NCBI GenBank assembly: GCA_030530485.1
Contig: JAUMUX010000003.1
Location: 13,685-77,684, forward strand
DNA from: a bacterium
GTDB lineage: Bacteria; Patescibacteriota; Saccharimonadia; Saccharimonadales; Saccharimonadaceae
Direction: 5' to 3'
Length of the DNA stretch: 64,000 nucleotides
Shown: piece by piece, positions 1 to 64,000 of the stretch
Layout of the letters: the number at the start of each line of letters is the position of its first letter
Numbering within the stretch: the first letter of the stretch is position 1
Program-made: the position numbers and the translations under genes
The notes under the pieces: generated by a model
Databases searched by the model: none
The model's input: the letters and a program-made list of their open reading frames with translations, nothing else
Told to the model about the DNA's origin: nothing

Positions 1-12
1 GTTTTCGAAAAT

Positions 13-1296
13 TTATTTCGAATTGAGTTTAACCAATAAATCAACTGCTTTTTCAGTCAAAAGCTGATTTGCCAAATCGCGACGAACTTCATCGCTTTCG
101 AGCTGAGCCAAAGCTTCTTTACTGTTGCCGTATTGCGCCTTGAGCTGTTCGATTCGCGCGTCAACTTCTTCAAGAGTTGCCTCAACTTTTTCGACTTTCG
201 AAAGTTCCGCCAAAGCCAAGCCAGCCTTCACGCGAGCTTCCGCCGCTTCTTTTACGTCGCTTTCAAGCCATTCTTCGCGCGTTTTGCCCATTCGCTCCAG
301 ATAAGCGTTAAGTGTCAAGCCCGAATACATCAAATTTTGTTGCATATCCAATTCGATATTGCGCTTTTGGTCTTCAATCAAAATTTCTGGCACTGGCACT
401 TTTGATTTTTCCGCCAATTCGCGCACCAGTTCATCTTTAAATTTATCGTCGGCTTCGTGTTCTTTTTGATGTTTCAAATCTTCTTTGATTTGCTTTTCAA
501 AATCTTCAACAGTTTTAAATTCGCCCAATTTCGCCACAAATTCTTCGTTCAATTCTGGCAAAATATTTTCACGAACTTCGTGGATTTTTACCTCAAAAAC
601 CACTTTCGCGCCCGCTAAATCTTTAGCGTGATAATCCTTTGGAAATTCCAAATCAAGCGCAAGCTCTTCACCCGCTTTTTTGCCAATCAAACCTTCTTCA
701 AAGCCCGGAATGAAAGATTTCGAACCAAGCTCCAGTGGGAAGTTTTCGGCTTTTCCACCGTCAAAAGCCACGCCGTCCTTTTTGCCCAAAAAGTCGATAA
801 GCACTTCGTCGCCATTTTTCGCAGCGCGCTTAACTTCTTTTTTCTCGGCAAAATTGGTTCGAATTCGCTCAATCGTTTCTTCGATTTCCTTTTTAGAAAC
901 CTTCACCGCAGCTTTTTTCGCGCTGAGATTTTTATAATCGCCAAGTTCAACTTTTGGCAAAACTTCAGTTTCGGCAGTAAATTCAAGTTCCGTATTTGCC
1001 GCAAATTTGGTAATTTCCACCTCTGGGCGGTTCAAAGCCTGAATACCTTTTTCCAAAAACGCTTCGGCAGTCGCTTTCGAAACCGCATTTTCGAGCGTTT
1101 CGTTCGCCAAAAGCGCAGGGTCAACTTGCGCCGCTACCATTTCGAGCGGAGCTTTACCCTTTCGAAAACCACCAATTTTTACATCTTTTGCAAGTTTAGT
1201 CAGCGCCACTTGCTCGGCTGCTTCAAGTTCAGTCTTGCCAAGTGTAATCGTCAAGCGAACTTTAACCTCTGAAATATTTTCTACTTTTATCTTCAT
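13..1296 (-). CDS. tig: trigger factor (ribosome-associated chaperone, PPIase)
   Basis: 427 aa ORF; N-terminal ribosome-binding region, central FKBP-like GFRKGKAP motif, typical length and domain order. Confidence 0.9.
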   Translation of the reverse strand: MKIKVENISEVKVRLTITLGKTELEAAEQVALTKLAKDVKIGGFRKGKAPLEMVAAQVDPALLANETLENAVSKATAEAFLEKGIQALNRPEVEITKFAANTELEFTAETEVLPKVELGDYKNLSAKKAAVKVSKKEIEETIERIRTNFAEKKEVKRAAKNGDEVLIDFLGKKDGVAFDGGKAENFPLELGSKSFIPGFEEGLIGKKAGEELALDLEFPKDYHAKDLAGAKVVFEVKIHEVRENILPELNEEFVAKLGEFKTVEDFEKQIKEDLKHQKEHEADDKFKDELVRELAEKSKVPVPEILIEDQKRNIELDMQQNLMYSGLTLNAYLERMGKTREEWLESDVKEAAEARVKAGLALAELSKVEKVEATLEEVDARIEQLKAQYGNSKEALAQLESDEVRRDLANQLLTEKAVDLLVKLNSK

Positions 1297-1570
1297 ATTC
1301 TTTAATTATATCATAGCCCGATTTTTTAAGCAAAAAAGAACGCCTGAGCGCCCAAGAAAATTAATCGTCGGTATTAGCTATAGAGCAAAGAAAGAAACAT
1401 ACCGAAGACAAGCAAAATAAAACAGCCAGAAGAGCTTCCCCTTGAACTACATAAAGCATGCAAATACAAAGATTTATAGCACCTGCAATAGCATAGCTAA
1501 TAACTTCCGGTTTCTCCATAAAGAACTCACCCCGTTTCTGATTTTATGTCATAATTGTATCATAAAAATA

Positions 1571-2134
1571 CTATTTTGTCAATCGGTTGCGTCGCACAAA
1601 TTCATACATCAAAATGCCGCTCGCCACGCCCACATTCACGCTGCGAGTTGAACCAAACTGCTCAATCGCTACCATTTTTTCGCAATTTTCCAGCATTTCT
1701 GCCGAAAGCCCATCGCTTTCGTTACCAAAAATCAGCACCGAATTTTCTTCCAAAATTGCCTCGCTCAAATTTTCGGCGCCTTTTTGGTTGTCTATAGCAA
1801 TCAGTTTGAGCTGATTTTCACGTGCCCAAGCCACGAAATCCGCCACCGTTTGATGATGAAAAACGTGCATATACGCCTCAGTTTTCATCGCGCCGCGCCG
1901 ATTCCAGTGCCGCCGACCAATAATATGAATTCCTGCCGCGTTGAAAGCGTTGGCATTGCGCGCGATTGCGCCGATATTAAAATCGTGCTGAAAATTCTCA
2001 ATCGCCACATGAAAATGTGAACGATTTTGGTCGAGCTGCGCCTTGATTTCTTCCACTTCTAAACCTTTAAAATCGTCGATGAGATTTCGCGTATCGTTTT
2101 CGGCGGTGAGAATTTCTGGCGTGTTATCTGCCAT
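1571..2134 (-). CDS. SpoU/TrmH-family RNA 2'-O-methyltransferase
   Basis: 187 aa; SPOUT-class motifs (IFGNESDGL, C-terminal VNVGVASGILMYE knot region). Confidence 0.7.
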   Translation of the reverse strand: MADNTPEILTAENDTRNLIDDFKGLEVEEIKAQLDQNRSHFHVAIENFQHDFNIGAIARNANAFNAAGIHIIGRRHWNRRGAMKTEAYMHVFHHQTVADFVAWARENQLKLIAIDNQKGAENLSEAILEENSVLIFGNESDGLSAEMLENCEKMVAIEQFGSTRSVNVGVASGILMYEFVRRNRLTK

Positions 2135-3722
2135 TGCGCACCAATTTGGCGATGTTTTTTGGCTCGTTATTCGCCTTGACGCCAGGATTTAAAATCTTGT
2201 GCGGGTCAAAAATTTGGCGGATTTGCGCGTTCAATTCTTCAACTTCAGCGCCCAAAGTATGCGCCACGAAACTACCGTAAATTCGCCCTTCGCCCGCGCC
2301 ATAGCCCAACTCGCCATCAACAGTTGCAAGCAATTTGTTAAGCTCCGCCAAAAATTCGAAAGCTTTTCGACGGTCGCTAACTTTCGAAAAATCAAATTCT
2401 GCCAGAATTTCGAAAATCGAAGTCAAAGCCGAACCTTGAATCGGCGCAGGGATGTCGAATTTTTGAGCGATTTTTTGCAAGCCAAGATAAAATTGTTCGA
2501 AGCGCTCAAGAGGAACATAAACGCCCTGAATTGGGAAGATTTCTTCGTGAATCACACCAGAACGCGCCCGAATCGTTTCGCGAACGTCTCGAATTGCCTC
2601 AAGCTCGGTGTTTTCAGACTCAGTTCCGTCTGGCTTCCAAAAAGTTGCGCCTTCGAATTTATCGGCGGCTTTTTCGATTTTACGCAAAACGCTGGCGATT
2701 TTGCGCTGATTGCGTTCTGAAATACCAACCACCAAAACCAGCTTCGTTGCTAAATTCTGCTCCACACGCTCGATGTAAAATTGGTATTTTTTGCCGCTCG
2801 CCACCGCCGCTTCAAACATTTTGCCGTCAATCATATCAATAATATCGGGGCGAAATGCGCGAATCATATCGATGAAATCGCGCGCGTCATCACGATTTTC
2901 GAAAGAAATTACCGCAAATTCAGTCTCGTTGGTGATATATTCAGCGCTAAAAGTTGTCCGATTAACCACGCCGAGCGTGCCGAGCGAACCGAAAAATAAT
3001 GGCGTTAAATCGAATGATCCATCGGCATTTTTGACTTTCGAAATTCCCGCGTAACCATAACTCGCGTCGTCTTCGATTTTCGAAATCAGTTCGAAATTAT
3101 CTTCGATTAAAGTGTCGATTTCGCGATAAATATCGCCTTCAAAATTTTGTAAAGCCAGTTTTTCATCTAATTCGCGCTTCGAAATACGGCGAGTTTGAAT
3201 CAAATCGCCATTCGCCAAAACCACTTCAAGCTCGCGCGTCGCCTCTAAAAGTTCGCCATAATTATATTTTTCGCTGGGCAAATTCATCGCGATTGCGCCA
3301 CCCACCGTGAGCATTTCGCCCGCTGGAGCTTGAAGCACGCTCATCGCCTGAGAGCCAATCGCCAAATTCAACTTTGCGAAATTCGTGCCAGCCTGCGCAC
3401 GCACCGTTTTTGCCCGCAAATCGAGCTCTTCAACATTATCAAGATGGCGCGAAAGGTCGAGAATAATCCCCTCACCAATCGAGGAGCCGTCGGTGCTACC
3501 ACCAAAACCGCGTGCCGTCACGCCAAAAGTATGACCCTTTTCGGCGAGCTGCCAAGAAAAACGCATAATTTTGCGCACGTCATCAGTAATTCGTGGATAA
3601 ACCACAATCTTCGGTTCAATTTTAAGAATACTTCGGTCGGTTGAAAATTGCTTAAGCCGCGATTCTCGCGCCGAAACTTCACCCAAAATATGCCCGTTTA
3701 AGTATTTCGCTATATTACTCAT
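2124..3722 (-). CDS. FAD-linked oxidase (GlcD / D-lactate dehydrogenase-like FAD-binding oxidoreductase)
   Basis: 532 aa; PCMH-type FAD-binding region (GVTARGFGGSTDGSS, GEGIILDLSRHL), overlaps upstream gene by 11 nt. Confidence 0.65.
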   Translation of the reverse strand: MSNIAKYLNGHILGEVSARESRLKQFSTDRSILKIEPKIVVYPRITDDVRKIMRFSWQLAEKGHTFGVTARGFGGSTDGSSIGEGIILDLSRHLDNVEELDLRAKTVRAQAGTNFAKLNLAIGSQAMSVLQAPAGEMLTVGGAIAMNLPSEKYNYGELLEATRELEVVLANGDLIQTRRISKRELDEKLALQNFEGDIYREIDTLIEDNFELISKIEDDASYGYAGISKVKNADGSFDLTPLFFGSLGTLGVVNRTTFSAEYITNETEFAVISFENRDDARDFIDMIRAFRPDIIDMIDGKMFEAAVASGKKYQFYIERVEQNLATKLVLVVGISERNQRKIASVLRKIEKAADKFEGATFWKPDGTESENTELEAIRDVRETIRARSGVIHEEIFPIQGVYVPLERFEQFYLGLQKIAQKFDIPAPIQGSALTSIFEILAEFDFSKVSDRRKAFEFLAELNKLLATVDGELGYGAGEGRIYGSFVAHTLGAEVEELNAQIRQIFDPHKILNPGVKANNEPKNIAKLVRNGR

Positions 3723-3791
3723 TTGCCTCTATTTTACCACAAGCGAAATCATTGCGCAAGATTGGATTTTTTAAAATTTTTCTGGTAAAAT

Positions 3792-4655
3792 ATGATTATG
3801 TATTCTAGAGCTACCCCTTTTGAACGGGCGGATAAAATCGCTGGCACACACCAAAAAATCGACCGCGCTGCACGTTTAACTTTGCGCCAAATTCGCCGCG
3901 AAACTCTGCCCAATTCGCAAATTCATTTTCCGAAAATCGATGAAATTCTGCGTTTTGAAGGCTCGGGCGGACCAGATGGAATCAAAACCAAATCGCCTGG
4001 CAAAGATGAACCTTGGCATTTTGTTGACCCAAATGGCGACAATTCACAAAAAATGTTCACTTACGTACAAAATCATCTCGAAAATCTTTCTACCGCGCTG
4101 GCCGAAAAAAACTACGTTCGCGCCAGTTTTGAAGCTGGCTGGATGGCGCACGCTATCACCGACGCGCTCACGCCCGCCCACCAATATCCGATGGAAGACA
4201 AAATCATCGAGATTTCGGGCAAGCACCCCAGCGAACGCATCAAATTGAACCAAAAAATGTTTTTACCGGGCGAAACTTGGCGCAAACGCCTTTCTGCCAA
4301 CTGGAAATATCTCGGCCCCAAGGGCGTGATGAGCTCGCATATGCTTTACGAAATGGGTGTTGCTGTGATGATTACCACGGTTTCTGCCAAAAAACTCAGC
4401 AAAATGGCTTCAAAAAAAGAACTCGCGCGGCTTAAAAATGGCGAATTTATGCAAATTTTCGAAGAAGAGATTCAATTTGTGGCGGCGAAAAAATATTACC
4501 AAACCTTCGTGCGCAAAGGCTGGACTTCGAAATTAGCCAAAGAAACTCGCCAAATTTTGCTGCCAGAAATTTCGAAAGTGGTGGCGTTGAGCTGGTTGGA
4601 AGGCATTCGCTTGGCTGAAGAAAAAATCGCGAAAGGAGAATTTTCGAAAAGTTAA
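3792..4655 (+). CDS. zinc-dependent phospholipase C / S1-P1 nuclease superfamily protein, no signal peptide
   Basis: WHFVDPNGD resembles the PLC HFYDPDNG motif; HAITDALTPAH reproduces the H-x3-D-x5-H zinc-ligand spacing of Bacillus PLC (HYLGDVNQPMH). Confidence 0.5.
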   Translation: MIMYSRATPFERADKIAGTHQKIDRAARLTLRQIRRETLPNSQIHFPKIDEILRFEGSGGPDGIKTKSPGKDEPWHFVDPNGDNSQKMFTYVQNHLENLSTALAEKNYVRASFEAGWMAHAITDALTPAHQYPMEDKIIEISGKHPSERIKLNQKMFLPGETWRKRLSANWKYLGPKGVMSSHMLYEMGVAVMITTVSAKKLSKMASKKELARLKNGEFMQIFEEEIQFVAAKKYYQTFVRKGWTSKLAKETRQILLPEISKVVALSWLEGIRLAEEKIAKGEFSKS

Positions 4656-4674
4656 TTTCTTTTGAAAACAGCTT

Positions 4675-5253
4675 ATGAATATTCGAATTATCTCTGGGAT
4701 TTTCAAAAATCACAAAATCAGCGCGCCGAATAGTCGCCAAACTCACCCGATGAGCGAGCGGATTCGCAATGCGATTTTTAATGCGGTTCAGGCGGAAATT
4801 CCGCAAGCCGAAGTGCTCGACGCTTTCGCGGGCACGGGTGCGCTGGGGCTGGAAGCGCTTTCACGCGGTGCGAAATCGGTGGTTTTTATTGAAAAAAATC
4901 GCCTTAGCCAAAAAATCTTGGCGCAAAATTTAGAAATTCTGGAAAAATCTGAAAACGCGGGCGAAGCGAAATTGATTCGCGCAAGCGTGGCTGGCTGGCT
5001 CAATTCGAGCGCCGCACAATTCGAAATTGGCGAAATCAAAAATCTGCCCACTTTCGACCTTATTTTTGCTGACCCGCCATATTTCGACCCGCAATTTCCA
5101 ACGCTCGAAAAGCTCAGCGAGCGCGTGAAAAGCGGTGGCTTGATGGTGGTTTCGCAGCCCAAAGATTTAGAGGATTTTTCAGCTGAAAATCTCACCCAAA
5201 TTAGCGCCAAAGTTTATTCTAGCGCCAAAATTCTGATTTTTCGAAAAAGCTAA
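4675..5253 (+). CDS. rsmD: 16S rRNA (guanine966-N2)-methyltransferase RsmD
   Basis: 192 aa; AGTGALGLEALSRGA SAM motif and DPPY catalytic motif. Confidence 0.8.
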   Translation: MNIRIISGIFKNHKISAPNSRQTHPMSERIRNAIFNAVQAEIPQAEVLDAFAGTGALGLEALSRGAKSVVFIEKNRLSQKILAQNLEILEKSENAGEAKLIRASVAGWLNSSAAQFEIGEIKNLPTFDLIFADPPYFDPQFPTLEKLSERVKSGGLMVVSQPKDLEDFSAENLTQISAKVYSSAKILIFRKS

Positions 5254-5898
5254 TTATTCGGTTTCTTCGTCGGCAAAAACATTCGAAAGCGAAAGAATCA
5301 CTGGCACGAAAACTAAAAAGAAAACTTCCAGTTCCGACCACCAAAACGAGACAAAAATCACCACGATAATTGAGAATAAATTAAACCCGAGGCGCAACAA
5401 ATGGCGTTTTCGTAGCGCCGCACCACCTTCGAAATAATGAAACAAGCCCGAGCCGCGAGTTTTCGAACTGAGCGAAACCCAGCGAATACAAAATTCAGTG
5501 AAAAAATAAATCGCCGCATAAGAAAGCGCAGGCAAAGTTGCTGTCGGATTTTGAATCATCCACTTCATAAAAAACGGCAGCAGCGAAAGCGAAAATAGAA
5601 ACATCAGGTTTTTCCAAACGAAACTATTCGTCACAGTGCGAACTTTTTCAAGCACCCGATGATGGCGCGTCCACTGCAAACCAACAATCACAAAACTGGC
5701 AAAATAAATCAAAAGCGCACGCGAAAGTTCAAAAATTTGCGCAACTTCCATCGATTTTGGCACTGGGATTTCCAGCACCATCAGCGTAATGATAATCGCA
5801 ATAAAACCGTCCGAGAGCGCCTCCAAGCGGTCGGTTGAAATTTCACCCCCGTGATAATATTTGCTGGCGCGCATCCAACGTCGGCCAAATCCCATCAT
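5254..5898 (-). CDS. TMEM175-family potassium channel (DUF1211)
   Basis: 214 aa polytopic membrane protein with RLEALSDGFIAIIITLMVLE signature. Confidence 0.65.
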   Translation of the reverse strand: MMGFGRRWMRASKYYHGGEISTDRLEALSDGFIAIIITLMVLEIPVPKSMEVAQIFELSRALLIYFASFVIVGLQWTRHHRVLEKVRTVTNSFVWKNLMFLFSLSLLPFFMKWMIQNPTATLPALSYAAIYFFTEFCIRWVSLSSKTRGSGLFHYFEGGAALRKRHLLRLGFNLFSIIVVIFVSFWWSELEVFFLVFVPVILSLSNVFADEETE

Positions 5899-5915
5899 TT
5901 TCCCCCTTAATTTTT

Positions 5916-6500
5916 TTAATCACGAACCATTCCGAGATTTTGTTTGATATATTTTTCTGGCTCAAGCACCACTTTTTTCACAAAATCAGCTATCGCCAAT
6001 CGCGAAATATTGTTTGCGTAAATGATTTCGCCTTTCGGAATGAGCTGATATGAACGGTCGGGTGAATTATCAAACCAACCTGGTCGCAAAATCGTGTAAT
6101 CTAAATTCGAAGCTTCAATTTTGTCCGCAGCCTCACGATACGGAAGTATAATTTCTGCAACTTCCCCGTTCTGACCAGGCAGTTCGCCATATATTCCGTA
6201 AGAAGTGATAAAAATCAGACGTTTGGCTCCAACCTCGTTCATTGCTGAAATAATTTCAGCAGCCATATGCGGCAAATCGCCAGATAGCGCCACAAAAACT
6301 ACATCTGCGCCCAGAATGGCCCTCGTCAGTGCTTGCATATCATTTATGTCGGCAGCTATTTTGGTAATTCGCGGATTTTGGGCAAGTCTATCGGCTGAGC
6401 GCGAAAATAATGTCAATTCCGCATCCGTCTCGTTTAGTAGGATTTCAGTAGCTGCTCTTCCGAGTGAGCCAGTCGCCCCAATAATCGTCACTTTTGTCAT
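5916..6500 (-). CDS. NAD(P)H-binding atypical SDR family oxidoreductase
   Basis: 194 aa; N-terminal IIGATGSLG Rossmann motif, NmrA-like length. Confidence 0.65.
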   Translation of the reverse strand: MTKVTIIGATGSLGRAATEILLNETDAELTLFSRSADRLAQNPRITKIAADINDMQALTRAILGADVVFVALSGDLPHMAAEIISAMNEVGAKRLIFITSYGIYGELPGQNGEVAEIILPYREAADKIEASNLDYTILRPGWFDNSPDRSYQLIPKGEIIYANNISRLAIADFVKKVVLEPEKYIKQNLGMVRD

Positions 6501-6519
6501 TTCTTATCTCCTTTCAAAT

Positions 6520-6528
6520 ATTATATCA
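6520..6528 (-). promoter_or_regulatory. extended -10 TGATATAAT for the SDR gene
   Basis: ggcgTGaTATAAT then AGGAGA RBS and ATG at 6500. Confidence 0.4.
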
Positions 6529-6559
6529 CGCCGTTTGCGCCAGTTCAAAATTATTTTTC

Positions 6560-6602
6560 GAAAAATAAAAAATCGCCCTTCGAATTTCGAAAAGCGATTT
6601 TG
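6560..6602 (-). terminator. intrinsic terminator after rpsG
   Basis: 8-10 bp stem aaaatcgc/gcgatttt with a 17-nt loop containing two TTCGAA copies, followed on the minus strand by a T-run. Confidence 0.5.
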
Positions 6603-6609
6603 TTTAAGA

Positions 6610-7089
6610 TTAGCCTCGTGCGAAGTGAGCAAATGCGCGGTTGGCTTCTGCCATTCGGTGAGTGTCTTCTTTTTTCTTGAAAGCTGCGCCAGTTTCGTTG
6701 TAAGCGTCAACAATTTCAAGTGCCAAACGCTGACTGTAAGGCATTCCGCTGCGAGCGCGAGCGCTTTGCACAAGCCACGAATATGCGAAGTGCATCTGGC
6801 GGTGTCCCTGAACTGGGAACGGAATTTGGTAGTTTGCACCACCAACGCGTCGAGATTTAACTTCGAAAGCTGGCGAAATATTTGCCAAAGCTTTTTCGAA
6901 AACTTCTAACGGATTTTCGCTGTCAAGTCGTCGAGCGGCTTCTTCGAGCGCTTTATAAACAGCTTTTTCGGCAGCTAATTTTTTGCCGTCAAGCATAGAT
7001 TTGTTGATGAGTCGTTGAACTAAAATTGACTGATATTTGCGGTCTGGTTTTAGTTCGCGTTGTAGTTTCTTGGTAACTTTTCGGGGCAT
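6610..7089 (-). CDS. rpsG: 30S ribosomal protein S7
   Basis: 159 aa, strongly conserved S7 sequence, immediately downstream of rpsL. Confidence 0.95.
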   Translation of the reverse strand: MPRKVTKKLQRELKPDRKYQSILVQRLINKSMLDGKKLAAEKAVYKALEEAARRLDSENPLEVFEKALANISPAFEVKSRRVGGANYQIPFPVQGHRQMHFAYSWLVQSARARSGMPYSQRLALEIVDAYNETGAAFKKKEDTHRMAEANRAFAHFARG

Positions 7090-7091
7090 TT

Positions 7092-7505
7092 TTATTTCTC
7101 CTTCTTCGCACCGTATTTCGAACGGCCTTGTTTACGGTCTGAAACGCCTTGAAGGTCGAGTGCACCACGCACGATATGGTATCGCACGCCTGGAAGGTCG
7201 GGCACACGTCCACCACGCACCAAAACTACGGCGTGTTCTTGCAAGTTGTGACCTTCACCACCAATGTAAGCCCAAACTTCGTGACCATTTGTCAAGCGAA
7301 CACGAGCAACTTTTCGAAGCGCCGAGTTAGGCTTTTTAGGTGTTTTTGTAGTAACTTTCACACAAACTCCGCGTTTGAGTGGCGCATTTTGTGCGTAATA
7401 TTTAGTTTTGAGCGCATTGTGAATGCGACCAAGCGCTGGCGATTTTGATTTTTTCGCAGCAACTTTTCGCGGTTTGCGCACCAATTGGTTGATTGTTGAC
7501 ATCAA
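7092..7505 (-). CDS. rpsL: 30S ribosomal protein S12
   Basis: 137 aa, conserved S12 sequence ([16 protein letters not shown]). Confidence 0.95.
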
Positions 7506-7703
7506 TTCTCCCTAAATTTATTTAATATTCCGAATTCGAAAAGTGATAAGTTTTTCGAAATTCGCCTCATATTTTTCGAAACAGCATTTTCGAAAAATGT
7601 CTTTACCTTTCTGCTTTCGAAATATCCACACACGATTTTTCGAACCAGAAAGAGGAAACTCGCCTACTATATTACCAAATTTTTTTGCAAAAATCAAGAG
7701 ATT

Positions 7704-8411
7704 TTAGCGTCTTCCGCCCTGAAATCCGCCCATCATCGAATTTGTCACCGTCGTTACTTTTGAGCCATTCACGGTAATTGTGCCGCCAGTGTAGCTCGCC
7801 GTGCCGTCAAAATCGAAGGCGAACTGCGCCGTAATATCGATTGTGCCGCCCGAAATATACAAATTGCCGTTCGAATCGAGCGCGTCGGTGTCTCCATTCG
7901 CCATTTTAATCGTCAGATTTCCGCCCGTAATTCGAATGAAAATTTCGTTTATCAGCGTGCTTTTTTGCGAAGCATTCACGCCGTCGTCGGTGGAATAAAT
8001 CGAAATCGTGCCGCCGTTAATCGTGATGTTGGTGGCTTCCAAGCCTTCGAGACTGTTTTCGATGTTGATTTCGCCGCCATTTATCACCAAATTAGTAATC
8101 GCTTGAATACCATCGCTGCCCGCGTTGATTTTCATCGTGCCGCTCAAAATATAGGTTCCCGCCTCAGTAAAAGTGTTGTTTCCTTGGCTCAAATCCACCT
8201 CTTTGGTTGGCAAATTACTCCAGTCGAAATCCGCTTCTTTCGCCGAAACATTTTTCGAAACTGAATTTTCGCTCGTCGAAAGATTCGAATTATTCGCGTT
8301 CGAATTTCCGCCATAATTTTCGAAATAATACCACGCACCCGCGCCCAGCATTCCCGCAATCGCCAGCGCGCCCGCCACAATCCACCAATTTCGCTTCAGC
8401 CAATTTTTCAT
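7704..8411 (-). CDS. membrane-anchored beta-helix repeat protein, Cthe_2159-like carbohydrate-binding family
   Basis: N-terminal TM helix, N/S-rich linker, repeated INGG(T/E)I / ISGGTI beta-helix turns; last gene of a three-gene operon (1-nt overlap with DUF4956 gene). Confidence 0.45.
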   Translation of the reverse strand: MKNWLKRNWWIVAGALAIAGMLGAGAWYYFENYGGNSNANNSNLSTSENSVSKNVSAKEADFDWSNLPTKEVDLSQGNNTFTEAGTYILSGTMKINAGSDGIQAITNLVINGGEINIENSLEGLEATNITINGGTISIYSTDDGVNASQKSTLINEIFIRITGGNLTIKMANGDTDALDSNGNLYISGGTIDITAQFAFDFDGTASYTGGTITVNGSKVTTVTNSMMGGFQGGRR

Positions 8412-9073
8412 TATAATCCTCCTTCAAATTCATTTTTGCTTAAAATCAACGCCAAATTCCGATTTCGAATCCGCAGCTCATCAATAAATTCTTTTTGATT
8501 CAAACCGCGCGGCAAATCCACCTGATAAGTGAGCTCAAACAAACTGCCCATATTTTTGAGTCGCGTCGAAAGAAGCGTCGATTTCACCTTGAAATTTTCG
8601 AAAATCGGGTTGAGCAACTGCTCGGCGTCGGCGTCTTCGGGCAAAGTAATTCGCAAAATTTGGCGCGAATCTGGCGAATCGAAAAGTGGAATTTTGGTCA
8701 AAATTGCCAGCATTAGCGAAATCAAAAGCGTCGCCATTATCGCAAAAATCACGTAGCCCGTGCCCGTTGCCAAGCCCATCGCCATCGCAAAAAACACACT
8801 CACAATTTCGCGCGAGGTTCCCGGCAAACTGCGAAATCGCACCAGCCCAAACGCGCCCATAATCGCCACGCCCGTGCCGAGGTTTCCGTTCACCATCATC
8901 ATCACGGCTTGCACCAAAATCGGCAAACTCACCAGCGTAATCGCAAAATTTTTAGTAAAATTGGTCGTGCGAGTGTGCGTAAAAGCGATTATCAAACCGC
9001 ACAAAATTGAAACCGCCGAACAAATCGCCAGATTTTCGAGCGTCAAGCCCGCTGAAATTATTGAATTAAACAT
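8411..9073 (-). CDS. DUF4956-family integral membrane protein
   Basis: 220 aa; N-terminal TM helices followed by a soluble domain, typical DUF4956 layout; overlaps VTC gene by 8 nt. Confidence 0.55.
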   Translation of the reverse strand: MFNSIISAGLTLENLAICSAVSILCGLIIAFTHTRTTNFTKNFAITLVSLPILVQAVMMMVNGNLGTGVAIMGAFGLVRFRSLPGTSREIVSVFFAMAMGLATGTGYVIFAIMATLLISLMLAILTKIPLFDSPDSRQILRITLPEDADAEQLLNPIFENFKVKSTLLSTRLKNMGSLFELTYQVDLPRGLNQKEFIDELRIRNRNLALILSKNEFEGGL

Positions 9074-9759
9074 TTTCCTCCTTAATTTTCATCTTTTGTT
9101 GATAAATTTTGCCGTATTTCGAAAACGAAGTCGGATAAATCTGCTCTTTCGAAAGATAATCCACAAACCACTGCGGAAAACCGTGCATCGTTTTGGTTTC
9201 CATAATAAAAGTGGGGTTTTCGAAAAATTTCACCGCGTTCGAATCGTTTTCGAAATTCAAATTCTGCTTTCGAAAACGCAAATTCGCGTCGAGCGTGATG
9301 CGCAATTCGTTTTTCGTCCGTAATTTATACGAAAGGCGGTCGTAAGCGATAAAAACCTTTGGTTTGAGATTTTTTTCGCGAAAAATATGCTGAATTTCGC
9401 GCCCAACTTGCGAATTTTCCAGCTCGCCCGTGCGCAAAAATCGGGCAAAATCGGCACTTTTCAGCGAAATCCGACGCTTAAAAACCGTGCCGTCGATTTT
9501 CGATTTAATCTCCAGAAAAAACCTCGTGCGCATATTTTTTGCCGTAGCTCCGCGCGCGCACTTTGCATTTATAATCTTCGCTTTGCACCGACTGCGAAAT
9601 CAGCTCGTTTTGCGCGTTATCGAAATAAACATTGTAAATCTCGGTTTCGAAAAAGCCGTCGTGCGCCATTTCTTGCTCTAATTTTTGGCGAATTTTAGCA
9701 AATTGACGCTGATTTAACAAATATTTCTTCTCTTTGCGCTTAAAAAAATTTTTAGACAT
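9066..9759 (-). pseudogene. VTC-domain (polyphosphate polymerase domain) protein, reading frame broken by +1 in an A6/T6 run
   Basis: N-terminal part (9505-9759) has the REKKYLL and RARSYGKKYAHEVF VTC motifs; C-terminal part (9066-9533) continues with FLEIKSK in another frame; the join is the homopolymer at 9511-9522. Confidence 0.6.
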
Positions 9760-9834
9760 TTTAGAATTCTCCTTAAATTCTAAAACCGATTATACCTGCA
9801 AATACTTTATTTTCGCTTTAAGGGAAATTTCCGA

Positions 9835-9870
9835 CAATAAAGAAAGACGACTGCTTTTTTGCAATCGTCT
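9835..9870 (-). terminator. intrinsic terminator hairpin downstream of small ORF 9905-10195
   Basis: 10-bp stem agacgactgc/gcaatcgtct (1 mismatch) with T/A6 loop and T-rich tail. Confidence 0.4.
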
Positions 9871-9904
9871 CTTTATAGCATTTTTAAAAAATATTGTAAA
9901 GTAG

Positions 9905-10195
9905 CTATTTATCTAACTCTTCTTCAGGCTCTATTATTCGAATACCTGCACCCATGGCGCGGCTTTTTTCTTCAAAATATTCTCGTTCTTTTTGGCTAAA
10001 TTTTTCAATGTTAAATTCCTCAACAGCTTTTTTCATTTCTGCGAAGAGATCGTCTTTATTTTGCTCTATTTCTTCTTCATCAGAGAGTAATTTTGTGTCT
10101 TCAGTAATCTTAGCTTTCAGCATATATATCCCATTTTTATTATCATATTCTACACTATTTATTATAAACTTTTTGCCGTGATTTAGCAATTTCAT
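9905..10195 (-). CDS. hypothetical acidic protein in AT-rich islet
   Basis: 96 aa ORF with extended -10 promoter upstream and terminator downstream; no recognisable domain; atypical codon usage. Confidence 0.3.
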   Translation of the reverse strand: MKLLNHGKKFIINSVEYDNKNGIYMLKAKITEDTKLLSDEEEIEQNKDDLFAEMKKAVEEFNIEKFSQKEREYFEEKSRAMGAGIRIIEPEEELDK

Positions 10196-10253
10196 AAGAT
10201 TGTTTAGTGATTATAGGTTTAGTTTTCATAGGCTTAGTTTTCATATATTTATA

Positions 10254-10262
10254 ATTATATCA
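10254..10262 (-). promoter_or_regulatory. extended -10 element TGATATAAT for ORF 9905-10195
   Basis: ggcgTGaTATAAT; the same 13-mer occurs upstream of the SDR gene at 6520-6532. Confidence 0.4.
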
Positions 10263-10385
10263 CGCCTTATTTTATTTTAGTAAATTACATAAATTATCAG
10301 GATTCAAAAATTAGCCCCTGCTAATCAACCTCGAAAATTCAGCCAGAATAAAAAAAGACGATAACGAATTATCATCTCTTCATTC

Positions 10386-10470
10386 TGGTACGCGAGAAAG
10401 GACTTGAACCTTCACGCCAATTGGCACTAGTTCCTAAGACTAGCGTGTCTACCAATTCCACCACTCGCGC
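10386..10470 (-). tRNA. tRNA-Leu (anticodon UAG)
   Basis: reverse complement folds as a cloverleaf: acceptor GCGCGAG/CUCGCGU, anticodon loop CUUAGGA, long variable arm, T arm GGTTCAAGTCC, encoded CCA. Confidence 0.8.
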
Positions 10471-10540
10471 TTAGTGATTCTATTGTAGCGTTTTTGCAAG
10501 GATAAGTCAAGCTTTTTTTGGCGTTTCGGGCGATAAAATT

Positions 10541-12610
10541 CTAATTCAAAATCGTGAGTCGCTGATATTTGGCGAGTTCTTGCGCATTTTGCGCTAAATA
10601 TTTTTCGAATTCGGGCGAATTTTGGTGTAAAAATTCTACCGCATTTTGCGCTCGCGCGATTGTTTTTGTGTCGCCCAAACTGGCAAATTCAAGATTCAGC
10701 TCGCCACTTTGCGCTTTGCCATAAATTTCGCCCGGCCCGCGCAAAGCCAAATCTTTTTCCGCCAACAAAAAACCATCATTGCTATTTTCGATTTCGAGCA
10801 ATCTTTGTGGTGGCTTCGAAGTCGAGCTCATCACCAAAAAACAAAACGCATCGCCGCCGCCGCGCCCCACACGCCCACGCAGCTGGTGCAGCTGGCTCAA
10901 ACCAAAACGGTCGGCATTTTCAATCACAATTGTGCTGGCATTCGGAATATCCACGCCAACTTCAATTACGGTAGTCGAAAGCAGAATATCCGCCTTTTTC
11001 GCCAAAAAATCCGCCATAATTTGCTCTTTTTCTTCTGCCTTCATTTTGCCGTGAAGTTGCAAAATCCGCGCGCCTTTAAATTCACTTTTGAGCCGTTTAA
11101 ATTCCGCCTCAACGCTTTTAATTTCATTTTTCGAATTTTCGAGAATTGCGGGCACAATCACAAAAGCCTGCCGACCTTTCGAAATTTCATCTTTGATTTT
11201 CGAAATCATCGGCGCACGCGAAACGGGCGAAACAATCTTGGTCGAAATCGGCTTGCGACCCTTTGGTTTTTCGCGCAAAATCGAAACGGAAAGGTCGCCA
11301 AAAAGTGTCAATTGAAGCGAACGCGGAATCGGCGTGGCTGTCATCGCCAGCAAATGTGGCATTTTTTGATGCGATTTTTCGAGCAATTTTTGCCGCTGTG
11401 CCACGCCAAAACGATGCTGCTCGTCGATAATTGCCAGCCCAAGATTGGCGAATTTTACCGCATCTTGAATAATCGCGTGAGTGCCAATCAGAATGTCGAT
11501 TTCGCCATTTTTAAGCTTTTCGAAAAGCGTTTTGCGCGCTTTGCCCTTCACGCTACTCGCCAAAAAGCCAATTCGAACGCCCGAATTTTGCAGCGTTTTC
11601 GAAAAACTCTCGGCGTGTTGAGCCGCCAAAATCTCGGTCGGCGCAATCATCGCCACCTGATAGCCCGCGCCCACCGCATTCAGCGCCGCAATCGCCGCGA
11701 CCACCGTTTTTCCCGCACCCACATCGCCCTGAAGCAAGCGGTTCATCGGCGTGCCGCTTTCCATATTTTGAATAATTTCCCACGTGGCAAGCCGCTGCGA
11801 ATTAGTTAATTCAAACGGTAAATCTGCCACAAACTTTTTGATTTTCGGCAAATTAAACGGAATTTGATAGCCTTCGAGTTTTTCATTTTCGAGCCGATTC
11901 AATTTCGAAGCCAAAATAATTTCAAAAATTTCTTCGAAAGCCAGCCGCTCCAGCGCCTTCTCGAAATCGCCCGCACTCGCCGGAAAATGCACACTTTCAA
12001 CCGCCACCGCGCGCGAAACCAGCCGTTCCTTTTGGCGAATAATCTCGGGCAAAGTCTCGGGCAAAATTTGCATCATCGGGCGGAGTTCGTTCAAAGTTTT
12101 GCGGATAATTTCAGTTTTCAAACCTTTAGTTTGGCGATAAATCGGCACAATCTCGCCCGCTTCACCACTGAAATTCTCGGCTTTTGGCAATTCTTCGCGG
12201 CGCATCGCTTTCGGATTGGTGATTTGGTAGTGATTATATTTAAATTCAAAATCGCCCGAAAAGAAAAACTCCTCACCAGATTGCAATTGTTTAACGCGAT
12301 ACGGCTGGTTAAACCAAACCGCCTTCACTTTTTGCTCGCCATCGCTCAAAATCGCCTCGGTTATCGTCATTCCGCGACGTACTCGGCGCAAAGAAACCTT
12401 CTCGGCACGCGCTTTAAATAGCACTTTGCCAGGTTTGATTTCGCTCAAACTGGTGATATTCGCAAAATCTTCGTATTTTCGCGGAAAAAATCGCAAAAGT
12501 TCGCCCACGGTTCGCAAATTGGCGGCTTCAAATTGCGCCAAAGTTTTTGGCCCGACCCCTTTTACCAATTCAAGCGAAGAATTCAAATTCATACTCTTTA
12601 ATTTTATCAA
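10541..12610 (-). CDS. recG: ATP-dependent DNA helicase RecG
   Basis: 689 aa; wedge domain, Walker A GDVGAGKT, DEQH box, helicase motifs. Confidence 0.9.
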   Translation of the reverse strand: MIKLKSMNLNSSLELVKGVGPKTLAQFEAANLRTVGELLRFFPRKYEDFANITSLSEIKPGKVLFKARAEKVSLRRVRRGMTITEAILSDGEQKVKAVWFNQPYRVKQLQSGEEFFFSGDFEFKYNHYQITNPKAMRREELPKAENFSGEAGEIVPIYRQTKGLKTEIIRKTLNELRPMMQILPETLPEIIRQKERLVSRAVAVESVHFPASAGDFEKALERLAFEEIFEIILASKLNRLENEKLEGYQIPFNLPKIKKFVADLPFELTNSQRLATWEIIQNMESGTPMNRLLQGDVGAGKTVVAAIAALNAVGAGYQVAMIAPTEILAAQHAESFSKTLQNSGVRIGFLASSVKGKARKTLFEKLKNGEIDILIGTHAIIQDAVKFANLGLAIIDEQHRFGVAQRQKLLEKSHQKMPHLLAMTATPIPRSLQLTLFGDLSVSILREKPKGRKPISTKIVSPVSRAPMISKIKDEISKGRQAFVIVPAILENSKNEIKSVEAEFKRLKSEFKGARILQLHGKMKAEEKEQIMADFLAKKADILLSTTVIEVGVDIPNASTIVIENADRFGLSQLHQLRGRVGRGGGDAFCFLVMSSTSKPPQRLLEIENSNDGFLLAEKDLALRGPGEIYGKAQSGELNLEFASLGDTKTIARAQNAVEFLHQNSPEFEKYLAQNAQELAKYQRLTILN

Positions 12611-12669
12611 ATTTCCGCCAAAACGGCAAAATTAAAAGCCGAAAAATTCGACTTTTTTTGCGTGGGAGG

Positions 12670-12987
12670 CTAAGCCTTTTCGAAAATTCCCGTTTGGTTT
12701 TCGAAATCGAAAATTAGTTTTTGGGCATTTTCTACATTTCGTAAAACCTCTAATTTTGGCTCGAAGCAGTTATATAGAACCCCTTCTTGCTTTTCGAAAT
12801 TCCGATAAATTTCTATCAAATCGGCAATTTTTATATCTTTTCTTTTGCCTTGCGAATAAAAATAAAATTCGCTAAATAGGGCGTGCGTACCTCTTTGCAC
12901 AAACCCCACCAAACGGCTGGATTCTACCATTGCTGGTAGGTAAATTTTTTGGTCTTTATCAAAGACCAAGGTTGCGATATATTTCAT
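12670..12987 (-). CDS. hypothetical protein
   Basis: 105 aa ORF with no recognisable motif. Confidence 0.3.
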   Translation of the reverse strand: MKYIATLVFDKDQKIYLPAMVESSRLVGFVQRGTHALFSEFYFYSQGKRKDIKIADLIEIYRNFEKQEGVLYNCFEPKLEVLRNVENAQKLIFDFENQTGIFEKA

Positions 12988-13074
12988 TTTTGCCTTTTAC
13001 CTCCAAAAAATGTACTTTTGTTTTCTGCAAAACATTGTATATTTTAACATTTTTAGTGCCTTGTGTCAATTATT

Positions 13075-13103
13075 TTGACTTTTCGGCGCAGTTATCGTAT
13101 AAT
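13075..13103 (+). promoter_or_regulatory. sigma70-type promoter TTGACT-17-TATAAT for ogt (near-leaderless)
   Basis: consensus -35 and -10 with 17-nt spacer; ATG at 13113 lies only 9 nt after the -10. Confidence 0.55.
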
Positions 13104-13112
13104 TTAAGTGAA

Positions 13113-13619
13113 ATGTATGAACTAAAATCAACAAAAATCGAAACTCCTCTGGGTGAAATGACGGCTGTGGCGCACGACGACGCTTTGGTATTTTTGGAAT
13201 TTAACGACAACGAAAATTTCGAAAAAGATTTGGAGCAAATTCGAGAGTTTTTCGAAATCAGCGCAATCGAAGAAGGCGAAAATTTGCCTTTAAAGCAAAT
13301 TCGCGTCGAGATTGAAGATTATTTCAAACATCCATTTGCGAGCTTCAAAACGCCCGTGCAAATGATTGGCACGGATTTTCAAGCGCAAGTTTGGCGCGAA
13401 ATCCAGAATATCAGCAGTGGCGCAACTTCGTCCTATTCTGAAATCGCCGAAAAAATCGATAACCCGAATGCTGCGCGGGCGGTTGGCAACGCGATTAACG
13501 CCAACAAACTCGCAATCATCGTGCCGTGCCACCGCGTTCTCACTAAAAATCTGGAATTTGGCGGTTATAATTCTGGCGCGCATCGTAAAAGCTGGCTACT
13601 TCAGCACGAAGGTTTCTAA
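13113..13619 (+). CDS. ogt: methylated-DNA--protein-cysteine methyltransferase
   Basis: 168 aa from ATG 13113; PCHRV active-site motif and DNA-binding helix. Confidence 0.85.
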   Translation: MYELKSTKIETPLGEMTAVAHDDALVFLEFNDNENFEKDLEQIREFFEISAIEEGENLPLKQIRVEIEDYFKHPFASFKTPVQMIGTDFQAQVWREIQNISSGATSSYSEIAEKIDNPNAARAVGNAINANKLAIIVPCHRVLTKNLEFGGYNSGAHRKSWLLQHEGF

Positions 13620-13651
13620 AATCTCCCGTTCAAAATTCAGCCAAATTTAAA

Positions 13652-13682
13652 GCACTCTTTCGAAAAGGAGTGCTTTTTTTGG
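13652..13682 (+). terminator. intrinsic terminator after ogt
   Basis: 8-bp stem agcactct/ggagtgct, loop ttcgaaaa, followed by T7. Confidence 0.6.
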
Positions 13683-13687
13683 AGGTC

Positions 13688-14632
13688 TTATTTTTCGAAA
13701 TAATTGATGATTTTTTTCAAATCATCCAGATATTTTTGACGATTTTCGCCCGAAAGCATCATCGCAGGAACCGCCAACGAGTAATCGTAGCAGTTGCCCG
13801 TGTCGCAATACCAGCCGTTTATTCTCACGGCGTGGAATTTCAACCCCGAATCCATCGCTCGTTGCACGGGAATCTGATACATCAATTCCCCGTTTCCGTC
13901 AAATTCCTCAGCGTATTTATTCATAAAATCCAGAACTTTGTTTTCGAAAACTGCCCCGCGCACGCTCGCGAGTTCACTTTTAGCATTTTCGAAACCTGGC
14001 TTCTCGTCGATTCGCTCCACTTCGAGAATCAAATTTTCCGAGCTATTTTTCGGTCGATAAATAATCGCGCCGACGATAATTGCATACTTATCGTATTCCG
14101 CGTCGCTTTCCACCTGTTTTACCGGCAAAATACTGCCGCCATATTTTTCGTAAGCGTCAAAAATCTGCTCGAATTCATTTCTTCCAGATGTAGCAAAATT
14201 ATCATCTGGAAAGAAAAAGCCGAAATCATTTTTGCCAATAAATTCCACTGTTTCTGGCGTACTGATTGGCGCCTGATTGCCATAAAATGGACAATCTTGA
14301 AGAATGAATTTCGCGGGTGAAAGGAACGCCACACGCTCAACTTTTTCGGCAAAATCACATTTTCCCTTCTTTCGAAGGTCTTCAACAATTTGCTGTTTCT
14401 TTTCGAAAAGCTCTCGAATCGAAGTTTTTTCTTTAGAAACTATAATCGTGATATTTTGCGGCTCAATTCCAGCCTGCACCAACTTTTCCACTAAAATCAG
14501 AATCGAATTTTGGAGGAAGCCTTCAAAAGGCAGCGGAATCAACTCCTTGGCAAAACCAGTCGTCGCAGGATAACCGCGAGTTCCGTTGCCAGCAGCCGGA
14601 ATAATCGCCTTTAAATTTTTTCTATTTAGCAT
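13688..14632 (-). CDS. sugar-phosphate nucleotidyltransferase (GalU / UTP-glucose-1-phosphate uridylyltransferase-like)
   Basis: AIIPAAGNGTRGYPATTGFAKELIP matches the GalU AxIPAAGxGTRxLPATK signature; remainder divergent. Confidence 0.55.
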   Translation of the reverse strand: MLNRKNLKAIIPAAGNGTRGYPATTGFAKELIPLPFEGFLQNSILILVEKLVQAGIEPQNITIIVSKEKTSIRELFEKKQQIVEDLRKKGKCDFAEKVERVAFLSPAKFILQDCPFYGNQAPISTPETVEFIGKNDFGFFFPDDNFATSGRNEFEQIFDAYEKYGGSILPVKQVESDAEYDKYAIIVGAIIYRPKNSSENLILEVERIDEKPGFENAKSELASVRGAVFENKVLDFMNKYAEEFDGNGELMYQIPVQRAMDSGLKFHAVRINGWYCDTGNCYDYSLAVPAMMLSGENRQKYLDDLKKIINYFEK

Positions 14633-14750
14633 TATTTATATGCCTCCTTGAATTAAAGTACCTCAGTCGCCCAAGGTCTGATGTTCGAATTATAACATAA
14701 AGAAAGCCAGCGGTCAAATTTGCTGGCTTTCGATTTTTCGAAATTCGAAT

Positions 14751-15935
14751 TTATTGTTCTTCGCCGCCGAATTTTTCGGTATCTGGTTCATCGCCGTCGA
14801 AACTTCCCACGACTTCCGCTTCGCTCGCTTCGTTCAAAGCGTCAAAAAGCCCATCTTCCACATTGCCGCGTGGTTTTTTCTCTTCAGCTTTTGCGAGCTC
14901 GATGTCTAATTCAAAGCCAGTCAAGCGCGAAGCAAGGCGCACATTCTGACCGCCGCGACCAATCGCCACCGATTGTTGTTCTTCTGAAACGAAAACTTTC
15001 GCCCGTTTTTTGCCATCTTCGATTTCAACTTTCACGATTTCAGCTGGACTCAAAGCTTCACGAATAAACTCGCTTGAATTTTCGCTCCAAGTGATAATAT
15101 CGATTTTTTCGCGTTCGCCGATTTCATTCATCACCGATTGAACACGCACGCCGCGTCCGCCGACGAAAGTTCCCACTGGGTCAACGCCAGTCATCGTGCT
15201 GCGAACCGCCATCTTAGTGCGCCGACCAGCCTCGCGAGCAATCGCCACAATCTCAACCATTCCAGTTTCGAGCTCAGGCACTTCTTGCTGGAAGAGAATT
15301 TCGACGAATTTCGCATCCGCGCGCGAAAGAATCAATTCTGGCGAGCGACCTTCTTTTTCGATTTCTTTAATCAAAACCTTCACGTGTTGACCAACGCTAA
15401 AATATTCACCGTGAATTTGCTCGCGCAACGGCATAATTCCCGAACCTTTACCGAGGTCGATTCGAATAAATCGCTGCTCAACTTTCGAAACCGAACCGCT
15501 CACAATCGTGCCGATTTTATCTTCGAATTCTTCCAAAATCACCTCGCGCTCAGCTTCACGAAGTCGCTGCAACACTACCTGTTTGGCAGTTTGCGCCGCC
15601 ACTCGACCAAAAGTTTCCACTGGGAATTTATCTTCCACGATTTCACCAATTTCGGCATTTGGGTCTTTCGCTTTCGCGTCTTCCAACAAAATTTCGCTAA
15701 TTGGGTCGAACGCTTCTTCCCCATCCACCACTTCATATTGCACAAAAACTTCTGCTTCGCCAGTGTTCAAATCAAGCTCCGCGCGAACATTCTGGCCACG
15801 TTCACCATTTTCACGTCGCCAAGCCGCCGCAATCGCCGCCTCAATCACTTCAATCACTTTTTCTTCTGGCAGATTTTTTTCTTCCGCAATCGTGCGCGCC
15901 GCCAAAAGCATTTGTTTGATATTCAAATCTTCCAT
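14751..15935 (-). CDS. nusA: transcription termination/antitermination factor NusA
   Basis: 394 aa; N-terminal domain, S1 and two KH domains with conserved motifs. Confidence 0.9.
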   Translation of the reverse strand: MEDLNIKQMLLAARTIAEEKNLPEEKVIEVIEAAIAAAWRRENGERGQNVRAELDLNTGEAEVFVQYEVVDGEEAFDPISEILLEDAKAKDPNAEIGEIVEDKFPVETFGRVAAQTAKQVVLQRLREAEREVILEEFEDKIGTIVSGSVSKVEQRFIRIDLGKGSGIMPLREQIHGEYFSVGQHVKVLIKEIEKEGRSPELILSRADAKFVEILFQQEVPELETGMVEIVAIAREAGRRTKMAVRSTMTGVDPVGTFVGGRGVRVQSVMNEIGEREKIDIITWSENSSEFIREALSPAEIVKVEIEDGKKRAKVFVSEEQQSVAIGRGGQNVRLASRLTGFELDIELAKAEEKKPRGNVEDGLFDALNEASEAEVVGSFDGDEPDTEKFGGEEQ

Positions 15936-16060
15936 TTTTTGCCTTTCTAAATAATTTCTTTTATGAAAAATGCCGACCCGCTGGCCGACTACTTTTTAAT
16001 CATATCACCATTCCACTAAAAAATCAAGGATTTTGTAAAAAGAATAAGCTCAAAAAAGCA

Positions 16061-16095
16061 AAATTAAAAAATCGCTCCTGTCGAAAGGGGCGATT
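16061..16095 (-). terminator. intrinsic terminator after ORF 16111-16449
   Basis: 9-bp stem aatcgctcc/ggggcgatt with one GU pair, followed on the minus strand by a T-run. Confidence 0.45.
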
Positions 16096-16110
16096 TTATT
16101 TCGAAAATTT

Positions 16111-16449
16111 TTATTGCCGTGCGTTCATAATTTTATTGTATTCTTCGTTAGAGATAGCTCGATTTTCGAAATCCTCATCAGCCTGCGTTCGCTCGCGATA
16201 CGAATACGAACCGTCTTCATTCGGCACCAGCTGAAGTTTCAAGTGTTTTTCAAGCGCCCGCATTCGCTCAGAATTTTGCATCCAAAGAGTAACGCTGCCT
16301 GTATCTTCTAAAGAGTGGTTATAATATTCCCAAAATATCGTCGCCATCACGCCCACCACGACGCCAATCGCCAGCGTCAGCACAAAATGCAAAATATGCC
16401 AATCGCGACGTGCGAAAAATTTCATCTTGGTGTTTTCTGTTTTTGTCAT
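16111..16449 (-). CDS. hypothetical membrane protein
   Basis: 112 aa, one TM helix, no motif. Confidence 0.3.
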   Translation of the reverse strand: MTKTENTKMKFFARRDWHILHFVLTLAIGVVVGVMATIFWEYYNHSLEDTGSVTLWMQNSERMRALEKHLKLQLVPNEDGSYSYRERTQADEDFENRAISNEEYNKIMNARQ

Positions 16450-16575
16450 AATTTTCCTTTTTTAGACTTTTTTAGATTATTCCAAAATCATTATACCAAA
16501 GCGCTTAAGCTTTTGCAATTCGAAAACCAAATTCGAAAAACCGCCCCTTTTCGAAAGAGCGGTTTATGTTTCGAA

Positions 16576-18657
16576 TTAAACTTTATTCACCACTGGAATC
16601 ACAATTGGCGTGTGGCCAGTCGAATCGAAGAGCAAGTGTGAAATATCGTCTTTGATTTCTTGCTTCAAATCGGCGATTTCGATTTTTCGCTCAGTTTCGC
16701 GGTCGGTTTTTACGCGCAAATAGTGGCGAATTTTACCAATCAATTCTTCGCTATCTTTTAGATAAACAAATCCGCGGCTAATCACATCTGGCGTTTTCAT
16801 CAAGCGACCAGTTTTTTTGTTGATAGTGAGCACAATCACAAAAATTCCCTCGGTTGAAATGTGAAGTCGGTCTTTCACCACCGCGTCGTGAACGGTGTTG
16901 CCCGTGTTGTCGTAAAGAATTGAGCCAACGTGAATGCGACCACCTTTTTTAATTTTCTTCTCTTTGGTGAGCTCGATAATATCGCCAGAATCCGCCACCA
17001 AAATTCGCTCGCGCTTCAAACCAAGAACTTTTTGCGCCATTTCGGCGTTGTGTTCAAGCATATAAAACTCGCCGTGCACTGGCAAATAGTTGAGCGGACG
17101 TAGCGTTTCCACCAGTTTAACGTGGTCGTCATAATAAGCGTGACCCGAAAGGTGAAGCGGCCCAATGCCGTGATAATGCCCGCGACCGTGCTGAATCACA
17201 CCCGCACCTTCGCGAATTAAACCATCTACCGTTGAAGCCACGCGCGGCTCATTGCCTGGAATTGGGCTGGAAGAAAATACCACCACATCGCTGGCTTTGA
17301 TTTTTACAAAACGGTGCGCCCCAGTTGCCATACGGTTCAAAACGGCGTTCAATTCGCCCTGCGAACCTGTACAGACAATCGTCACTTTCGAATCATCAAG
17401 TTTTACGATGTCTTCCATCTTCACAATCACATCTTTTGGCACCTTGATTTTGCGGCTTCGAAGCGCAACTTCGATAGCGTTAATCATCGAAAATCCAGCA
17501 AACGCCACTTTTCGATTGTGTTTAGCAGCTTCATCCAAAATCAATTGCAAGCGATAAATCTGGCTCGAAAAACAAGAAATAATCAAGCGGGCGTGCGGAT
17601 GAGCAGTCATCACTTCGCCAACGCTTTCGCCAATCGCATATTCGCTGTGCGGGTGCGTTCCTGGGGTGTCGATATTGGTGCTTTCGTTCATCAAAAGGTC
17701 GATTCCCTCAGTTTCAGCAATTTCTTTCAGCCGTGGAATATCGAACTGAGTATCCACTGGGTCGTTTTCGAAACGCCAGTCGCCCATATGCACGATATTA
17801 CCATTTGGTGTGCGAATCACCATCGCCACACAGCCAGGAATCGAGTGTAAAACGTGCACAAATTCAAGCGTCATATTTTCAGAAATTCGAATTTGTTTGT
17901 GCTCGAATGGGTCAACCGCCTGATAATTTGGCGAAACCTCCGCCACCGCTTCTTCCATCTGGCGTTTAATCATACCAAGCGTAAAATCGGTTGCATAAAT
18001 CGGAATATTATTGCCAAATTCAGGCAAAAGCTGGCGAACCGCACCGATGTGGTCAAGGTGAGCGTGCGTAAATGCCACCGCCTTCACTTTGTGCATATTG
18101 TCTTTAAGATAAGTGATGTCGGGCGTCATATAATTCACGCCAGGGTAATCTTCGTTCGGGAAAATCGAACCCATATCAATCACCAAAATTTCGTCTTTGT
18201 ATTCAATCGCGAACATATTTTTACCAATGCCAAATTCGCCCAAACCGCCCATTGGAATTACTTTCACGCTGTCCGCCTCTGGTCGTAATTTCTTCAAAAT
18301 CGTTGGCGTGAGCTGTTCGCCATTAAAGCCGTTGAAGCGCGATTTATTCACCGGAATATTCACGATGTGCTGAGTTGCGCGCAAATTGATGTCGTTCGAA
18401 ACCATTCGCTGAGCTCGCACCACCGCGCCACGGCGAGTTGTAGTTGGAATATTCACCTTTTTCGAATCGTCTTTTTTCGAATTTTGCTTCGCAGCCTTAT
18501 TTTGCGCTTTCGAAATTCGCTCGGCTTTTTTGGCTTTTTCGGCTTCTTTTTGCTGGCGATTGGCAACATACTTTTCGCGATTTTTCGCCAAATCTTGCGC
18601 CTTTTTCTGCAAATTCACCCGCTTGCGCGCCTGCTTTTCCTTAAAATTATCAGTCAT
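16576..18657 (-). CDS. rnj: ribonuclease J with about 130-aa lysine-rich N-terminal extension
   Basis: metallo-beta-lactamase HAHLDH motif, beta-CASP and C-terminal domain; N-terminal K/A/Q-rich tail. Confidence 0.85.
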   Translation of the reverse strand: MTDNFKEKQARKRVNLQKKAQDLAKNREKYVANRQQKEAEKAKKAERISKAQNKAAKQNSKKDDSKKVNIPTTTRRGAVVRAQRMVSNDINLRATQHIVNIPVNKSRFNGFNGEQLTPTILKKLRPEADSVKVIPMGGLGEFGIGKNMFAIEYKDEILVIDMGSIFPNEDYPGVNYMTPDITYLKDNMHKVKAVAFTHAHLDHIGAVRQLLPEFGNNIPIYATDFTLGMIKRQMEEAVAEVSPNYQAVDPFEHKQIRISENMTLEFVHVLHSIPGCVAMVIRTPNGNIVHMGDWRFENDPVDTQFDIPRLKEIAETEGIDLLMNESTNIDTPGTHPHSEYAIGESVGEVMTAHPHARLIISCFSSQIYRLQLILDEAAKHNRKVAFAGFSMINAIEVALRSRKIKVPKDVIVKMEDIVKLDDSKVTIVCTGSQGELNAVLNRMATGAHRFVKIKASDVVVFSSSPIPGNEPRVASTVDGLIREGAGVIQHGRGHYHGIGPLHLSGHAYYDDHVKLVETLRPLNYLPVHGEFYMLEHNAEMAQKVLGLKRERILVADSGDIIELTKEKKIKKGGRIHVGSILYDNTGNTVHDAVVKDRLHISTEGIFVIVLTINKKTGRLMKTPDVISRGFVYLKDSEELIGKIRHYLRVKTDRETERKIEIADLKQEIKDDISHLLFDSTGHTPIVIPVVNKV

Positions 18658-18771
18658 TTTTCTCCTTTAAAATGCTCTTTCGAAATCCGCCAAAGGTCGG
18701 TTGTTGGAGGTTTTCGAATTGAACAAGAATTTATATTATTACTCCGATTATATCAATTTTAACGCTAAAGG

Positions 18772-18800
18772 TCAAGAAAAAACCGCGGAAATTCCACGGT
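18772..18800 (-). terminator. intrinsic terminator after ORF 18801-19559
   Basis: stem accgcgg/ccacggt (one GU) followed by a T-run on the minus strand. Confidence 0.45.
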
Positions 18801-19559
18801 CTAGCTTTTTGCGAGTGAAACATTTTGCTTGCTATTTACAAACCGCGACAGAGTTCGATTCGCGATTATCATAAAATTTCGATTGTCCGAAAATAATTTG
18901 GCTCGCCGAGCAATCCGCCCGAAAACCGAGATTTTCGAAAGCACTTTCGCGCTGCCGAATCCTTTTTCGCCAGTCAGCATTTTGTCCAGATAATCGTTCA
19001 TTAAACCATCATAGAGCCAAAATGTCTGCTCGAAATCTTCGCTCGAATATCTATCTCGCGCAAAATAAACTTCCATTCTGCGAAGCAATATTTTTTCTGC
19101 CAAAATCAGATATTCATCACGAAATTGACCCGCATTTTGTGGCGTCGAAAAAAGCTCCCAGCGCCGCGCCAACTGATACGCTGCACTCAAAATCGCCAAT
19201 TCTTCCTGCGCCAAAAGATTCAATTTCGGCTCATTCAAAATCAGCTCTTCCAGCATAAAATCCGCAAAAATCAGCCAGTTCAGCCCTAGCGAGCCGTCAT
19301 TTTGGTATCTTTCGAAAATCCGCGCTTTTAATTCTGGATTTTCGCTCGGATTAGTCAAAAAAATGCCTTCGAAATCGAAATGCAGCAAATCGTAAAATTT
19401 TCGAATCCCCGACTCTTCATCAATGCTACAATCAAGATAAATCCTGATTGGATTATTTGCAAAGAAACAGTTCCACTCGTTTAAAAGTGCTTGGCTCATT
19501 TTGCCACCCTCTTTCTCTAATGATAGCCATATTATACTACCTTTTTTCGCATTATGCAA
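18801..19559 (-). CDS. hypothetical protein
   Basis: 252 aa ORF, probable start at internal MSQALL; no recognised domain. Confidence 0.3.
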   Translation of the reverse strand: MHNAKKGSIIWLSLEKEGGKMSQALLNEWNCFFANNPIRIYLDCSIDEESGIRKFYDLLHFDFEGIFLTNPSENPELKARIFERYQNDGSLGLNWLIFADFMLEELILNEPKLNLLAQEELAILSAAYQLARRWELFSTPQNAGQFRDEYLILAEKILLRRMEVYFARDRYSSEDFEQTFWLYDGLMNDYLDKMLTGEKGFGSAKVLSKISVFGRIARRAKLFSDNRNFMIIANRTLSRFVNSKQNVSLAKS

Positions 19560-19598
19560 ACCCTTTTCGAAAAGCCCAAAATTTGTTAAAATGGATTT

Positions 19599-20723
19599 AT
19601 GGAAAATGATTTTGATTTGGCGAATTTTGACGGCGATATTTTTGAAGATTTTACCAAAGACACGGTGAAATTAGCTTCAAAAAAGCCCCAAAAACGCATT
19701 CCCGTGGTGATGATTTCTGGCTTTTTGGGTTCAGGAAAAACCACTTTATTAAACAATATTTTGCGTAATTCGCCAGAGCTAAAAATTGGCGCAATCGTGA
19801 ATGATTTTGGCAAAATTAACGTCGATAACCGATTAGTTTCGGGCACTTTTCGCGAAAACCAAATCGACTTGAGCAATGGCTGCGTTTGTTGTATGCTTGG
19901 CGACAACGGTTTGCGCGAGCCACTCGACCAACTGGCGAACGAAAATTCGCAATTAGACGCCATCGTGCTTGAAGCCAGCGGTATCGCCGAGCCTTTTGAT
20001 TTGATGAATACTTTGCGCTTTTCGGGCAATGAATTTACGTTTTTTGGCGGCAATATTTATGTTATCGACGCGCAAAATTTTCAGCAAGCGCAGCACGATT
20101 TTCCGACTCATTTCAAAAAATGCCTGCAAACTGCCGATATTTTTCTCATCAATAAAACCGATTTAGCCACGCCCGAGCAAATCGCCGAAATTCACGATTT
20201 AATCCGCAGCCTAAACACGCGCGCTTTGATTTTCGAAAGCCAAAATAGCCAAATCGACCCACGAATTCTTTTCGAAAATCTCACTGAAAATTCGAAAACT
20301 CCCGAGCCAATTTTCGAAAACTCTGCCGCAAGCCACACTTCGCACCACCATCATCATAGTCACGCTGAGCATCTCCACGCGCAATTTCAATCAATTTCTT
20401 TCGAAATCGAAAAGCCGCTCGACACCAAAAAATTCATTGATTTTCTGGATAATTTGCCTACGAATTTATTCCGCGCGAAGGGCTTTTGCTATTTTGGTTT
20501 AAAGGGTTATGAGCAAAAATACGTCTTGCAAATTGTGGGAAAAATGGTTGAAATCCACGCCGAAGAATGGCAAGAAAACGAAACGCCCAAAACCGAATTG
20601 GTGCTGATTGGCGCCGAAATGGATTGCGAAAAAATCGAGGCGCAACTTCGAGAGATTATCGATTCAAATCCCGCCGAAATTACGCCTGAAAATATGATGA
20701 ATTTTGAGCGATTTATGCTTTAA
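19599..20723 (+). CDS. COG0523 / CobW-family G3E GTPase (zinc metallochaperone-like, ZigA/YeiR type)
   Basis: Walker A GFLGSGKTTLL, CxCC metal motif GCVCCML, His-rich stretch SHTSHHHHHSHAEH, CobW C-terminal domain. Confidence 0.85.
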   Translation: MENDFDLANFDGDIFEDFTKDTVKLASKKPQKRIPVVMISGFLGSGKTTLLNNILRNSPELKIGAIVNDFGKINVDNRLVSGTFRENQIDLSNGCVCCMLGDNGLREPLDQLANENSQLDAIVLEASGIAEPFDLMNTLRFSGNEFTFFGGNIYVIDAQNFQQAQHDFPTHFKKCLQTADIFLINKTDLATPEQIAEIHDLIRSLNTRALIFESQNSQIDPRILFENLTENSKTPEPIFENSAASHTSHHHHHSHAEHLHAQFQSISFEIEKPLDTKKFIDFLDNLPTNLFRAKGFCYFGLKGYEQKYVLQIVGKMVEIHAEEWQENETPKTELVLIGAEMDCEKIEAQLREIIDSNPAEITPENMMNFERFML

Positions 20724-23250
20724 AATTCTGCAAAAATTCTTCCACGCCAGCTTTGTCGCGAGCAATTAAATCAACGCGACTCTGGATTTCGCGCGCGCCC
20801 ATTTCGATTGCGCGAGTCAAACTTGGGTCTGCTTTTAGTGGCTCGAAAAAGGTTTTAAATTCCGCCAAATGCTTTTCGGTGCGCAAAACTGCCCCCGAAT
20901 AGCGCGGAAAATCGTTGTAGCTTTTATCGCCGGCAAAAGTTTCTTCCAGCCAATGCCAGTTTTCGCGCAGCCAACTCCACGCCAAATCGCGCGTTTTTGC
21001 ATTGCGCAAAAGCCGAATATACCAGCTCAAAATATCCTGCGCTCGCACCACGCCAGTCTTTATTTTTTCAAAGAAAATTTGCGCAGTTTCAGGTTTTTGA
21101 CTCGAAGTTAGCGCCGCCAGCAAATCGTCGCGATAATCCACATTCGCGGTCGTTTCATAATCGCTCAGCATTTTCGCCACCACCTCTGGCGTTTCGGCAA
21201 AGCGAATTTTCGCCGTCAAAACCAAACTTCGAATTTCCGCATCGATTTCGCTCATCGCGGGCGCATTTTCGAAAATCTCCAGCGCTTTCGAAATCACTTT
21301 TTCATCTTCGGCGTAAATCATATGCGCCAAAATTAAACTACGCAACTGCGTGTCTTCTTCATTCTCGCCAGCTTTTCGCTCAAAGCCCAGCCGCGCAAAT
21401 TCACGCCGTGCCAATTCGCCCACAAATTCTTTGAGCTTTTTTGAACTTTCAGAATCTTCATCGGCAAAAATCTTCAGCTCGCCAATCAGCAAACTCATCA
21501 TATCCCAAACATTCAGCGCATTCTCGGTTTTGAAATTCTCCAGCGTGCGCAACAAATCGGCGCTTTGAATCGCCCCACCGCGCGCCAGAAGCGAGCGTTC
21601 CTGCAAAATCTGAAGCCGCGAAATCGTATCAAGTTCGCCCTTTCGAATTTTCGAAAGCAATTTTTCGAAAAGTTCATCGCTACATTTCGTGATAAAATGC
21701 GCCACATTGCCGCGGTTCAGCTGCAAATATTCGCCTGAAAATTCCGCCACAATCGCCTTTTCGCTCATAATTTCAGGTAGATTTGGTTGATTCGAGCCAA
21801 GCAAAATTGGCCAAATTCGCCCTTTATCTTCGCCCTTACCGACAAAAAATTGCTGCTGGTTTAGATTGATTTTGCCCGAGTTTAATTCCGCCGCCACGCT
21901 CGGATAGCCCGATTTTTGCAGCCAAGGTTCCATAAATTCCGCCACATTTTTACCCGAAGCCTCGCTCAAACAATCCCACAAATTGGCGCCAGTCGTATTT
22001 TGATATTTGAATTTTTCGAAATAATTGCGCAAGCCATTTCGAAAAGCCTCGTCGCCAACATAATTTCGCAACATATTCATCAAGCGCGCGCCCTTCGCAT
22101 AAACAATCGCGCCGTCAAAAATCGTGCCGATTTCATCTGGGTGATGAACTGGAACGTGCACCGCCTGGACGCCATCAATCGCATCGCGGCGCAAGCTCAA
22201 AATCGCCTCGTTCACCGCAAATTCTTCCCAAATTTTCCAGTTTGGCTCCAGCACATCCACCGCAAGATATTCCATCATCGTCGCAAAAGATTCGTTCAGC
22301 CAAAGCTCGTCCCACCATTTCATCGTTACCAGATTGCCAAACCATTGGTGCGAAGTTTCGTGCGCAATCACCAGCGCCACGTATTTTTTGGCCGCAATCG
22401 CCGACTTTTCGCCAGCCAAAAGCGCCGTTTCGCGATAGGTAATCAAACCCCAGTTTTCCATTGCTCCGCTCGAAAAATCCGGCAAAGCCAAGTGGTCGCA
22501 TTTCGAAAGAGGAAATTTTTGCCCGAAAAAATCTTCATAAAATTCCAGCACGCGTACCGCAAAATCAAGCGGAAAATTGAGCAATTCCGCATTTTGAACC
22601 TTCGTCGCCAAAACCGAAACTTCCACGCCACTTTTCGTCTTTTTCGAAATTCGCTGAAAATCACCCATCGCAAAAGCCAGCAAATAAGTACTCATTTTGG
22701 GCGTGATTTCAAATTCCACTCGCTGAAAATCCGCGGATTCATCGCGCTGTTGGATTTTGGTATTGGCTAAAAGTTCCAGATTTTTGGGTGCCAGCAAAAT
22801 AAGGTCGAACGTCGCCTTCGCTTCGGGTTCATCAATGCACGGGAAAACCTCGCGCGCGTGGTGGCTTTCAAATTGCGTTGCAAAAAGCTCCTTTTTTTCG
22901 CCATTTTCAAGATAATAGCAAGGGTAAAGTCCATGCATCGCGTCGGTGATTTTACCCGAAAATTCTAAGCGCAAAGTTATTTCATCGCCCGCGTGTAAAT
23001 TTTGGTCGCGCAAATCGATGTAAATTTCATCATTTTCGCCTTTCGAAAAGTTCAATTCTGCGTTTCGATTTTCGAAAATAATTTTCGAAATCGCCAAATC
23101 TTTTGCGTGCAGCGCCAAACTTTGCGGATTTTTCGCCACGCCACGAATTTCTACCGAACCGCCAAATTCGCGTTTTTGCGCCGAGCGTAAATCAAGCTCC
23201 AAGCGGTAATTTTCTGGCACAAAATCTTCAATCAACCTTTTAATTTTCAC
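20713..23250 (-). CDS. pepN: aminopeptidase N (M1 family zinc metallopeptidase)
   Basis: 845 aa; GAMEN exopeptidase motif and HETSHQWFGN...E zinc site; GTG start with AGGAGG RBS. Confidence 0.9.
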   Translation of the reverse strand: MKIKRLIEDFVPENYRLELDLRSAQKREFGGSVEIRGVAKNPQSLALHAKDLAISKIIFENRNAELNFSKGENDEIYIDLRDQNLHAGDEITLRLEFSGKITDAMHGLYPCYYLENGEKKELFATQFESHHAREVFPCIDEPEAKATFDLILLAPKNLELLANTKIQQRDESADFQRVEFEITPKMSTYLLAFAMGDFQRISKKTKSGVEVSVLATKVQNAELLNFPLDFAVRVLEFYEDFFGQKFPLSKCDHLALPDFSSGAMENWGLITYRETALLAGEKSAIAAKKYVALVIAHETSHQWFGNLVTMKWWDELWLNESFATMMEYLAVDVLEPNWKIWEEFAVNEAILSLRRDAIDGVQAVHVPVHHPDEIGTIFDGAIVYAKGARLMNMLRNYVGDEAFRNGLRNYFEKFKYQNTTGANLWDCLSEASGKNVAEFMEPWLQKSGYPSVAAELNSGKINLNQQQFFVGKGEDKGRIWPILLGSNQPNLPEIMSEKAIVAEFSGEYLQLNRGNVAHFITKCSDELFEKLLSKIRKGELDTISRLQILQERSLLARGGAIQSADLLRTLENFKTENALNVWDMMSLLIGELKIFADEDSESSKKLKEFVGELARREFARLGFERKAGENEEDTQLRSLILAHMIYAEDEKVISKALEIFENAPAMSEIDAEIRSLVLTAKIRFAETPEVVAKMLSDYETTANVDYRDDLLAALTSSQKPETAQIFFEKIKTGVVRAQDILSWYIRLLRNAKTRDLAWSWLRENWHWLEETFAGDKSYNDFPRYSGAVLRTEKHLAEFKTFFEPLKADPSLTRAIEMGAREIQSRVDLIARDKAGVEEFLQNFKA

Positions 23251-24977
23251 AAAATCCTCCTTTTAAAATCTTCCAAAATCGAATCAATTTTCACGCGCTC
23301 GGCGGGGTTTTCGAACAGCCATTGCGCGTAAATTTTGAGCTTCGGCTCGGTGCCGCTGGGACGCAAAGCTATCCGCCGATGGGGTGAATCGAATTCGAAA
23401 CTCACCGCGTTGGTTTTTTCCAGCATTTCGAAATTCGAAATCTCGCCAGTGCGCAAATCGCGCGCGCGTAAATTTTCGAAATCGCGAATTTTCCTGGCAT
23501 TCGCCGCAATCTCGCCTTTTCGCGCCCGCGCCATAATTTCTTGCATTTTCTTGAATCCTTCCGCGCCAGAAAATTCAATCACCTCTGTTTTTTCGGCAAA
23601 ATTTCCGATTTCGGCATAAATTTCTGCCAGCTTTTCGCCCAAAGTTTGATTTTTCAGTTTCAATTCCGCCGCCAATTCCGCCGCCATCAAACCAATCGTC
23701 GCGGCATCTTTATCGCGAACCTGCGCGCCAACCAAACCGCCGAGGCTTTCTTCAAATCCCGCCAAAAATTCATCACCCAAAAGCTCACGCTCGCGGATTT
23801 TTTTGCCGATAAATTTGAAGCCGACGGGCAGATTATCATAAATTTTCACGCCGTATTTTTGCGCCAAAATATTCAAAGCCTCGGTGGTCACAAAGCTTTT
23901 GCAGATGAATTTCACGCCTTCGAAATACGGCTTCGAAAATCCGCTCGTGCCTTTCGAGAGGATAAAATCCGCCACTAAAATCGCCGTTTCGTTGCCGCTA
24001 AAAACGCGTGCTTCGCCATTTTTTTCGTGCGAAATCACACAAATGCGGTCGGCATCTGGGTCGGTAGTCAGCGCAATATCGGCGTGAGTTTCTTGCATTT
24101 TTTGAATCGCCAGCTGATTCGCCGCAAGGTTTTCGGGGTTCGGTTTTTGGTCGGGCAAGCTCGAAAAATCACCATCGGCACGCATTTGCTCTTCAACCAC
24201 CGCAATATCTTTAAAACCCGCCGCCAAAAGCGTTTTGAGCAAGTTCGTCCAGCCCGTTCCATGAATCGGTGAAAAAGCAATTTTCAACTCGCGCGATTGG
24301 CTTTTTGCAAGCGCAACAACTCGCGAAATATACGCACGGTCGATTTCTTCGCCAATTATTTCAATTCGCTTTTGTTGCTGAAGATTTACAAAATCCCCAC
24401 GCTGAACTCGCGAAATATTTTGTGCAATCGCCAGCAAATTCTGGTCGTGCGGCGCCGAAATTTGCGCACCATCGCTCCAATAAATCTTAATTCCGTTATC
24501 TTCAGGCGGATTATGGCTCGCCGAAATCACAATTCCCGCGCCGGTTTTCAAATGTCGCACCGCAAAAGAAAGCTCGGGAGTAGAGCGAAAATCTTCAAAA
24601 AAATAAACTTTCACGCCGTTCGCGCCCAAAACTTCAGCACAAATTTTAGCCAATTCCGCCGAAGAATTGCGCACGTCGTAAGCCACCGCCACGCTGGGAT
24701 TTTCGATTTTTCCTTCCCTCAAATAATCTGCCAGCGCCTGCGCACTCTCGGCAATCGTAATCGCATTGATTCGATTCGGCCCCGCGCCCACTTTGCCGCG
24801 CCGACCCGCCGTGCCAAATTCAAGCGTTTTAAAAAACGCATCTTCCAGCTCAAGCCAATTTCGCTGCTCAATCTCCGACAAAATCTCATTTCGAAAATTC
24901 GAAAATCGCTCTTCGTTGAGCCATTTTTCCAAATTTTCGAAAGCCTTTTTCGAAAGATTTTGCTTTGCTTCGTTCAT
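23247..24977 (-). CDS. phosphoglucomutase/phosphomannomutase family protein
   Basis: SASHNPPEDNGIK phosphoserine loop, Mg-binding DPDADR, sugar-binding domain; start taken at MNEAKQ with AGGGAG RBS. Confidence 0.85.
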   Translation of the reverse strand: MNEAKQNLSKKAFENLEKWLNEERFSNFRNEILSEIEQRNWLELEDAFFKTLEFGTAGRRGKVGAGPNRINAITIAESAQALADYLREGKIENPSVAVAYDVRNSSAELAKICAEVLGANGVKVYFFEDFRSTPELSFAVRHLKTGAGIVISASHNPPEDNGIKIYWSDGAQISAPHDQNLLAIAQNISRVQRGDFVNLQQQKRIEIIGEEIDRAYISRVVALAKSQSRELKIAFSPIHGTGWTNLLKTLLAAGFKDIAVVEEQMRADGDFSSLPDQKPNPENLAANQLAIQKMQETHADIALTTDPDADRICVISHEKNGEARVFSGNETAILVADFILSKGTSGFSKPYFEGVKFICKSFVTTEALNILAQKYGVKIYDNLPVGFKFIGKKIRERELLGDEFLAGFEESLGGLVGAQVRDKDAATIGLMAAELAAELKLKNQTLGEKLAEIYAEIGNFAEKTEVIEFSGAEGFKKMQEIMARARKGEIAANARKIRDFENLRARDLRTGEISNFEMLEKTNAVSFEFDSPHRRIALRPSGTEPKLKIYAQWLFENPAERVKIDSILEDFKRRIL

Positions 24978-25069
24978 TTTTCTCCCTTTTATAAATTCTA
25001 TTTTATCATTTTCGAAACAAAAAATCAAAACGCTTGCGCTTTGTTCAACAATATGTTATAGTTAGATTT

Positions 25070-25345
25070 ATGAAAAGCCAATCGAAAACACAAAAAATCG
25101 CCGACGAAAATGCGCGAAGTGCGCAAATCAACCTTCTCGAAGAGTTGTTTTATGATATTTATCCAAACCGCTGGGTGATTTATAAAGTTAATTTTTTGCG
25201 TGGAATTTCTTTTGGTTTTGGCAGCGCGATTGGCGCCACCGTTTTATTCTTTCTTTTAATCTGGTTTTTGAATCTTTTTGTGAATATTCCTGGCGGAATT
25301 GGCGATTTTATTCAGGCAATTATCAACGCAATGAATTCGCGCTAA
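25070..25345 (+). CDS. small two-TM membrane protein (hypothetical)
   Basis: about 90 aa, hydrophobic core, bracketed by a terminator. Confidence 0.35.
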   Translation: MKSQSKTQKIADENARSAQINLLEELFYDIYPNRWVIYKVNFLRGISFGFGSAIGATVLFFLLIWFLNLFVNIPGGIGDFIQAIINAMNSR

Positions 25346-25348
25346 ATT

Positions 25349-25378
25349 AAAACGGAACCGAAGTTCCGTTTTTTTGTT
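25349..25378. terminator. bidirectional intrinsic terminator between small membrane ORF (+) and PBP1A (-)
   Basis: 8-bp stem aacggaac/gttccgtt with cgaa loop, A-run on one side and T-run on the other. Confidence 0.6.
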
Positions 25379-28181
25379 AGTTGCCGCTACTACTTGAGCT
25401 TTGGCGAATCGTTGGGCCAGCGTAGCTCTTTGAAGTCGTGTATCCTCCCGAATCTCGCACTTCGATGGTGACATTTTGACCACTCTTGGTGAATGTATAA
25501 TCGACCGAAAGCGAGTTGCCGCTTGGCGTTGCGGTGCTGACCGTTTCGCCATCGACCTTCACCACAACTGAGCTAATCGAATTTTTGCCTTGCGCAATCG
25601 AAATATTGATGCGATAGTTATTTCCGCTATGCGACGAATACGAAACGTCGTTAATTTGCGGCTTGGTGTCATCACAATTGTGCACGTCGTCTTCTGAATT
25701 GTAGTCGTATTCTGGGTCAGAAACCGTGTAAGATTTTGAACCTGTGGCTGCGTCAGTAGTTGTGTAAACCGCCAAAGTTACGCGTGTCGATTCTGGCGTA
25801 CAGGTGGTTGCTTTCTTTTTCGAAATCGAGTCGAATTGAACGTTCGTGCTGGTTGAATTTGATTTGCTTGAATTCCACCAAGACGGGCAAATATCTGAAA
25901 TGCTGCCGATTTTACAGTTCTGAATGCCTTCTGGTCGCTGGATTTTGTCGCCGCTCGACCATTTGCCGTCTGCGCCATAAACTTGCGGGTGAACCGCCTG
26001 CATATAATCATTAACCACTCGGCGCACGGTTGTATTGCTTGAAGTTCTGAGCGCCGAACCATCGTGATTTCCGCTCCAAACGCCCGTTGCAACTACTGGC
26101 GAATAGCTCATCATCCAAGAATCTTTTGCATTGCCGTGGCTATCGTCGGTCGTTCCAGTTTTTGAAGCTGTCCAAACACCAGGCACGTTGAAGCCGAAGC
26201 TCGTTGCTTGACCACCGAAAGTTGTCGTTCGAGCAGTTGCGTCAGCCAAAATATCCGTAATCATATAAGCGGCTTGTTTATCGACAACTTCTTTCGATTC
26301 ATCTTTCCATTCCATTAAAGTTTCGTTTGAGGAATTTACAACTTTCGTCACGTAAGTCAATTTTTTATAAACGCCGCCACGCGCCAACGAAGCATAAGCG
26401 TTTGTGTGCTCGTCTTGACGAACCGAACATCCACCGCCAATTGCCGCAGAAAGCCCAGCATCTTTATTATTTGCACAATAAGAAGTATCGCCCAAATCTT
26501 GCGCTACCTGCAAGCCGTTATTCACGCCCACAATCGAAAGCGCTTTCACCGCAGCAATATTTAGCGAGTTGCCAAGGCTATATCGAATCGAAACATTGCC
26601 GTAGAATCGACGATTGGCGTTGCGCAAACTACATGAGCTTGAAGTATTTCCGCCACAGTAAAGTTTGTCGATATTTTCGTCTTTCAAAATCGTTCCCGGC
26701 GTGAAGACGTTATCGGTTTTCGAAAACAGCGCGGCGTAATCGACAATCGGCTTAATACTCGAACCTGGGTCGAGATTTGCTGTTGCGGCGTTGGTTTGAC
26801 CATAGCCAGCCGTGTCATAGCCAATTGAGCCAACTTGCGCAATCACTTGGCCAGTTTGAACATCGACCGAAGTTAAAGCAATATTGTCCGCACCAGAGGT
26901 AGAAAGCGTGCTTACACCCGTAGCCACCGCCTGCTCAGCAAGCTTTTGCGCGCGCAAATCCAAAGTTGTGTTAATTGTCAAGCCGCCATTTCCCACTACT
27001 TTCACACCAAGCTCTTTTTCGAGCTGGCTTTTAACTTCCAGCACGAAATGCGGCGCCACCATATTTGAATACTGGTCGGTTTCTGGTTTAAGCGTGCTTA
27101 GAACATCGTATTCTTTAGCCTCTTTGGCTTCTTTTTCCGAGATATAACCAACTTCAACCATATCGTCGAGCACTTTATGCTGACGCTTAATCAAACTGGT
27201 ATTGTATTCAGTGTTGTATGGATTATAAACCGCTGGGTTGTTTGGAATTGCTGCGAGTAGCGCCGCCTCGGCTAAGTTTAAATCTTTCGAACTTTTACCG
27301 AAGTAAGTTTGCGCACCAGATTCGACGCCATTTCGACGCCCGCCATAAGGCGATTCATTCAAATAAAGCGCCAAAATTTCATCTTTGGTATACATACGCT
27401 CAACTTCAATCGCCAAAATCATCTCTTTAATTTTGCGCGGAATACCAGCAATACCTCGCTCCGAAGACTCGTCCGAGAAATAAACTTGCTTAATCAGCTG
27501 TTGCGTAAGCGTTGAGCCACCTTGCGTTGCGCCACCTCTAAAATTATTAATTACCGAGCGCAAAATTGCCCAAAGGTCGATTCCGCTGTGCTTGTAAAAA
27601 TCACGGTCTTCAATCGCCACCGTAGCTTTTTTCACTAATTCCGAAATCTCGGTGCCTTCAACCGTCAGTTTATAATCGCCCGTTCCTTTGTCTTCCCAAA
27701 GCAATTCGCCATTGCGGTCGTAATATTTATTCACCGTAGTTTGCACGCGTTTGGCCAATTCTTCTGGCTTAATTTGATTCAAATCTTTTTGGAAATAAAT
27801 AAACAGCCCAATAATCAGCACCGCCACCAAAGCCGCACCGCCACCAAGAATCTTCAAAGCCATCAAGAGACCTTTTTTCGAAAACCAGTATTTTGCTACT
27901 CGCTTGGGGTGTAAATGCCAAAAGAAACGCTTAACTGGGTTTTTTGGCAAGCTCGCCAAATATTCCGCCCGTTCGCGCGCCTTGGCGTCTTTTTTGGTTT
28001 GCCGTTTATGCGCTAAATTCGCGTAAAGGCCTAAGTTGTTCTTACTCGAAGCTACTCTTTTCGAAGCTCCGCTCGCAGTTTTCGAAACGCTTTTCGCTTT
28101 CGAATCGGCTACTTTCGAAGCGCGTGCGCCCGATTTATTCCTGCTGGTTACTTTCCGCATTTTATCCATAACTACTTTCAA
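25377..28181 (-). CDS. penicillin-binding protein 1A (bifunctional transglycosylase/transpeptidase) with basic N-terminal tail and about 230-aa S/T-rich C-terminal extension
   Basis: GT51 motifs EDRDFYKHSGID, RQGGSTLTQQL; TPase SSIK, SLGNS, KTGT; 934 aa. Confidence 0.9.
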   Translation of the reverse strand: MKVVMDKMRKVTSRNKSGARASKVADSKAKSVSKTASGASKRVASSKNNLGLYANLAHKRQTKKDAKARERAEYLASLPKNPVKRFFWHLHPKRVAKYWFSKKGLLMALKILGGGAALVAVLIIGLFIYFQKDLNQIKPEELAKRVQTTVNKYYDRNGELLWEDKGTGDYKLTVEGTEISELVKKATVAIEDRDFYKHSGIDLWAILRSVINNFRGGATQGGSTLTQQLIKQVYFSDESSERGIAGIPRKIKEMILAIEVERMYTKDEILALYLNESPYGGRRNGVESGAQTYFGKSSKDLNLAEAALLAAIPNNPAVYNPYNTEYNTSLIKRQHKVLDDMVEVGYISEKEAKEAKEYDVLSTLKPETDQYSNMVAPHFVLEVKSQLEKELGVKVVGNGGLTINTTLDLRAQKLAEQAVATGVSTLSTSGADNIALTSVDVQTGQVIAQVGSIGYDTAGYGQTNAATANLDPGSSIKPIVDYAALFSKTDNVFTPGTILKDENIDKLYCGGNTSSSCSLRNANRRFYGNVSIRYSLGNSLNIAAVKALSIVGVNNGLQVAQDLGDTSYCANNKDAGLSAAIGGGCSVRQDEHTNAYASLARGGVYKKLTYVTKVVNSSNETLMEWKDESKEVVDKQAAYMITDILADATARTTTFGGQATSFGFNVPGVWTASKTGTTDDSHGNAKDSWMMSYSPVVATGVWSGNHDGSALRTSSNTTVRRVVNDYMQAVHPQVYGADGKWSSGDKIQRPEGIQNCKIGSISDICPSWWNSSKSNSTSTNVQFDSISKKKATTCTPESTRVTLAVYTTTDAATGSKSYTVSDPEYDYNSEDDVHNCDDTKPQINDVSYSSHSGNNYRINISIAQGKNSISSVVVKVDGETVSTATPSGNSLSVDYTFTKSGQNVTIEVRDSGGYTTSKSYAGPTIRQSSSSSGN

Positions 28182-28287
28182 TTATACACGATTCATTCGC
28201 CATTTTCAACGCAAATTTATTTTCTACTAAATTGATTTTTAGCCATTTTATTGGTATAATTAAAGAATTAAATCTAAAGGAGCGAAA

Positions 28288-29496
28288 ATGAAATTATCAG
28301 AAGAGTTAAAATGGCGTGGTTTTTGGAATCAAACTACTTTTAAAGATGAAAATATAATCGACAACACCCATTTCAAACTCTATCTTGGCACCGACCCTTC
28401 TGCCGATAGCCTGCACGTGGGGCATTTGGCAGTTTATATGATGGTGCGCCGTTTTATCGAGCGCGGGCACGAGGTGGTTTTGCTGGTTGGCGGCGGCACT
28501 GGCGTGATTGGCGATATGCGCGACACTGAGGAACGCTCGCTTTTGCCTCTGGAAGAAATTTCGAAAAACACCGCCGCGCTTTCGAATCAAGTTTCGAAGC
28601 TTTTTGCGGGCAAAGATTTTGAGTTGGTGAACAATCACGATTGGCTCAAAGATATTTCGCTCCTGCCTTTCCTCCGTGATATTGGCAAAAAATTCAATAT
28701 GGCTGAACTCACCAGTCGTGAGTTTTTCAAGGCGCGAATCGGCAACGGTGGCGGCTTGAGCTATGCGGAATTTTCTTACACCATTTTGCAGGGCTACGAT
28801 TTTCTTCATTTAAATCGCGAAAAAGGCGTGAATTTGCAAATTGGCGGCAGCGACCAGTGGGGAAATTTGCTTTCGGGCGTGGAATTGATTCGCAAAGCCG
28901 ATGGGCGTGAAGTTTTTGCGATGACCGCTCCTTTGGTTATCAATAAATCAACTGGTCGCAAATTCGGCAAAAGCGAAGGCGGCGCGGTTTGGCTTGACGA
29001 AAACAAAACCAGCGTTTATAAATTCTACCAATTTTGGCTCAACGCCGACGACGAAGGCGCGATTGATTACTTGAAGCTCTTCACGATGCTTTCGAAAGAA
29101 GAAATCGAAAAAATCGAAAGCGAACACAAAGCTGCGCCACATCTTCGAATTGCGCAAAAAACTCTCGCGCGCAAAGTGACCGATTTGATTCACGGCGAAG
29201 AGCGTCGCAAGGCGGTCGAAAAAGTCACCGAAGTGCTTTTTGGCGGCTTGAAAATTAACGAACTTTCGAAAGATGAAATCGAAATTCTTGCGGGCGAAAT
29301 CGCCACAGCGCCAATCGGCACGGATGTAATTTCGGCGCTCACAGCCAGTGGCTTCGCCAAAAGCGCGGGCGAAGCGAAACGCTTAATTAGCGGCAACGCC
29401 ATTTCTATTAACGGTCAAAAAATCCAAGAAAACCAAACAATCGCTCAAACCGCGCTGATTAAAAAAGGTAAAAACAGCTTCATTTTGGTCAAATAA
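28288..29496 (+). CDS. tyrS: tyrosine--tRNA ligase
   Basis: HIGH motif (HVGHL), KFGKSEG (KMSKS variant), C-terminal S4-like domain. Confidence 0.9.
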   Translation: MKLSEELKWRGFWNQTTFKDENIIDNTHFKLYLGTDPSADSLHVGHLAVYMMVRRFIERGHEVVLLVGGGTGVIGDMRDTEERSLLPLEEISKNTAALSNQVSKLFAGKDFELVNNHDWLKDISLLPFLRDIGKKFNMAELTSREFFKARIGNGGGLSYAEFSYTILQGYDFLHLNREKGVNLQIGGSDQWGNLLSGVELIRKADGREVFAMTAPLVINKSTGRKFGKSEGGAVWLDENKTSVYKFYQFWLNADDEGAIDYLKLFTMLSKEEIEKIESEHKAAPHLRIAQKTLARKVTDLIHGEERRKAVEKVTEVLFGGLKINELSKDEIEILAGEIATAPIGTDVISALTASGFAKSAGEAKRLISGNAISINGQKIQENQTIAQTALIKKGKNSFILVK

Positions 29497-29501
29497 CAAC
29501 A

Positions 29502-29530
29502 AAATCTCCCAATCGCTCGGGAGATTTTTA
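29502..29530 (+). terminator. intrinsic terminator after tyrS
   Basis: 9-bp stem aaatctccc/gggagattt followed by a T-run. Confidence 0.6.
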
Positions 29531-29571
29531 CAAACAGTTTAATCTTTTATTTTTCGAAAAGTTTTCGAAAG

Positions 29572-29880
29572 TTAAACTTTCTTTTCGAAACCTTTTTTCG
29601 CGCCTTCAACCGTATTCAAAGCTCGTTTTTGCAATTTCGAAGCTTCAACTTTCATTTCCTCAACTTTCGCGTCGGTTTTTACCTTAGCTTCTTCGACAAA
29701 TTCACCAACTTTTTCGCCCGCTTCTTTGGCGGCTTTTTCAGTATTTTTACCGATTTCGTCAGCTTTCTTTTTTAAATCTTCGCGTGTTTCTTTACCGCTT
29801 TTTGGTGCGGTCAAAATTCCAGCAATCGCGCCAAAAATTCCGCCTAAAAGTAATCCTTTTACAAATCGATTTTTACTCAT
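29572..29880 (-). CDS. YtxH-domain membrane-associated protein
   Basis: 102 aa; N-terminal GLLLGGIFGAIAGILTAP helix then charged coiled region, typical YtxH. Confidence 0.55.
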   Translation of the reverse strand: MSKNRFVKGLLLGGIFGAIAGILTAPKSGKETREDLKKKADEIGKNTEKAAKEAGEKVGEFVEEAKVKTDAKVEEMKVEASKLQKRALNTVEGAKKGFEKKV

Positions 29881-30141
29881 TTATTTTGCTCCTTTTTCTT
29901 TGGTTTTAAATTTTTTGAATACATCCATCACCGTTTTGCCGATAATAATTGGCGAGGTGATTTGCGCAATATTTTTGGTCATTTCATCGATATTTTTTGA
30001 AATATTTTGTGCGTGCTCGGCGGCATCACCGATTTGGCGCGTAACTTTGATAATCAAAATTACACAGATTATCGCGAGAATGATAAAAATAGCTAGCGCG
30101 GCAGAGAGAATTACAACTAAAATTTCTGCAGCTGAACTCAT
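29881..30141 (-). CDS. DUF948-like membrane protein
   Basis: 86 aa; N-terminal TM helix plus amphipathic helix; paired with YtxH as in Firmicutes ytxG-ytxH. Confidence 0.5.
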   Translation of the reverse strand: MSSAAEILVVILSAALAIFIILAIICVILIIKVTRQIGDAAEHAQNISKNIDEMTKNIAQITSPIIIGKTVMDVFKKFKTKEKGAK

Positions 30142-30256
30142 TTTTCTCCTTTGATTTTAATGTTTTGTTTTTATTTTTGATTTTGTTCAAATCTGACTGT
30201 ATTTTAACATAAAATAATTCTTATGTCAAGAGTTTTTGTGAATTTTATGCAAAAAT

Positions 30257-30631
30257 CTAAAAATATTGCGTTACAATTTGATTGATTTTCGCTCGAACGT
30301 CCATCGCCGACTGCCCGCTAATTGTAAAATAATAGAAATTTCCGTCCATCATTTCGATTTCAATACGGCAGGCTTTTTGTTGCCAGTTTTTTGGGCGCGC
30401 AAAAGCCAACATACCAAAAAATACCAAGCGCCAAAAACCAGGCTGATAAACTTCGTTTGTGGTGTCAGTGAAATTTAGCGATTCGATTTCTTGAGCTGGC
30501 AAAATCAGTTCCAGCGGGCGAGATAGCGAGAAATCTTCATAAAATTTCACGCCGTCCAACTCAAAAACCAAACTACCCGCGAAGTTTTTATCGCCATTAA
30601 AATTTGCTTGAAATTCGTATTTCTGGTTCAT
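30257..30631 (-). CDS. hypothetical protein
   Basis: 124 aa, no motif. Confidence 0.3.
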   Translation of the reverse strand: MNQKYEFQANFNGDKNFAGSLVFELDGVKFYEDFSLSRPLELILPAQEIESLNFTDTTNEVYQPGFWRLVFFGMLAFARPKNWQQKACRIEIEMMDGNFYYFTISGQSAMDVRAKINQIVTQYF

Positions 30632-30632
30632 T

Positions 30633-32147
30633 TTATAATCTTTCGCGAATTAATTTTTGTGCCAAAGCTGGGTTGGCTTTGCCTTGTGATTTCTTCATAA
30701 TTTGCCCCACCAAAAAGCCAATCGCTTTGTCGTTGCCGTTTCGAATATCCTCAATCGCCTTTTGCGAAGCCGCATCCGCCAAAACTTCATCGACGATTTT
30801 CGCAATCGCGCCCTCATTTGAAACCTGCAGCAAATTACGCTCTTTAGCGATTTCTTCTGGCATTTTTGGCAAATTTTCATCTTCGAAAAGCGCAAGAAAA
30901 ATCTCTTTTCCGCCATTCGAGCTAATTTTATTTTCGTGAACTAAATGTGCCAAAAGCGTCAGCCTTCGCGGACCGACATAGCCTTGATGAACCTTATCAA
31001 GGTCGATTTCTTCAGCGGGAGTTGAAGCAAACCAATTAAACATTCGCTTCATATTTTCTTTATGCTCTTCCAAAGTGTAGTTTTCGATTTCAGCAGCATT
31101 AAAAAGCTCCGATTGCGGACGTTCCCAGCCCTCACCCCAAGTCGCCAAAAGCAACTCGGCAATTCGATAATCGCTCAAAGCGTATTCAATCACCGAATTA
31201 TCCAATTCGAAAACCGCAAAATATTTTCGAAAAACATCTGGCATAATCGAAAATTGCGCTTGCATTTTTGAAATTTCCTCATCGCTCAAAATAATTGGCG
31301 GAATATCTGGGTCGGGCATATAGCGATAATCCTGCGCCTCTTCTTTGCTGCGCTGCGAAACCGTTTTTTGCTCATCGTCGAGCCAGCCACGCGTTTCTTG
31401 CTTGATTTTTTCACCCTTTTCGAGCAGTTTAACTTGGCGTTCGAATTCATATTGCGCCGCGCGTTCGACACTTCGAAAACTGTTCAAATTCTTAATTTCG
31501 GTGCGCGTGCCGAGTTTTTCTTCGCCAAATTTTCGCGCCGAAATATTCACGTCAAAACGCATATTTCCTTGATACAAATCGCCATCAGTCACGCCCGCAA
31601 AGACCATTCGCTTGTGGAGCTCTTCGGCATAAGCACGCGCTTCTTCAGCCGAATGAATATCGGGCATCGAAACAATTTCAATCAAAGGCGTGCCCGCGCG
31701 ATTCAAATCCACCAAAGAATAATCGCCGTGATGCGTTAGTTTTCCCGCGTCTTCTTCTAAGTGAGCGTGCTCGATTCGAACTTTCACTTCGCCGCCGCTT
31801 GGCAGTGGCGCAATAATTTCGCCTTCGCCAATAATCGGGTGATAAAGCTGCGAAGTCTGGTAGCCTTTTGGCAAATCTGGATAAAAATAGTGCTTACGGT
31901 CGAATCGACTCATATTAGCAATTTTCGCATTCAAGGCTTTTCCAGCACGCACCGCCAAACGCACCGCCTCTTTATTCAAAACTGGTAACATTCCAGGCAA
32001 GCCAAAATCAATCGGCGAAGTCGCTTCATTTGGCGATTTTTCGCGCGCGTCGTTATCGCTTCCGCTAAAAAGTTTAGTCTTGGTTTTGAGCTGAACGTGG
32101 CATTCAATTCCAATCGTCATCTCGTATTTTTTCAAAATATCTTCCAT
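30633..32147 (-). CDS. gatB: Asp-tRNA(Asn)/Glu-tRNA(Gln) amidotransferase subunit B
   Basis: 504 aa; conserved GatB N-terminal and YqeY-like C-terminal regions. Confidence 0.9.
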   Translation of the reverse strand: MEDILKKYEMTIGIECHVQLKTKTKLFSGSDNDAREKSPNEATSPIDFGLPGMLPVLNKEAVRLAVRAGKALNAKIANMSRFDRKHYFYPDLPKGYQTSQLYHPIIGEGEIIAPLPSGGEVKVRIEHAHLEEDAGKLTHHGDYSLVDLNRAGTPLIEIVSMPDIHSAEEARAYAEELHKRMVFAGVTDGDLYQGNMRFDVNISARKFGEEKLGTRTEIKNLNSFRSVERAAQYEFERQVKLLEKGEKIKQETRGWLDDEQKTVSQRSKEEAQDYRYMPDPDIPPIILSDEEISKMQAQFSIMPDVFRKYFAVFELDNSVIEYALSDYRIAELLLATWGEGWERPQSELFNAAEIENYTLEEHKENMKRMFNWFASTPAEEIDLDKVHQGYVGPRRLTLLAHLVHENKISSNGGKEIFLALFEDENLPKMPEEIAKERNLLQVSNEGAIAKIVDEVLADAASQKAIEDIRNGNDKAIGFLVGQIMKKSQGKANPALAQKLIRERL

Positions 32148-32560
32148 TAAATCGCTCCTAAATCCTTCAAAGCTTGTTTAAAACTGTTCATCGCACGGCG
32201 TGTTTGGTCGTAATTGATTTCCGCGTCAGGCTCGTGAGCAATTACGTTACGAAGTTTGTGCGCGTGCCAAATCGAATTTGGGCTCGAAAGTTTATCTTTG
32301 GCGTTTTTCAATCGTTCGCCCATTGTTTGCCCCGAAAATTGCAATTCGCGCAAAGCCGTATCCACCAATTTGTCGGCATTAATTAGCGCCAAATGCCAAG
32401 TGGCAGGCTCGTCGCGCTTGATGGAATTTTCAATTTTTAGCCAGCTGCCTTGAAATTTCTCTTTATCCAGTTGAATTTTATGCGGTTTGGTGAGGTTTAT
32501 CGCCACAAAAAGCAAAGCCGCGCAAATCAAAATCGCCAATGAAAGGAAAATTAAATCCAT
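32147..32560 (-). CDS. membrane-anchored hypothetical protein with HEPN-like R-x4-H motif (DUF4145-like), inserted between gatA and gatB
   Basis: 137 aa; N-terminal TM helix; C-terminal HKLRNVIAHE; start and stop each overlap the flanking gat genes by 1 nt. Confidence 0.4.
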   Translation of the reverse strand: MDLIFLSLAILICAALLFVAINLTKPHKIQLDKEKFQGSWLKIENSIKRDEPATWHLALINADKLVDTALRELQFSGQTMGERLKNAKDKLSSPNSIWHAHKLRNVIAHEPDAEINYDQTRRAMNSFKQALKDLGAI

Positions 32561-33960
32561 TATTTTGCCTCCAAGCTATCTGCCAGCGCCAAAATTTTAG
32601 CGTCCGACTCCATTTTACCAATAATTTGCACACCAACTGGTAAACCTTCGCTGGTTTTACCCGCCGGAACGCTCACCGCAGGCAGTCCCGCCATCGAGGC
32701 AGGCACGCTCAAAATATCCGCCATATACATTTTAATTGGGTCGTTAGCATTTTCGCCAATTTTAAAGGCTGGCGTTGGCGCAACTGGACCGACCAAAAAA
32801 TCCACTTTTTCGAAGAGCTTTTCGAATTCTTCAATCAGCAAAGTTCGTGCTTTTTGCGCCTTCAAATAATACGCATCATAAAATCCGCTCGAAAGCACAT
32901 ACGAACCAATCATAATTCGCCGTTTATTTTCTTTTTCGAAACCTTCATCGCGGCTCATACCGTAAATTTCGTCGAGCGATTTGGCATTTTTCGAACGCAA
33001 AGTGTATCGAACGCCGTCATATCGCGCCAAATTCGAAGAAACTTCGGCTGGAATCACGATATAATACATCGCCAGCGCATATTTGCTCATCGGCAAGCTG
33101 ACTTCCTCGATTTGGTGCCCAGCCGCGCGTAGTTTTTCAATATATTCTTCGGTCGCTTTTCGAACTTCGGGCTCTACGCCGTCGCCCATAAATTCTTTCA
33201 CCACGCCAATTTTGGCATTTTTTGGCGCCGATTCTTCTTGCCAGAAATCTGGCAAAGTGTTCATATCTTTTAAATCTCGCCCCGCCATAATGCGCATCAC
33301 CAAGTCACTCTCGCGCGCCGTTTTAGCAAAAACGCCAATCGTATCGGTTGAAGAAGCCATCGCCACCACACCAAAACGCGAAACTGCGCCGTAGCTCGGC
33401 TTAACGCCATAAACGCCATTAAAGCTGGCTGGCTGACGAATCGAACCGCCCGTATCTGTTCCGAGCGCGAAAGGCACCACGTCGAGCGCCGTAATTACTG
33501 CTGAACCACCCGAAGAACCGCCCGCCACACGCGTTTGGTCGATAGCGTTTTTGGTTACGCCAAAAGCTGAATTTTCGGTTGAACCACCGTGTGCGAAAGC
33601 GTCCAAGTTTGCTTTACCGATGCAAATCGCGCCAGCTGCTTCGAGTTTTTCGACCGCCGTCGCCTGAATTGGCGTTTCGAAATTCGAAAGCATTTTCGAA
33701 GCCGCCGTGCTGGGTGCGCCAAAAGTCAAAAAATTATCTTTCACCACATACGGCACGCCAGCCAATTCGCCCACTTCTTCGCCACGCGCAATTTTTTCGT
33801 CAATTTCTTGCGCCCGCGCCAAAGCTCGCTCTTCGGTCAAGCTAATCAAAGCGTTAAAATCCGCCACGTTTTTCGCCTTGGCAATTGCTTCTTTGGCAAA
33901 TTCCACCGCCGATTTTTCGCCATTCAAAATCTGTTTTTTAATTTCAAAAATATTTGTCAT
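32560..33960 (-). CDS. gatA: Glu-tRNA(Gln) amidotransferase subunit A
   Basis: amidase signature GGSSGGSAVITALD, Ser-cisSer-Lys triad context. Confidence 0.9.
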   Translation of the reverse strand: MTNIFEIKKQILNGEKSAVEFAKEAIAKAKNVADFNALISLTEERALARAQEIDEKIARGEEVGELAGVPYVVKDNFLTFGAPSTAASKMLSNFETPIQATAVEKLEAAGAICIGKANLDAFAHGGSTENSAFGVTKNAIDQTRVAGGSSGGSAVITALDVVPFALGTDTGGSIRQPASFNGVYGVKPSYGAVSRFGVVAMASSTDTIGVFAKTARESDLVMRIMAGRDLKDMNTLPDFWQEESAPKNAKIGVVKEFMGDGVEPEVRKATEEYIEKLRAAGHQIEEVSLPMSKYALAMYYIVIPAEVSSNLARYDGVRYTLRSKNAKSLDEIYGMSRDEGFEKENKRRIMIGSYVLSSGFYDAYYLKAQKARTLLIEEFEKLFEKVDFLVGPVAPTPAFKIGENANDPIKMYMADILSVPASMAGLPAVSVPAGKTSEGLPVGVQIIGKMESDAKILALADSLEAK

Positions 33961-33961
33961 T

Positions 33962-34255
33962 TTACAAAACCTTCGGAACTTTCACTTGCCCGTCTTGCAT
34001 ATTTTCGCCCGCAAGCGCCAAAAGCTCCACCTTTCCTACGCCATAATCGTCAATTTCATCTTCGCGCCAAACATTTTGATTTTTCGAAACCGAATAAGTT
34101 GGCTCGACGCCGTCCGTGTTCAGCTCGTCCAGTTGCTCAATATACGCCACAATATTCGCCAAATCGCCCTGAAGGCTCGCCGCTTCATCTTCGCTCAAGC
34201 TAATATTCGAAAGCTTCGCCAAATGTTTGACTTCATCTTTTGATATTTTTTCCAT
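33962..34255 (-). CDS. gatC: Glu-tRNA(Gln) amidotransferase subunit C
   Basis: 97 aa, conserved GatC sequence, directly upstream of gatA. Confidence 0.85.
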   Translation of the reverse strand: MEKISKDEVKHLAKLSNISLSEDEAASLQGDLANIVAYIEQLDELNTDGVEPTYSVSKNQNVWREDEIDDYGVGKVELLALAGENMQDGQVKVPKVL

Positions 34256-34341
34256 GAATTTAGTATATCATTTTATTCACTTTTTTAAAAGGGTGGGCGC
34301 CAAAATAAAAAAGCCCAAAAATTAGGCTTTTGTGTGCGTGG

Positions 34342-34452
34342 TTATAAATTTGAAAATATCGAGGCAATTCCCTTCATCAAAGAGAATGCTACCATAAAAA
34401 TCAAAACGATTACGAGCAAAATCCCCGAAAGGATTTTTTTAAGAACTTCCAT
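34342..34452 (-). CDS. candidate 36-aa hydrophobic micro-protein (MEVLKKILSGILLVIVLIFMVAFSLMKGIASIFSNL)
   Basis: not in the ORF track (under 60 aa); AAGGTGGTGAG RBS 7 nt upstream of ATG; single TM helix; hairpin plus T-run downstream. Confidence 0.3.
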   Translation of the reverse strand: MEVLKKILSGILLVIVLIFMVAFSLMKGIASIFSNL

Positions 34453-34545
34453 TTTCTCACCACCTTAATGTTCGTCTTTTACCTGAAAGAATCTGCTTTT
34501 ATTCTATCATAACGCTTGCGTTTGCGCAAGGCAAAATCGTCAATT

Positions 34546-36525
34546 TTAATTTTTCGCCATTTTCTTTCGAATTTCTGCAATTTGGTCGCGCAAATCTGCC
34601 GCTTCTTCGAAAAGCAAATTCGCGCTGGCGGCGTTCATTTGGTTGATTAAATCTTGCACCAAATTCTCCCAATCTTCGCGCGGAATTTTGCGCAAATCCA
34701 ACTTCTTTTTTTGCTCTTTTTGCGGAATAATCGCGCGCAATCCTTCGCCGATTTCGCTCGCCACGCTTTTTGGCGTAATGCCGTTTTCGAGATTATATTT
34801 TTGCTGAATTTCTCGCCGTCGATTCGTTTCGTCAATCGCCAATTTCATCGAGCGCGTGATATTATCGGCATACATAATCACCTTGCCTTCCTCGTGGCGC
34901 GCCGCGCGACCAATCGTCTGCACTAACGCACTTTCCGAGCGCAAAAATCCTTCTTTATCGGCGTCCATAATCGCCACCAAACTTACTTCGGGCAAATCCA
35001 AACCTTCGCGCAAAAGGTTGATTCCCACCAAAACATCGTAAGTGCCGTTTCGCAAATCGCGCAAAATATCGCCGCGCTCCAGCGTATCGATTTCGCTGTG
35101 AATATACGCCGTTTTAATGCCGCTTTCCTCTAAAAATCCGCTCAAATCTTCTGCCATCCGCTTGGTTAAAGTCGTCACTAAAACGCGCTGTTTTTTCGAA
35201 ATCCGCTTTCGAATTTCTTCCATCAAATCGTCAATTTGACCTTCGATTTTTCGAACTTCGATTTGTGGGTCGAGCAAACCAGTCGGGCGAATCACTTGCT
35301 GGGCAGGCTTTGGCGAATGTTCAAGTTCGAAATCGCCAGGCGTTGCCGAAACGTAAATCGCCTGATTGATATGCTTATAAAATTCTTCGAAAGTGAGCGG
35401 GCGGTTATCGAGCGCCGACGGCAAGCGAAATCCATTATCCACCAAAACCGTTTTGCGCGCGCGGTCGCCATTAAACATTCCGCGCACTTGTGGCAAAGTC
35501 ATATGTGATTCATCAACCAAAAGCAAAAAATCATCTGGAAAATAATCCAGCAAAGTGGCAGGCTGTTCGCCAGGCGCGCGCTCGGTCAAGTAGCGCGTGT
35601 AGTTTTCGATTCCTTTCACGAAGCCCGTTTCGCGGAGCATTTCAAGGTCGTATTTGGTGCGTTGCGCGAGGCGCTGGGCTTCAAGATATTTTTCATTTTT
35701 TTCGAAATATTGGTGGCGAGCGTAAAATTCTTTTTCGATTTGTGGAATCGCGCGTTCGAGAATTTCCTTCGGTGTGGCGTAGTGCGAATTTGGGAAAATA
35801 TCAAAAAACTGTGGCTTTTCAAGAATTTCTCCCGTAAGCGGATCTATCAAAACTAAGCGGTCGATTTCATCACCAAAAAATTCCACTCGCACCGCCAAAT
35901 CTGAACCAGCCGTAAAAATATCCACCGTGTCGCCGCGCGCCCGAAAAGTTCCGCGCGCAAAATCCACATCGTTGCGCTCATATTGAATATCTTTCAAGTG
36001 GCGAATAAATTTCTCGCGATTATAGCGCATACCAGGCTGCAGATGAAGCGCCATTTGCATATAACTCGCGGGCGAACCAATACCATAAATACAGCTCACA
36101 CTGGAAACAATAATTGTATCTTTGCGCGTCAAAAGTGCCTCGGTGGCGGCGTGGCGGAGCTTTTCGATTTCTTCGTTGATTCGCGAATCTTTTTCGATAT
36201 AAGTGTCGGTGCTGGCGATATAAGCTTCTGGCTGATAATAATCAAAATAACTCACAAAATAATGAACTTCATTCTCGGGGAAAAACTTTTTAAATTCGCC
36301 ATAAAGTTGCGCCGCGAGCGTTTTATTATGCGCCAAAATGAGCGTCGGTTTTTGCACCGCCTGAATAATATTCGCCATCGTGAACGTTTTACCAGAGCCC
36401 GTCACGCCGAGCAGAGTTTGTTCGTGCTCGCCGCTTTTCAAGCCTTCCACCAATTGTGAAATCGCTTGCGGCTGGTCGCCCGTTGGCTGATATTTCGATT
36501 TTAACTTAAACCTACGCTCTACCAT
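34546..36525 (-). CDS. uvrB: excinuclease ABC subunit B
   Basis: 659 aa; Walker A GVTGSGKT, beta-hairpin, helicase motifs, C-terminal UVR domain. Confidence 0.9.
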
Positions 36526-36576
36526 TTCTATATTTTACAATATTTTTCGAAAATTAGCAAATTTAGGCTTTCGAAT

Positions 36577-37185
36577 TTAGCCGTTGCCGCTGCGTTTCGA
36601 AGAAAGATGTTCGTCATCAACTGGCGCTTCGAATCCAGCGTATTTTTCATCAAGCCGCGCGCAAACTTTTTGCACTAATCGCTCGGGGTTGTCATCATAA
36701 ATAATATCTTTTGAACCTGGTGCCCAAATATTATCCAGCAAAGTCGGCACGTAATCCGCCAAAGCGCCCGAGCCAAGCAAAACGCCGCAGACTTTTTTCG
36801 CTTCAAGCGCCGTAGCGAGTTCGTGAAGCGAGCCCATTCGCCCGCCAACCGTAATCACCGCATCGCTCGAAAGCACCAAGTGCGTATCGCGCCCAACATA
36901 ATCCATACCCGTAAAATTAATATAATCAAACGGCTTAACTGGCAATTTATAAGTGTTCACGTGCTGACGGAAGCTCGAAGCTGGCGAAAAACCAACGCTC
37001 AAGCCAGTTCGCCCTTTCACACCCACCGCGCCCAGTGCCGCGTAGTGCGGCAAACCAACCGTCGCGCCCGTTGTTAAAGTTTTGCCTTGGCGGGCAATTT
37101 CCTGCCCAAGCCGAAAAGCCAATTCCGCCGAAGCCTGCACGCTTTCGCCACTTGCCGCTCCTGAAACACAAATTTGATATCGCAT
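36577..37185 (-). CDS. LOG-family / TIGR00725-like Rossmann protein (putative nucleotide 5'-monophosphate phosphoribohydrolase)
   Basis: 202 aa; VGGRMGSLHELATAL resembles the LOG PGGxGTxxE motif. Confidence 0.5.
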   Translation of the reverse strand: MRYQICVSGAASGESVQASAELAFRLGQEIARQGKTLTTGATVGLPHYAALGAVGVKGRTGLSVGFSPASSFRQHVNTYKLPVKPFDYINFTGMDYVGRDTHLVLSSDAVITVGGRMGSLHELATALEAKKVCGVLLGSGALADYVPTLLDNIWAPGSKDIIYDDNPERLVQKVCARLDEKYAGFEAPVDDEHLSSKRSGNG

Positions 37186-37197
37186 TTTTCTCCTTTT

Positions 37198-37659
37198 CTA
37201 TTCGAATTTTTGTGAAAGTTTTTTCGAATATTGCTTTATTATTTTCTCTTTAATTTTCACTCGTGCATTTGCTAAATTTCGATTTTCGAAATTCGAATTT
37301 TCCGCCAAATCTTGCGTAATATCTTCGAAATTCGCCGAAACCAATCCATCTTCGCAAACCACCAACGCAGCTTCAAATTGTTGCCAAAAATTATCCTTTT
37401 CAACTAAAATTTGGTCACCCTGCCACTTGTTTCGAAGCGCCGAATAAGCCTCCTGCGCCAAAACATCGCTGTTTTCGAAACCGAGCTGGCGCAAAATTTG
37501 ATGTGAATTTTGGTAAATTTCTGCCGTAATCCGCGCCGAAATCGATTCTCGATGCGGAATTTTCGCCTCAAAGCGCTCCATTGTGCGCCGAAATTTTCGC
37601 TCCGCCGAGCCTTCCAAGCCCAAAAAATCCATCAAACTATACATCAATCCTCTTTTCAT
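37198..37659 (-). CDS. hypothetical protein
   Basis: 153 aa, overlaps PfkB kinase gene by 23 nt, no motif. Confidence 0.3.
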   Translation of the reverse strand: MKRGLMYSLMDFLGLEGSAERKFRRTMERFEAKIPHRESISARITAEIYQNSHQILRQLGFENSDVLAQEAYSALRNKWQGDQILVEKDNFWQQFEAALVVCEDGLVSANFEDITQDLAENSNFENRNLANARVKIKEKIIKQYSKKLSQKFE

Positions 37660-38623
37660 ACATCGGCATTGAGTGTAAATCGAGAATTTGATTTTTGCGC
37701 AAAATTCCTTCCTTCGCGCCGAAATGCTGAATTACCGAAGTCGAATTAGCGCTGGCAAAAAGTAGCGCAGGTTTGAGCGCCGAACCTTGCGCCCACTGGC
37801 TCAAAAATCCAGAACCAAAAGCATCGCCCGCGCCCGTGCGGTCAACCGAAGGCGTATCTTCATACATTCCCGCGCGCACCATTGTGGCACCATCCGTCGC
37901 CCAAACGCCATTCGGCCCATCTGTAATAATCGCCACTTTGACCCGATTTTTAGCTCGCAAAAGCAATTCTTCAGGCTCAAATTCGCCAAATAAAATCTGC
38001 GCTTCTTCTTTATTTACCAAAAGAACATCCACGTCTTCAAGTAAGCTTATCGTTTCTTCGAATTTTGCCAGTTCATTTTTGCCAGGATTCCACATAATTT
38101 TGATGTCGTTAGCGCGCGCTTGGCTAAAAATTTGGTCGAGCGTATCCATTCGCCCAGCAAGATTCGAAACATAAATCCAATCGAATTCGTGCGGCCGAAA
38201 AGCTAAATTATCGGCGAAAATTTGCGTTGAAGCGCCCCGATAAGTCAGGATTGTTCTTTCGCCATTTGGCGCCAAAATAATGGTTGAATAATCGGTTTTG
38301 CGAATTTCGCTGGTTTCGACGCGCGAAGTATCCACAAATTCACGCTCTAAATCCTGCAAAACCTGCTGACCCGCCAAATCATCGCCAATCACGCCGAAAA
38401 AGCTCGCATTCAAACCTTGCCGCGCAAAAGTTACCGCCGCATTGGTTGCGCCGCCGCCAGTTGCGTAGTGAATTTGGTTGACGTCGATTTTCGAACCAAG
38501 CTTGAGGTCGATAAGCTCGTGCGTCGAATCAACTTTTACTGGTCGAAATTCGCGCGAATTTTCGAAAAACACATCTTGCGTTGCGCCGCCAATCGCCAGA
38601 ATTTTGGGAATTTGGGCGCTCAC
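37637..38623 (-). CDS. PfkB-family carbohydrate/nucleoside kinase (ribokinase-like)
   Basis: 328 aa; GG motif N-terminus and DRTGAGDAFGSGFL anion-hole motif. Confidence 0.8.
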   Translation of the reverse strand: MSAQIPKILAIGGATQDVFFENSREFRPVKVDSTHELIDLKLGSKIDVNQIHYATGGGATNAAVTFARQGLNASFFGVIGDDLAGQQVLQDLEREFVDTSRVETSEIRKTDYSTIILAPNGERTILTYRGASTQIFADNLAFRPHEFDWIYVSNLAGRMDTLDQIFSQARANDIKIMWNPGKNELAKFEETISLLEDVDVLLVNKEEAQILFGEFEPEELLLRAKNRVKVAIITDGPNGVWATDGATMVRAGMYEDTPSVDRTGAGDAFGSGFLSQWAQGSALKPALLFASANSTSVIQHFGAKEGILRKNQILDLHSMPMYEKRIDV

Positions 38624-39270
38624 TAAATGGCTCCTTTTCGATTGATTTCTTCAATCATCGCGCGATAGGTGTATTCTGGGTCTTCGCTTTCGGCAATTGC
38701 GCCGCCCACGTTAATCACGTCCACGCCAGATTGCGAAAGATTAAACACATTCGAAAGATTTGCGCCGCCGTCCCAGCCGATTTCGACATTGCTGTTGATA
38801 GCCTTTACTAAACGAATTTTTTCAAGCTGCATCGTGCTGGCTCGACCGCCATATTCGCCCAAATTTCCACTAAAAATCAAAACGTGCTCCGCCTCTTTAA
38901 TCGCTTCGGCGCAAGTTTCTGGCACGGTGGAACGCAACAGCGCAATCGCGGGTTTAATCATCGTTTCTTCTTTGAGCTTCTTAAAAATCGGCGCTAAATC
39001 TTCTTCACATTCAGCATGAAAAATCACCATATTTGGATTCATCTGAATGATTGTCGCAAGGTGTTCGCTGGGGCGCTTCACCATCATATGAATATCCGCT
39101 TTCCATTCCTTTGGCCACCAAACCTGAGTTTCAGGCACGGTTAGATTTGCCGCAAATTCGCCATCGGTTACATCAATATGAACGCGTTCCACAAAGCCGT
39201 GTAAACGACCAATTTGCGCTTCGTATTCTTCAGGAGTTTTTGCTAAAATTGCGGGTGCTATTACTGACAT
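38623..39270 (-). CDS. rpe: ribulose-phosphate 3-epimerase-like (TIM barrel)
   Basis: 215 aa; HIDVTDGEFAAN matches the Rpe HxDxMDGxFVPN metal site. Confidence 0.65.
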   Translation of the reverse strand: MSVIAPAILAKTPEEYEAQIGRLHGFVERVHIDVTDGEFAANLTVPETQVWWPKEWKADIHMMVKRPSEHLATIIQMNPNMVIFHAECEEDLAPIFKKLKEETMIKPAIALLRSTVPETCAEAIKEAEHVLIFSGNLGEYGGRASTMQLEKIRLVKAINSNVEIGWDGGANLSNVFNLSQSGVDVINVGGAIAESEDPEYTYRAMIEEINRKGAI

Positions 39271-39272
39271 TT

Positions 39273-39728
39273 TTATACCTCATCTATCATTTTATTTCTT
39301 CGAATAAAGCGCGGCGCGTTGGCGAAAGGTGTTTCGAGCCAAATTTCGAGCACGTCTTTTAGTTCATTTTCGTTTTCTGGATTTTCGAAAACGCGGGCAG
39401 GCAGGCAAAGCACGTTCGAATCATTGTCGTTGCGCGTCCACTTGGCTTCTTCTGCGTCCCAAACAACCGAAGCGCGAATCCCTTTAAAGCGATTTGCCGC
39501 CATTCCCATACCTTGTGCGCCACCACATAGCAAAATCGCGCGCGGGTCGGAATCTTCAGAAGTTTGAATTTTAGCAACTGCTCGATGGGCAAAAACTGGA
39601 AAATCATCATTTGGGTCATATTCTTCGCCGCTCACATCCTCAAAATCATAGCTATTTTCGCGCAAAAATTCCTCAACTTTTTCTTTCAAGAAAAATCCGC
39701 GATGGTCTGCTCCAATAAAAATCTTCAT
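39273..39728 (-). CDS. rpiB: ribose-5-phosphate isomerase B
   Basis: 151 aa; MKIFIGADHRG, LCGGAQGMGMAANRFKGIRA motifs of RpiB/LacAB family. Confidence 0.85.
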   Translation of the reverse strand: MKIFIGADHRGFFLKEKVEEFLRENSYDFEDVSGEEYDPNDDFPVFAHRAVAKIQTSEDSDPRAILLCGGAQGMGMAANRFKGIRASVVWDAEEAKWTRNDNDSNVLCLPARVFENPENENELKDVLEIWLETPFANAPRFIRRNKMIDEV

Positions 39729-39736
39729 TTCGCCCC

Positions 39737-40744
39737 TTATTTTTTAGCCGCCACATCTGCGGTTAATTCCACCAAACGGTTTGAATATCCCCACTCGTTG
39801 TCATACCAAGCCACAACTTTGACCAAATTGCCACCAACTACATTCGTGAGCGATAAATCTACCACGCAAGAATGTGAATTGCCCTTTAAATCGCTCGAAA
39901 CCAGCGGTTCATCGGTTACGCCCAAAATTCCTTGGTAAAACGGCTCTTTCGCGGCACGTTCGAAAACTGCGTTGATTTCGGCTTTCGAAACTTCTTTTCG
40001 AAGCACCGCCGTGATGTCGCTCAATGAAACGGTTGGTGTTGGGACGCGCACACTCAAGCCATCGAATTTGCCTTCGAGCGAAGGAATAACTTTCGAGGTA
40101 GCAATCGCCGCGCCAGTGGTGGTTGGCACAATATTTTCAGCCGCACTGCGAGCTTCGCGCAAATCTTTTGCAGGCGCGTCCAGCAAGCGTTGGCTCGCCG
40201 TGTAAGAGTGAATTGTGGTCATCATCGATTTTTCAACCCCAAATTCACGCTCCAAAATTGCCATAATCGGCGCAATACAGTTGGTGGTGCAGCTGGCGTT
40301 TGAAATAATTTCATCTTCACGGCTCAGCTCAAATTCATTCACGCCCACCACGATAAACTTCGCACCTTCACCTTTGGCTGGTGCCGAAATCACTACTTTT
40401 TGCGCACCCGCCACGATGTGCGCGCGCGCTTTAGCTGGGTCAACAAAAAGCCCCGTAGCTTCAATCACTACGTCAATTTCCAGCTCGCGCCAAGGTAAAT
40501 CTTCAGGGTTTTTCTCGGCTAAAACGCGAATTTTTTGCCCATTCACTGTAATCGAATCTTCATCATACGCCACATCGTGGTGATAATTGCCATAAGTGCT
40601 GTCGTGCTTCAAAAGATACGCCAAAGTTTTCGTATCCGTCAAATCATTAATCGCCACAATTTCTAAATCATCGCGCTCAAAGGCTATCTTGAACGCATTT
40701 CGACCAATTCGCCCAAAGCCATTAATTGCAACTTTTTTAGACAT
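39737..40744 (-). CDS. gap: glyceraldehyde-3-phosphate dehydrogenase, type I
   Basis: 335 aa; NGFGRIGR Rossmann, ASCTTNC catalytic cysteine motif. Confidence 0.9.
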   Translation of the reverse strand: MSKKVAINGFGRIGRNAFKIAFERDDLEIVAINDLTDTKTLAYLLKHDSTYGNYHHDVAYDEDSITVNGQKIRVLAEKNPEDLPWRELEIDVVIEATGLFVDPAKARAHIVAGAQKVVISAPAKGEGAKFIVVGVNEFELSREDEIISNASCTTNCIAPIMAILEREFGVEKSMMTTIHSYTASQRLLDAPAKDLREARSAAENIVPTTTGAAIATSKVIPSLEGKFDGLSVRVPTPTVSLSDITAVLRKEVSKAEINAVFERAAKEPFYQGILGVTDEPLVSSDLKGNSHSCVVDLSLTNVVGGNLVKVVAWYDNEWGYSNRLVELTADVAAKK

Positions 40745-40846
40745 TTTGTCTCCTTTTTTGTTATAGAATATCTGTTTTTATTTTACCATAAACGCTTTAA
40801 AAAATCTACTGTTTACTTCTTATGTTTATTGATATATTATTAAAGT

Positions 40847-41083
40847 ATGAAAAAACTACTCAAATTGCTACCCACCATCAACTTATTTTTATCTGTGATT
40901 GCGATAGTTTTATCGCTGATGGCGCTCAATTGGATTCACCTCAATAACCAGCGCGAAGTCGCCACCGAATTGCTGCTTTCGGCAAAAATAAAATGCCTCG
41001 AAACTGGCGCCAAAAAAGACTGCAATTTAGCCAAAGAATACGCCCAAGAGCTCAAAGACAAGGCAATTAAATTCGATTTTTAG
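40847..41083 (+). CDS. small membrane protein (hypothetical)
   Basis: 78 aa, one TM helix. Confidence 0.3.
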   Translation: MKKLLKLLPTINLFLSVIAIVLSLMALNWIHLNNQREVATELLLSAKIKCLETGAKKDCNLAKEYAQELKDKAIKFDF

Positions 41084-41760
41084 CTTTTCGAAAACTTTTT
41101 GAATTCCTCCGCGCTTAAATCACGCCATTTTCGATTTTCGAAAATCTGAAAAGATGATTTTTGGCGCGGAATTTTTTCTTTTGCCAGCCATTCCATCATT
41201 TTTGGCAGATTTTTGGCGCGAAAAACCAAGGCATCATAGCCAAAATCAAAATTTCGAAAACATATTTTTCGGGGACTTTCTTCACCCGTCATTTCGATAA
41301 AATCATCAACCGCAAATTTCGGATAGCCTAAAGCTTCGCCCATCAAAACAGCTTTTATTTTATCGTCCTCACCCCAAGAAAATTTCTCGGCTTCAAGATA
41401 TTTTGCAAGCTTTTCCATATCTCTAAAAAGAAAAACTTGAATTTTCGAATCGGTATGTTTTTTGTTCCAGATAGTATGAAAATGAATATTTTTTCGAAAA
41501 ATAATTTGAAGAAAAAATGCCTTCATTTGATCTTTAAAACGATTTTTAAAAACCAAAATCATACTTGCGCGCCGCCTGCGCATAAACGCTAAAATCATTT
41601 TCCGCTGAATTTTCGCTAATTTCATAATTCCTTTCAAAATTAAAGGTGGAAAATCCGCCAACGAGTAGGAGTATTCACCAATCTTCACAGCTACCGCAAC
41701 TGCCGCCATCATAGCCACCGCAATCGCCAAATTCACTACCGCTATTATTGGTAAAAACAA
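41080..41760 (-). CDS. hypothetical membrane protein (TTG start in track; true start uncertain)
   Basis: 226 aa; N-terminal hydrophobic helix, basic stretch, soluble C-terminal domain; no motif recognised. Confidence 0.3.
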   Translation of the reverse strand: MFLPIIAVVNLAIAVAMMAAVAVAVKIGEYSYSLADFPPLILKGIMKLAKIQRKMILAFMRRRRASMILVFKNRFKDQMKAFFLQIIFRKNIHFHTIWNKKHTDSKIQVFLFRDMEKLAKYLEAEKFSWGEDDKIKAVLMGEALGYPKFAVDDFIEMTGEESPRKICFRNFDFGYDALVFRAKNLPKMMEWLAKEKIPRQKSSFQIFENRKWRDLSAEEFKKFSKS

Positions 41761-41819
41761 TCCAATTATATTTTGTAACCATTTCTGTTACCTCATAATG
41801 TGCGCGAAATTCGTTTTCG

Positions 41820-41853
41820 ATATGATAACTTAGACAATTCTAAGTTATCATAT
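41820..41853. promoter_or_regulatory. perfect 14-bp inverted repeat ATATGATAACTTAG-N6-CTAAGTTATCATAT, candidate operator
   Basis: read directly from sequence; lies 60-95 bp upstream of ORF 41080-41760 and just downstream of relA/spoT; no T-run, so not a terminator. Confidence 0.5.
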
Positions 41854-41900
41854 AATACACTATAATTGGTTATATTTCAATATTAATAAAGTAGATTTCT

Positions 41901-43460
41901 TTATTTTTCGCTGGCTTTGCGGGCGCGAACAGCTTCGGCGTTGCGAATTGGCTCTAAATCTCCACGCTGGCGTAATTGCGAGCGCAGTTTAATTCGCGCG
42001 TGCGAAGTTTTCACCAAATCCAACCAGTCAATCTTCGGCTCAGAACTTTTGCGTGTCATCACCTCTACCACATCGCCCTCTTTTAGCGGCTTATCAAATG
42101 CGTGAATTTTGCCATTCACTCGAAAAGCGTAAGCATGCTTGCCGATTTCGCTGTGCACCAAATAGGCAAAATCCAGTGGCAAAGCGCCCTCGGGCAAGTT
42201 GTAAATATCTCCTTTTGGTGAATAAACGAAAATGCGGTCGCCAAAAATATCAATCTGAAGTTGCTCTGGGTCGATTTCTTCGCCATCGCGCAAACGCTGC
42301 GCCACATCTTGAAGTTGCACAATCCACTGAAGCTCATTCGAAAGCCCACCGTTGCCTTTCACCTCAAGACGAGGCTTTTTCGAAGTCGCCCCCGAAATAT
42401 AATCTTTGCTCGATTTCTGCTCGTGATAATGAAAACTCGCCGCCAATCCGCGCTCGGCAAATTCGTGCATTTCGCGCGTGCGAATCTGAAATTCGGCAAT
42501 CAATTTCGCAGGCGTAATCACCGTGGTGTGCAGCGATTGATAACCATTCGGCTTCGGCATCGAAACATAATCTTTAATGCGTTCAATCATCGGCTTGTAA
42601 AGCGTATGTAAAACGCCCAAAACACGATAGCACTCATCTTTTGAATCAACAATAATTCGTAGCGCCATCAAATCATACACGCGGTCGATATCGCCCTTGG
42701 TCTTTTTCAATTTTTTGTGTAGCGAATAAACACTCTTCACGCGACCAGAAATTTCGAAATTAATTCCCGTTTTCGAAAGTTCCTGCTCCACTTCTTCGCG
42801 CACTTTGCCGAGTTTTCGAGTGCTTTTGCCGAGCCGTTTACGAATTTCATTCTCCAACCGACGATATTCTTGCGGATTTAAATACAAAAAAGCCTGTTCT
42901 TCCATTTGCATTCGCACGCGACCCATTCCCAAGCGGTCGGCGATACTCGCAAAAACATCCAGCGTTTCTTGGGCGATTTTCTTCTGCTTTTCGGGCGACA
43001 TATGCCGGAGAGTCTGCACGTTATGCAAGCGGTCGGCGAGCTTGATAATCACCACGCGCACATCTTGCCCAACCGCAATCAGCAACTTCGAAAGATTATC
43101 GCGAGTCTGCGGCAAATAAGTTTCCAGATTTTTCATTCCACTTCGCGCGCGCCCAACTTTGGTGACGCCATCCACCAAAAAAGCAATATCTTCGCTGAAT
43201 TTCTCGGCGATTTCTTCCAGTGGCGTTTCAGTATCTTCCACCACATCATGCAAAACTCCAGCCACCACCGAGTCGATGTCCATTCCCCACTCAACCAAGT
43301 AGCCCGCCACGCGCAAAGGGTGCGTGATATATTCTTCTCCCGATTTGCGAAATTGCCCCGCGTGTTTTTCGGTCGCAAAATCAATCGCTTCTTCCAAAAG
43401 CGCAATTTCTTCTTGCGTATAAAATTTTTTCGCCAAATTCAGGAGTTCACGTTTTTCCAT
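41901..43460 (-). CDS. bifunctional (p)ppGpp synthetase/hydrolase, RelA/SpoT family (HD, synthetase and TGS domains; no ACT domain)
   Basis: 519 aa; HD motif HPLRVA...HDVVEDT, synthetase RVKSVYSLHKKL, TGS region IFVYSPKGD. Confidence 0.9.
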   Translation of the reverse strand: MEKRELLNLAKKFYTQEEIALLEEAIDFATEKHAGQFRKSGEEYITHPLRVAGYLVEWGMDIDSVVAGVLHDVVEDTETPLEEIAEKFSEDIAFLVDGVTKVGRARSGMKNLETYLPQTRDNLSKLLIAVGQDVRVVIIKLADRLHNVQTLRHMSPEKQKKIAQETLDVFASIADRLGMGRVRMQMEEQAFLYLNPQEYRRLENEIRKRLGKSTRKLGKVREEVEQELSKTGINFEISGRVKSVYSLHKKLKKTKGDIDRVYDLMALRIIVDSKDECYRVLGVLHTLYKPMIERIKDYVSMPKPNGYQSLHTTVITPAKLIAEFQIRTREMHEFAERGLAASFHYHEQKSSKDYISGATSKKPRLEVKGNGGLSNELQWIVQLQDVAQRLRDGEEIDPEQLQIDIFGDRIFVYSPKGDIYNLPEGALPLDFAYLVHSEIGKHAYAFRVNGKIHAFDKPLKEGDVVEVMTRKSSEPKIDWLDLVKTSHARIKLRSQLRQRGDLEPIRNAEAVRARKASEK

Positions 43461-43517
43461 ATATCAATTATACACGAAAAATTCGAAAAATAAAGACTGT
43501 TTTCTCTTTTCGAAAAC

Positions 43518-43546
43518 TTGACTTAATAGCAAAAAAGTGTTAAAAT
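43518..43546 (+). promoter_or_regulatory. sigma70-type promoter TTGACT-17-TAAAAT for the coiled-coil protein gene
   Basis: consensus spacing; followed by the imperfect inverted repeat gaacttcaaagtgaagtttc in the leader and an AAAGGAGG RBS. Confidence 0.5.
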
Positions 43547-43616
43547 TTGCTTAATCGCAAGATTGAACTTCAAAGTGAAGTTTCTCAGGCGAAATTCTTA
43601 TCAAAGGAGGCTTTTT

Positions 43617-44906
43617 ATGAGCCAAAAAGATTTATTGGTCGAGTTATGTTCGCTCGACAAGCATTCCCGAAAAGACAGGGAGAAATTTTTCGAAAAATTA
43701 GAAGAATCGGAATTTTTTGAAGAAATTTACAGTATGTTCGGCGCCAAAACCTACGACGCGATGAAAAATTATTCGCTGTTTGGCTCAAACATTACGCCAA
43801 ATATTCGCAAAAGAATCAACTTGGTTTTAGCGAGGGCTTCAAACGAGTTCAAAAAACCGCAAAATTCCAAGAAAGAGCCCGAAAGTGACGAATCGCAAAA
43901 CGCAAAACTGGTGCGCAAAATTGAAGAATTGCGCGCGGAGGTAATTGCGCTGAATGAAGAAAACGGCAGTTTATTTAAATTTAAAAAGCAAGCCGAAAAT
44001 CTTCTTTTCGAAAAAGCTCAGCTTCAAGAGGAAATTTCGAAAATCATTTTCGAAAAATCGAACCTTGAAACGAAAAATTCCGAGCTAAAAAATCAAATTT
44101 TCGAATTGAACACGAAAATTAAAGAGCTCCACGATTCTTATAAAATCCAGAAATCGAACGAAGTTGAAAAACTCCAATCGGAGCTTGAAATCGAGAAGCA
44201 AAAAACCGAAGTTTTGACCGCCGCGCTAAGCAATATTCGAGGAATCGTGAATAGCAAAAAGCTGGAAAAAATCTTCAATCCAGATTCGGAACAGCAAGAA
44301 GTGCAAGCGCCGAAATCGAAGATTGTGCTTAAAAATTCGAACCGTTTTTCTTCTCCCGTCAAAGTTTTTCGGTTTCAGCCTGTCTCGCGCGAGCCGCTCA
44401 AAATTAAAAAAGGCACCGAGATACGGTTGCGTAATTGGCGCACACCGAGGTCGGTTCAGCGGAAGATTGTTGCCAAATCGCCAAGTTCGCCAAGCGAAAG
44501 TTTGCAAAACGCGCTGAGCAATCGCGACAAATCGGCGATGACGGATTTGAAAATCTGCATTATTCGCGAGAAAAAGCCCGAGCAAATGGCGGAAATCGTG
44601 AAGCTTTTTGGCGAAGGTTCGGAGCATATTCAGCCTTATTTGGTAAATTATAAACACAGTGATTTTATTGCTGACGTCGAAAAAGATAAATTTGATATTT
44701 TCGTAGTTTTTACCGACTCTTCGCGGCATTACTTTGCGGAAGAATTTTGGTTCGCTAGAAATCAAAATAAAATTCTGGTTTTCGGTAGTGCCGACGAAAA
44801 GGATTTCGAAAATCGTTCGCGAGTTTCGAAACAGCTAATCATCATTCGAAAAATTCTCAATTTCGCCACCGCAAATAAATTAATCTTCACGAAAAAACCG
44901 AGCTAA
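43617..44906 (+). CDS. coiled-coil protein with uncharacterised C-terminal alpha/beta domain
   Basis: start taken at ATG 43617 (strong RBS); about 130-aa heptad region (EELRAEVIALNEEN...KELHDSYK); basic linker; C-terminal 120 aa with alternating hydrophobic strands (KICIIREKK, FDIFVVFTDSSRH, ILVFGSADEKDFE). Confidence 0.4.
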   Translation: MSQKDLLVELCSLDKHSRKDREKFFEKLEESEFFEEIYSMFGAKTYDAMKNYSLFGSNITPNIRKRINLVLARASNEFKKPQNSKKEPESDESQNAKLVRKIEELRAEVIALNEENGSLFKFKKQAENLLFEKAQLQEEISKIIFEKSNLETKNSELKNQIFELNTKIKELHDSYKIQKSNEVEKLQSELEIEKQKTEVLTAALSNIRGIVNSKKLEKIFNPDSEQQEVQAPKSKIVLKNSNRFSSPVKVFRFQPVSREPLKIKKGTEIRLRNWRTPRSVQRKIVAKSPSSPSESLQNALSNRDKSAMTDLKICIIREKKPEQMAEIVKLFGEGSEHIQPYLVNYKHSDFIADVEKDKFDIFVVFTDSSRHYFAEEFWFARNQNKILVFGSADEKDFENRSRVSKQLIIIRKILNFATANKLIFTKKPS

Positions 44907-44928
44907 TTGGCTCGGTTTATTTTTGGGA

Positions 44929-45459
44929 TTATTTTTCGTTCCAGCGCGCGATTGATTCAGCAATCACTTCTTTTGCTTCTTCCGCATCACCAAATTTTTC
45001 AACTTTTGTTGTGCCTGGCTTTTTCAAATCTTTGTAATGATTGAAATGGAATTCAATCTGTTTGATAAGCTGAGCTGGCAAATCCGCCAAAGTTTGATAA
45101 GCGTTGCCAGTGTCGCGGTCGTCGGCAGGCACGGCGATAATTTTATCGTCAACCTCGCCATCATCAACAAATTTCATCACGCCCAAAATTCGCGCTTCCA
45201 AGAAAATTCCAGTGGTTAGCCGGTCGTTGGTGATGAGCAAAACGTCAAGCTCGTCGCCATCTTTGTCCAAAGTTTGCGGAATAAAGCCGTAGTTGGTTGG
45301 CTTTGCAAAAGCTTTTGGCTCCACACGGTCGAGCTGCATCACTGCCAAATCGCGGTTCCACTCGATTTTGTGAGTTGAGCCAGTTGGAATTTCCACAACC
45401 ACATTGATAATTCCATTTTGATAATCACCAGGAGTTAAAATTTTATTAAAATCTGCCAT
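44929..45459 (-). CDS. ppa: inorganic pyrophosphatase (family I)
   Basis: 176 aa; conserved family I PPase residues (DGDELDVLL, ...). Confidence 0.9.
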   Translation of the reverse strand: MADFNKILTPGDYQNGIINVVVEIPTGSTHKIEWNRDLAVMQLDRVEPKAFAKPTNYGFIPQTLDKDGDELDVLLITNDRLTTGIFLEARILGVMKFVDDGEVDDKIIAVPADDRDTGNAYQTLADLPAQLIKQIEFHFNHYKDLKKPGTTKVEKFGDAEEAKEVIAESIARWNEK

Positions 45460-45515
45460 ATTTTCCTTTCTTCTTTTTTAAATTTTAGCAAAAATTCTTG
45501 CGTAAATCAACTTCA

Positions 45516-46529
45516 CTATTCACTTTGGCGATTCGCTAAGCTCACCAAACTCGCTTCGGCTGATTTTTGAGTGCGCCGTTTTGGTTTGGCGGCAGTTTTA
45601 GTTTTCGAATTTTGCTCGCTCTTTACCGTTTTGGTTTTCGAATTTACTGCGGGCTTTTTCGAAACTTTTTTCGAAGTCGCTGCCTTGGCAACTTTTTTCG
45701 AAACCGATTTTCGAACTTCATTTTTGGCTTTTTCGCTTTTCGAAATCGCCACTTGCGCGTTTTTAGCTGGCTTTTCGGCTTTCGATTTTACTGGCGCGCG
45801 ACCTTTATTTTTCGAATTATCTGATTTGGCAGTTTTTGCGCCAACCAATTTGGCGAACATCATTTTGCCCGCCGCAGTTTGCAAGGTGCGAATAAATTCC
45901 ACCTCGGCAGTTGTGCCAATCAAATTTTCGGCGCCTTCCACTACCACCATCGTGCCGTCCGAAAGATGCCCCACGCCCTGCTTTTTCTCGTTGCCGTGGC
46001 TGGTGATTTCGAGCATAATTTTCTCGCCCGGCAAATATTGAGCGCGCACCGATTGAACCAATTCGTTAATATTCAAAACCTCAATTCCTTCAACTTTTGC
46101 CACTTTATTGAGGTTATAATCAGCAGTCAAAATCTTGGCGTTCATTTTTTTAGCAAGCGAAATCAAGCGATTATCTACACCTTCTTTAGCTGAATTGCCG
46201 TCCGCCAAAATGCTCACATTAACTTTTTGCTCATTTTGGAGCGCCGAAATAATATCCAAACCAAAGCGCGCGCGAACCCGTTTTTCATCGTCGCCGCCGT
46301 CAGCCAAAATCTGCAATTCGCCCACCACACTGCGCGGAATTAAAATCTCAAAATCGATAAATCCCGTGCGCGCCACCGCCAAAAATCGACCGTCGATTAA
46401 AATCGAAGTATCCACCAAAACGCGATTGCGCGATTTCGAAATTAGTGGCAATTTCGAATCTCCCTCTTTGGTGTCAAGCCAAAAAAAGAGAGTCATCACC
46501 ATTAGTGTAAAAATTAAAAAATCTGTCAT
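45516..46529 (-). CDS. PIN/TRAM-domain protein (YacL-like) with lysine-rich C-terminal tail
   Basis: close to B. subtilis YacL (VLVDTSILIDGRF, DYNLNKVAKVEGIEVLNINELV, DGTMVVVEGA, GKMMFAKL); directly downstream of radA. Confidence 0.75.
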   Translation of the reverse strand: MTDFLIFTLMVMTLFFWLDTKEGDSKLPLISKSRNRVLVDTSILIDGRFLAVARTGFIDFEILIPRSVVGELQILADGGDDEKRVRARFGLDIISALQNEQKVNVSILADGNSAKEGVDNRLISLAKKMNAKILTADYNLNKVAKVEGIEVLNINELVQSVRAQYLPGEKIMLEITSHGNEKKQGVGHLSDGTMVVVEGAENLIGTTAEVEFIRTLQTAAGKMMFAKLVGAKTAKSDNSKNKGRAPVKSKAEKPAKNAQVAISKSEKAKNEVRKSVSKKVAKAATSKKVSKKPAVNSKTKTVKSEQNSKTKTAAKPKRRTQKSAEASLVSLANRQSE

Positions 46530-46545
46530 TTTTTCCTTTCGGTTT

Positions 46546-47898
46546 TTATTGTAAATATTTAATTAGTGCGTCGCGAAGGTCGCGAACAGGAGTGACGAAT
46601 TTGCTTTTCGAACTGATTTTTGGCGCAATCGCTTGGGTGAAACCAAGTTTTTTTGCCTCGGCAATTCGGCGCTCAGCCTGAATAACGCTGCGAATTTCGC
46701 CGCCCAAACCAATTTCACCAAAAGCCACCACGCCGTCGCTCAGTTTGCGCCCAGCCGCCGCCGAAGCAATCGCCATCGCAATCGCCAAATCCGCCGCACG
46801 GTCATCGAGCTTTAAGCCACCCACCACGTTGATATGCACATCTTTATCGCTCAAATCGAGTTTAGTTCGCCGCTGAAGCACCGCAATCAGCAAATTCAAA
46901 CGATTGAGGTCAAAACCACTGGCGGCTCGCTTCGGATAGCCAAAATTCGAGGGCGTAACCAGCGCCTGAATTTCTACCAAAATCGGTCGCGTGCCTTCAA
47001 GTGTAGCTAAAATCACCGAGCCATCAATATTTTGCCGTTCAGCCAAAAGCGCCGCCGATGGATTTTCGACAATCGAAAGCCCGTTCTCGTTCATTTCGAA
47101 AATCGCCGCCTCGCTCGTCGAACCGTAGCGGTTTTTGACCGCACGCACCACTTTAAATCCGCCATAACGGTCGCCTTCAAAATTCAGCACCACGTCCACC
47201 AAATGTTCAAGCGTTTTCGGCCCCGCAATCGAGCCTTCTTTAGTGATATGTCCCACCAAAATTACCGCCGTGCCCGATTTTTTCGCCGCTTGGATAATCA
47301 AATTCGAAGAATTCGTGATTTGCGAAACACTACCTGGCGCGCTCGAAATTTCACTCATCGCCAAAGTTTGAATCGAGTCAACAATCACCAAATCGAAATC
47401 GCCGTCGGCGATGGTCGCTGAAATATCGTCCGCCGAAGTGGAGCTGGCAAATTTGAGTTTGGGCGAGTTATTCGCATTCAATCTCTTCGCCCGCATAGCA
47501 ACTTGTTCCGCCGATTCCTCGCCCGAAACATAAAGCACGTTTTTTTCCTGCGCGATAAAACCCGAAATCTGCATCAAAAGCGTGGATTTGCCGATTCCAG
47601 GCTGCCCCGCAATCAACAAAACACCCGCCGGCAAAATTCCGCCGCCCAAAACCGTGTCCAAATCAGCAATTCCGCTCGAAATTCGCGTTTGCTTCTTTTC
47701 TGAAATAATTTCGTTTAAATTTTGAGTTGTAAGGATTTTGCCTTTGCCTACGCTTTTCGCCACGGCATTTTTGCCCGTCGATTCTTCAATCTCTTCTAAA
47801 AGCGTGTTCCATTGCCCGCAATTTTCGCATTTTCCCGACCATTTCGGGTAGCTCGCGCCACAATTCTGGCATACAAATTTCGTTTTTAACTTCGCCAC
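46546..47898 (-). CDS. radA: DNA repair protein RadA/Sms
   Basis: N-terminal C4 zinc ribbon, Walker A GQPGIGKSTL, KNRYG motif, Lon-like C-terminal domain. Confidence 0.9.
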   Translation of the reverse strand: MAKLKTKFVCQNCGASYPKWSGKCENCGQWNTLLEEIEESTGKNAVAKSVGKGKILTTQNLNEIISEKKQTRISSGIADLDTVLGGGILPAGVLLIAGQPGIGKSTLLMQISGFIAQEKNVLYVSGEESAEQVAMRAKRLNANNSPKLKFASSTSADDISATIADGDFDLVIVDSIQTLAMSEISSAPGSVSQITNSSNLIIQAAKKSGTAVILVGHITKEGSIAGPKTLEHLVDVVLNFEGDRYGGFKVVRAVKNRYGSTSEAAIFEMNENGLSIVENPSAALLAERQNIDGSVILATLEGTRPILVEIQALVTPSNFGYPKRAASGFDLNRLNLLIAVLQRRTKLDLSDKDVHINVVGGLKLDDRAADLAIAMAIASAAAGRKLSDGVVAFGEIGLGGEIRSVIQAERRIAEAKKLGFTQAIAPKISSKSKFVTPVRDLRDALIKYLQ

Positions 47899-47929
47899 GT
47901 TCCAATTTTACCACAAAAAAGCTGATTTG

Positions 47930-48934
47930 TTAAATCGAATCTACCTTTTCGACCTCTTCAATTTTCGAATTCATACTGTTGTAAAGTTGCTGAATTTCGC
48001 TCGCAATTTGCGACAGTTCTTGGGCTTTCGAATTATAATCCGCCACTTTCGAATTGATTTGCACGCGATAATTTTCCAGATAATTCCCCGCCGAAACTAA
48101 ATTTTGCCGCTCAGAATAAAAAGCCGCCTCGCTGTTAAAATCGCCACTTTGAGCTCGCGCATTGAAACTCGCAATCGCCCGATTGAGGTTTTCCAGCCGC
48201 GCGCGGTAATCTGCACTCATCGAATTTATTTCATTTTCGAGCGTTTTCAGTTCAGAATTTAGGCTCGCCGCTTTTTCAGAAAGCTCGCTGAATTTAGCCT
48301 GATATTTGGCGTTCATCGCCACGATTTCACCCCGATTTTGAAAATATTTCGCATAATGCGCCTCTAATTCGCTCGAAAGATTACCAAATTCCGTGCCGAG
48401 AATCGAATGTAGCTCGTTGTTTTCCTCGCCAGGTTCAGAAATTTCGTAGCCTTTCATCGTCGTTTCGAGCTTATCAGTCTTTACTCGCTGATATTCAGCC
48501 TGCAAAAGCTCCCCCAATTTCGCCCGCTCTTCATTATCCATCCGTGCCCAAATCGCGTGCAGCAATTCGTGCGCCGCCGTCACCTCTTTAATTCCGTCCA
48601 AATCCTGATTTTGCACATCAAAAATATAAATTGAATCGTTGTAAGTTGAGCCATTTTTATAGCAGCCCAAAACCGAGGTTTTTTCAAGCAAATTCGAGCA
48701 ATTTCGGTTGAATTCTTCGCTGGCTAAAACTCGCGGCTGATTGGCGTAAAAAACGGTTTGCGCGGCAGAAGTTGGCCGAATCCGCGAGACAATTCCCGAG
48801 ATTTCCGCGCTCGGACGGTAATTTTGAGCGCGCCAAAAATCTGAAACAGCCTGCGAATTTGCCGAAAGCCAAATTCCGCCCGCCACCAAAATCGCCAAAA
48901 ATACGCCCAAAATCGCCTTTTTCATATTCTCCAT
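47930..48934 (-). CDS. membrane-anchored putative zinc metallopeptidase (HExxH...E) with C-terminal coiled coil
   Basis: N-terminal TM helix; AAHELLHAIW HExxH motif with downstream NELHSILGTE glutamate; the C-terminal 150 aa are heptad-rich. Confidence 0.4.
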   Translation of the reverse strand: MENMKKAILGVFLAILVAGGIWLSANSQAVSDFWRAQNYRPSAEISGIVSRIRPTSAAQTVFYANQPRVLASEEFNRNCSNLLEKTSVLGCYKNGSTYNDSIYIFDVQNQDLDGIKEVTAAHELLHAIWARMDNEERAKLGELLQAEYQRVKTDKLETTMKGYEISEPGEENNELHSILGTEFGNLSSELEAHYAKYFQNRGEIVAMNAKYQAKFSELSEKAASLNSELKTLENEINSMSADYRARLENLNRAIASFNARAQSGDFNSEAAFYSERQNLVSAGNYLENYRVQINSKVADYNSKAQELSQIASEIQQLYNSMNSKIEEVEKVDSI

Positions 48935-48971
48935 TGTATCATAAAAATCGCGCTTATGCTATACTTGAGCT

Positions 48972-49661
48972 ATGGCACGAAGCGAAAAAACTTTTCGAAA
49001 TCGACGCATTTGGGGCTTGATTTTTATTGCCACTTTGGCGATTTTTTCCATTTTTTCGAATCCAGATTTCTGGCAAAAGGGCGAAAATTCGAAAGCCGAA
49101 ATTAGCCAAAGTGCGAACATTTCTGAAGCTCGCGAGGCGCTGGAAAAGCTCGAAGTGAAGGAGGGTCGCGCGCCCAAAACGGGCTATTCGCGCGAGCAAT
49201 TTGGCAAGGGCTGGACGAAAAATAGCGACGGCTGCGACACCCGCAACCGAATTTTGAAGCGAGATTTAACCGAAACTACCGAAAACGCCAAATGCCAGAT
49301 TTTGACGGGCGTTTTAAACGACCCTTACACTGGCGAAAAAATCCAATTTGCGCGCGGCGAAAATTCCAGCGCGGTGCAAATCGATCACGTCGTGGCGCTC
49401 TCCGACGCTTGGCAAAAAGGCGCCCAAAATTTATCGCCTGAAAAACGCACCGAATTAGCCAACGACCCGCTCAATCTTCTTGCGGTCGACGGCTCGGCGA
49501 ATCAACAAAAATCCGATTCAGACGCCGCCAGCTGGCTACCCGCCAACAAAAGCTTCCGCTGCGAATATGTCTCGCGCCAAGTTTTGGTTAAGCGGAAATA
49601 TTCGCTCTGGCTCACGCAAGCTGAAAAATCCACAATTCAAGCAATTTTCGAAAAATGTTAG
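48972..49661 (+). CDS. secreted/membrane-anchored DUF1524 (GmrSD C-terminal-like, HNH-type) nuclease
   Basis: N-terminal TM/signal; GYSREQFGKGWTKNSDGCDTRNRILKRDL and IDHVVALSDAW match the actinobacterial extracellular DUF1524 nuclease pattern. Confidence 0.6.
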   Translation: MARSEKTFRNRRIWGLIFIATLAIFSIFSNPDFWQKGENSKAEISQSANISEAREALEKLEVKEGRAPKTGYSREQFGKGWTKNSDGCDTRNRILKRDLTETTENAKCQILTGVLNDPYTGEKIQFARGENSSAVQIDHVVALSDAWQKGAQNLSPEKRTELANDPLNLLAVDGSANQQKSDSDAASWLPANKSFRCEYVSRQVLVKRKYSLWLTQAEKSTIQAIFEKC

Positions 49662-50635
49662 CTTTCGATTTCGAAAATATCTTGAATTTCGAAATCCGCA
49701 CCCTGCACCACCGCGCCCAAAAGTTCCGCATCCACCGCGCCGAGCTTTTCTTGATGCAAGAAAAATTCCGCCGCAAAGCGCATTTGGCGAATTTTCTTTT
49801 TCGAAATCGCACTTTCGCCGCCACCAAAAACAGCATTTTTTCGAAATTTCACCTCTGTAAAATAATATTTTTGCCCTTTTTTCGAAACAATATCAATTTC
49901 GCAAAATTTATTTTTCCAATTGCGCGCTAAAATCTGGTGCCCGTCTTGCGCCAAAAATTCCGCCACTTTCTCCTCGGCTAAATCGCCAATTTGTTTTGTT
50001 GTAATTTTGTCATCATTTTTTATAGGTTTAGTCGCTGGCGATTTTTGCGTAAGTTCAGTAATCGGCTTGAAGCTCTGGCGATGCATTTTGCTCGCGCCAA
50101 ATTCCGCCAAAGCCGCGCGATGCTTTGCGGTGCCATAGCCCGCGTGATTTTCGAAACCATAATTCGAAAACTCTGGCTTTTTCGAAAGTTCCGCCATAAA
50201 TTTATCGCGCGCAACTTTCGCCGAAATCGCCGCCGCCGAAACGCTCGAAATCAGCAAATCAGCTTTCTTGAGCGTCGAAACGTATTTTTCGAAAGGCGTT
50301 TCCGCCAAAAAATTCACCGTGCCATCAATAATAATTTCGCTAAATTGCACGTTTTGCGCCTTGCATTGCCGTTGCGCTTCTTTCACTGCACGTCGAGTAG
50401 CGAGCCGCAAACTTTCGCTCAAACCAAGCGAATCGATTTCTACGTTCGAGACCCAGCCCAAGCCAACAATCGCCGAACTTTCTTCGATTTTCGCCGCCAG
50501 ATTTTCGCGCTGTTTTTTCGAAAGCGCTTTCGAATCAGTCAAACCTTCGATTTTTGCGCCATTCAAAACACAAGCTCCCACCACCAGCGGACCCGCCCAC
50601 GAGCCACGCCCAACTTCGTCAATCCCCAAAATCAT
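49658..50635 (-). CDS. rnhB: ribonuclease HII fused to a C-terminal YraN-family (UPF0102) endonuclease domain
   Basis: residues 1-200 are RNase HII (GIDEVGRGSWAGPLV, DSK); residues 215-325 align with E. coli YraN (CEIDIVSKKGQKYYFTEVKFRKNAVFGGGESAISKKK vs GEIDLI...FVEVRYRRSALYGGAAASVT). Confidence 0.8.
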   Translation of the reverse strand: MILGIDEVGRGSWAGPLVVGACVLNGAKIEGLTDSKALSKKQRENLAAKIEESSAIVGLGWVSNVEIDSLGLSESLRLATRRAVKEAQRQCKAQNVQFSEIIIDGTVNFLAETPFEKYVSTLKKADLLISSVSAAAISAKVARDKFMAELSKKPEFSNYGFENHAGYGTAKHRAALAEFGASKMHRQSFKPITELTQKSPATKPIKNDDKITTKQIGDLAEEKVAEFLAQDGHQILARNWKNKFCEIDIVSKKGQKYYFTEVKFRKNAVFGGGESAISKKKIRQMRFAAEFFLHQEKLGAVDAELLGAVVQGADFEIQDIFEIES

Positions 50636-50700
50636 ACTTCTATTTTAACAATTTTTAGCCAAAAATAAAACCGCCCATCTGAGCGATTTTAATTTCTGAA

Positions 50701-51144
50701 TTAAGCTTCTTTTTCTTCAGCCTTTTCTTCTTTAGCTTCAACTTTTTCTTCAGCTTTTGGCGCTTCTGGCAAAGTGTTTACCGCTTCACGGTCGAAGGCT
50801 ACAGCTTTAAGGCGAGCGCTTTTACCGCTACGATTTCGCAAGAATGAAAGGTAGTTTCGGCGAACTTTCGCGCGGCGCACGATTTCAACTTTTTCTACCA
50901 ATGGACTGTGCAGCAAGAATGATTTTTCTACGCCCACGCCGCTGGCGATTTTGCGCACTGTAATTCGCGAAGTGTGTGATTTTTTACGGTCGGTTCGAAT
51001 CACTACGCCTTCGAAAACCTGAATTCGCTCTTTATTTCCTTCTTTAATTTTTTGGTGAACGCGAACAGTGTCGCCACTTTGCACATCGAGAACAGCGTCT
51101 TTTTTCTGCGCTTCGTTAACTTTTTTGATTAATTCAAAACTCAT
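50701..51144 (-). CDS. rplS: 50S ribosomal protein L19 with K/E-rich C-terminal extension
   Basis: conserved L19 core over residues 1-115; tail EAPKAEEKVEAKEEKAEEKEA. Confidence 0.9.
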   Translation of the reverse strand: MSFELIKKVNEAQKKDAVLDVQSGDTVRVHQKIKEGNKERIQVFEGVVIRTDRKKSHTSRITVRKIASGVGVEKSFLLHSPLVEKVEIVRRAKVRRNYLSFLRNRSGKSARLKAVAFDREAVNTLPEAPKAEEKVEAKEEKAEEKEA

Positions 51145-51221
51145 ATTTTCTCTCTTTAACTTTAATATCTACAATTCAAGAAATATTATAACAAACTCGA
51201 AGCGATTTGTAAAGAGTAAAA

Positions 51222-51710
51222 TTAACGCATATCATTGCTTGCGCAATACCAGCCGCCACCTTCAAGCCCAAATACAACTACAATATTTTTATTATCATTT
51301 CCGACGATATCGCGCGGAATGTTATTTTGACAATAACCACCGTCATCAAAACCATAATATCCAGCTTTAATGCTTTGATAGTTAACATAAAGTGGTCCGC
51401 CCCAATTATTCGACATATCAATTTCATATAATTGTCCTGTTGATGGGTCTCGCATTTGATCTTCGGTTAAATAACCATCTGCAACCATTTCAGAAACTCG
51501 TGGTCGTGTTACTATGCCTCGATTGTTTGCATATTTACGCCTATAGGCATCTATAATCAAACTAGCAGAATTTTTACGCTGAGCATCACGCTGGCTTCGC
51601 TGAAGTGCGGGCAAGGCAATGAATACCATCAAGAAAATCAGCCCCGCAATCGCGAGCACCAAAACTACTTCAATAATTGTGAATCCTTTAAAATGTTTAT
51701 ACTTTTCCAT
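51222..51710 (-). CDS. type IV pilin (prepilin with class III signal peptide)
   Basis: start at MEKYKHFKG|FTIIEVVLVLAIAGL with Gly-1/Glu+5 prepilin motif; AT-rich variable C-terminal region. Confidence 0.75.
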   Translation of the reverse strand: MEKYKHFKGFTIIEVVLVLAIAGLIFLMVFIALPALQRSQRDAQRKNSASLIIDAYRRKYANNRGIVTRPRVSEMVADGYLTEDQMRDPSTGQLYEIDMSNNWGGPLYVNYQSIKAGYYGFDDGGYCQNNIPRDIVGNDNKNIVVVFGLEGGGWYCASNDMR

Positions 51711-51756
51711 AAACTCAATTATAGCGTTTTTTTTTTTGCGAGTCAAGGTTGTAAAT

Positions 51757-53388
51757 TTAAAGCACACGGTTGATTTCTTCGATGGTGGTTTCTCCACGCA
51801 GCGCCGCCAAAACACCTTGCTGAATTAGCGTAATCAAGCCATCTTCGCGCGCCTGCTTTTCGATGACTTCCGCCGAAATCGAACCACGCTCGCCGCGCAA
51901 AAAAGCCGCGATGTTTTCATTCACCAACATCATTTCCATTATCACCATTCGCCCCTTGTAGCCAAACGGATTTTCGGCGCTGACGATTGGTTTCCATAGC
52001 TTGAAATCGCCCGAAATATCTTGCGGAATTTTCTCGCGAGGAACACCTTCGAGCACTTTTCGAATCCAATTTTTAGTGGCTTCATCTGGTGTGTATTCTT
52101 GTTTGTTCGAATCGAGTTTTCGCACCAAGCGCTGAGCAATCAGCAAGCGAATTGCGCTCGAAAAAATTGGGTTCATACCAATCATATCAATCATTCGCGA
52201 AAAAGCCGCCGAAGTCGAATTGGCGTGAAAGCTCGAAAGCACCAAATGGCCCGTAATCGAAGCTTGAATCGCCGTCCGCGCCGTTTCGTTATCGCGAATT
52301 TCGCCCACCATTACCACATCTGGGTCGAGGCGCAAAACCGAGCGAAGGCCTTCACTAAAACTCGCGCCCCGCGTCGTATCAATCGGAATCTGCGAAATCC
52401 CGCCAATGCCGTATTCAATTGGGTCTTCCAGCGTGATAATTTTGCGGTCGGTGGTATTGAGCGCATTCAACATTGAATAAAGCGTGGTCGATTTACCTGA
52501 ACCAGTCGGTCCAATCATCAACACCATACCGTGCGGGTGCGAAATCACTTCGTCAATCTCGGCGCGCTGGGCTTTTTCAATTCCCAACAAATCAAGCTGA
52601 AACATACTTTCGTCAAAGTTGAAAAGGCGCAAAACGGCGTCCATACCATACATCGTCGGCACAGTTTCAACACGCAAATTCAAAAGATGCGAAGCGCCCG
52701 ATTCGTCGAAAATGTCTTTTTGCATATGCCCCGATTGTGGCGTTTGCGCGGCGCTTGAAACGCCCGCCCGCGAAGAAAGCTCGCCCATAATCACTCGGTA
52801 GCGGTCGCGACTGAGTTCCGCCACAGGATGTAAAGCACCATCAACACGCATTCGGATTCGAATTGAATGTCGCTGATTTTCGATATGAATATCGCTCGCA
52901 CCCAGCCTATCCGCTTGGTCGATTAGATAATCGAAGACTTTATCCGAAGCCACATTATCCAGCGTTTGCGAAACTTGCGCCAGGGTCTCGCTGTCGCCCT
53001 CGCTGGCAATCTCGATGTCGTCGTAAATCACTTCTCTCGGCGGGTCGTAGCGCCGCATAATTTTCTTCCATGCCGACTCGGAAATTAAATAAAATTCAAT
53101 ATTTTTGCCGTCGTCTTCGTAAGTTTGGCGTAATTTTTGCACCACCGAACGCGGCGTGCGGCTGGTTATCATCACTAGCCAAGGCTGATTTGTTGGTTCA
53201 TCGCCCGCTTGAAGCGCCGCCAAAAAACCCGCATACATTTGCTCTTTCGAAAAAACATTCATCGCTAGCGGAAAAGTATCTTCAAATTCGCGCGCATCAA
53301 GATAAGCCAAGCCGAGAATCTCCGCTCGCTTTCTGGTGGCATTTTCTTCTTCTTCGCGCCTCCGAATCTGAATTTGGTGTTCATCCAT
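51757..53388 (-). CDS. pilB: type IV pilus assembly ATPase PilB / GspE family
   Basis: 543 aa; Walker A GPTGSGKST, Asp box, His box, tetracysteine-free GspE C-terminal domain. Confidence 0.9.
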   Translation of the reverse strand: MDEHQIQIRRREEEENATRKRAEILGLAYLDAREFEDTFPLAMNVFSKEQMYAGFLAALQAGDEPTNQPWLVMITSRTPRSVVQKLRQTYEDDGKNIEFYLISESAWKKIMRRYDPPREVIYDDIEIASEGDSETLAQVSQTLDNVASDKVFDYLIDQADRLGASDIHIENQRHSIRIRMRVDGALHPVAELSRDRYRVIMGELSSRAGVSSAAQTPQSGHMQKDIFDESGASHLLNLRVETVPTMYGMDAVLRLFNFDESMFQLDLLGIEKAQRAEIDEVISHPHGMVLMIGPTGSGKSTTLYSMLNALNTTDRKIITLEDPIEYGIGGISQIPIDTTRGASFSEGLRSVLRLDPDVVMVGEIRDNETARTAIQASITGHLVLSSFHANSTSAAFSRMIDMIGMNPIFSSAIRLLIAQRLVRKLDSNKQEYTPDEATKNWIRKVLEGVPREKIPQDISGDFKLWKPIVSAENPFGYKGRMVIMEMMLVNENIAAFLRGERGSISAEVIEKQAREDGLITLIQQGVLAALRGETTIEEINRVL

Positions 53389-53485
53389 TAAATTTATTTT
53401 AGCACAAGCGCTTTATTTTTTCAATTAAAAATGCTAAAATATCCCCATCACTCTGGTGAAATATTTAGGAAATGAGGTCAGAAAA

Positions 53486-53818
53486 ATGATTTTCCTAAAA
53501 AAGATTCTGGGGGAAGAAGTTTTAAAAAGTCGCCGCGCGCGAGAAATCAATCCTCCTCGAAAAACTTGGAATCGTTTCTTTGATGTAGAAGGAATTTTCA
53601 TCGTCGAACTTGGCAAAATCACCAATTATTCGGCGTTTATTCGCATTTACGAAGTCGATAAAAAATCTGGTGTATTTTTCGCACAATTCACGGTGTCGAG
53701 CATTAGCGATGAATGCCAAATCTACAGCGAAGATGGCGGCGTTTCGAACGAAGTCAAAAAATATGCTTCGGAGCTAATCCAACAAGTGGTTTTGCGTTTA
53801 AAAAATGAAGGTTTTTAG
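53486..53818 (+). CDS. hypothetical protein
   Basis: about 110 aa from ATG 53486 (GAGGT RBS), no motif. Confidence 0.3.
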   Translation: MIFLKKILGEEVLKSRRAREINPPRKTWNRFFDVEGIFIVELGKITNYSAFIRIYEVDKKSGVFFAQFTVSSISDECQIYSEDGGVSNEVKKYASELIQQVVLRLKNEGF

Positions 53819-53877
53819 CGCGGCGCACGAGCCTGCGGGCTCTTTTTATTTTGGCGAAAATTTGATAAAATATTTTT

Positions 53878-54435
53878 ATGAAAAATCCGCATTCCGCCGC
53901 CAATCGCGCGCGTCAGCAAACCCGAGAAATCATTGTTTTGGCACACAATATTCGCTCCACGCATAATATCGGCGCGATTTTGCGCACCAGCGAAGGTTTT
54001 GGCGTTTCAAAAATTATTTTTAGCGGATATTCGCCTTTTCCAACTTTCGAAAATGAAAATTTCGCCCAAACGGGTCGCCTGCCACACCTTGCGCAAAAAA
54101 TCACCACGCAAATCGCCAAAACTGCACTCGGCAGCGAAAAAGATGTTCCTTTCGAAATCTCAACCGATATTTTCGAAACCATTTCGAAGCTTCGAAAAAA
54201 TAATTTCGAAATTATCGCGCTCGAACAAACCGAAGATTCAACTTTTCTGTCCGACTTAACCTTAGCTAAAACCGCCAAAATCGCCCTGCTTTTGGGCGAA
54301 GAGGTTGAAGGAATCACGCCAGAATTAGTGGCGCTTTGCGACCGCGCGCTCGAAATTCCAATGTTCGGTTTGAAAGAAAGCTTCAATGTTTCGGTCGCGG
54401 CGGGAATTGCGCTTTACAAAATCGCCTGCGAGTAA
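53878..54435 (+). CDS. SpoU/TrmH-family RNA methyltransferase (second copy in window)
   Basis: 185 aa; HNIGAILRTSEGFGV, LLLGEEVEGI, SFNVSVAAGIALYK SPOUT motifs. Confidence 0.75.
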   Translation: MKNPHSAANRARQQTREIIVLAHNIRSTHNIGAILRTSEGFGVSKIIFSGYSPFPTFENENFAQTGRLPHLAQKITTQIAKTALGSEKDVPFEISTDIFETISKLRKNNFEIIALEQTEDSTFLSDLTLAKTAKIALLLGEEVEGITPELVALCDRALEIPMFGLKESFNVSVAAGIALYKIACE

Positions 54436-54983
54436 TTTCTTTTGCTCATCTCTTTCGAAATCGCCCCAATTCGTTCGGCGATTTTTTCGAAATTATCCCA
54501 GCCGTCGTAATTGGCAAAATCTGCCCGATTCTCTTCAAACATTTGCTTTAGTTCTGCTACTGAAACCAGCCGCACTTCATCAACTTCATTTTTCGGAATC
54601 TGCAACTCTTCGATTCCAAAATTTTCGACCGCCCAAAAAACCTGGGTAAATCGGCGCTTGCCCTCGGGCGTTTCGGTAAAATCTTTCGCCGCTTCGAAAA
54701 ATCGCACATTGCGCAAGCCGATTTCCTCCTCAGTTTCACGCTCAATTGCTTGAAGATAAGTTTCGCCAGCCGCCACGTGCCCCGCCACCGCCGCAAAATC
54801 CCATTTGCCAGGATAAGTTTTTTTCGAAAAAGCCCGCCGCTGAATCAAGATTCTTCCGTGATTATCGAACAGGAACAGCGAAACCGTGCGATAAATTCGA
54901 CCCGTCGTTTTGTCGAAATTGGCTTTTTCAACCGTATCAATCATCTGGTCGGATTCATCAACAATCGGGATAATTTCATTCAT
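54414..54983 (-). CDS. NUDIX hydrolase
   Basis: Nudix box GHVAAGETYLQAIERETEEEIGL. Confidence 0.8.
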   Translation of the reverse strand: MNEIIPIVDESDQMIDTVEKANFDKTTGRIYRTVSLFLFDNHGRILIQRRAFSKKTYPGKWDFAAVAGHVAAGETYLQAIERETEEEIGLRNVRFFEAAKDFTETPEGKRRFTQVFWAVENFGIEELQIPKNEVDEVRLVSVAELKQMFEENRADFANYDGWDNFEKIAERIGAISKEMSKRNYSQAIL

Positions 54984-56329
54984 TAAACTTCGTCCTCTTC
55001 AATCACTGCAAGGCTCTGGAAAAATTCATCCTTAATTTTTTGCCATTTTTCATCTTGGCGCACCAAAAATTTAATGTCGTCATTTGAAGCGAGCATAATT
55101 TTTGTCGCTTCTTCGAGATAAATATTTCCTTGCGAGCCCTTCAGAAGAACCGCCGCGCCTTTTTCTAAAACTTGGCGGGCAAAAGTAGCCGCCTCAATGG
55201 CATTTTGGCAAGTTTTCACCTGACAACCACGCGCCCGAGCAGCTGGCGCCAAAAAACGATTAGCTTCTTCGCCCACCGTAATCACCCAAGAAAGCGAAAG
55301 CGGGTCGCAAAAATGCCCCAATTTTTGGTGTTCTTCCATCGAGGAATTTCCCAGTTCGTTCATATCTCCCAAAATCGCAATTCGCGAAGGAACTGGCAAA
55401 TTATAAAGTGTTCTCAGAGCCGCTTCGGCCGCCGCTGGGCTTGAATTGTAAGTATCGTCTATCAGAATCGAACCTTCAACGCCACGCAAGAAGTTCATTC
55501 GACCAGGTACGGGCTGGATTTTTGCTAAACCACTGGCAATTTCTTGTGCGCTCAAGCCCATCTTCGCCGCCACCGCCACCGCTGAAGTTACAGGTAATAG
55601 CGAGTGTTCGCCAAAAATCCGCACGCGAGCCGCAATTTGCCCAAATTCTGGCGTGTTGAATTTACCCAAATAGCCTTCGGGCAAATCTAAATCATCAATT
55701 TCGAAATTATATTCCGCCGAAACCGTGGTTCCGTAGGTGGTAAAATTCGGATTGTGAATTAAATTCGAAAATTCCGCAGCAATCGCGTCTCGATTCAAAA
55801 TCACCATTTTCGAAAAATCCGCCACCGTGAGTTCCTCGCGAGCCACCGCGTTTAGATTGCCAAAAAATTCCATGTGTTCAGGCGCAACCGCCGTCACCAC
55901 TGCAATATCCGGCTGCAAATAACGCCCAAATTCAGCAATATCGCCAGGCTGGTCGGTACCAAGCTCCTGAATAATCACTTGTGGTTCATTTTCACTCGGT
56001 GCTTTAATGCGCTTGCGTGCCGCGCTAAAAACCTTCAGCCATTCCCAAATATTCCGCGGATCGCCCGGAAAATCAATCCCCAAAATCGCCAGCGGTGCGC
56101 TTAAATGCGTGTTGTGATTTCCAGAATGAAGCCGCACGCGATATTTCTCTGAAAGAAGCGTCGCAATCGCCAATTTCGAACTGGTTTTACCCACCGAGCC
56201 CGCCACTGCAATCAATTTAATATCGGGGTGTTTGCGAAAATACTTCGCAACATATTTTTCAAGCTTATTAGTGATTCGTTTTTTAAACATAACTTCAATC
56301 ATTATAATACAAAATCGCCACCTTTTCAA
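54983..56329 (-). CDS. Mur ligase family protein (MurF-like UDP-MurNAc-peptide ligase)
   Basis: 448 aa; P-loop VAGSVGKTSSK, Mur ligase middle and C-terminal domains. Confidence 0.65.
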   Translation of the reverse strand: MKRWRFCIIMIEVMFKKRITNKLEKYVAKYFRKHPDIKLIAVAGSVGKTSSKLAIATLLSEKYRVRLHSGNHNTHLSAPLAILGIDFPGDPRNIWEWLKVFSAARKRIKAPSENEPQVIIQELGTDQPGDIAEFGRYLQPDIAVVTAVAPEHMEFFGNLNAVAREELTVADFSKMVILNRDAIAAEFSNLIHNPNFTTYGTTVSAEYNFEIDDLDLPEGYLGKFNTPEFGQIAARVRIFGEHSLLPVTSAVAVAAKMGLSAQEIASGLAKIQPVPGRMNFLRGVEGSILIDDTYNSSPAAAEAALRTLYNLPVPSRIAILGDMNELGNSSMEEHQKLGHFCDPLSLSWVITVGEEANRFLAPAARARGCQVKTCQNAIEAATFARQVLEKGAAVLLKGSQGNIYLEEATKIMLASNDDIKFLVRQDEKWQKIKDEFFQSLAVIEEDEV

Positions 56330-56455
56330 GTAGCGATTCTTTGCTGGTGTGCGCCCACCCGAGGGGCGTTTGTTTTATTAAATTTTTATTTATAGTGCTA
56401 TTAGGAGATGAATAAGAACAATCGCCCAATTGTTTAGCACATCAGCTATAATCAG

Positions 56456-56484
56456 ATTATACTAAATTGTTTATGTTTTGTCAA
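56456..56484 (-). promoter_or_regulatory. consensus sigma70 promoter TTGACA-17-TATAAT driving a ~120-nt structured leader into murF
   Basis: read on minus strand; leader contains the hairpins cgcccctcgggtgggcg and aatcgct...ggcgatt followed by a short T-run before the murF ATG. Confidence 0.5.
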
Positions 56485-56499
56485 ATCTTTTTCGAAAAA

Positions 56500-57312
56500 T
56501 TATAAAAATGGTGGGTAATTTGAAATTTGCTCCGCCAATTCTTCAGTAAAAAAACTTTTATCTGAAACAAATTCTTCCCAATTCTCAGCATTTTGCAGTT
56601 CGGCTTCGCCCAAATTCACAATTCGCCGCCACGCAAAATTTTCGCGAACATCGCGCGCATCCCAAGGATTAACCCGCGAATATTCCACCAAACCCAAATT
56701 CGGCACATCATATTTGCGATTTTCATAGATTTTATCCCAATCTTCGGGTAATTTTTTCTCAATATCGTAACAAGCGGTTTGAATCAATTGTTTGTGCGCC
56801 ACAATCAAGATATTTTCGTTCGAATGTTTGCGCCAAAGTTTGGTTCGAAAAGACTTGAACCGATTATAAACGTCGAAAAGGCTCTCGCCGCCATCGTAGC
56901 GGATATACCAGGGGTCATCATTCGCCAAACGCGCCGTCAAAGGAAAGTGCGAGCGCTGTTCTTGGCGCGAAACCACGCCATAAATTCCCCAAATTCGCTC
57001 ACTCAAACGGTCGTCAATTCGCCAGCGCAATTGCTGATTTTGGCTCAATTTAACCGCCGTTTCGCGTGCCCGAATAAACGGCGAAACATAAAATTTATCA
57101 AAAAATTCCATTCCGCCATACATTTTGCGCAAATTCGCCGCGCCATTTTCAGCCTGCGCAACGCCTTTTTGGCTCAAACGCTGCTTCCAATCCACGCGCG
57201 TGTTGATTTCTTCTTCAAATTCAAATTGCCCACCAAATTTTTGGTGCTGCTGAACAATATTCGATTCGCTTTGTCCGTGCCGAATCATCACAATCCGCAA
57301 AGGATTCGCCAT
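56500..57312 (-). CDS. histidine phosphatase family protein (phosphoglycerate mutase-like)
   Basis: RHG motif IVMIRHGQSESN at N-terminus. Confidence 0.75.
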   Translation of the reverse strand: MANPLRIVMIRHGQSESNIVQQHQKFGGQFEFEEEINTRVDWKQRLSQKGVAQAENGAANLRKMYGGMEFFDKFYVSPFIRARETAVKLSQNQQLRWRIDDRLSERIWGIYGVVSRQEQRSHFPLTARLANDDPWYIRYDGGESLFDVYNRFKSFRTKLWRKHSNENILIVAHKQLIQTACYDIEKKLPEDWDKIYENRKYDVPNLGLVEYSRVNPWDARDVRENFAWRRIVNLGEAELQNAENWEEFVSDKSFFTEELAEQISNYPPFL

Positions 57313-57409
57313 TTTTTCCTTTCTTTTTGCTTATGCTTTTTTAATTTTACCAGATTTCGCACAAATTGTAAAATTCGCCAAAAAATTCGAAAAATGTTAT
57401 AATCGAATT

Positions 57410-58216
57410 ATGTCAAAAAAATATTTCGAAAGTCTCCATCACGATTTTTTGTTGCTCAAAAATGGTTCGAAAATCTCTTTTTACACCGAAAAATCTTCGA
57501 AAAAACCGCTCGCTGTTTTGATTCACGGGTTTGGCGGCAACGCTTACGGCATGAATTTTTTAGCCCAAAAAATGAGCAAAAAATGGAGAGTTTTGCTTTT
57601 CGAAATGCCCAATCACGGAAAAAGTGATTTTTCAAAAATCGAAAATACCGCGGTTTTTCAAGAAATCACCGACCAGATTATCGCGAAAATTGAAGAGAAA
57701 TTCGGCAAAATCTCGCTGGTCGTTTGCCACTCGATTAGCTGTTGCGCGATTTCGGAAAATGTTTCTTCACGCATTTCAAGCGCCCTAATCACCCCTGTTT
57801 TTGCCACTTCGCCCGCTTATAATTTTGGCGCGGAATTGCTCTTTCGTTCCAAAATTTTTGCGCTTATTTCAAACTTCTGGCTCTGGTCGCCAATCAAGGC
57901 AACTTTTTTGATTCGCAATTGGCACAAAAAATCCGTGCGAAACGTTTTCGAAAATATGCTCCATTCTCAGCCCAGTTTTCGACAAATTATTGCTCAAGCT
58001 AAAATGTCGAAAATCGTGCTCGAAAAGCCGCTCCTGCGAGAAAGTTCGAAAAATATTAAATTTCTGATTATCGGCGGGCGGGATGGAATGAGCGAAAAGC
58101 TTTCTGAAAATCAGCGTGAAATGTTCTTTCCGAATGCGCAAATTCACACACTAAAAACTGGACATCTTTTGCCGCTCGAGATTCCTGAAAAGGTCGCCGA
58201 AATCCTCCAAAATTAA
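57410..58216 (+). CDS. alpha/beta-fold hydrolase
   Basis: 268 aa; HGFGGN oxyanion region, nucleophile elbow around VCHSIS, C-terminal GH catalytic His. Confidence 0.55.
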   Translation: MSKKYFESLHHDFLLLKNGSKISFYTEKSSKKPLAVLIHGFGGNAYGMNFLAQKMSKKWRVLLFEMPNHGKSDFSKIENTAVFQEITDQIIAKIEEKFGKISLVVCHSISCCAISENVSSRISSALITPVFATSPAYNFGAELLFRSKIFALISNFWLWSPIKATFLIRNWHKKSVRNVFENMLHSQPSFRQIIAQAKMSKIVLEKPLLRESSKNIKFLIIGGRDGMSEKLSENQREMFFPNAQIHTLKTGHLLPLEIPEKVAEILQN

Positions 58217-58249
58217 AATGCGGTTCTTAAGCCGCATTTTCGTTTGGGT

Positions 58250-59701
58250 TTAAAAATTTGATAGGGCGTTTTTCAAGCGCTTTATGCTTTCGCGCTGGCC
58301 GATGACGCGCAAAGTTTGGTTGAGCGCGGGTGAAAATGGCGCCCACGTGAGGCAAATTCGAATCAACTGAAAGAGGATTCCTGGTTTTTGCCCAGTTTCC
58401 GCCAATAATTCATTGAGCGCATTTTGAATTTCGTCATCGTTCCAATTTTCTAAGTTTTCGAATTTCGAAATCGCCGCACGCAGAATTTCCGCCAGTTGCG
58501 TTTTTTCGAATTTCTTGAGTTGCTTATTTTTCGAAATCATTTCGAAATCGGCAGGCTGCTCAGCAAAGAAATATTCGCTCGCTATTGGCAAATCTTTGAG
58601 CGTTTTCAAGCGGTCAAACACCAAAGCAAGAACTTCTTTTCTAAATTCTGGCGTTGCTTTTTGGGCATTTTCGCCCCAAAAATTTTGCACTCTTTCAAAT
58701 AAATCGTCAAGTGAAATTCGACGAATCCACTGCCCGTTAAGCCACAAAAGTCGCTGCTCGTCAAATCGCGCACCCGATTTTTGCACGCGTTCCAACGAAA
58801 ACTTTTCAATCAATTCTTCTTTAGTGAAAATTTCTTGCTCGGTGCCGTCATTCCAGCCAAGCTGAGCCAAGAAATTCAACATCGCCTCGGGCAAAATTCC
58901 ATCTTCGCGATATTCACTCACGCTTTTCGCACCATCACGCTTGCCGAGTTTTTTGTTTCCTTCGGGCGCCAAAATATGCGGCAGATGTGCCAAAACAGGC
59001 GGCTCGATTTCTAAAGCTTCGTAAAGAGAAAGATATTTTGGCACGCTCGCCACATATTCCGAACCACGAATCACGTGGGTGATTCCCATTTCGAAATCAT
59101 CAACAATGTGCGCGAAATTGTAAGTGGGCAAGCCGTCCGCTTTTATCAAAATAAAGTCATCGAGCGCCTCCGCACCCGCCGAAAGCTCGCCCATCACGGC
59201 GTCGTGCCAAGTATAGCGCTTAATTTCTGGTGTTTTAAAGCGAAGCGGCATACCGATTTCCCATTTTGGCGGATTTTCTGGCCGATGGTCGCGATACAAG
59301 AAAGCCCGCTTTTCGGCTTTAGCCTGCTCGCGAAACGCCTGAACTTCTTCTGGCGAATATGGGTCAGCATAAGCCAAGCCTTTTTCGATGAGCTTTTGCG
59401 CCCAGTCTAAGTATTTTTCGCGGCGCTCAGTTTGGTGATACGGACCAAAATCGCCCTTTTCTTGCGTTTTTTCGCCGTAAATCGGACCTTCGTCCCAATC
59501 CAGTCCCAGCCATTTCAACGTTTCTAAAATCAAATCTTCCGCACCTTCAACAAACCGTGCTTGGTCGGTATCTTCAATCCGCAAAACAAACTTTCCGCCC
59601 GTCTGCTTGGCGATTAAATATGGGTAAAGCGCACTTCGAACATTACCAACGTGAATATATCCCGTTGGGCTTGGCGCAAATCGAGTTCTTGTATCTTTCA
59701 T
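58250..59701 (-). CDS. gltX: glutamate--tRNA ligase
   Basis: 483 aa; RFAPSPTGYIHVGN (HIGH class I), KLGKRDG (KMSKS-type), anticodon-binding domain. Confidence 0.9.
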   Translation of the reverse strand: MKDTRTRFAPSPTGYIHVGNVRSALYPYLIAKQTGGKFVLRIEDTDQARFVEGAEDLILETLKWLGLDWDEGPIYGEKTQEKGDFGPYHQTERREKYLDWAQKLIEKGLAYADPYSPEEVQAFREQAKAEKRAFLYRDHRPENPPKWEIGMPLRFKTPEIKRYTWHDAVMGELSAGAEALDDFILIKADGLPTYNFAHIVDDFEMGITHVIRGSEYVASVPKYLSLYEALEIEPPVLAHLPHILAPEGNKKLGKRDGAKSVSEYREDGILPEAMLNFLAQLGWNDGTEQEIFTKEELIEKFSLERVQKSGARFDEQRLLWLNGQWIRRISLDDLFERVQNFWGENAQKATPEFRKEVLALVFDRLKTLKDLPIASEYFFAEQPADFEMISKNKQLKKFEKTQLAEILRAAISKFENLENWNDDEIQNALNELLAETGQKPGILFQLIRICLTWAPFSPALNQTLRVIGQRESIKRLKNALSNF

Positions 59702-59752
59702 ATTATTTTATTATATCAGTAAAAAGCGCCAAAAACAACAATTTCGAAAAGC

Positions 59753-60781
59753 TTAAAAGCTCGCTGCGATTTTTCGAATATCTTCGGGCGAAAGCTTATT
59801 ACTACCGTTAATCGTGTAAAGCGTGCCGTTATTCACCCAAGCCGCTTCATTATTGCGATTTTTATATATTAAAAGCCCTTTTTCTTGATAAGTTGAATAA
59901 TCTTTGTCCCACTTATTTTGCACATAATTTTCGAGCAAAGCCACGCTGTCCCAAACGGTTTGCGCTTGCTTCACAGTGTAAGAATTGGCACCATCTGAAT
60001 AATCCAGATTCACTGTTTTGCCGTCAGAATAAGCCAAACCTTTCAGGCTATAACCCTGAGCAACATATTGTGGCAAAGTAGCGTCGACGCCAGATTGAGC
60101 CGCCGCGATGCGCATTGAAATATTCGAAGCGTTGGCGTAAACCAAATATCCGCAAGACAAAGCCAAAACTGCGCAGCTCGCGATGAAGCCCGCCATTCGT
60201 TTCGAAAACCAACTGCGCTTTCGAATTCCACGTTTTTTCTTGTTCGATTTTGCATCTTCACGCGATTTTTCCAGCGCCGCAGTAATCGCAGTTTCCTTAA
60301 TTTCTTGAGGCGAAAGCAAAACTCGCTCGGTTTTTTGCTGGCGCATTTTTTGGAGAGCTTTTTGGTGAATTTCATTCGCCTGAACTGGCGCGATAGGTTC
60401 GTCGTCGGTTTGTTTTGGCTGAAGCTTAGTATTTTGATTTTGCGAAATTGGAGAAATTACGCGTGCCGCCGAGCCACGCACACCTTCGAATTTCGAAATT
60501 TGCGCGTGAGTCGTCTCGCTACTTTTCGAAATTGCCATTTTGCGCGCTTCGATATAATTATGGCGCATTTTAAATTGTTCAATCGCATGATTTTGGCTTG
60601 AACTCAAATTTTCTGGCCGCTGCACAAAACGCCGATTTAGCGTCGACGAGCGCTGCAATGTATTATGTATATTTTCAGCAATATTTTGATTTACTTTTGG
60701 TGCTTCGCTTAACGCCTTGCCCGTTTCAGCATCATAACGAATGCCGTTTACCTCAATAATTTTACTCATTTTTCTCTCCAT
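59753..60781 (-). CDS. hypothetical single-pass membrane protein with extracellular C-terminal domain
   Basis: 342 aa; cytoplasmic N-terminus, TM helix MAGFIASCAVLALSCGYLVYA, about 140-aa extracytoplasmic domain. Confidence 0.35.
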   Translation of the reverse strand: MERKMSKIIEVNGIRYDAETGKALSEAPKVNQNIAENIHNTLQRSSTLNRRFVQRPENLSSSQNHAIEQFKMRHNYIEARKMAISKSSETTHAQISKFEGVRGSAARVISPISQNQNTKLQPKQTDDEPIAPVQANEIHQKALQKMRQQKTERVLLSPQEIKETAITAALEKSREDAKSNKKKRGIRKRSWFSKRMAGFIASCAVLALSCGYLVYANASNISMRIAAAQSGVDATLPQYVAQGYSLKGLAYSDGKTVNLDYSDGANSYTVKQAQTVWDSVALLENYVQNKWDKDYSTYQEKGLLIYKNRNNEAAWVNNGTLYTINGSNKLSPEDIRKIAASF

Positions 60782-60991
60782 TTAGCTTATGTATATCATA
60801 CCGCAAATGGTTATTTTTTGCAAGTTTTTTCTTTAGCTATTGACATTTTATCACTTTTATGCTAAAATATGGTTAGTCGGTTGAAAATTATAACTTAAAT
60901 TTCAACCAAGCACATTGAAAAGTTGGGGGTGTTTCTCCGCTTTAAGTGCTTGGTTTTCAAAAAATCAAAAACGAAAAAAGAGGAAAACACC

Positions 60992-61965
60992 ATGAAAAAA
61001 ATTATTACGCTTTTGGCGGTCGCTATGACCGCACTGTTGTTTGCTACCAATGTCCGTGCAGAAGACTATGGAACATTCTTAGATAGAGGTTTTGAAAAGA
61101 CTGGCATGAGCAATGCGTACTATATAGTTAGCTCCAGAAAGAACGACAAAGACGTTCGTTCGTTCTATCTAGATGCATCAAGGTCTCCGCTAAGCTCGTT
61201 CGTCAGTACGATAAAAATCTCCCTTAAACCAGGAGAGTCCTTCACTATTAACCCTAAACAAATTGAGGGTTATGCTAATACCGGGACTGCAACTATCGAA
61301 TCGTATAAAAATGGTGATAAGAACGACTACACAAGAAACGAAGTGCAGTTACCTCACACCATTAAGTATGAAGATCTGGAAGAATCTCAATACCAGGATA
61401 ACGATATTTCTGCGTCAGTGCGTATCCATAATTCTGTAATCGATAAAAATGCTGAACTCCAAGAAATCACAACAACTAATTTTCTTAATGAAGAGAGGTT
61501 TAGCTCTTATAACATTTATGCAATGGTTGGTAAAAAGCTACCTGTTGCGAAAAAAATGAACGGTTCAGAGTTTCAAGGTATTACGTTCATCTACGGAAGT
61601 AAAGAAACTAAGCTGTTCCATTCTAGCGTTTACAAAGAAGAGTTCTCTTCTTATGCTGTTAGAGCATACTATGGTAGCACTTCGATTGGCTATCTGGATG
61701 AACCTGTAGAGGAATCTGAAGACACTGGTTATTGGGAATTCCAGGCACTATTCAACCTGTAGCTAAATCTTCCGAAGAAGAAACGCAAGCTTCTTCTGAG
61801 GAGACTGAGACCGAAACTACGACCGAAGTCCAAGAATCAGAAGCTCGAGCCGCTGGCGAGCAAGTCGGCAGAGGCATCCTGACAACAATTGTTGTCTTTG
61901 GATTGTTACTCGTCGGGTTTATTGGTTCTTGCATCTTTGTCTTCATCAAGATTCGCAAAAAATAA
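60992..61965 (+). CDS. secreted surface protein with signal peptide and C-terminal TM anchor; reading frame apparently broken between 61720 and 61762
   Basis: ATG 60992 with AAGAGGAAAA RBS; signal peptide MKKIITLLAVAMTALLFATNVRA; ORF stops at 61762; E/T-rich linker, TM helix and KIRKK tail continue in another frame (open from 61720) with no own RBS; strong terminator after 61965; codon usage and TTCGAA content differ from the rest of the window. Confidence 0.4.
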
Positions 61966-61986
61966 TATTTTCACCCAACTTTAACT

Positions 61987-62018
61987 AAACCCCACACTTG
62001 GTGGGGTTTTTCTTTTTT
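61987..62018 (+). terminator. intrinsic terminator after the surface-protein gene
   Basis: 9-bp GC-rich stem aaaccccac/gtggggttt, 5-nt loop, T-run. Confidence 0.7.
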
Positions 62019-62019
62019 G

Positions 62020-62052
62020 AAAAAATCACCCCGAGCAGTTCGAGGTGATTTA
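62020..62052 (-). terminator. intrinsic terminator after eno
   Basis: imperfect stem aaatcaccccgag/ctcgaggtgattt, T-run on minus strand. Confidence 0.55.
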
Positions 62053-62069
62053 TTTTTCGAATTTCGAAA

Positions 62070-63347
62070 TTATTTTTCGAAAGGTCGCGCAAGCTCAAGT
62101 TCTGGGTTAGCTTCAGCAATTCGCATCAATTCGTTGTATTTTGCTACACGGTCGGTGCGCGAAAGCGAACCAGTCTTGATTTGACCACAGCCCAAACCAA
62201 CAGCCAAATGCGCAATCGTCACATCTTCGGTTTCGCCAGAACGGTGGCTCATCACGGTGTTGTAGCCGTTGTTTTGCGCCAATTTCACTGCTTCGATAGT
62301 TTCGGTCAAAGAACCGATTTGATTTGGCTTGATAAGAATCGCATTCGCTACGCCCAAATCGATTGATTTTTGTAGAAGTTTTGAATTTGTCACCATCAAA
62401 TCATCGCCAACCAATTGGATTTTTGCGCCAAGTTTTTCGGTCAAAATCTTCCAGCCATCCCAGTCGTTTTCTGCCAAGCCGTCTTCGATCGAAACGAATG
62501 GATATTTCGAAGTTAGATTTTCGTAAAATTCAATCATTTCTTCACTCGAAAGCACCGCATCGTTAGCTTTCAAATCGTATTTTTCTTCTTTATAAAATTC
62601 GCTCGAAGCTGGGTCTGATGCAAAGGCAATATCTTCGCCAAGTTTGTAGCCTGCATTTTCGATAGCTTTCGAAATCAGCTGAAGCGGTTCTTCGTTGCCA
62701 TTTTGCACTTTTGGCGCATAACCTCCTTCATCGCCCACAGTGGTTGGGTAATTTTCGTTTTTAAGCACTTTCGCCAAAGCGTGGAAGGTTTCCGCACCCA
62801 TCTGCACGGCTTCGAAAATAGTTTTCGCACCAACTGGCATAATCATATATTCCTGAATATCTGTTGCCCAACCAGCATGCGCGCCACCGTTCATCACGTT
62901 CATCATTGGAAGCGGAAGACTTGGTTTTGAACCAGTTTTTTCAGCGATATATTGCCAAAGTTCCACCCCTTTTGCATTCGCTACGGCTTTTGCGGCTGCA
63001 AGTGAAACCGCCAAAATTGCATTCGCGCCCAAAGTTGATTTATTTTCAGTGCCGTCAAGTTCAATCATAATTCGGTCGATTTCTTCTTGATTTTCAGCAT
63101 TTTTGCCGATAAGCGCTTCACGAATTTGATTATTTACCGCCGAAACAGCTTTTGTAACCGCTTTTCCGCCAAAAGCAGCGCCACCATCGCGAAGTTCAAG
63201 CGCTTCACCCGAGCCCGTCGAAGCTCCGCTCGGAACCGCCGCGCGACCCATAGCGCCGTTTTCTAAAATTACATCCGCTTCAACCGTTGGGTTGCCGCGA
63301 GAATCTAAAATTTGTCGTCCTTTGATTTCTTTGATTGTATATTCCAT
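62070..63347 (-). CDS. eno: enolase (phosphopyruvate hydratase)
   Basis: 425 aa; highly conserved enolase sequence incl. SHRSGETED and active-site Lys region [12 protein letters not shown]. Confidence 0.95.
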
Positions 63348-63416
63348 ATTTCTATTTTACGATTTTTTTCAAAAACGGTCAAGCTTGCGGGCGGCAAAAT
63401 AAAACTGGAGCCGCTT

Positions 63417-64000
63417 TTAGCTCCAGTCCCAAGTGAATAATCTTTCGAAAAATGTTTTCGAATTTCCAGCGAAAGTCGTGGCACTATTTTGTGCTTCGGA
63501 AGAGGAATCTTCAGCTGCTTTGGCGTTTGAAACATCTGGCGAAACCTGCTCGGCGAACACCAGCAATCGCTTCTGGGCGGTTCCCAGCGGCGTGCAGGTG
63601 ATTAGCGTCATCCAAGCTTTGTCGTTACCTTTCACCACCTTCGAAACTTCCGTCGGCAAAACCACTTCTTTCGAACGCACCACGTAAGAATATCTCACGC
63701 CTTTGTAATTAGCGTAAAAAATATCGCCTTCTTCAAGTTTTTCGAGCTGGGCAAAAATGAATTTATAATCACCACCATCAAACAAATCGTTGCTCGAATG
63801 TCCGCTCAAAACCGTATTACCGAGCTGCCCCGGCACGCTATTTGCGCCAGCAATCGAGAAATGCGCCACGCCCTTTTCCATCGCCGCTAATTGCGAAGCT
63901 TGGTCTGCGCCAACACCATAAACCACCGGCACATCGACGTTAATTTTCGGAATAATCAGCCGCGATTCATCACCAACCGCAACGGTTGAATTCGGCGTTT
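63417..64000 (-). CDS. sortase (partial; N-terminus beyond window edge)
   Basis: TLITC catalytic Cys motif, LSGH His motif, conserved Arg; ORF remains open to the window end. Confidence 0.7.
   Translation of the reverse strand, partial: TPNSTVAVGDESRLIIPKINVDVPVVYGVGADQASQLAAMEKGVAHFSIAGANSVPGQLGNTVLSGHSSNDLFDGGDYKFIFAQLEKLEEGDIFYANYKGVRYSYVVRSKEVVLPTEVSKVVKGNDKAWMTLITCTPLGTAQKRLLVFAEQVSPDVSNAKAAEDSSSEAQNSATTFAGNSKTFFERLFTWDWS

Follow-up and report, generated by a model that had tools for sequence, protein, structure and literature searches.

A HIP-like iterated palindrome, TTCGAA, in the genes and spacers of a small Saccharibacteria clade

Restriction targets are normally avoided, as an initial annotation of the DNA studied here pointed out, and TTCGAA, the hexamer of BstBI/AsuII/NspV-type restriction-modification systems and a 6-bp palindrome typical of dimeric type II enzymes, is indeed rare in Nostocales loci (1 observed versus 90 expected in 270 kb). 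Why, then, does it occur 310 times, versus 78 expected under an order-1 model, in a 64-kb stretch of Saccharibacteria (TM7) DNA from near Nanogingivalis (the window)? The annotation knew of no described precedent, which holds for this motif and lineage but not for the phenomenon, with HIP1, uptake sequences, and RAATTY as forerunners. Here, we report that a small Saccharibacteria clade appears to have filled its genome, genes included, with TTCGAA and the octamer TTTCGAAA, in what would be a so far undescribed counterpart of cyanobacterial HIP1.

Abundance and sharpness of the motif

By k-mer counting, TTCGAA (4.84/kb; 0 to 10 per 1-kb bin) and TTTCGAAA (2.36/kb) have the highest counts of any hexamer and octamer in the window. 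The density, previously put at 5 to 10 copies/kb over most of the window, averages ~5/kb, and an order-0 model gives ~19 sites (0.30/kb), near the ~0.25/kb first estimated for random sequence. An independent Logan assembly (L081; 100% identity over 4,853 bp) contains 12 further sites in 2 kb outside the window.

1..64000, no strand: whole-window site population, 310 TTCGAA, 151 as TTTCGAAA; 274 genic, 36 intergenic

Observed/expected ratios by Markov order (TTCGAA, window; TTTCGAAA, window; HIP1 GCGATCGC, pooled Nostoc control loci):
Order 0: 16.4; 103; 145
Order 1: 3.95; 9.9; 156
Order 2: 2.25; 5.5; 87
Order 3: 1.71; 4.2; 40
Order 4: 1.15; 1.9; 4.8
Order 5 (octamers): 1.2; 1.5
Order 6 (octamers): 1.06; 1.0

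The over-representation, called extreme in the annotation, is real and survives dinucleotide models (4-fold for the hexamer, 10-fold for the octamer), third-order models (1.7- and 4.2-fold), and synonymous-codon shuffling. Ratios near 1 at the highest orders are no refutation, because HIP1 behaves likewise and the sub-words at those orders are mostly the motif itself.

The core hexamer is strictly specified, with T/A in the adjacent flank at 68% of sites and at the next position outward at 40%. The 151 copies of TTTCGAAA in the window compare with 4 to 19 copies of each inner one-mismatch variant and 22 to 59 of each outer one, a profile as sharp as that of HIP1 in the Nostoc control loci (145 copies versus 1 to 8 inner and 6 to 18 outer). 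Deviations from the octamer are concentrated at the outermost positions, as Elhai reported for HIP1 (PMC4390886). Beyond 8 to 10 bp, no consensus surrounds the sites in the window, and flank composition equals the background past ±2 bp. Spacers between neighboring sites are heterogeneous and mutually unrelated, and the flanks vary by site; therefore, the motif is not a mobile repeat.

Reading frames, codon choice, and amino acids

Within genes, the sites occupy all three reading frames, as annotated: 98 read TTC GAA (FE), 130 read nnT TCG AAn (xSK/xSN), and 46 read nTT CGA Ann. Intergenic DNA is also populated, and more densely (6.8/kb versus 4.7/kb in genes), and the suspected enrichment at C termini was borne out (8.1/kb in the last 36 nt of genes, 4.6/kb in interiors, and 1.8/kb in the first 36 nt). 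The gene eno, given as ~2/kb, measured 3.1/kb. Synonymous-codon shuffling produced 90 ± 8 TTCGAA sites, versus 274 observed in genes, and 26 ± 4 TTTCGAAA copies, versus 128 observed. Phe-Glu dipeptides are written as TTCGAA in 66% of cases, versus 19% predicted by codon usage elsewhere; in nnT_AAn contexts, 80% of Ser codons are TCG, versus 35% elsewhere; and in nTT_Ann contexts, 69% of Arg codons are CGA, versus 20% elsewhere. Because codon choice depends on context in every frame, the enrichment acts at the DNA level. The encoded peptide matches that of the Nanosynbacter orthologue at only 7 of 43 sites; most sites differ in amino acids, with FE at the site versus FK, FN, FD, YE, or LN in this outgroup, and xSK versus xAK or xTK. 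These data show that the sites arose in all reading frames and between genes, and that they override synonymous codon preference and amino acid sequence where constraint is weak.

Distribution and turnover in Saccharibacteria

TTCGAA density is 4.8/kb in the window, 3.6/kb in related locus L004, 2.9/kb in L001, 2.7/kb in L002, and 1.1/kb in L003, whereas ~45 other Saccharibacteria loci, including relatives with similar GC content, have 0 to 0.5/kb. The enrichment is lineage specific and not general to genomes of 44% GC. Cultivated, DNA-uptaking Saccharibacteria (Nanosynbacter relatives) show no such enrichment.

Presence and absence across four genomes, the orthologue comparison proposed at the outset, revealed shared sites as well as many lineage-only sites. 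Among relatives that are ~77% identical and all motif bearing, site conservation was 0.42, 0.20, and 0.40 and that of other NNCGNN hexamers 0.11, 0.09, and 0.21, a 2- to 4-fold better retention of the motif; the rank of TTCGAA among all hexamers (32/140, 89/207, and 60/183) was not outstanding. Orthologous positions in relatives differ from sites by point changes. The comparisons demonstrate that the sites arose singly by point substitutions in the Nanogingivalis-related clade and were partly inherited, partly gained independently in each lineage.

Three AT-rich segments, flagged earlier as nearly free of the motif, together hold 1 site versus 10 expected (p = 4e-4):

9780..10380, no strand: GC content, 29.5%; 1 site; 96-aa open reading frame (ORF) without a Pfam family match; adjoins tRNA-Leu (10386-10470)
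51222..51710, no strand: 0 sites; type IV pilin-like protein with N-terminal methylation motif, its gene directly downstream of the PilB-type ATPase gene (51757-53388)
60992..61960, no strand: 0 sites; 279-aa protein without a family match; within the largest site-free gap (60525-62056)

The same segments, 3.2% of the window, contain 11 of the 106 copies of otherwise avoided 4-mers (p = 6e-4) and are probably recently acquired. The sites are missing from this atypical DNA, and motif presence would depend on residence time.

Comparison with known systems

Like HIP1 and the alternate HIPs of cyanobacteria (PMC4390886, PMC5861425), the motif is a short perfect palindrome that forms the commonest k-mer, is dispersed as single copies through spacers and all frames of genes, has spread by substitution with a shift in codon and amino acid usage, and occurs clade-wide with exceptions. 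Shared, too, are the outermost-position deviations, surrounding a 6-bp core such as type II methyltransferases recognize, and the fall of observed/expected ratios to ~1 at maximal Markov order. Four HIP hallmarks were found: in the window, top k-mer, all-frame dispersal, and sharp profile, and, with L001 to L004 included, clade restriction. The motif differs from HIP1 in being AT flanked, in octamer density (2.4/kb versus 0.94/kb for HIP1 in the Nostoc control loci), in order-3 enrichment (4.2- versus 40-fold), and in short-range clustering and ~10-bp phasing; for HIP1, a periodicity of 10 to 90 kb has been reported. HIP1 proper was rejected as an identification, since the sequence and the phylum (Saccharibacteria, with genomes of <1 Mb) differ, and TTCGAA would be an alternate HIP.

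The USS of Pasteurellaceae and DUS of Neisseriaceae are nonpalindromic words of 9 to 12 nt, present at ~1/kb and rather evenly spaced, whereas TTCGAA has a palindromic 6-bp core, occurs at 4.8/kb, and is clustered (spacing coefficient of variation [CV], 1.29). Common to both are lineage-specific over-representation in genes and spacers, preference for weakly constrained positions, occasional placement in terminators, absence from recently acquired DNA, and a naturally competent host group. For the RAATTY tag of Campylobacter jejuni, a degenerate motif whose abundance stems largely from AT-rich composition, we know of no hyper-enrichment by substitution. RAATTY resembles TTCGAA as an abundant 6-bp palindrome and, when methylated, labels DNA as self for uptake (PMC10046745), which is the mechanism favored here.

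Proposed explanation

Tentatively, and as a possibility we rate somewhat below even, we interpret the motif as a HIP-type iterated palindrome whose upkeep depends on a sequence-specific factor of this clade, its likeliest role being that of a methyltransferase-linked tag of self DNA. A clade-specific protein that reads the 6-bp palindrome in the manner of a symmetric dimer may bias fixation; the most likely candidate would be a TTCGAA methyltransferase, either an orphan or one derived from a restriction-modification system. A site so marked would be advantageous in a DNA transaction, by analogy most plausibly the recognition of self or kin DNA in natural transformation and recombination, and site-creating substitutions would then build up wherever coding constraint permits. 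Saccharibacteria are naturally competent (PMC10633639), and the window has genes for a PilB-type ATPase and a type IV pilin. Methylation of HIP1 raises transformation >100-fold in Synechococcus (10.1101/2024.09.10.611283), and DNA uptake in Campylobacter requires RAATTY methylation (PMC10046745). A motif screen of ~140 kb of clade DNA (~15% of one genome) found no DNA methyltransferase, only the rRNA methyltransferase RsmD, and the available clade DNA contained no Vsr-like gene. Besides this result for ~140 kb, the points against a tag are a fold enrichment over low-order composition far below that of HIP1, clustering unlike that of classical uptake sequences, unremarkable conservation ranks, and DNA-uptaking Nanosynbacter relatives that lack the motif.

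Alternative explanations

The motif could be a functionless by-product of biased repair (Elhai's ratchet for HIPs, or very-short-patch repair of the Vsr/Dcm type), with a methylation-coupled system correcting near-sites to TTCGAA. We consider this rather unlikely, although it would account for the accumulation of sites under weakest constraint (intergenic DNA, C termini, and variable residues), the high turnover between lineages, one-mismatch deviations at outer positions as in HIP1 (PMC4390886), and the finding that relatives, where they lack a site, most often have TTTGAA or TTCAAA, the products of CpG transition. These expected substrate words are not depleted (2.1/kb in the window versus ~1.0/kb in Nanosynbacter and other Saccharibacteria lacking the motif), all other one-mismatch neighbors are equally or more frequent in the window than in relatives, neither a methyltransferase nor a Vsr-like gene turned up, and short-range clustering and ~10-bp phasing are not predicted. 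Dcm/Vsr repair in E. coli, likewise a methyltransferase-linked bias that makes its own target word more frequent, shapes CCWGG/CTWGG frequencies only modestly and leaves its mismatch-product word depleted, unlike in the window.

Clustering and phasing are what recommend a site for an abundant nucleoid-associated protein, or a structural element in which phased T3-CG-A3 units organize or bend the small chromosome; we judge this explanation unlikely. For HIP1, Xu et al. put forward a nucleoid role (PMC5861425). Sites cluster instead of being evenly spaced, pairs 6 to 50 bp apart being 2.65-fold in excess. The six copies in 7506-7703 and three in 29530-29600 counted earlier were both reproduced, and clusters outside hairpins are as follows:

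7535..7644, no strand: densest intergenic cluster, 6 sites upstream of rpsL, spaced 19, 21, 14, 27, and 23 bp
7092-7505, minus strand: rpsL (S12 by Pfam)
29553..29589, no strand: 3 TTTCGAAA copies in 37 bp, convergent spacer
45604..45744, no strand: 7 sites in 141 bp, where a PIN/TRAM-domain gene encodes its poorly conserved C-terminal region
45516-46529, minus strand: PIN/TRAM-domain gene (Pfam)
54151..54210, no strand: 5 sites in 60 bp, inside a 185-aa ORF (53878-54435, plus strand)

Neighboring sites are phased at ~10 bp with a relative amplitude of 0.58, versus 0.19 ± 0.06 after ±12-bp position jitter, a value resting on ~215 site pairs only; it exceeds the phasing of A/T tracts outside the motif (0.09 to 0.25) and of hydrophobic-to-polar codon boundaries (0.16). 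The phasing may partly reflect protein structure, because the genome has a general A-tract phasing of ~10.8 bp and the motif encodes a hydrophobic-then-polar step in all three frames. Many spacers in the window lack any site, and the analysis yielded no candidate protein.

Ordinary compositional or context-dependent mutational bias, in which TTCGAA merely concatenates the favored steps AA/TT, CG, and GA/TC, is largely refuted and now improbable. Dinucleotide odds in the window are extreme (AA, 1.58; CG, 1.66; GC, 1.63; TA, 0.49), the hexamer ratio drops to 1.7 at order 3 and ~1.1 to 1.2 at the highest orders, and ATCGAA, TTTGAA, and like neighbors also exceed their levels in relatives. Against this, the octamer ranks first of all octamers at order 3 (z = 27), GAAA follows TTTC with 7.2 times the probability at which it follows other NNNC words, so that the half-sites are coupled, inner one-mismatch variants stay far below the octamer, and a 3- to 5-fold excess remains after synonymous-codon shuffling. 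In L001 and L002, too, TTTCGAAA is the commonest octamer, even though CpG odds there are nearly normal (1.15). The genome is generally rich in AA/TT and CpG steps, which contributes to motif enrichment.

That the palindrome is carried by a micro-repeat that proliferates, one of the options first listed, or by a miniature mobile element is refuted despite high copy number and local clusters (including 11 pairs spaced 7 to 8 bp, which could have arisen by slippage), because conservation stops at 8 to 10 bp, short of the extended consensus of REP/MITE-type repeats, spacers within clusters are unrelated, and in-frame sites lie in conserved genes, where relatives differ by point substitutions.

Terminator hairpins

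Placement in terminator loops, described earlier as repeated, concerns just 3 to 4 of the 310 sites, at these loci:

6557..6591, no strand: 3 sites in the spacer downstream of rpsG (S7 by Pfam), 2 within the loop of an AAATCGC/GCGATTT hairpin
12930-13619, plus strand: ogt (Pfam)
13649..13676, no strand: hairpin with a 9-bp stem, AAAGCACTC-tttcgaaaag-GAGTGCTTT, then a T run; motif at the apex; between ogt and a convergent gene (13688-14632, minus strand)
16519..16575, no strand: 4 sites directly downstream of the RNase J gene, 1 in the loop of an AAACCGC/GCGGTTT hairpin
16576-18657, minus strand: RNase J gene (Pfam)

Motif frequency in the window

In the window (GC content, 44.2%), TTCGAA was the commonest hexamer (310 copies; 4.84/kb; range, 0 to 10 in per-kb bins), and TTTCGAAA, its preferred octamer context, was the commonest octamer (151 copies). 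Expected values were calculated from the window's own composition with Markov models of successive orders; ratios for HIP1, the cyanobacterial iterated palindrome, are listed for comparison.

Observed/expected ratios by Markov order
TTCGAA, window: order 0, 16.4; order 1, 3.95; order 2, 2.25; order 3, 1.71; order 4, 1.15
TTTCGAAA, window: order 0, 103; order 1, 9.9; order 2, 5.5; order 3, 4.2; order 4, 1.9; order 5, 1.2; order 6, 1.06
HIP1 (GCGATCGC), seven Nostoc loci: order 0, 145; order 1, 156; order 2, 87; order 3, 40; order 4, 4.8; order 5, 1.5; order 6, 1.0

By the criterion of the initial annotation, a higher-order observed/expected ratio close to 1 would have reduced the excess to composition. 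The octamer excess stood at order 3, where TTTCGAAA ranked first among window octamers (z = 27). A ratio near 1 at the top orders is no refutation, because the motif dominates the model's sub-words and HIP1 behaves alike. The half-sites were coupled, GAAA being 7.2 times as frequent after TTTC as after other NNNC, and three TTTCGAAA copies fell within 84 bp on 8 occasions (0 in 100 dinucleotide-preserving shuffles). An independent Logan assembly (contig L081) matched the window's first 4,853 bp at 100% identity and carried 12 more sites in its next 2 kb; exact look-up of the trigger-factor protein returned one 6.9-kb Logan contig only. The organism is represented in SRR24915825.

The core hexamer was strictly specified, with T/A at the first flanking position in 68% of sites and at the second in 40%, falling to background further out. 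One-mismatch variants of the octamer reached 4 to 19 copies each at inner positions and 22 to 59 at outer positions, against 151 for the motif. This profile has the same shape as that of HIP1 in Nostoc (145 copies, against 1 to 8 per inner and 6 to 18 per outer variant), a pattern described by Elhai (PMC4390886). A larger repeat unit or mobile micro-repeat is excluded, because no consensus extended past the flanks and the sequences between neighbouring sites were unrelated to one another. An origin in the tRNA T-loop (GGTTCGAATCC) was likewise rejected (one tRNA in the window; 0 copies of GTTCGAAC).

Coding and intergenic sites

Synonymous codons were shuffled within each gene, preserving protein sequence and per-gene codon counts. 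Genes contained 274 TTCGAA sites, against 90 ± 8 after shuffling, and 128 copies of TTTCGAAA, against 25.7 ± 4.2. Phe-Glu was encoded as TTCGAA in 66% of cases (19% expected; TTC accounts for 25% of Phe elsewhere), the Ser codon TCG reached 80% in nnT_AAn contexts against 35% elsewhere, and the Arg codon CGA 69% in nTT_Ann contexts against 20% elsewhere. The signal sits in the DNA, not in proteins or codon usage. As the initial annotation had seen, sites fall in all three frames (TTC GAA, 98; nTT CGA Ann, 46; nnT TCG AAn, 130), FE and SK dipeptides occur in excess (1.83- and 1.59-fold), C-termini are enriched (8.1/kb in the final 36 nt of genes, against 4.6/kb in interiors and 1.8/kb in the first 36 nt), and the motif extends between genes (hexamer, 6.8/kb versus 4.7/kb in genes; TTTCGAAA, 4.35/kb versus 2.18/kb).

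Intergenic spacers were very uneven, many having 0 sites and a few 3 to 6, and within the window sites showed no consistent link to promoter-side or terminator-side spacers or to divergent, tandem, or convergent ones. The proposed recurrence of the motif in terminator loops came down to 3 or 4 sites at the apex of terminator-type hairpins, with motif-bearing examples downstream of rpsG, ogt, and the RNase J gene. A hairpin at 13649-13676 (AAAGCACTC-N10-GAGTGCTTT) resembles the CIRCE operator consensus, TTAGCACTC-N9-GAGTGCTAA; it is more likely a bidirectional terminator, since it lies between two convergent genes.

Distribution among relatives

Densities were compared across UvrB loci. The window UvrB was 93% identical to those of three "Candidatus Saccharimonas sp." metagenome-assembled genomes (MAGs; L001 to L003), 87% identical to that of a Candidatus Nanogingivalis MAG (L004), and about 75% identical to that of Nanosynbacter, a Saccharibacteria outgroup.

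TTCGAA density (sites per kb)
Window: 4.84
L004: 3.60
L001 and L002: 2.93 and 2.70
L003: 1.09
About 45 other Saccharibacteria loci (GC content, 38 to 60%): 0 to 0.46
Outgroup UvrB loci: similarly low

An equal density in unrelated genomes of similar GC content would, by the earlier reasoning, have pointed to ordinary bias; the other Saccharibacteria loci remained low across their whole GC range, and the enrichment is therefore a trait of the clade that does not follow from GC content. No octamer is commoner than TTTCGAAA in L001 and L002, although CpG odds in both are ordinary (1.15). Nostocales UvrB loci (L059 to L080; 270 kb) provided an internal contrast and positive control, with TTCGAA found once against 90 expected (order 1) and HIP1 as the commonest octamer. 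Avoidance of TTCGAA is usual where AsuII/NspV-type enzymes exist.

Across the whole IMG/VR collection, only 39 stretches had three TTTCGAAA copies within 84 bp. A metagenome scan with this pattern yielded mostly short contigs with local tandem clusters and added only L143 as a likely clade member. In a jumbo-phage-like viral contig (L118; IMGVR_UViG_3300020567_000331, 1-6983), TTCGAA was dispersed at a density of 6.3/kb and TTTCGAAA reached 2.3/kb; its dinucleotide profile is unlike that of the window (GpC, 0.76; TpA, 0.27), and its DUF2201/VWA protein is 37 to 39% identical to those of Sinorhizobium phage Phosso and Pseudomonas phage PA5oct. L118 is an independent case of enrichment, so hyper-abundance of this palindrome is possible elsewhere.

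The window's dinucleotide bias is extreme at a GC content of 44% (CpG, 1.66; GpC, 1.63; ApA, 1.58; TpA, 0.49). L001 and L002, at 93% UvrB identity, have a GC content of 37% and CpG at 1.15, an unusually fast compositional divergence among close relatives.

Gain of sites

Synteny with L001 to L004 was kept at 75 to 81% nucleotide identity. Window sites were conserved at 42% in L001, 20% in L003, and 40% in L004, and 0 of 27 were conserved in Nanosynbacter. These values are 2 to 4 times those of other NNCGNN hexamers (0.11, 0.09, and 0.21 in L001, L003, and L004), and conservation of TTCGAA was not outstanding when ranked among all hexamers. The orthologue comparison proposed in the initial annotation, made across four genomes, revealed inherited sites mixed with many confined to one lineage.

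Presence of sites across four genomes
Window, L001, L003, and L004: 5
Window, L001, and L003: 6
Window and L004: 8
Window only: 14
L001 only: 8
L004 only: 4

At 7 of 43 sites the encoded peptide matched that of the Nanosynbacter orthologue, against 12.8 expected (62% amino acid identity). FE in the window stood opposite FK, FN, FM, FT, FD, YE, LN, or LA in Nanosynbacter, xSK opposite xAK, xTK, or xTG, and xRK opposite xRQ, xRA, or xRH. Together with the presence/absence data, this indicates that synonymous and nonsynonymous substitutions built the motif after the clade had split from other Saccharibacteria and that site building went on in each lineage.

Motif-free segments

Three segments had been noted as nearly free of the motif, and they contained 1 site against 10 expected (P = 4e-4).

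9780-10380: AT-rich (GC content, 29.5%), with an orphan 96-amino-acid open reading frame (ORF); adjoins tRNA-Leu (10386-10470)
51222-51710: AT-rich, TTCGAA-free, within a type IV pilin-like gene (51222-51815, minus strand) with an N-terminal methylation motif; the PilB-type T2SSE ATPase gene (51757-53388, minus strand) is followed by this pilin-like gene
60992-61960: encodes a protein without a family match

A tRNA flank is a typical insertion site of mobile DNA. In 3.2% of the window's length, the segments held 11 of the 106 copies of GATC, GGCC, CCGG, CATG, GTAC, and CTAG (P = 6e-4). The segments resemble DNA gained or replaced too recently to bear the resident signature. For annotation in this clade, motif-free patches mark recently acquired DNA, and the motif skews codon usage, dipeptide content, and C-terminal sequences.

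The same six 4-bp palindromes were strongly avoided in the window: GATC (9 copies, at 3016, 10048, 35841, 41529, 49383, 51458, 56059, 61373, and 62487; observed/expected, 0.04), GGCC (29), CCGG (23), CATG (17), GTAC (15), and CTAG (13). GATC avoidance is particular to the window genome; L001 to L004 have 1.4 to 3.4 GATC/kb, and each avoids another set of words, which suggests species-specific restriction-modification repertoires. TTCGAA is not forced by avoidance of the six words, as no synonymous alternative contains one.

Mechanism and precedent

The data show a sequence-specific pressure on the DNA itself, which generates TTCGAA (preferably within TTTCGAAA) through point substitutions and keeps it. 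This pressure operates in a single clade, at all positions where constraint permits, and its effect scales with residence time. The recogniser would be a clade-specific protein reading the 6-bp palindrome. We favour a methyltransferase-linked self-DNA tag that would act in transformation or recombination, by analogy with HIP1, for which methyltransferases for CGATCG and GATC are described (PMC4390886). Two experimental findings back the analogy: transformation rises more than 100-fold when HIP1 is methylated (10.1101/2024.09.10.611283), and uptake by Campylobacter is limited to DNA with methylated RAATTY (PMC10046745). Natural competence occurs in Saccharibacteria (PMC10633639). A methyltransferase-motif screen of ORFs of at least 120 amino acids in about 140 kb of clade DNA (window, L001 to L004, L081, and L143) found only the rRNA methyltransferase RsmD, and Pfam searches of 36 window, 4 L118, and 2 L081 ORFs found no DNA methyltransferase and no Vsr. 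More speculatively, and in our view improbably, a HIP system may have arisen independently outside cyanobacteria, with methylated TTCGAA marking kin DNA for recognition by the type IV pilus/competence apparatus and a transformation-driven molecular drive reshaping proteins and codon usage throughout a genome of <1 Mb. If true, the graded densities of close relatives (4.8, 3.6, 2.8, 1.1, down to 0.2/kb) would let phylogenetic profiling find the responsible gene.

A nucleoid-protein or structural site has clustering and phasing as its only support. Spacing was clustered (median, 71 bp; mean, 206 bp; coefficient of variation, 1.29), with a 2.65-fold excess of pairs 6 to 50 bp apart. Over about 215 pairs, neighbour distances were phased at about 10 bp (power, 62.8 versus 19.6 ± 7.1; relative amplitude, 0.58 versus 0.19 ± 0.06 after site positions were jittered by ±12 bp). 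A/T tracts outside the motif were phased at about 10.8 bp (amplitude, 0.09 to 0.25), and hydrophobic-then-polar steps, which the motif encodes in every frame, at 10.0 bp (0.16). Both phase more weakly than the motif, in a sample too small to decide against a pure A-tract or amphipathic-helix effect; the motif itself may account for some of the phasing. Neutral biased repair of the Vsr type predicts depletion of TTTGAA and TTCAAA; these neighbour words were not depleted. Plain compositional bias is largely excluded by codon shuffling, the one-mismatch profile, half-site coupling, and context-dependent codon choice.

The initial annotation knew of no described precedent, incorrectly, since the phenomenon belongs to the highly iterated palindromes. 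Literature searches found no paper joining TTCGAA with Saccharibacteria and none on TTCGAA or TTTCGAAA enrichment in any bacterium. The window motif differs from HIP1 in sequence and phylum, is denser (2.4 versus 0.94 octamers/kb), has a lower fold-enrichment over composition, and is clustered at short range. The purpose of HIP1 has been debated for about 30 years (biased repair, nucleoid structure, or a methylation-dependent uptake/recombination signal); if an iterated palindrome has evolved a second time, independently, such palindromes would no longer be a cyanobacterial peculiarity. Saccharibacteria would then offer a much simpler system: genomes are <1 Mb with few DNA-binding proteins, motif density varies by natural gradation from one close relative to the next, and natural competence and genetic tractability are now established for the phylum. 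HIP function could thereby be approached in small genomes, by comparison and potentially by genetics.

Other genes in the window

A VTC-domain protein (9066-9759, minus strand) is split into two overlapping ORFs (9505-9759, profile positions 1-81; 9066-9533, positions 80-231) by a frameshift, as a pseudogene, or through sequencing error. At 5916-7505 (minus strand), the gene after rpsL-rpsG encodes a 194-amino-acid NAD(P)H-binding protein, in the place that fusA/tuf take in most bacteria. A 229-amino-acid protein (48972-49661, plus strand) has a hydrophobic anchor at its N terminus and a GmrSD_C/HNH nuclease domain; it may be a surface or secreted DNA nuclease. A 325-amino-acid protein (49658-50635, minus strand) fuses RNase HII to a UPF0102 (YraN-type, endonuclease-like) domain.
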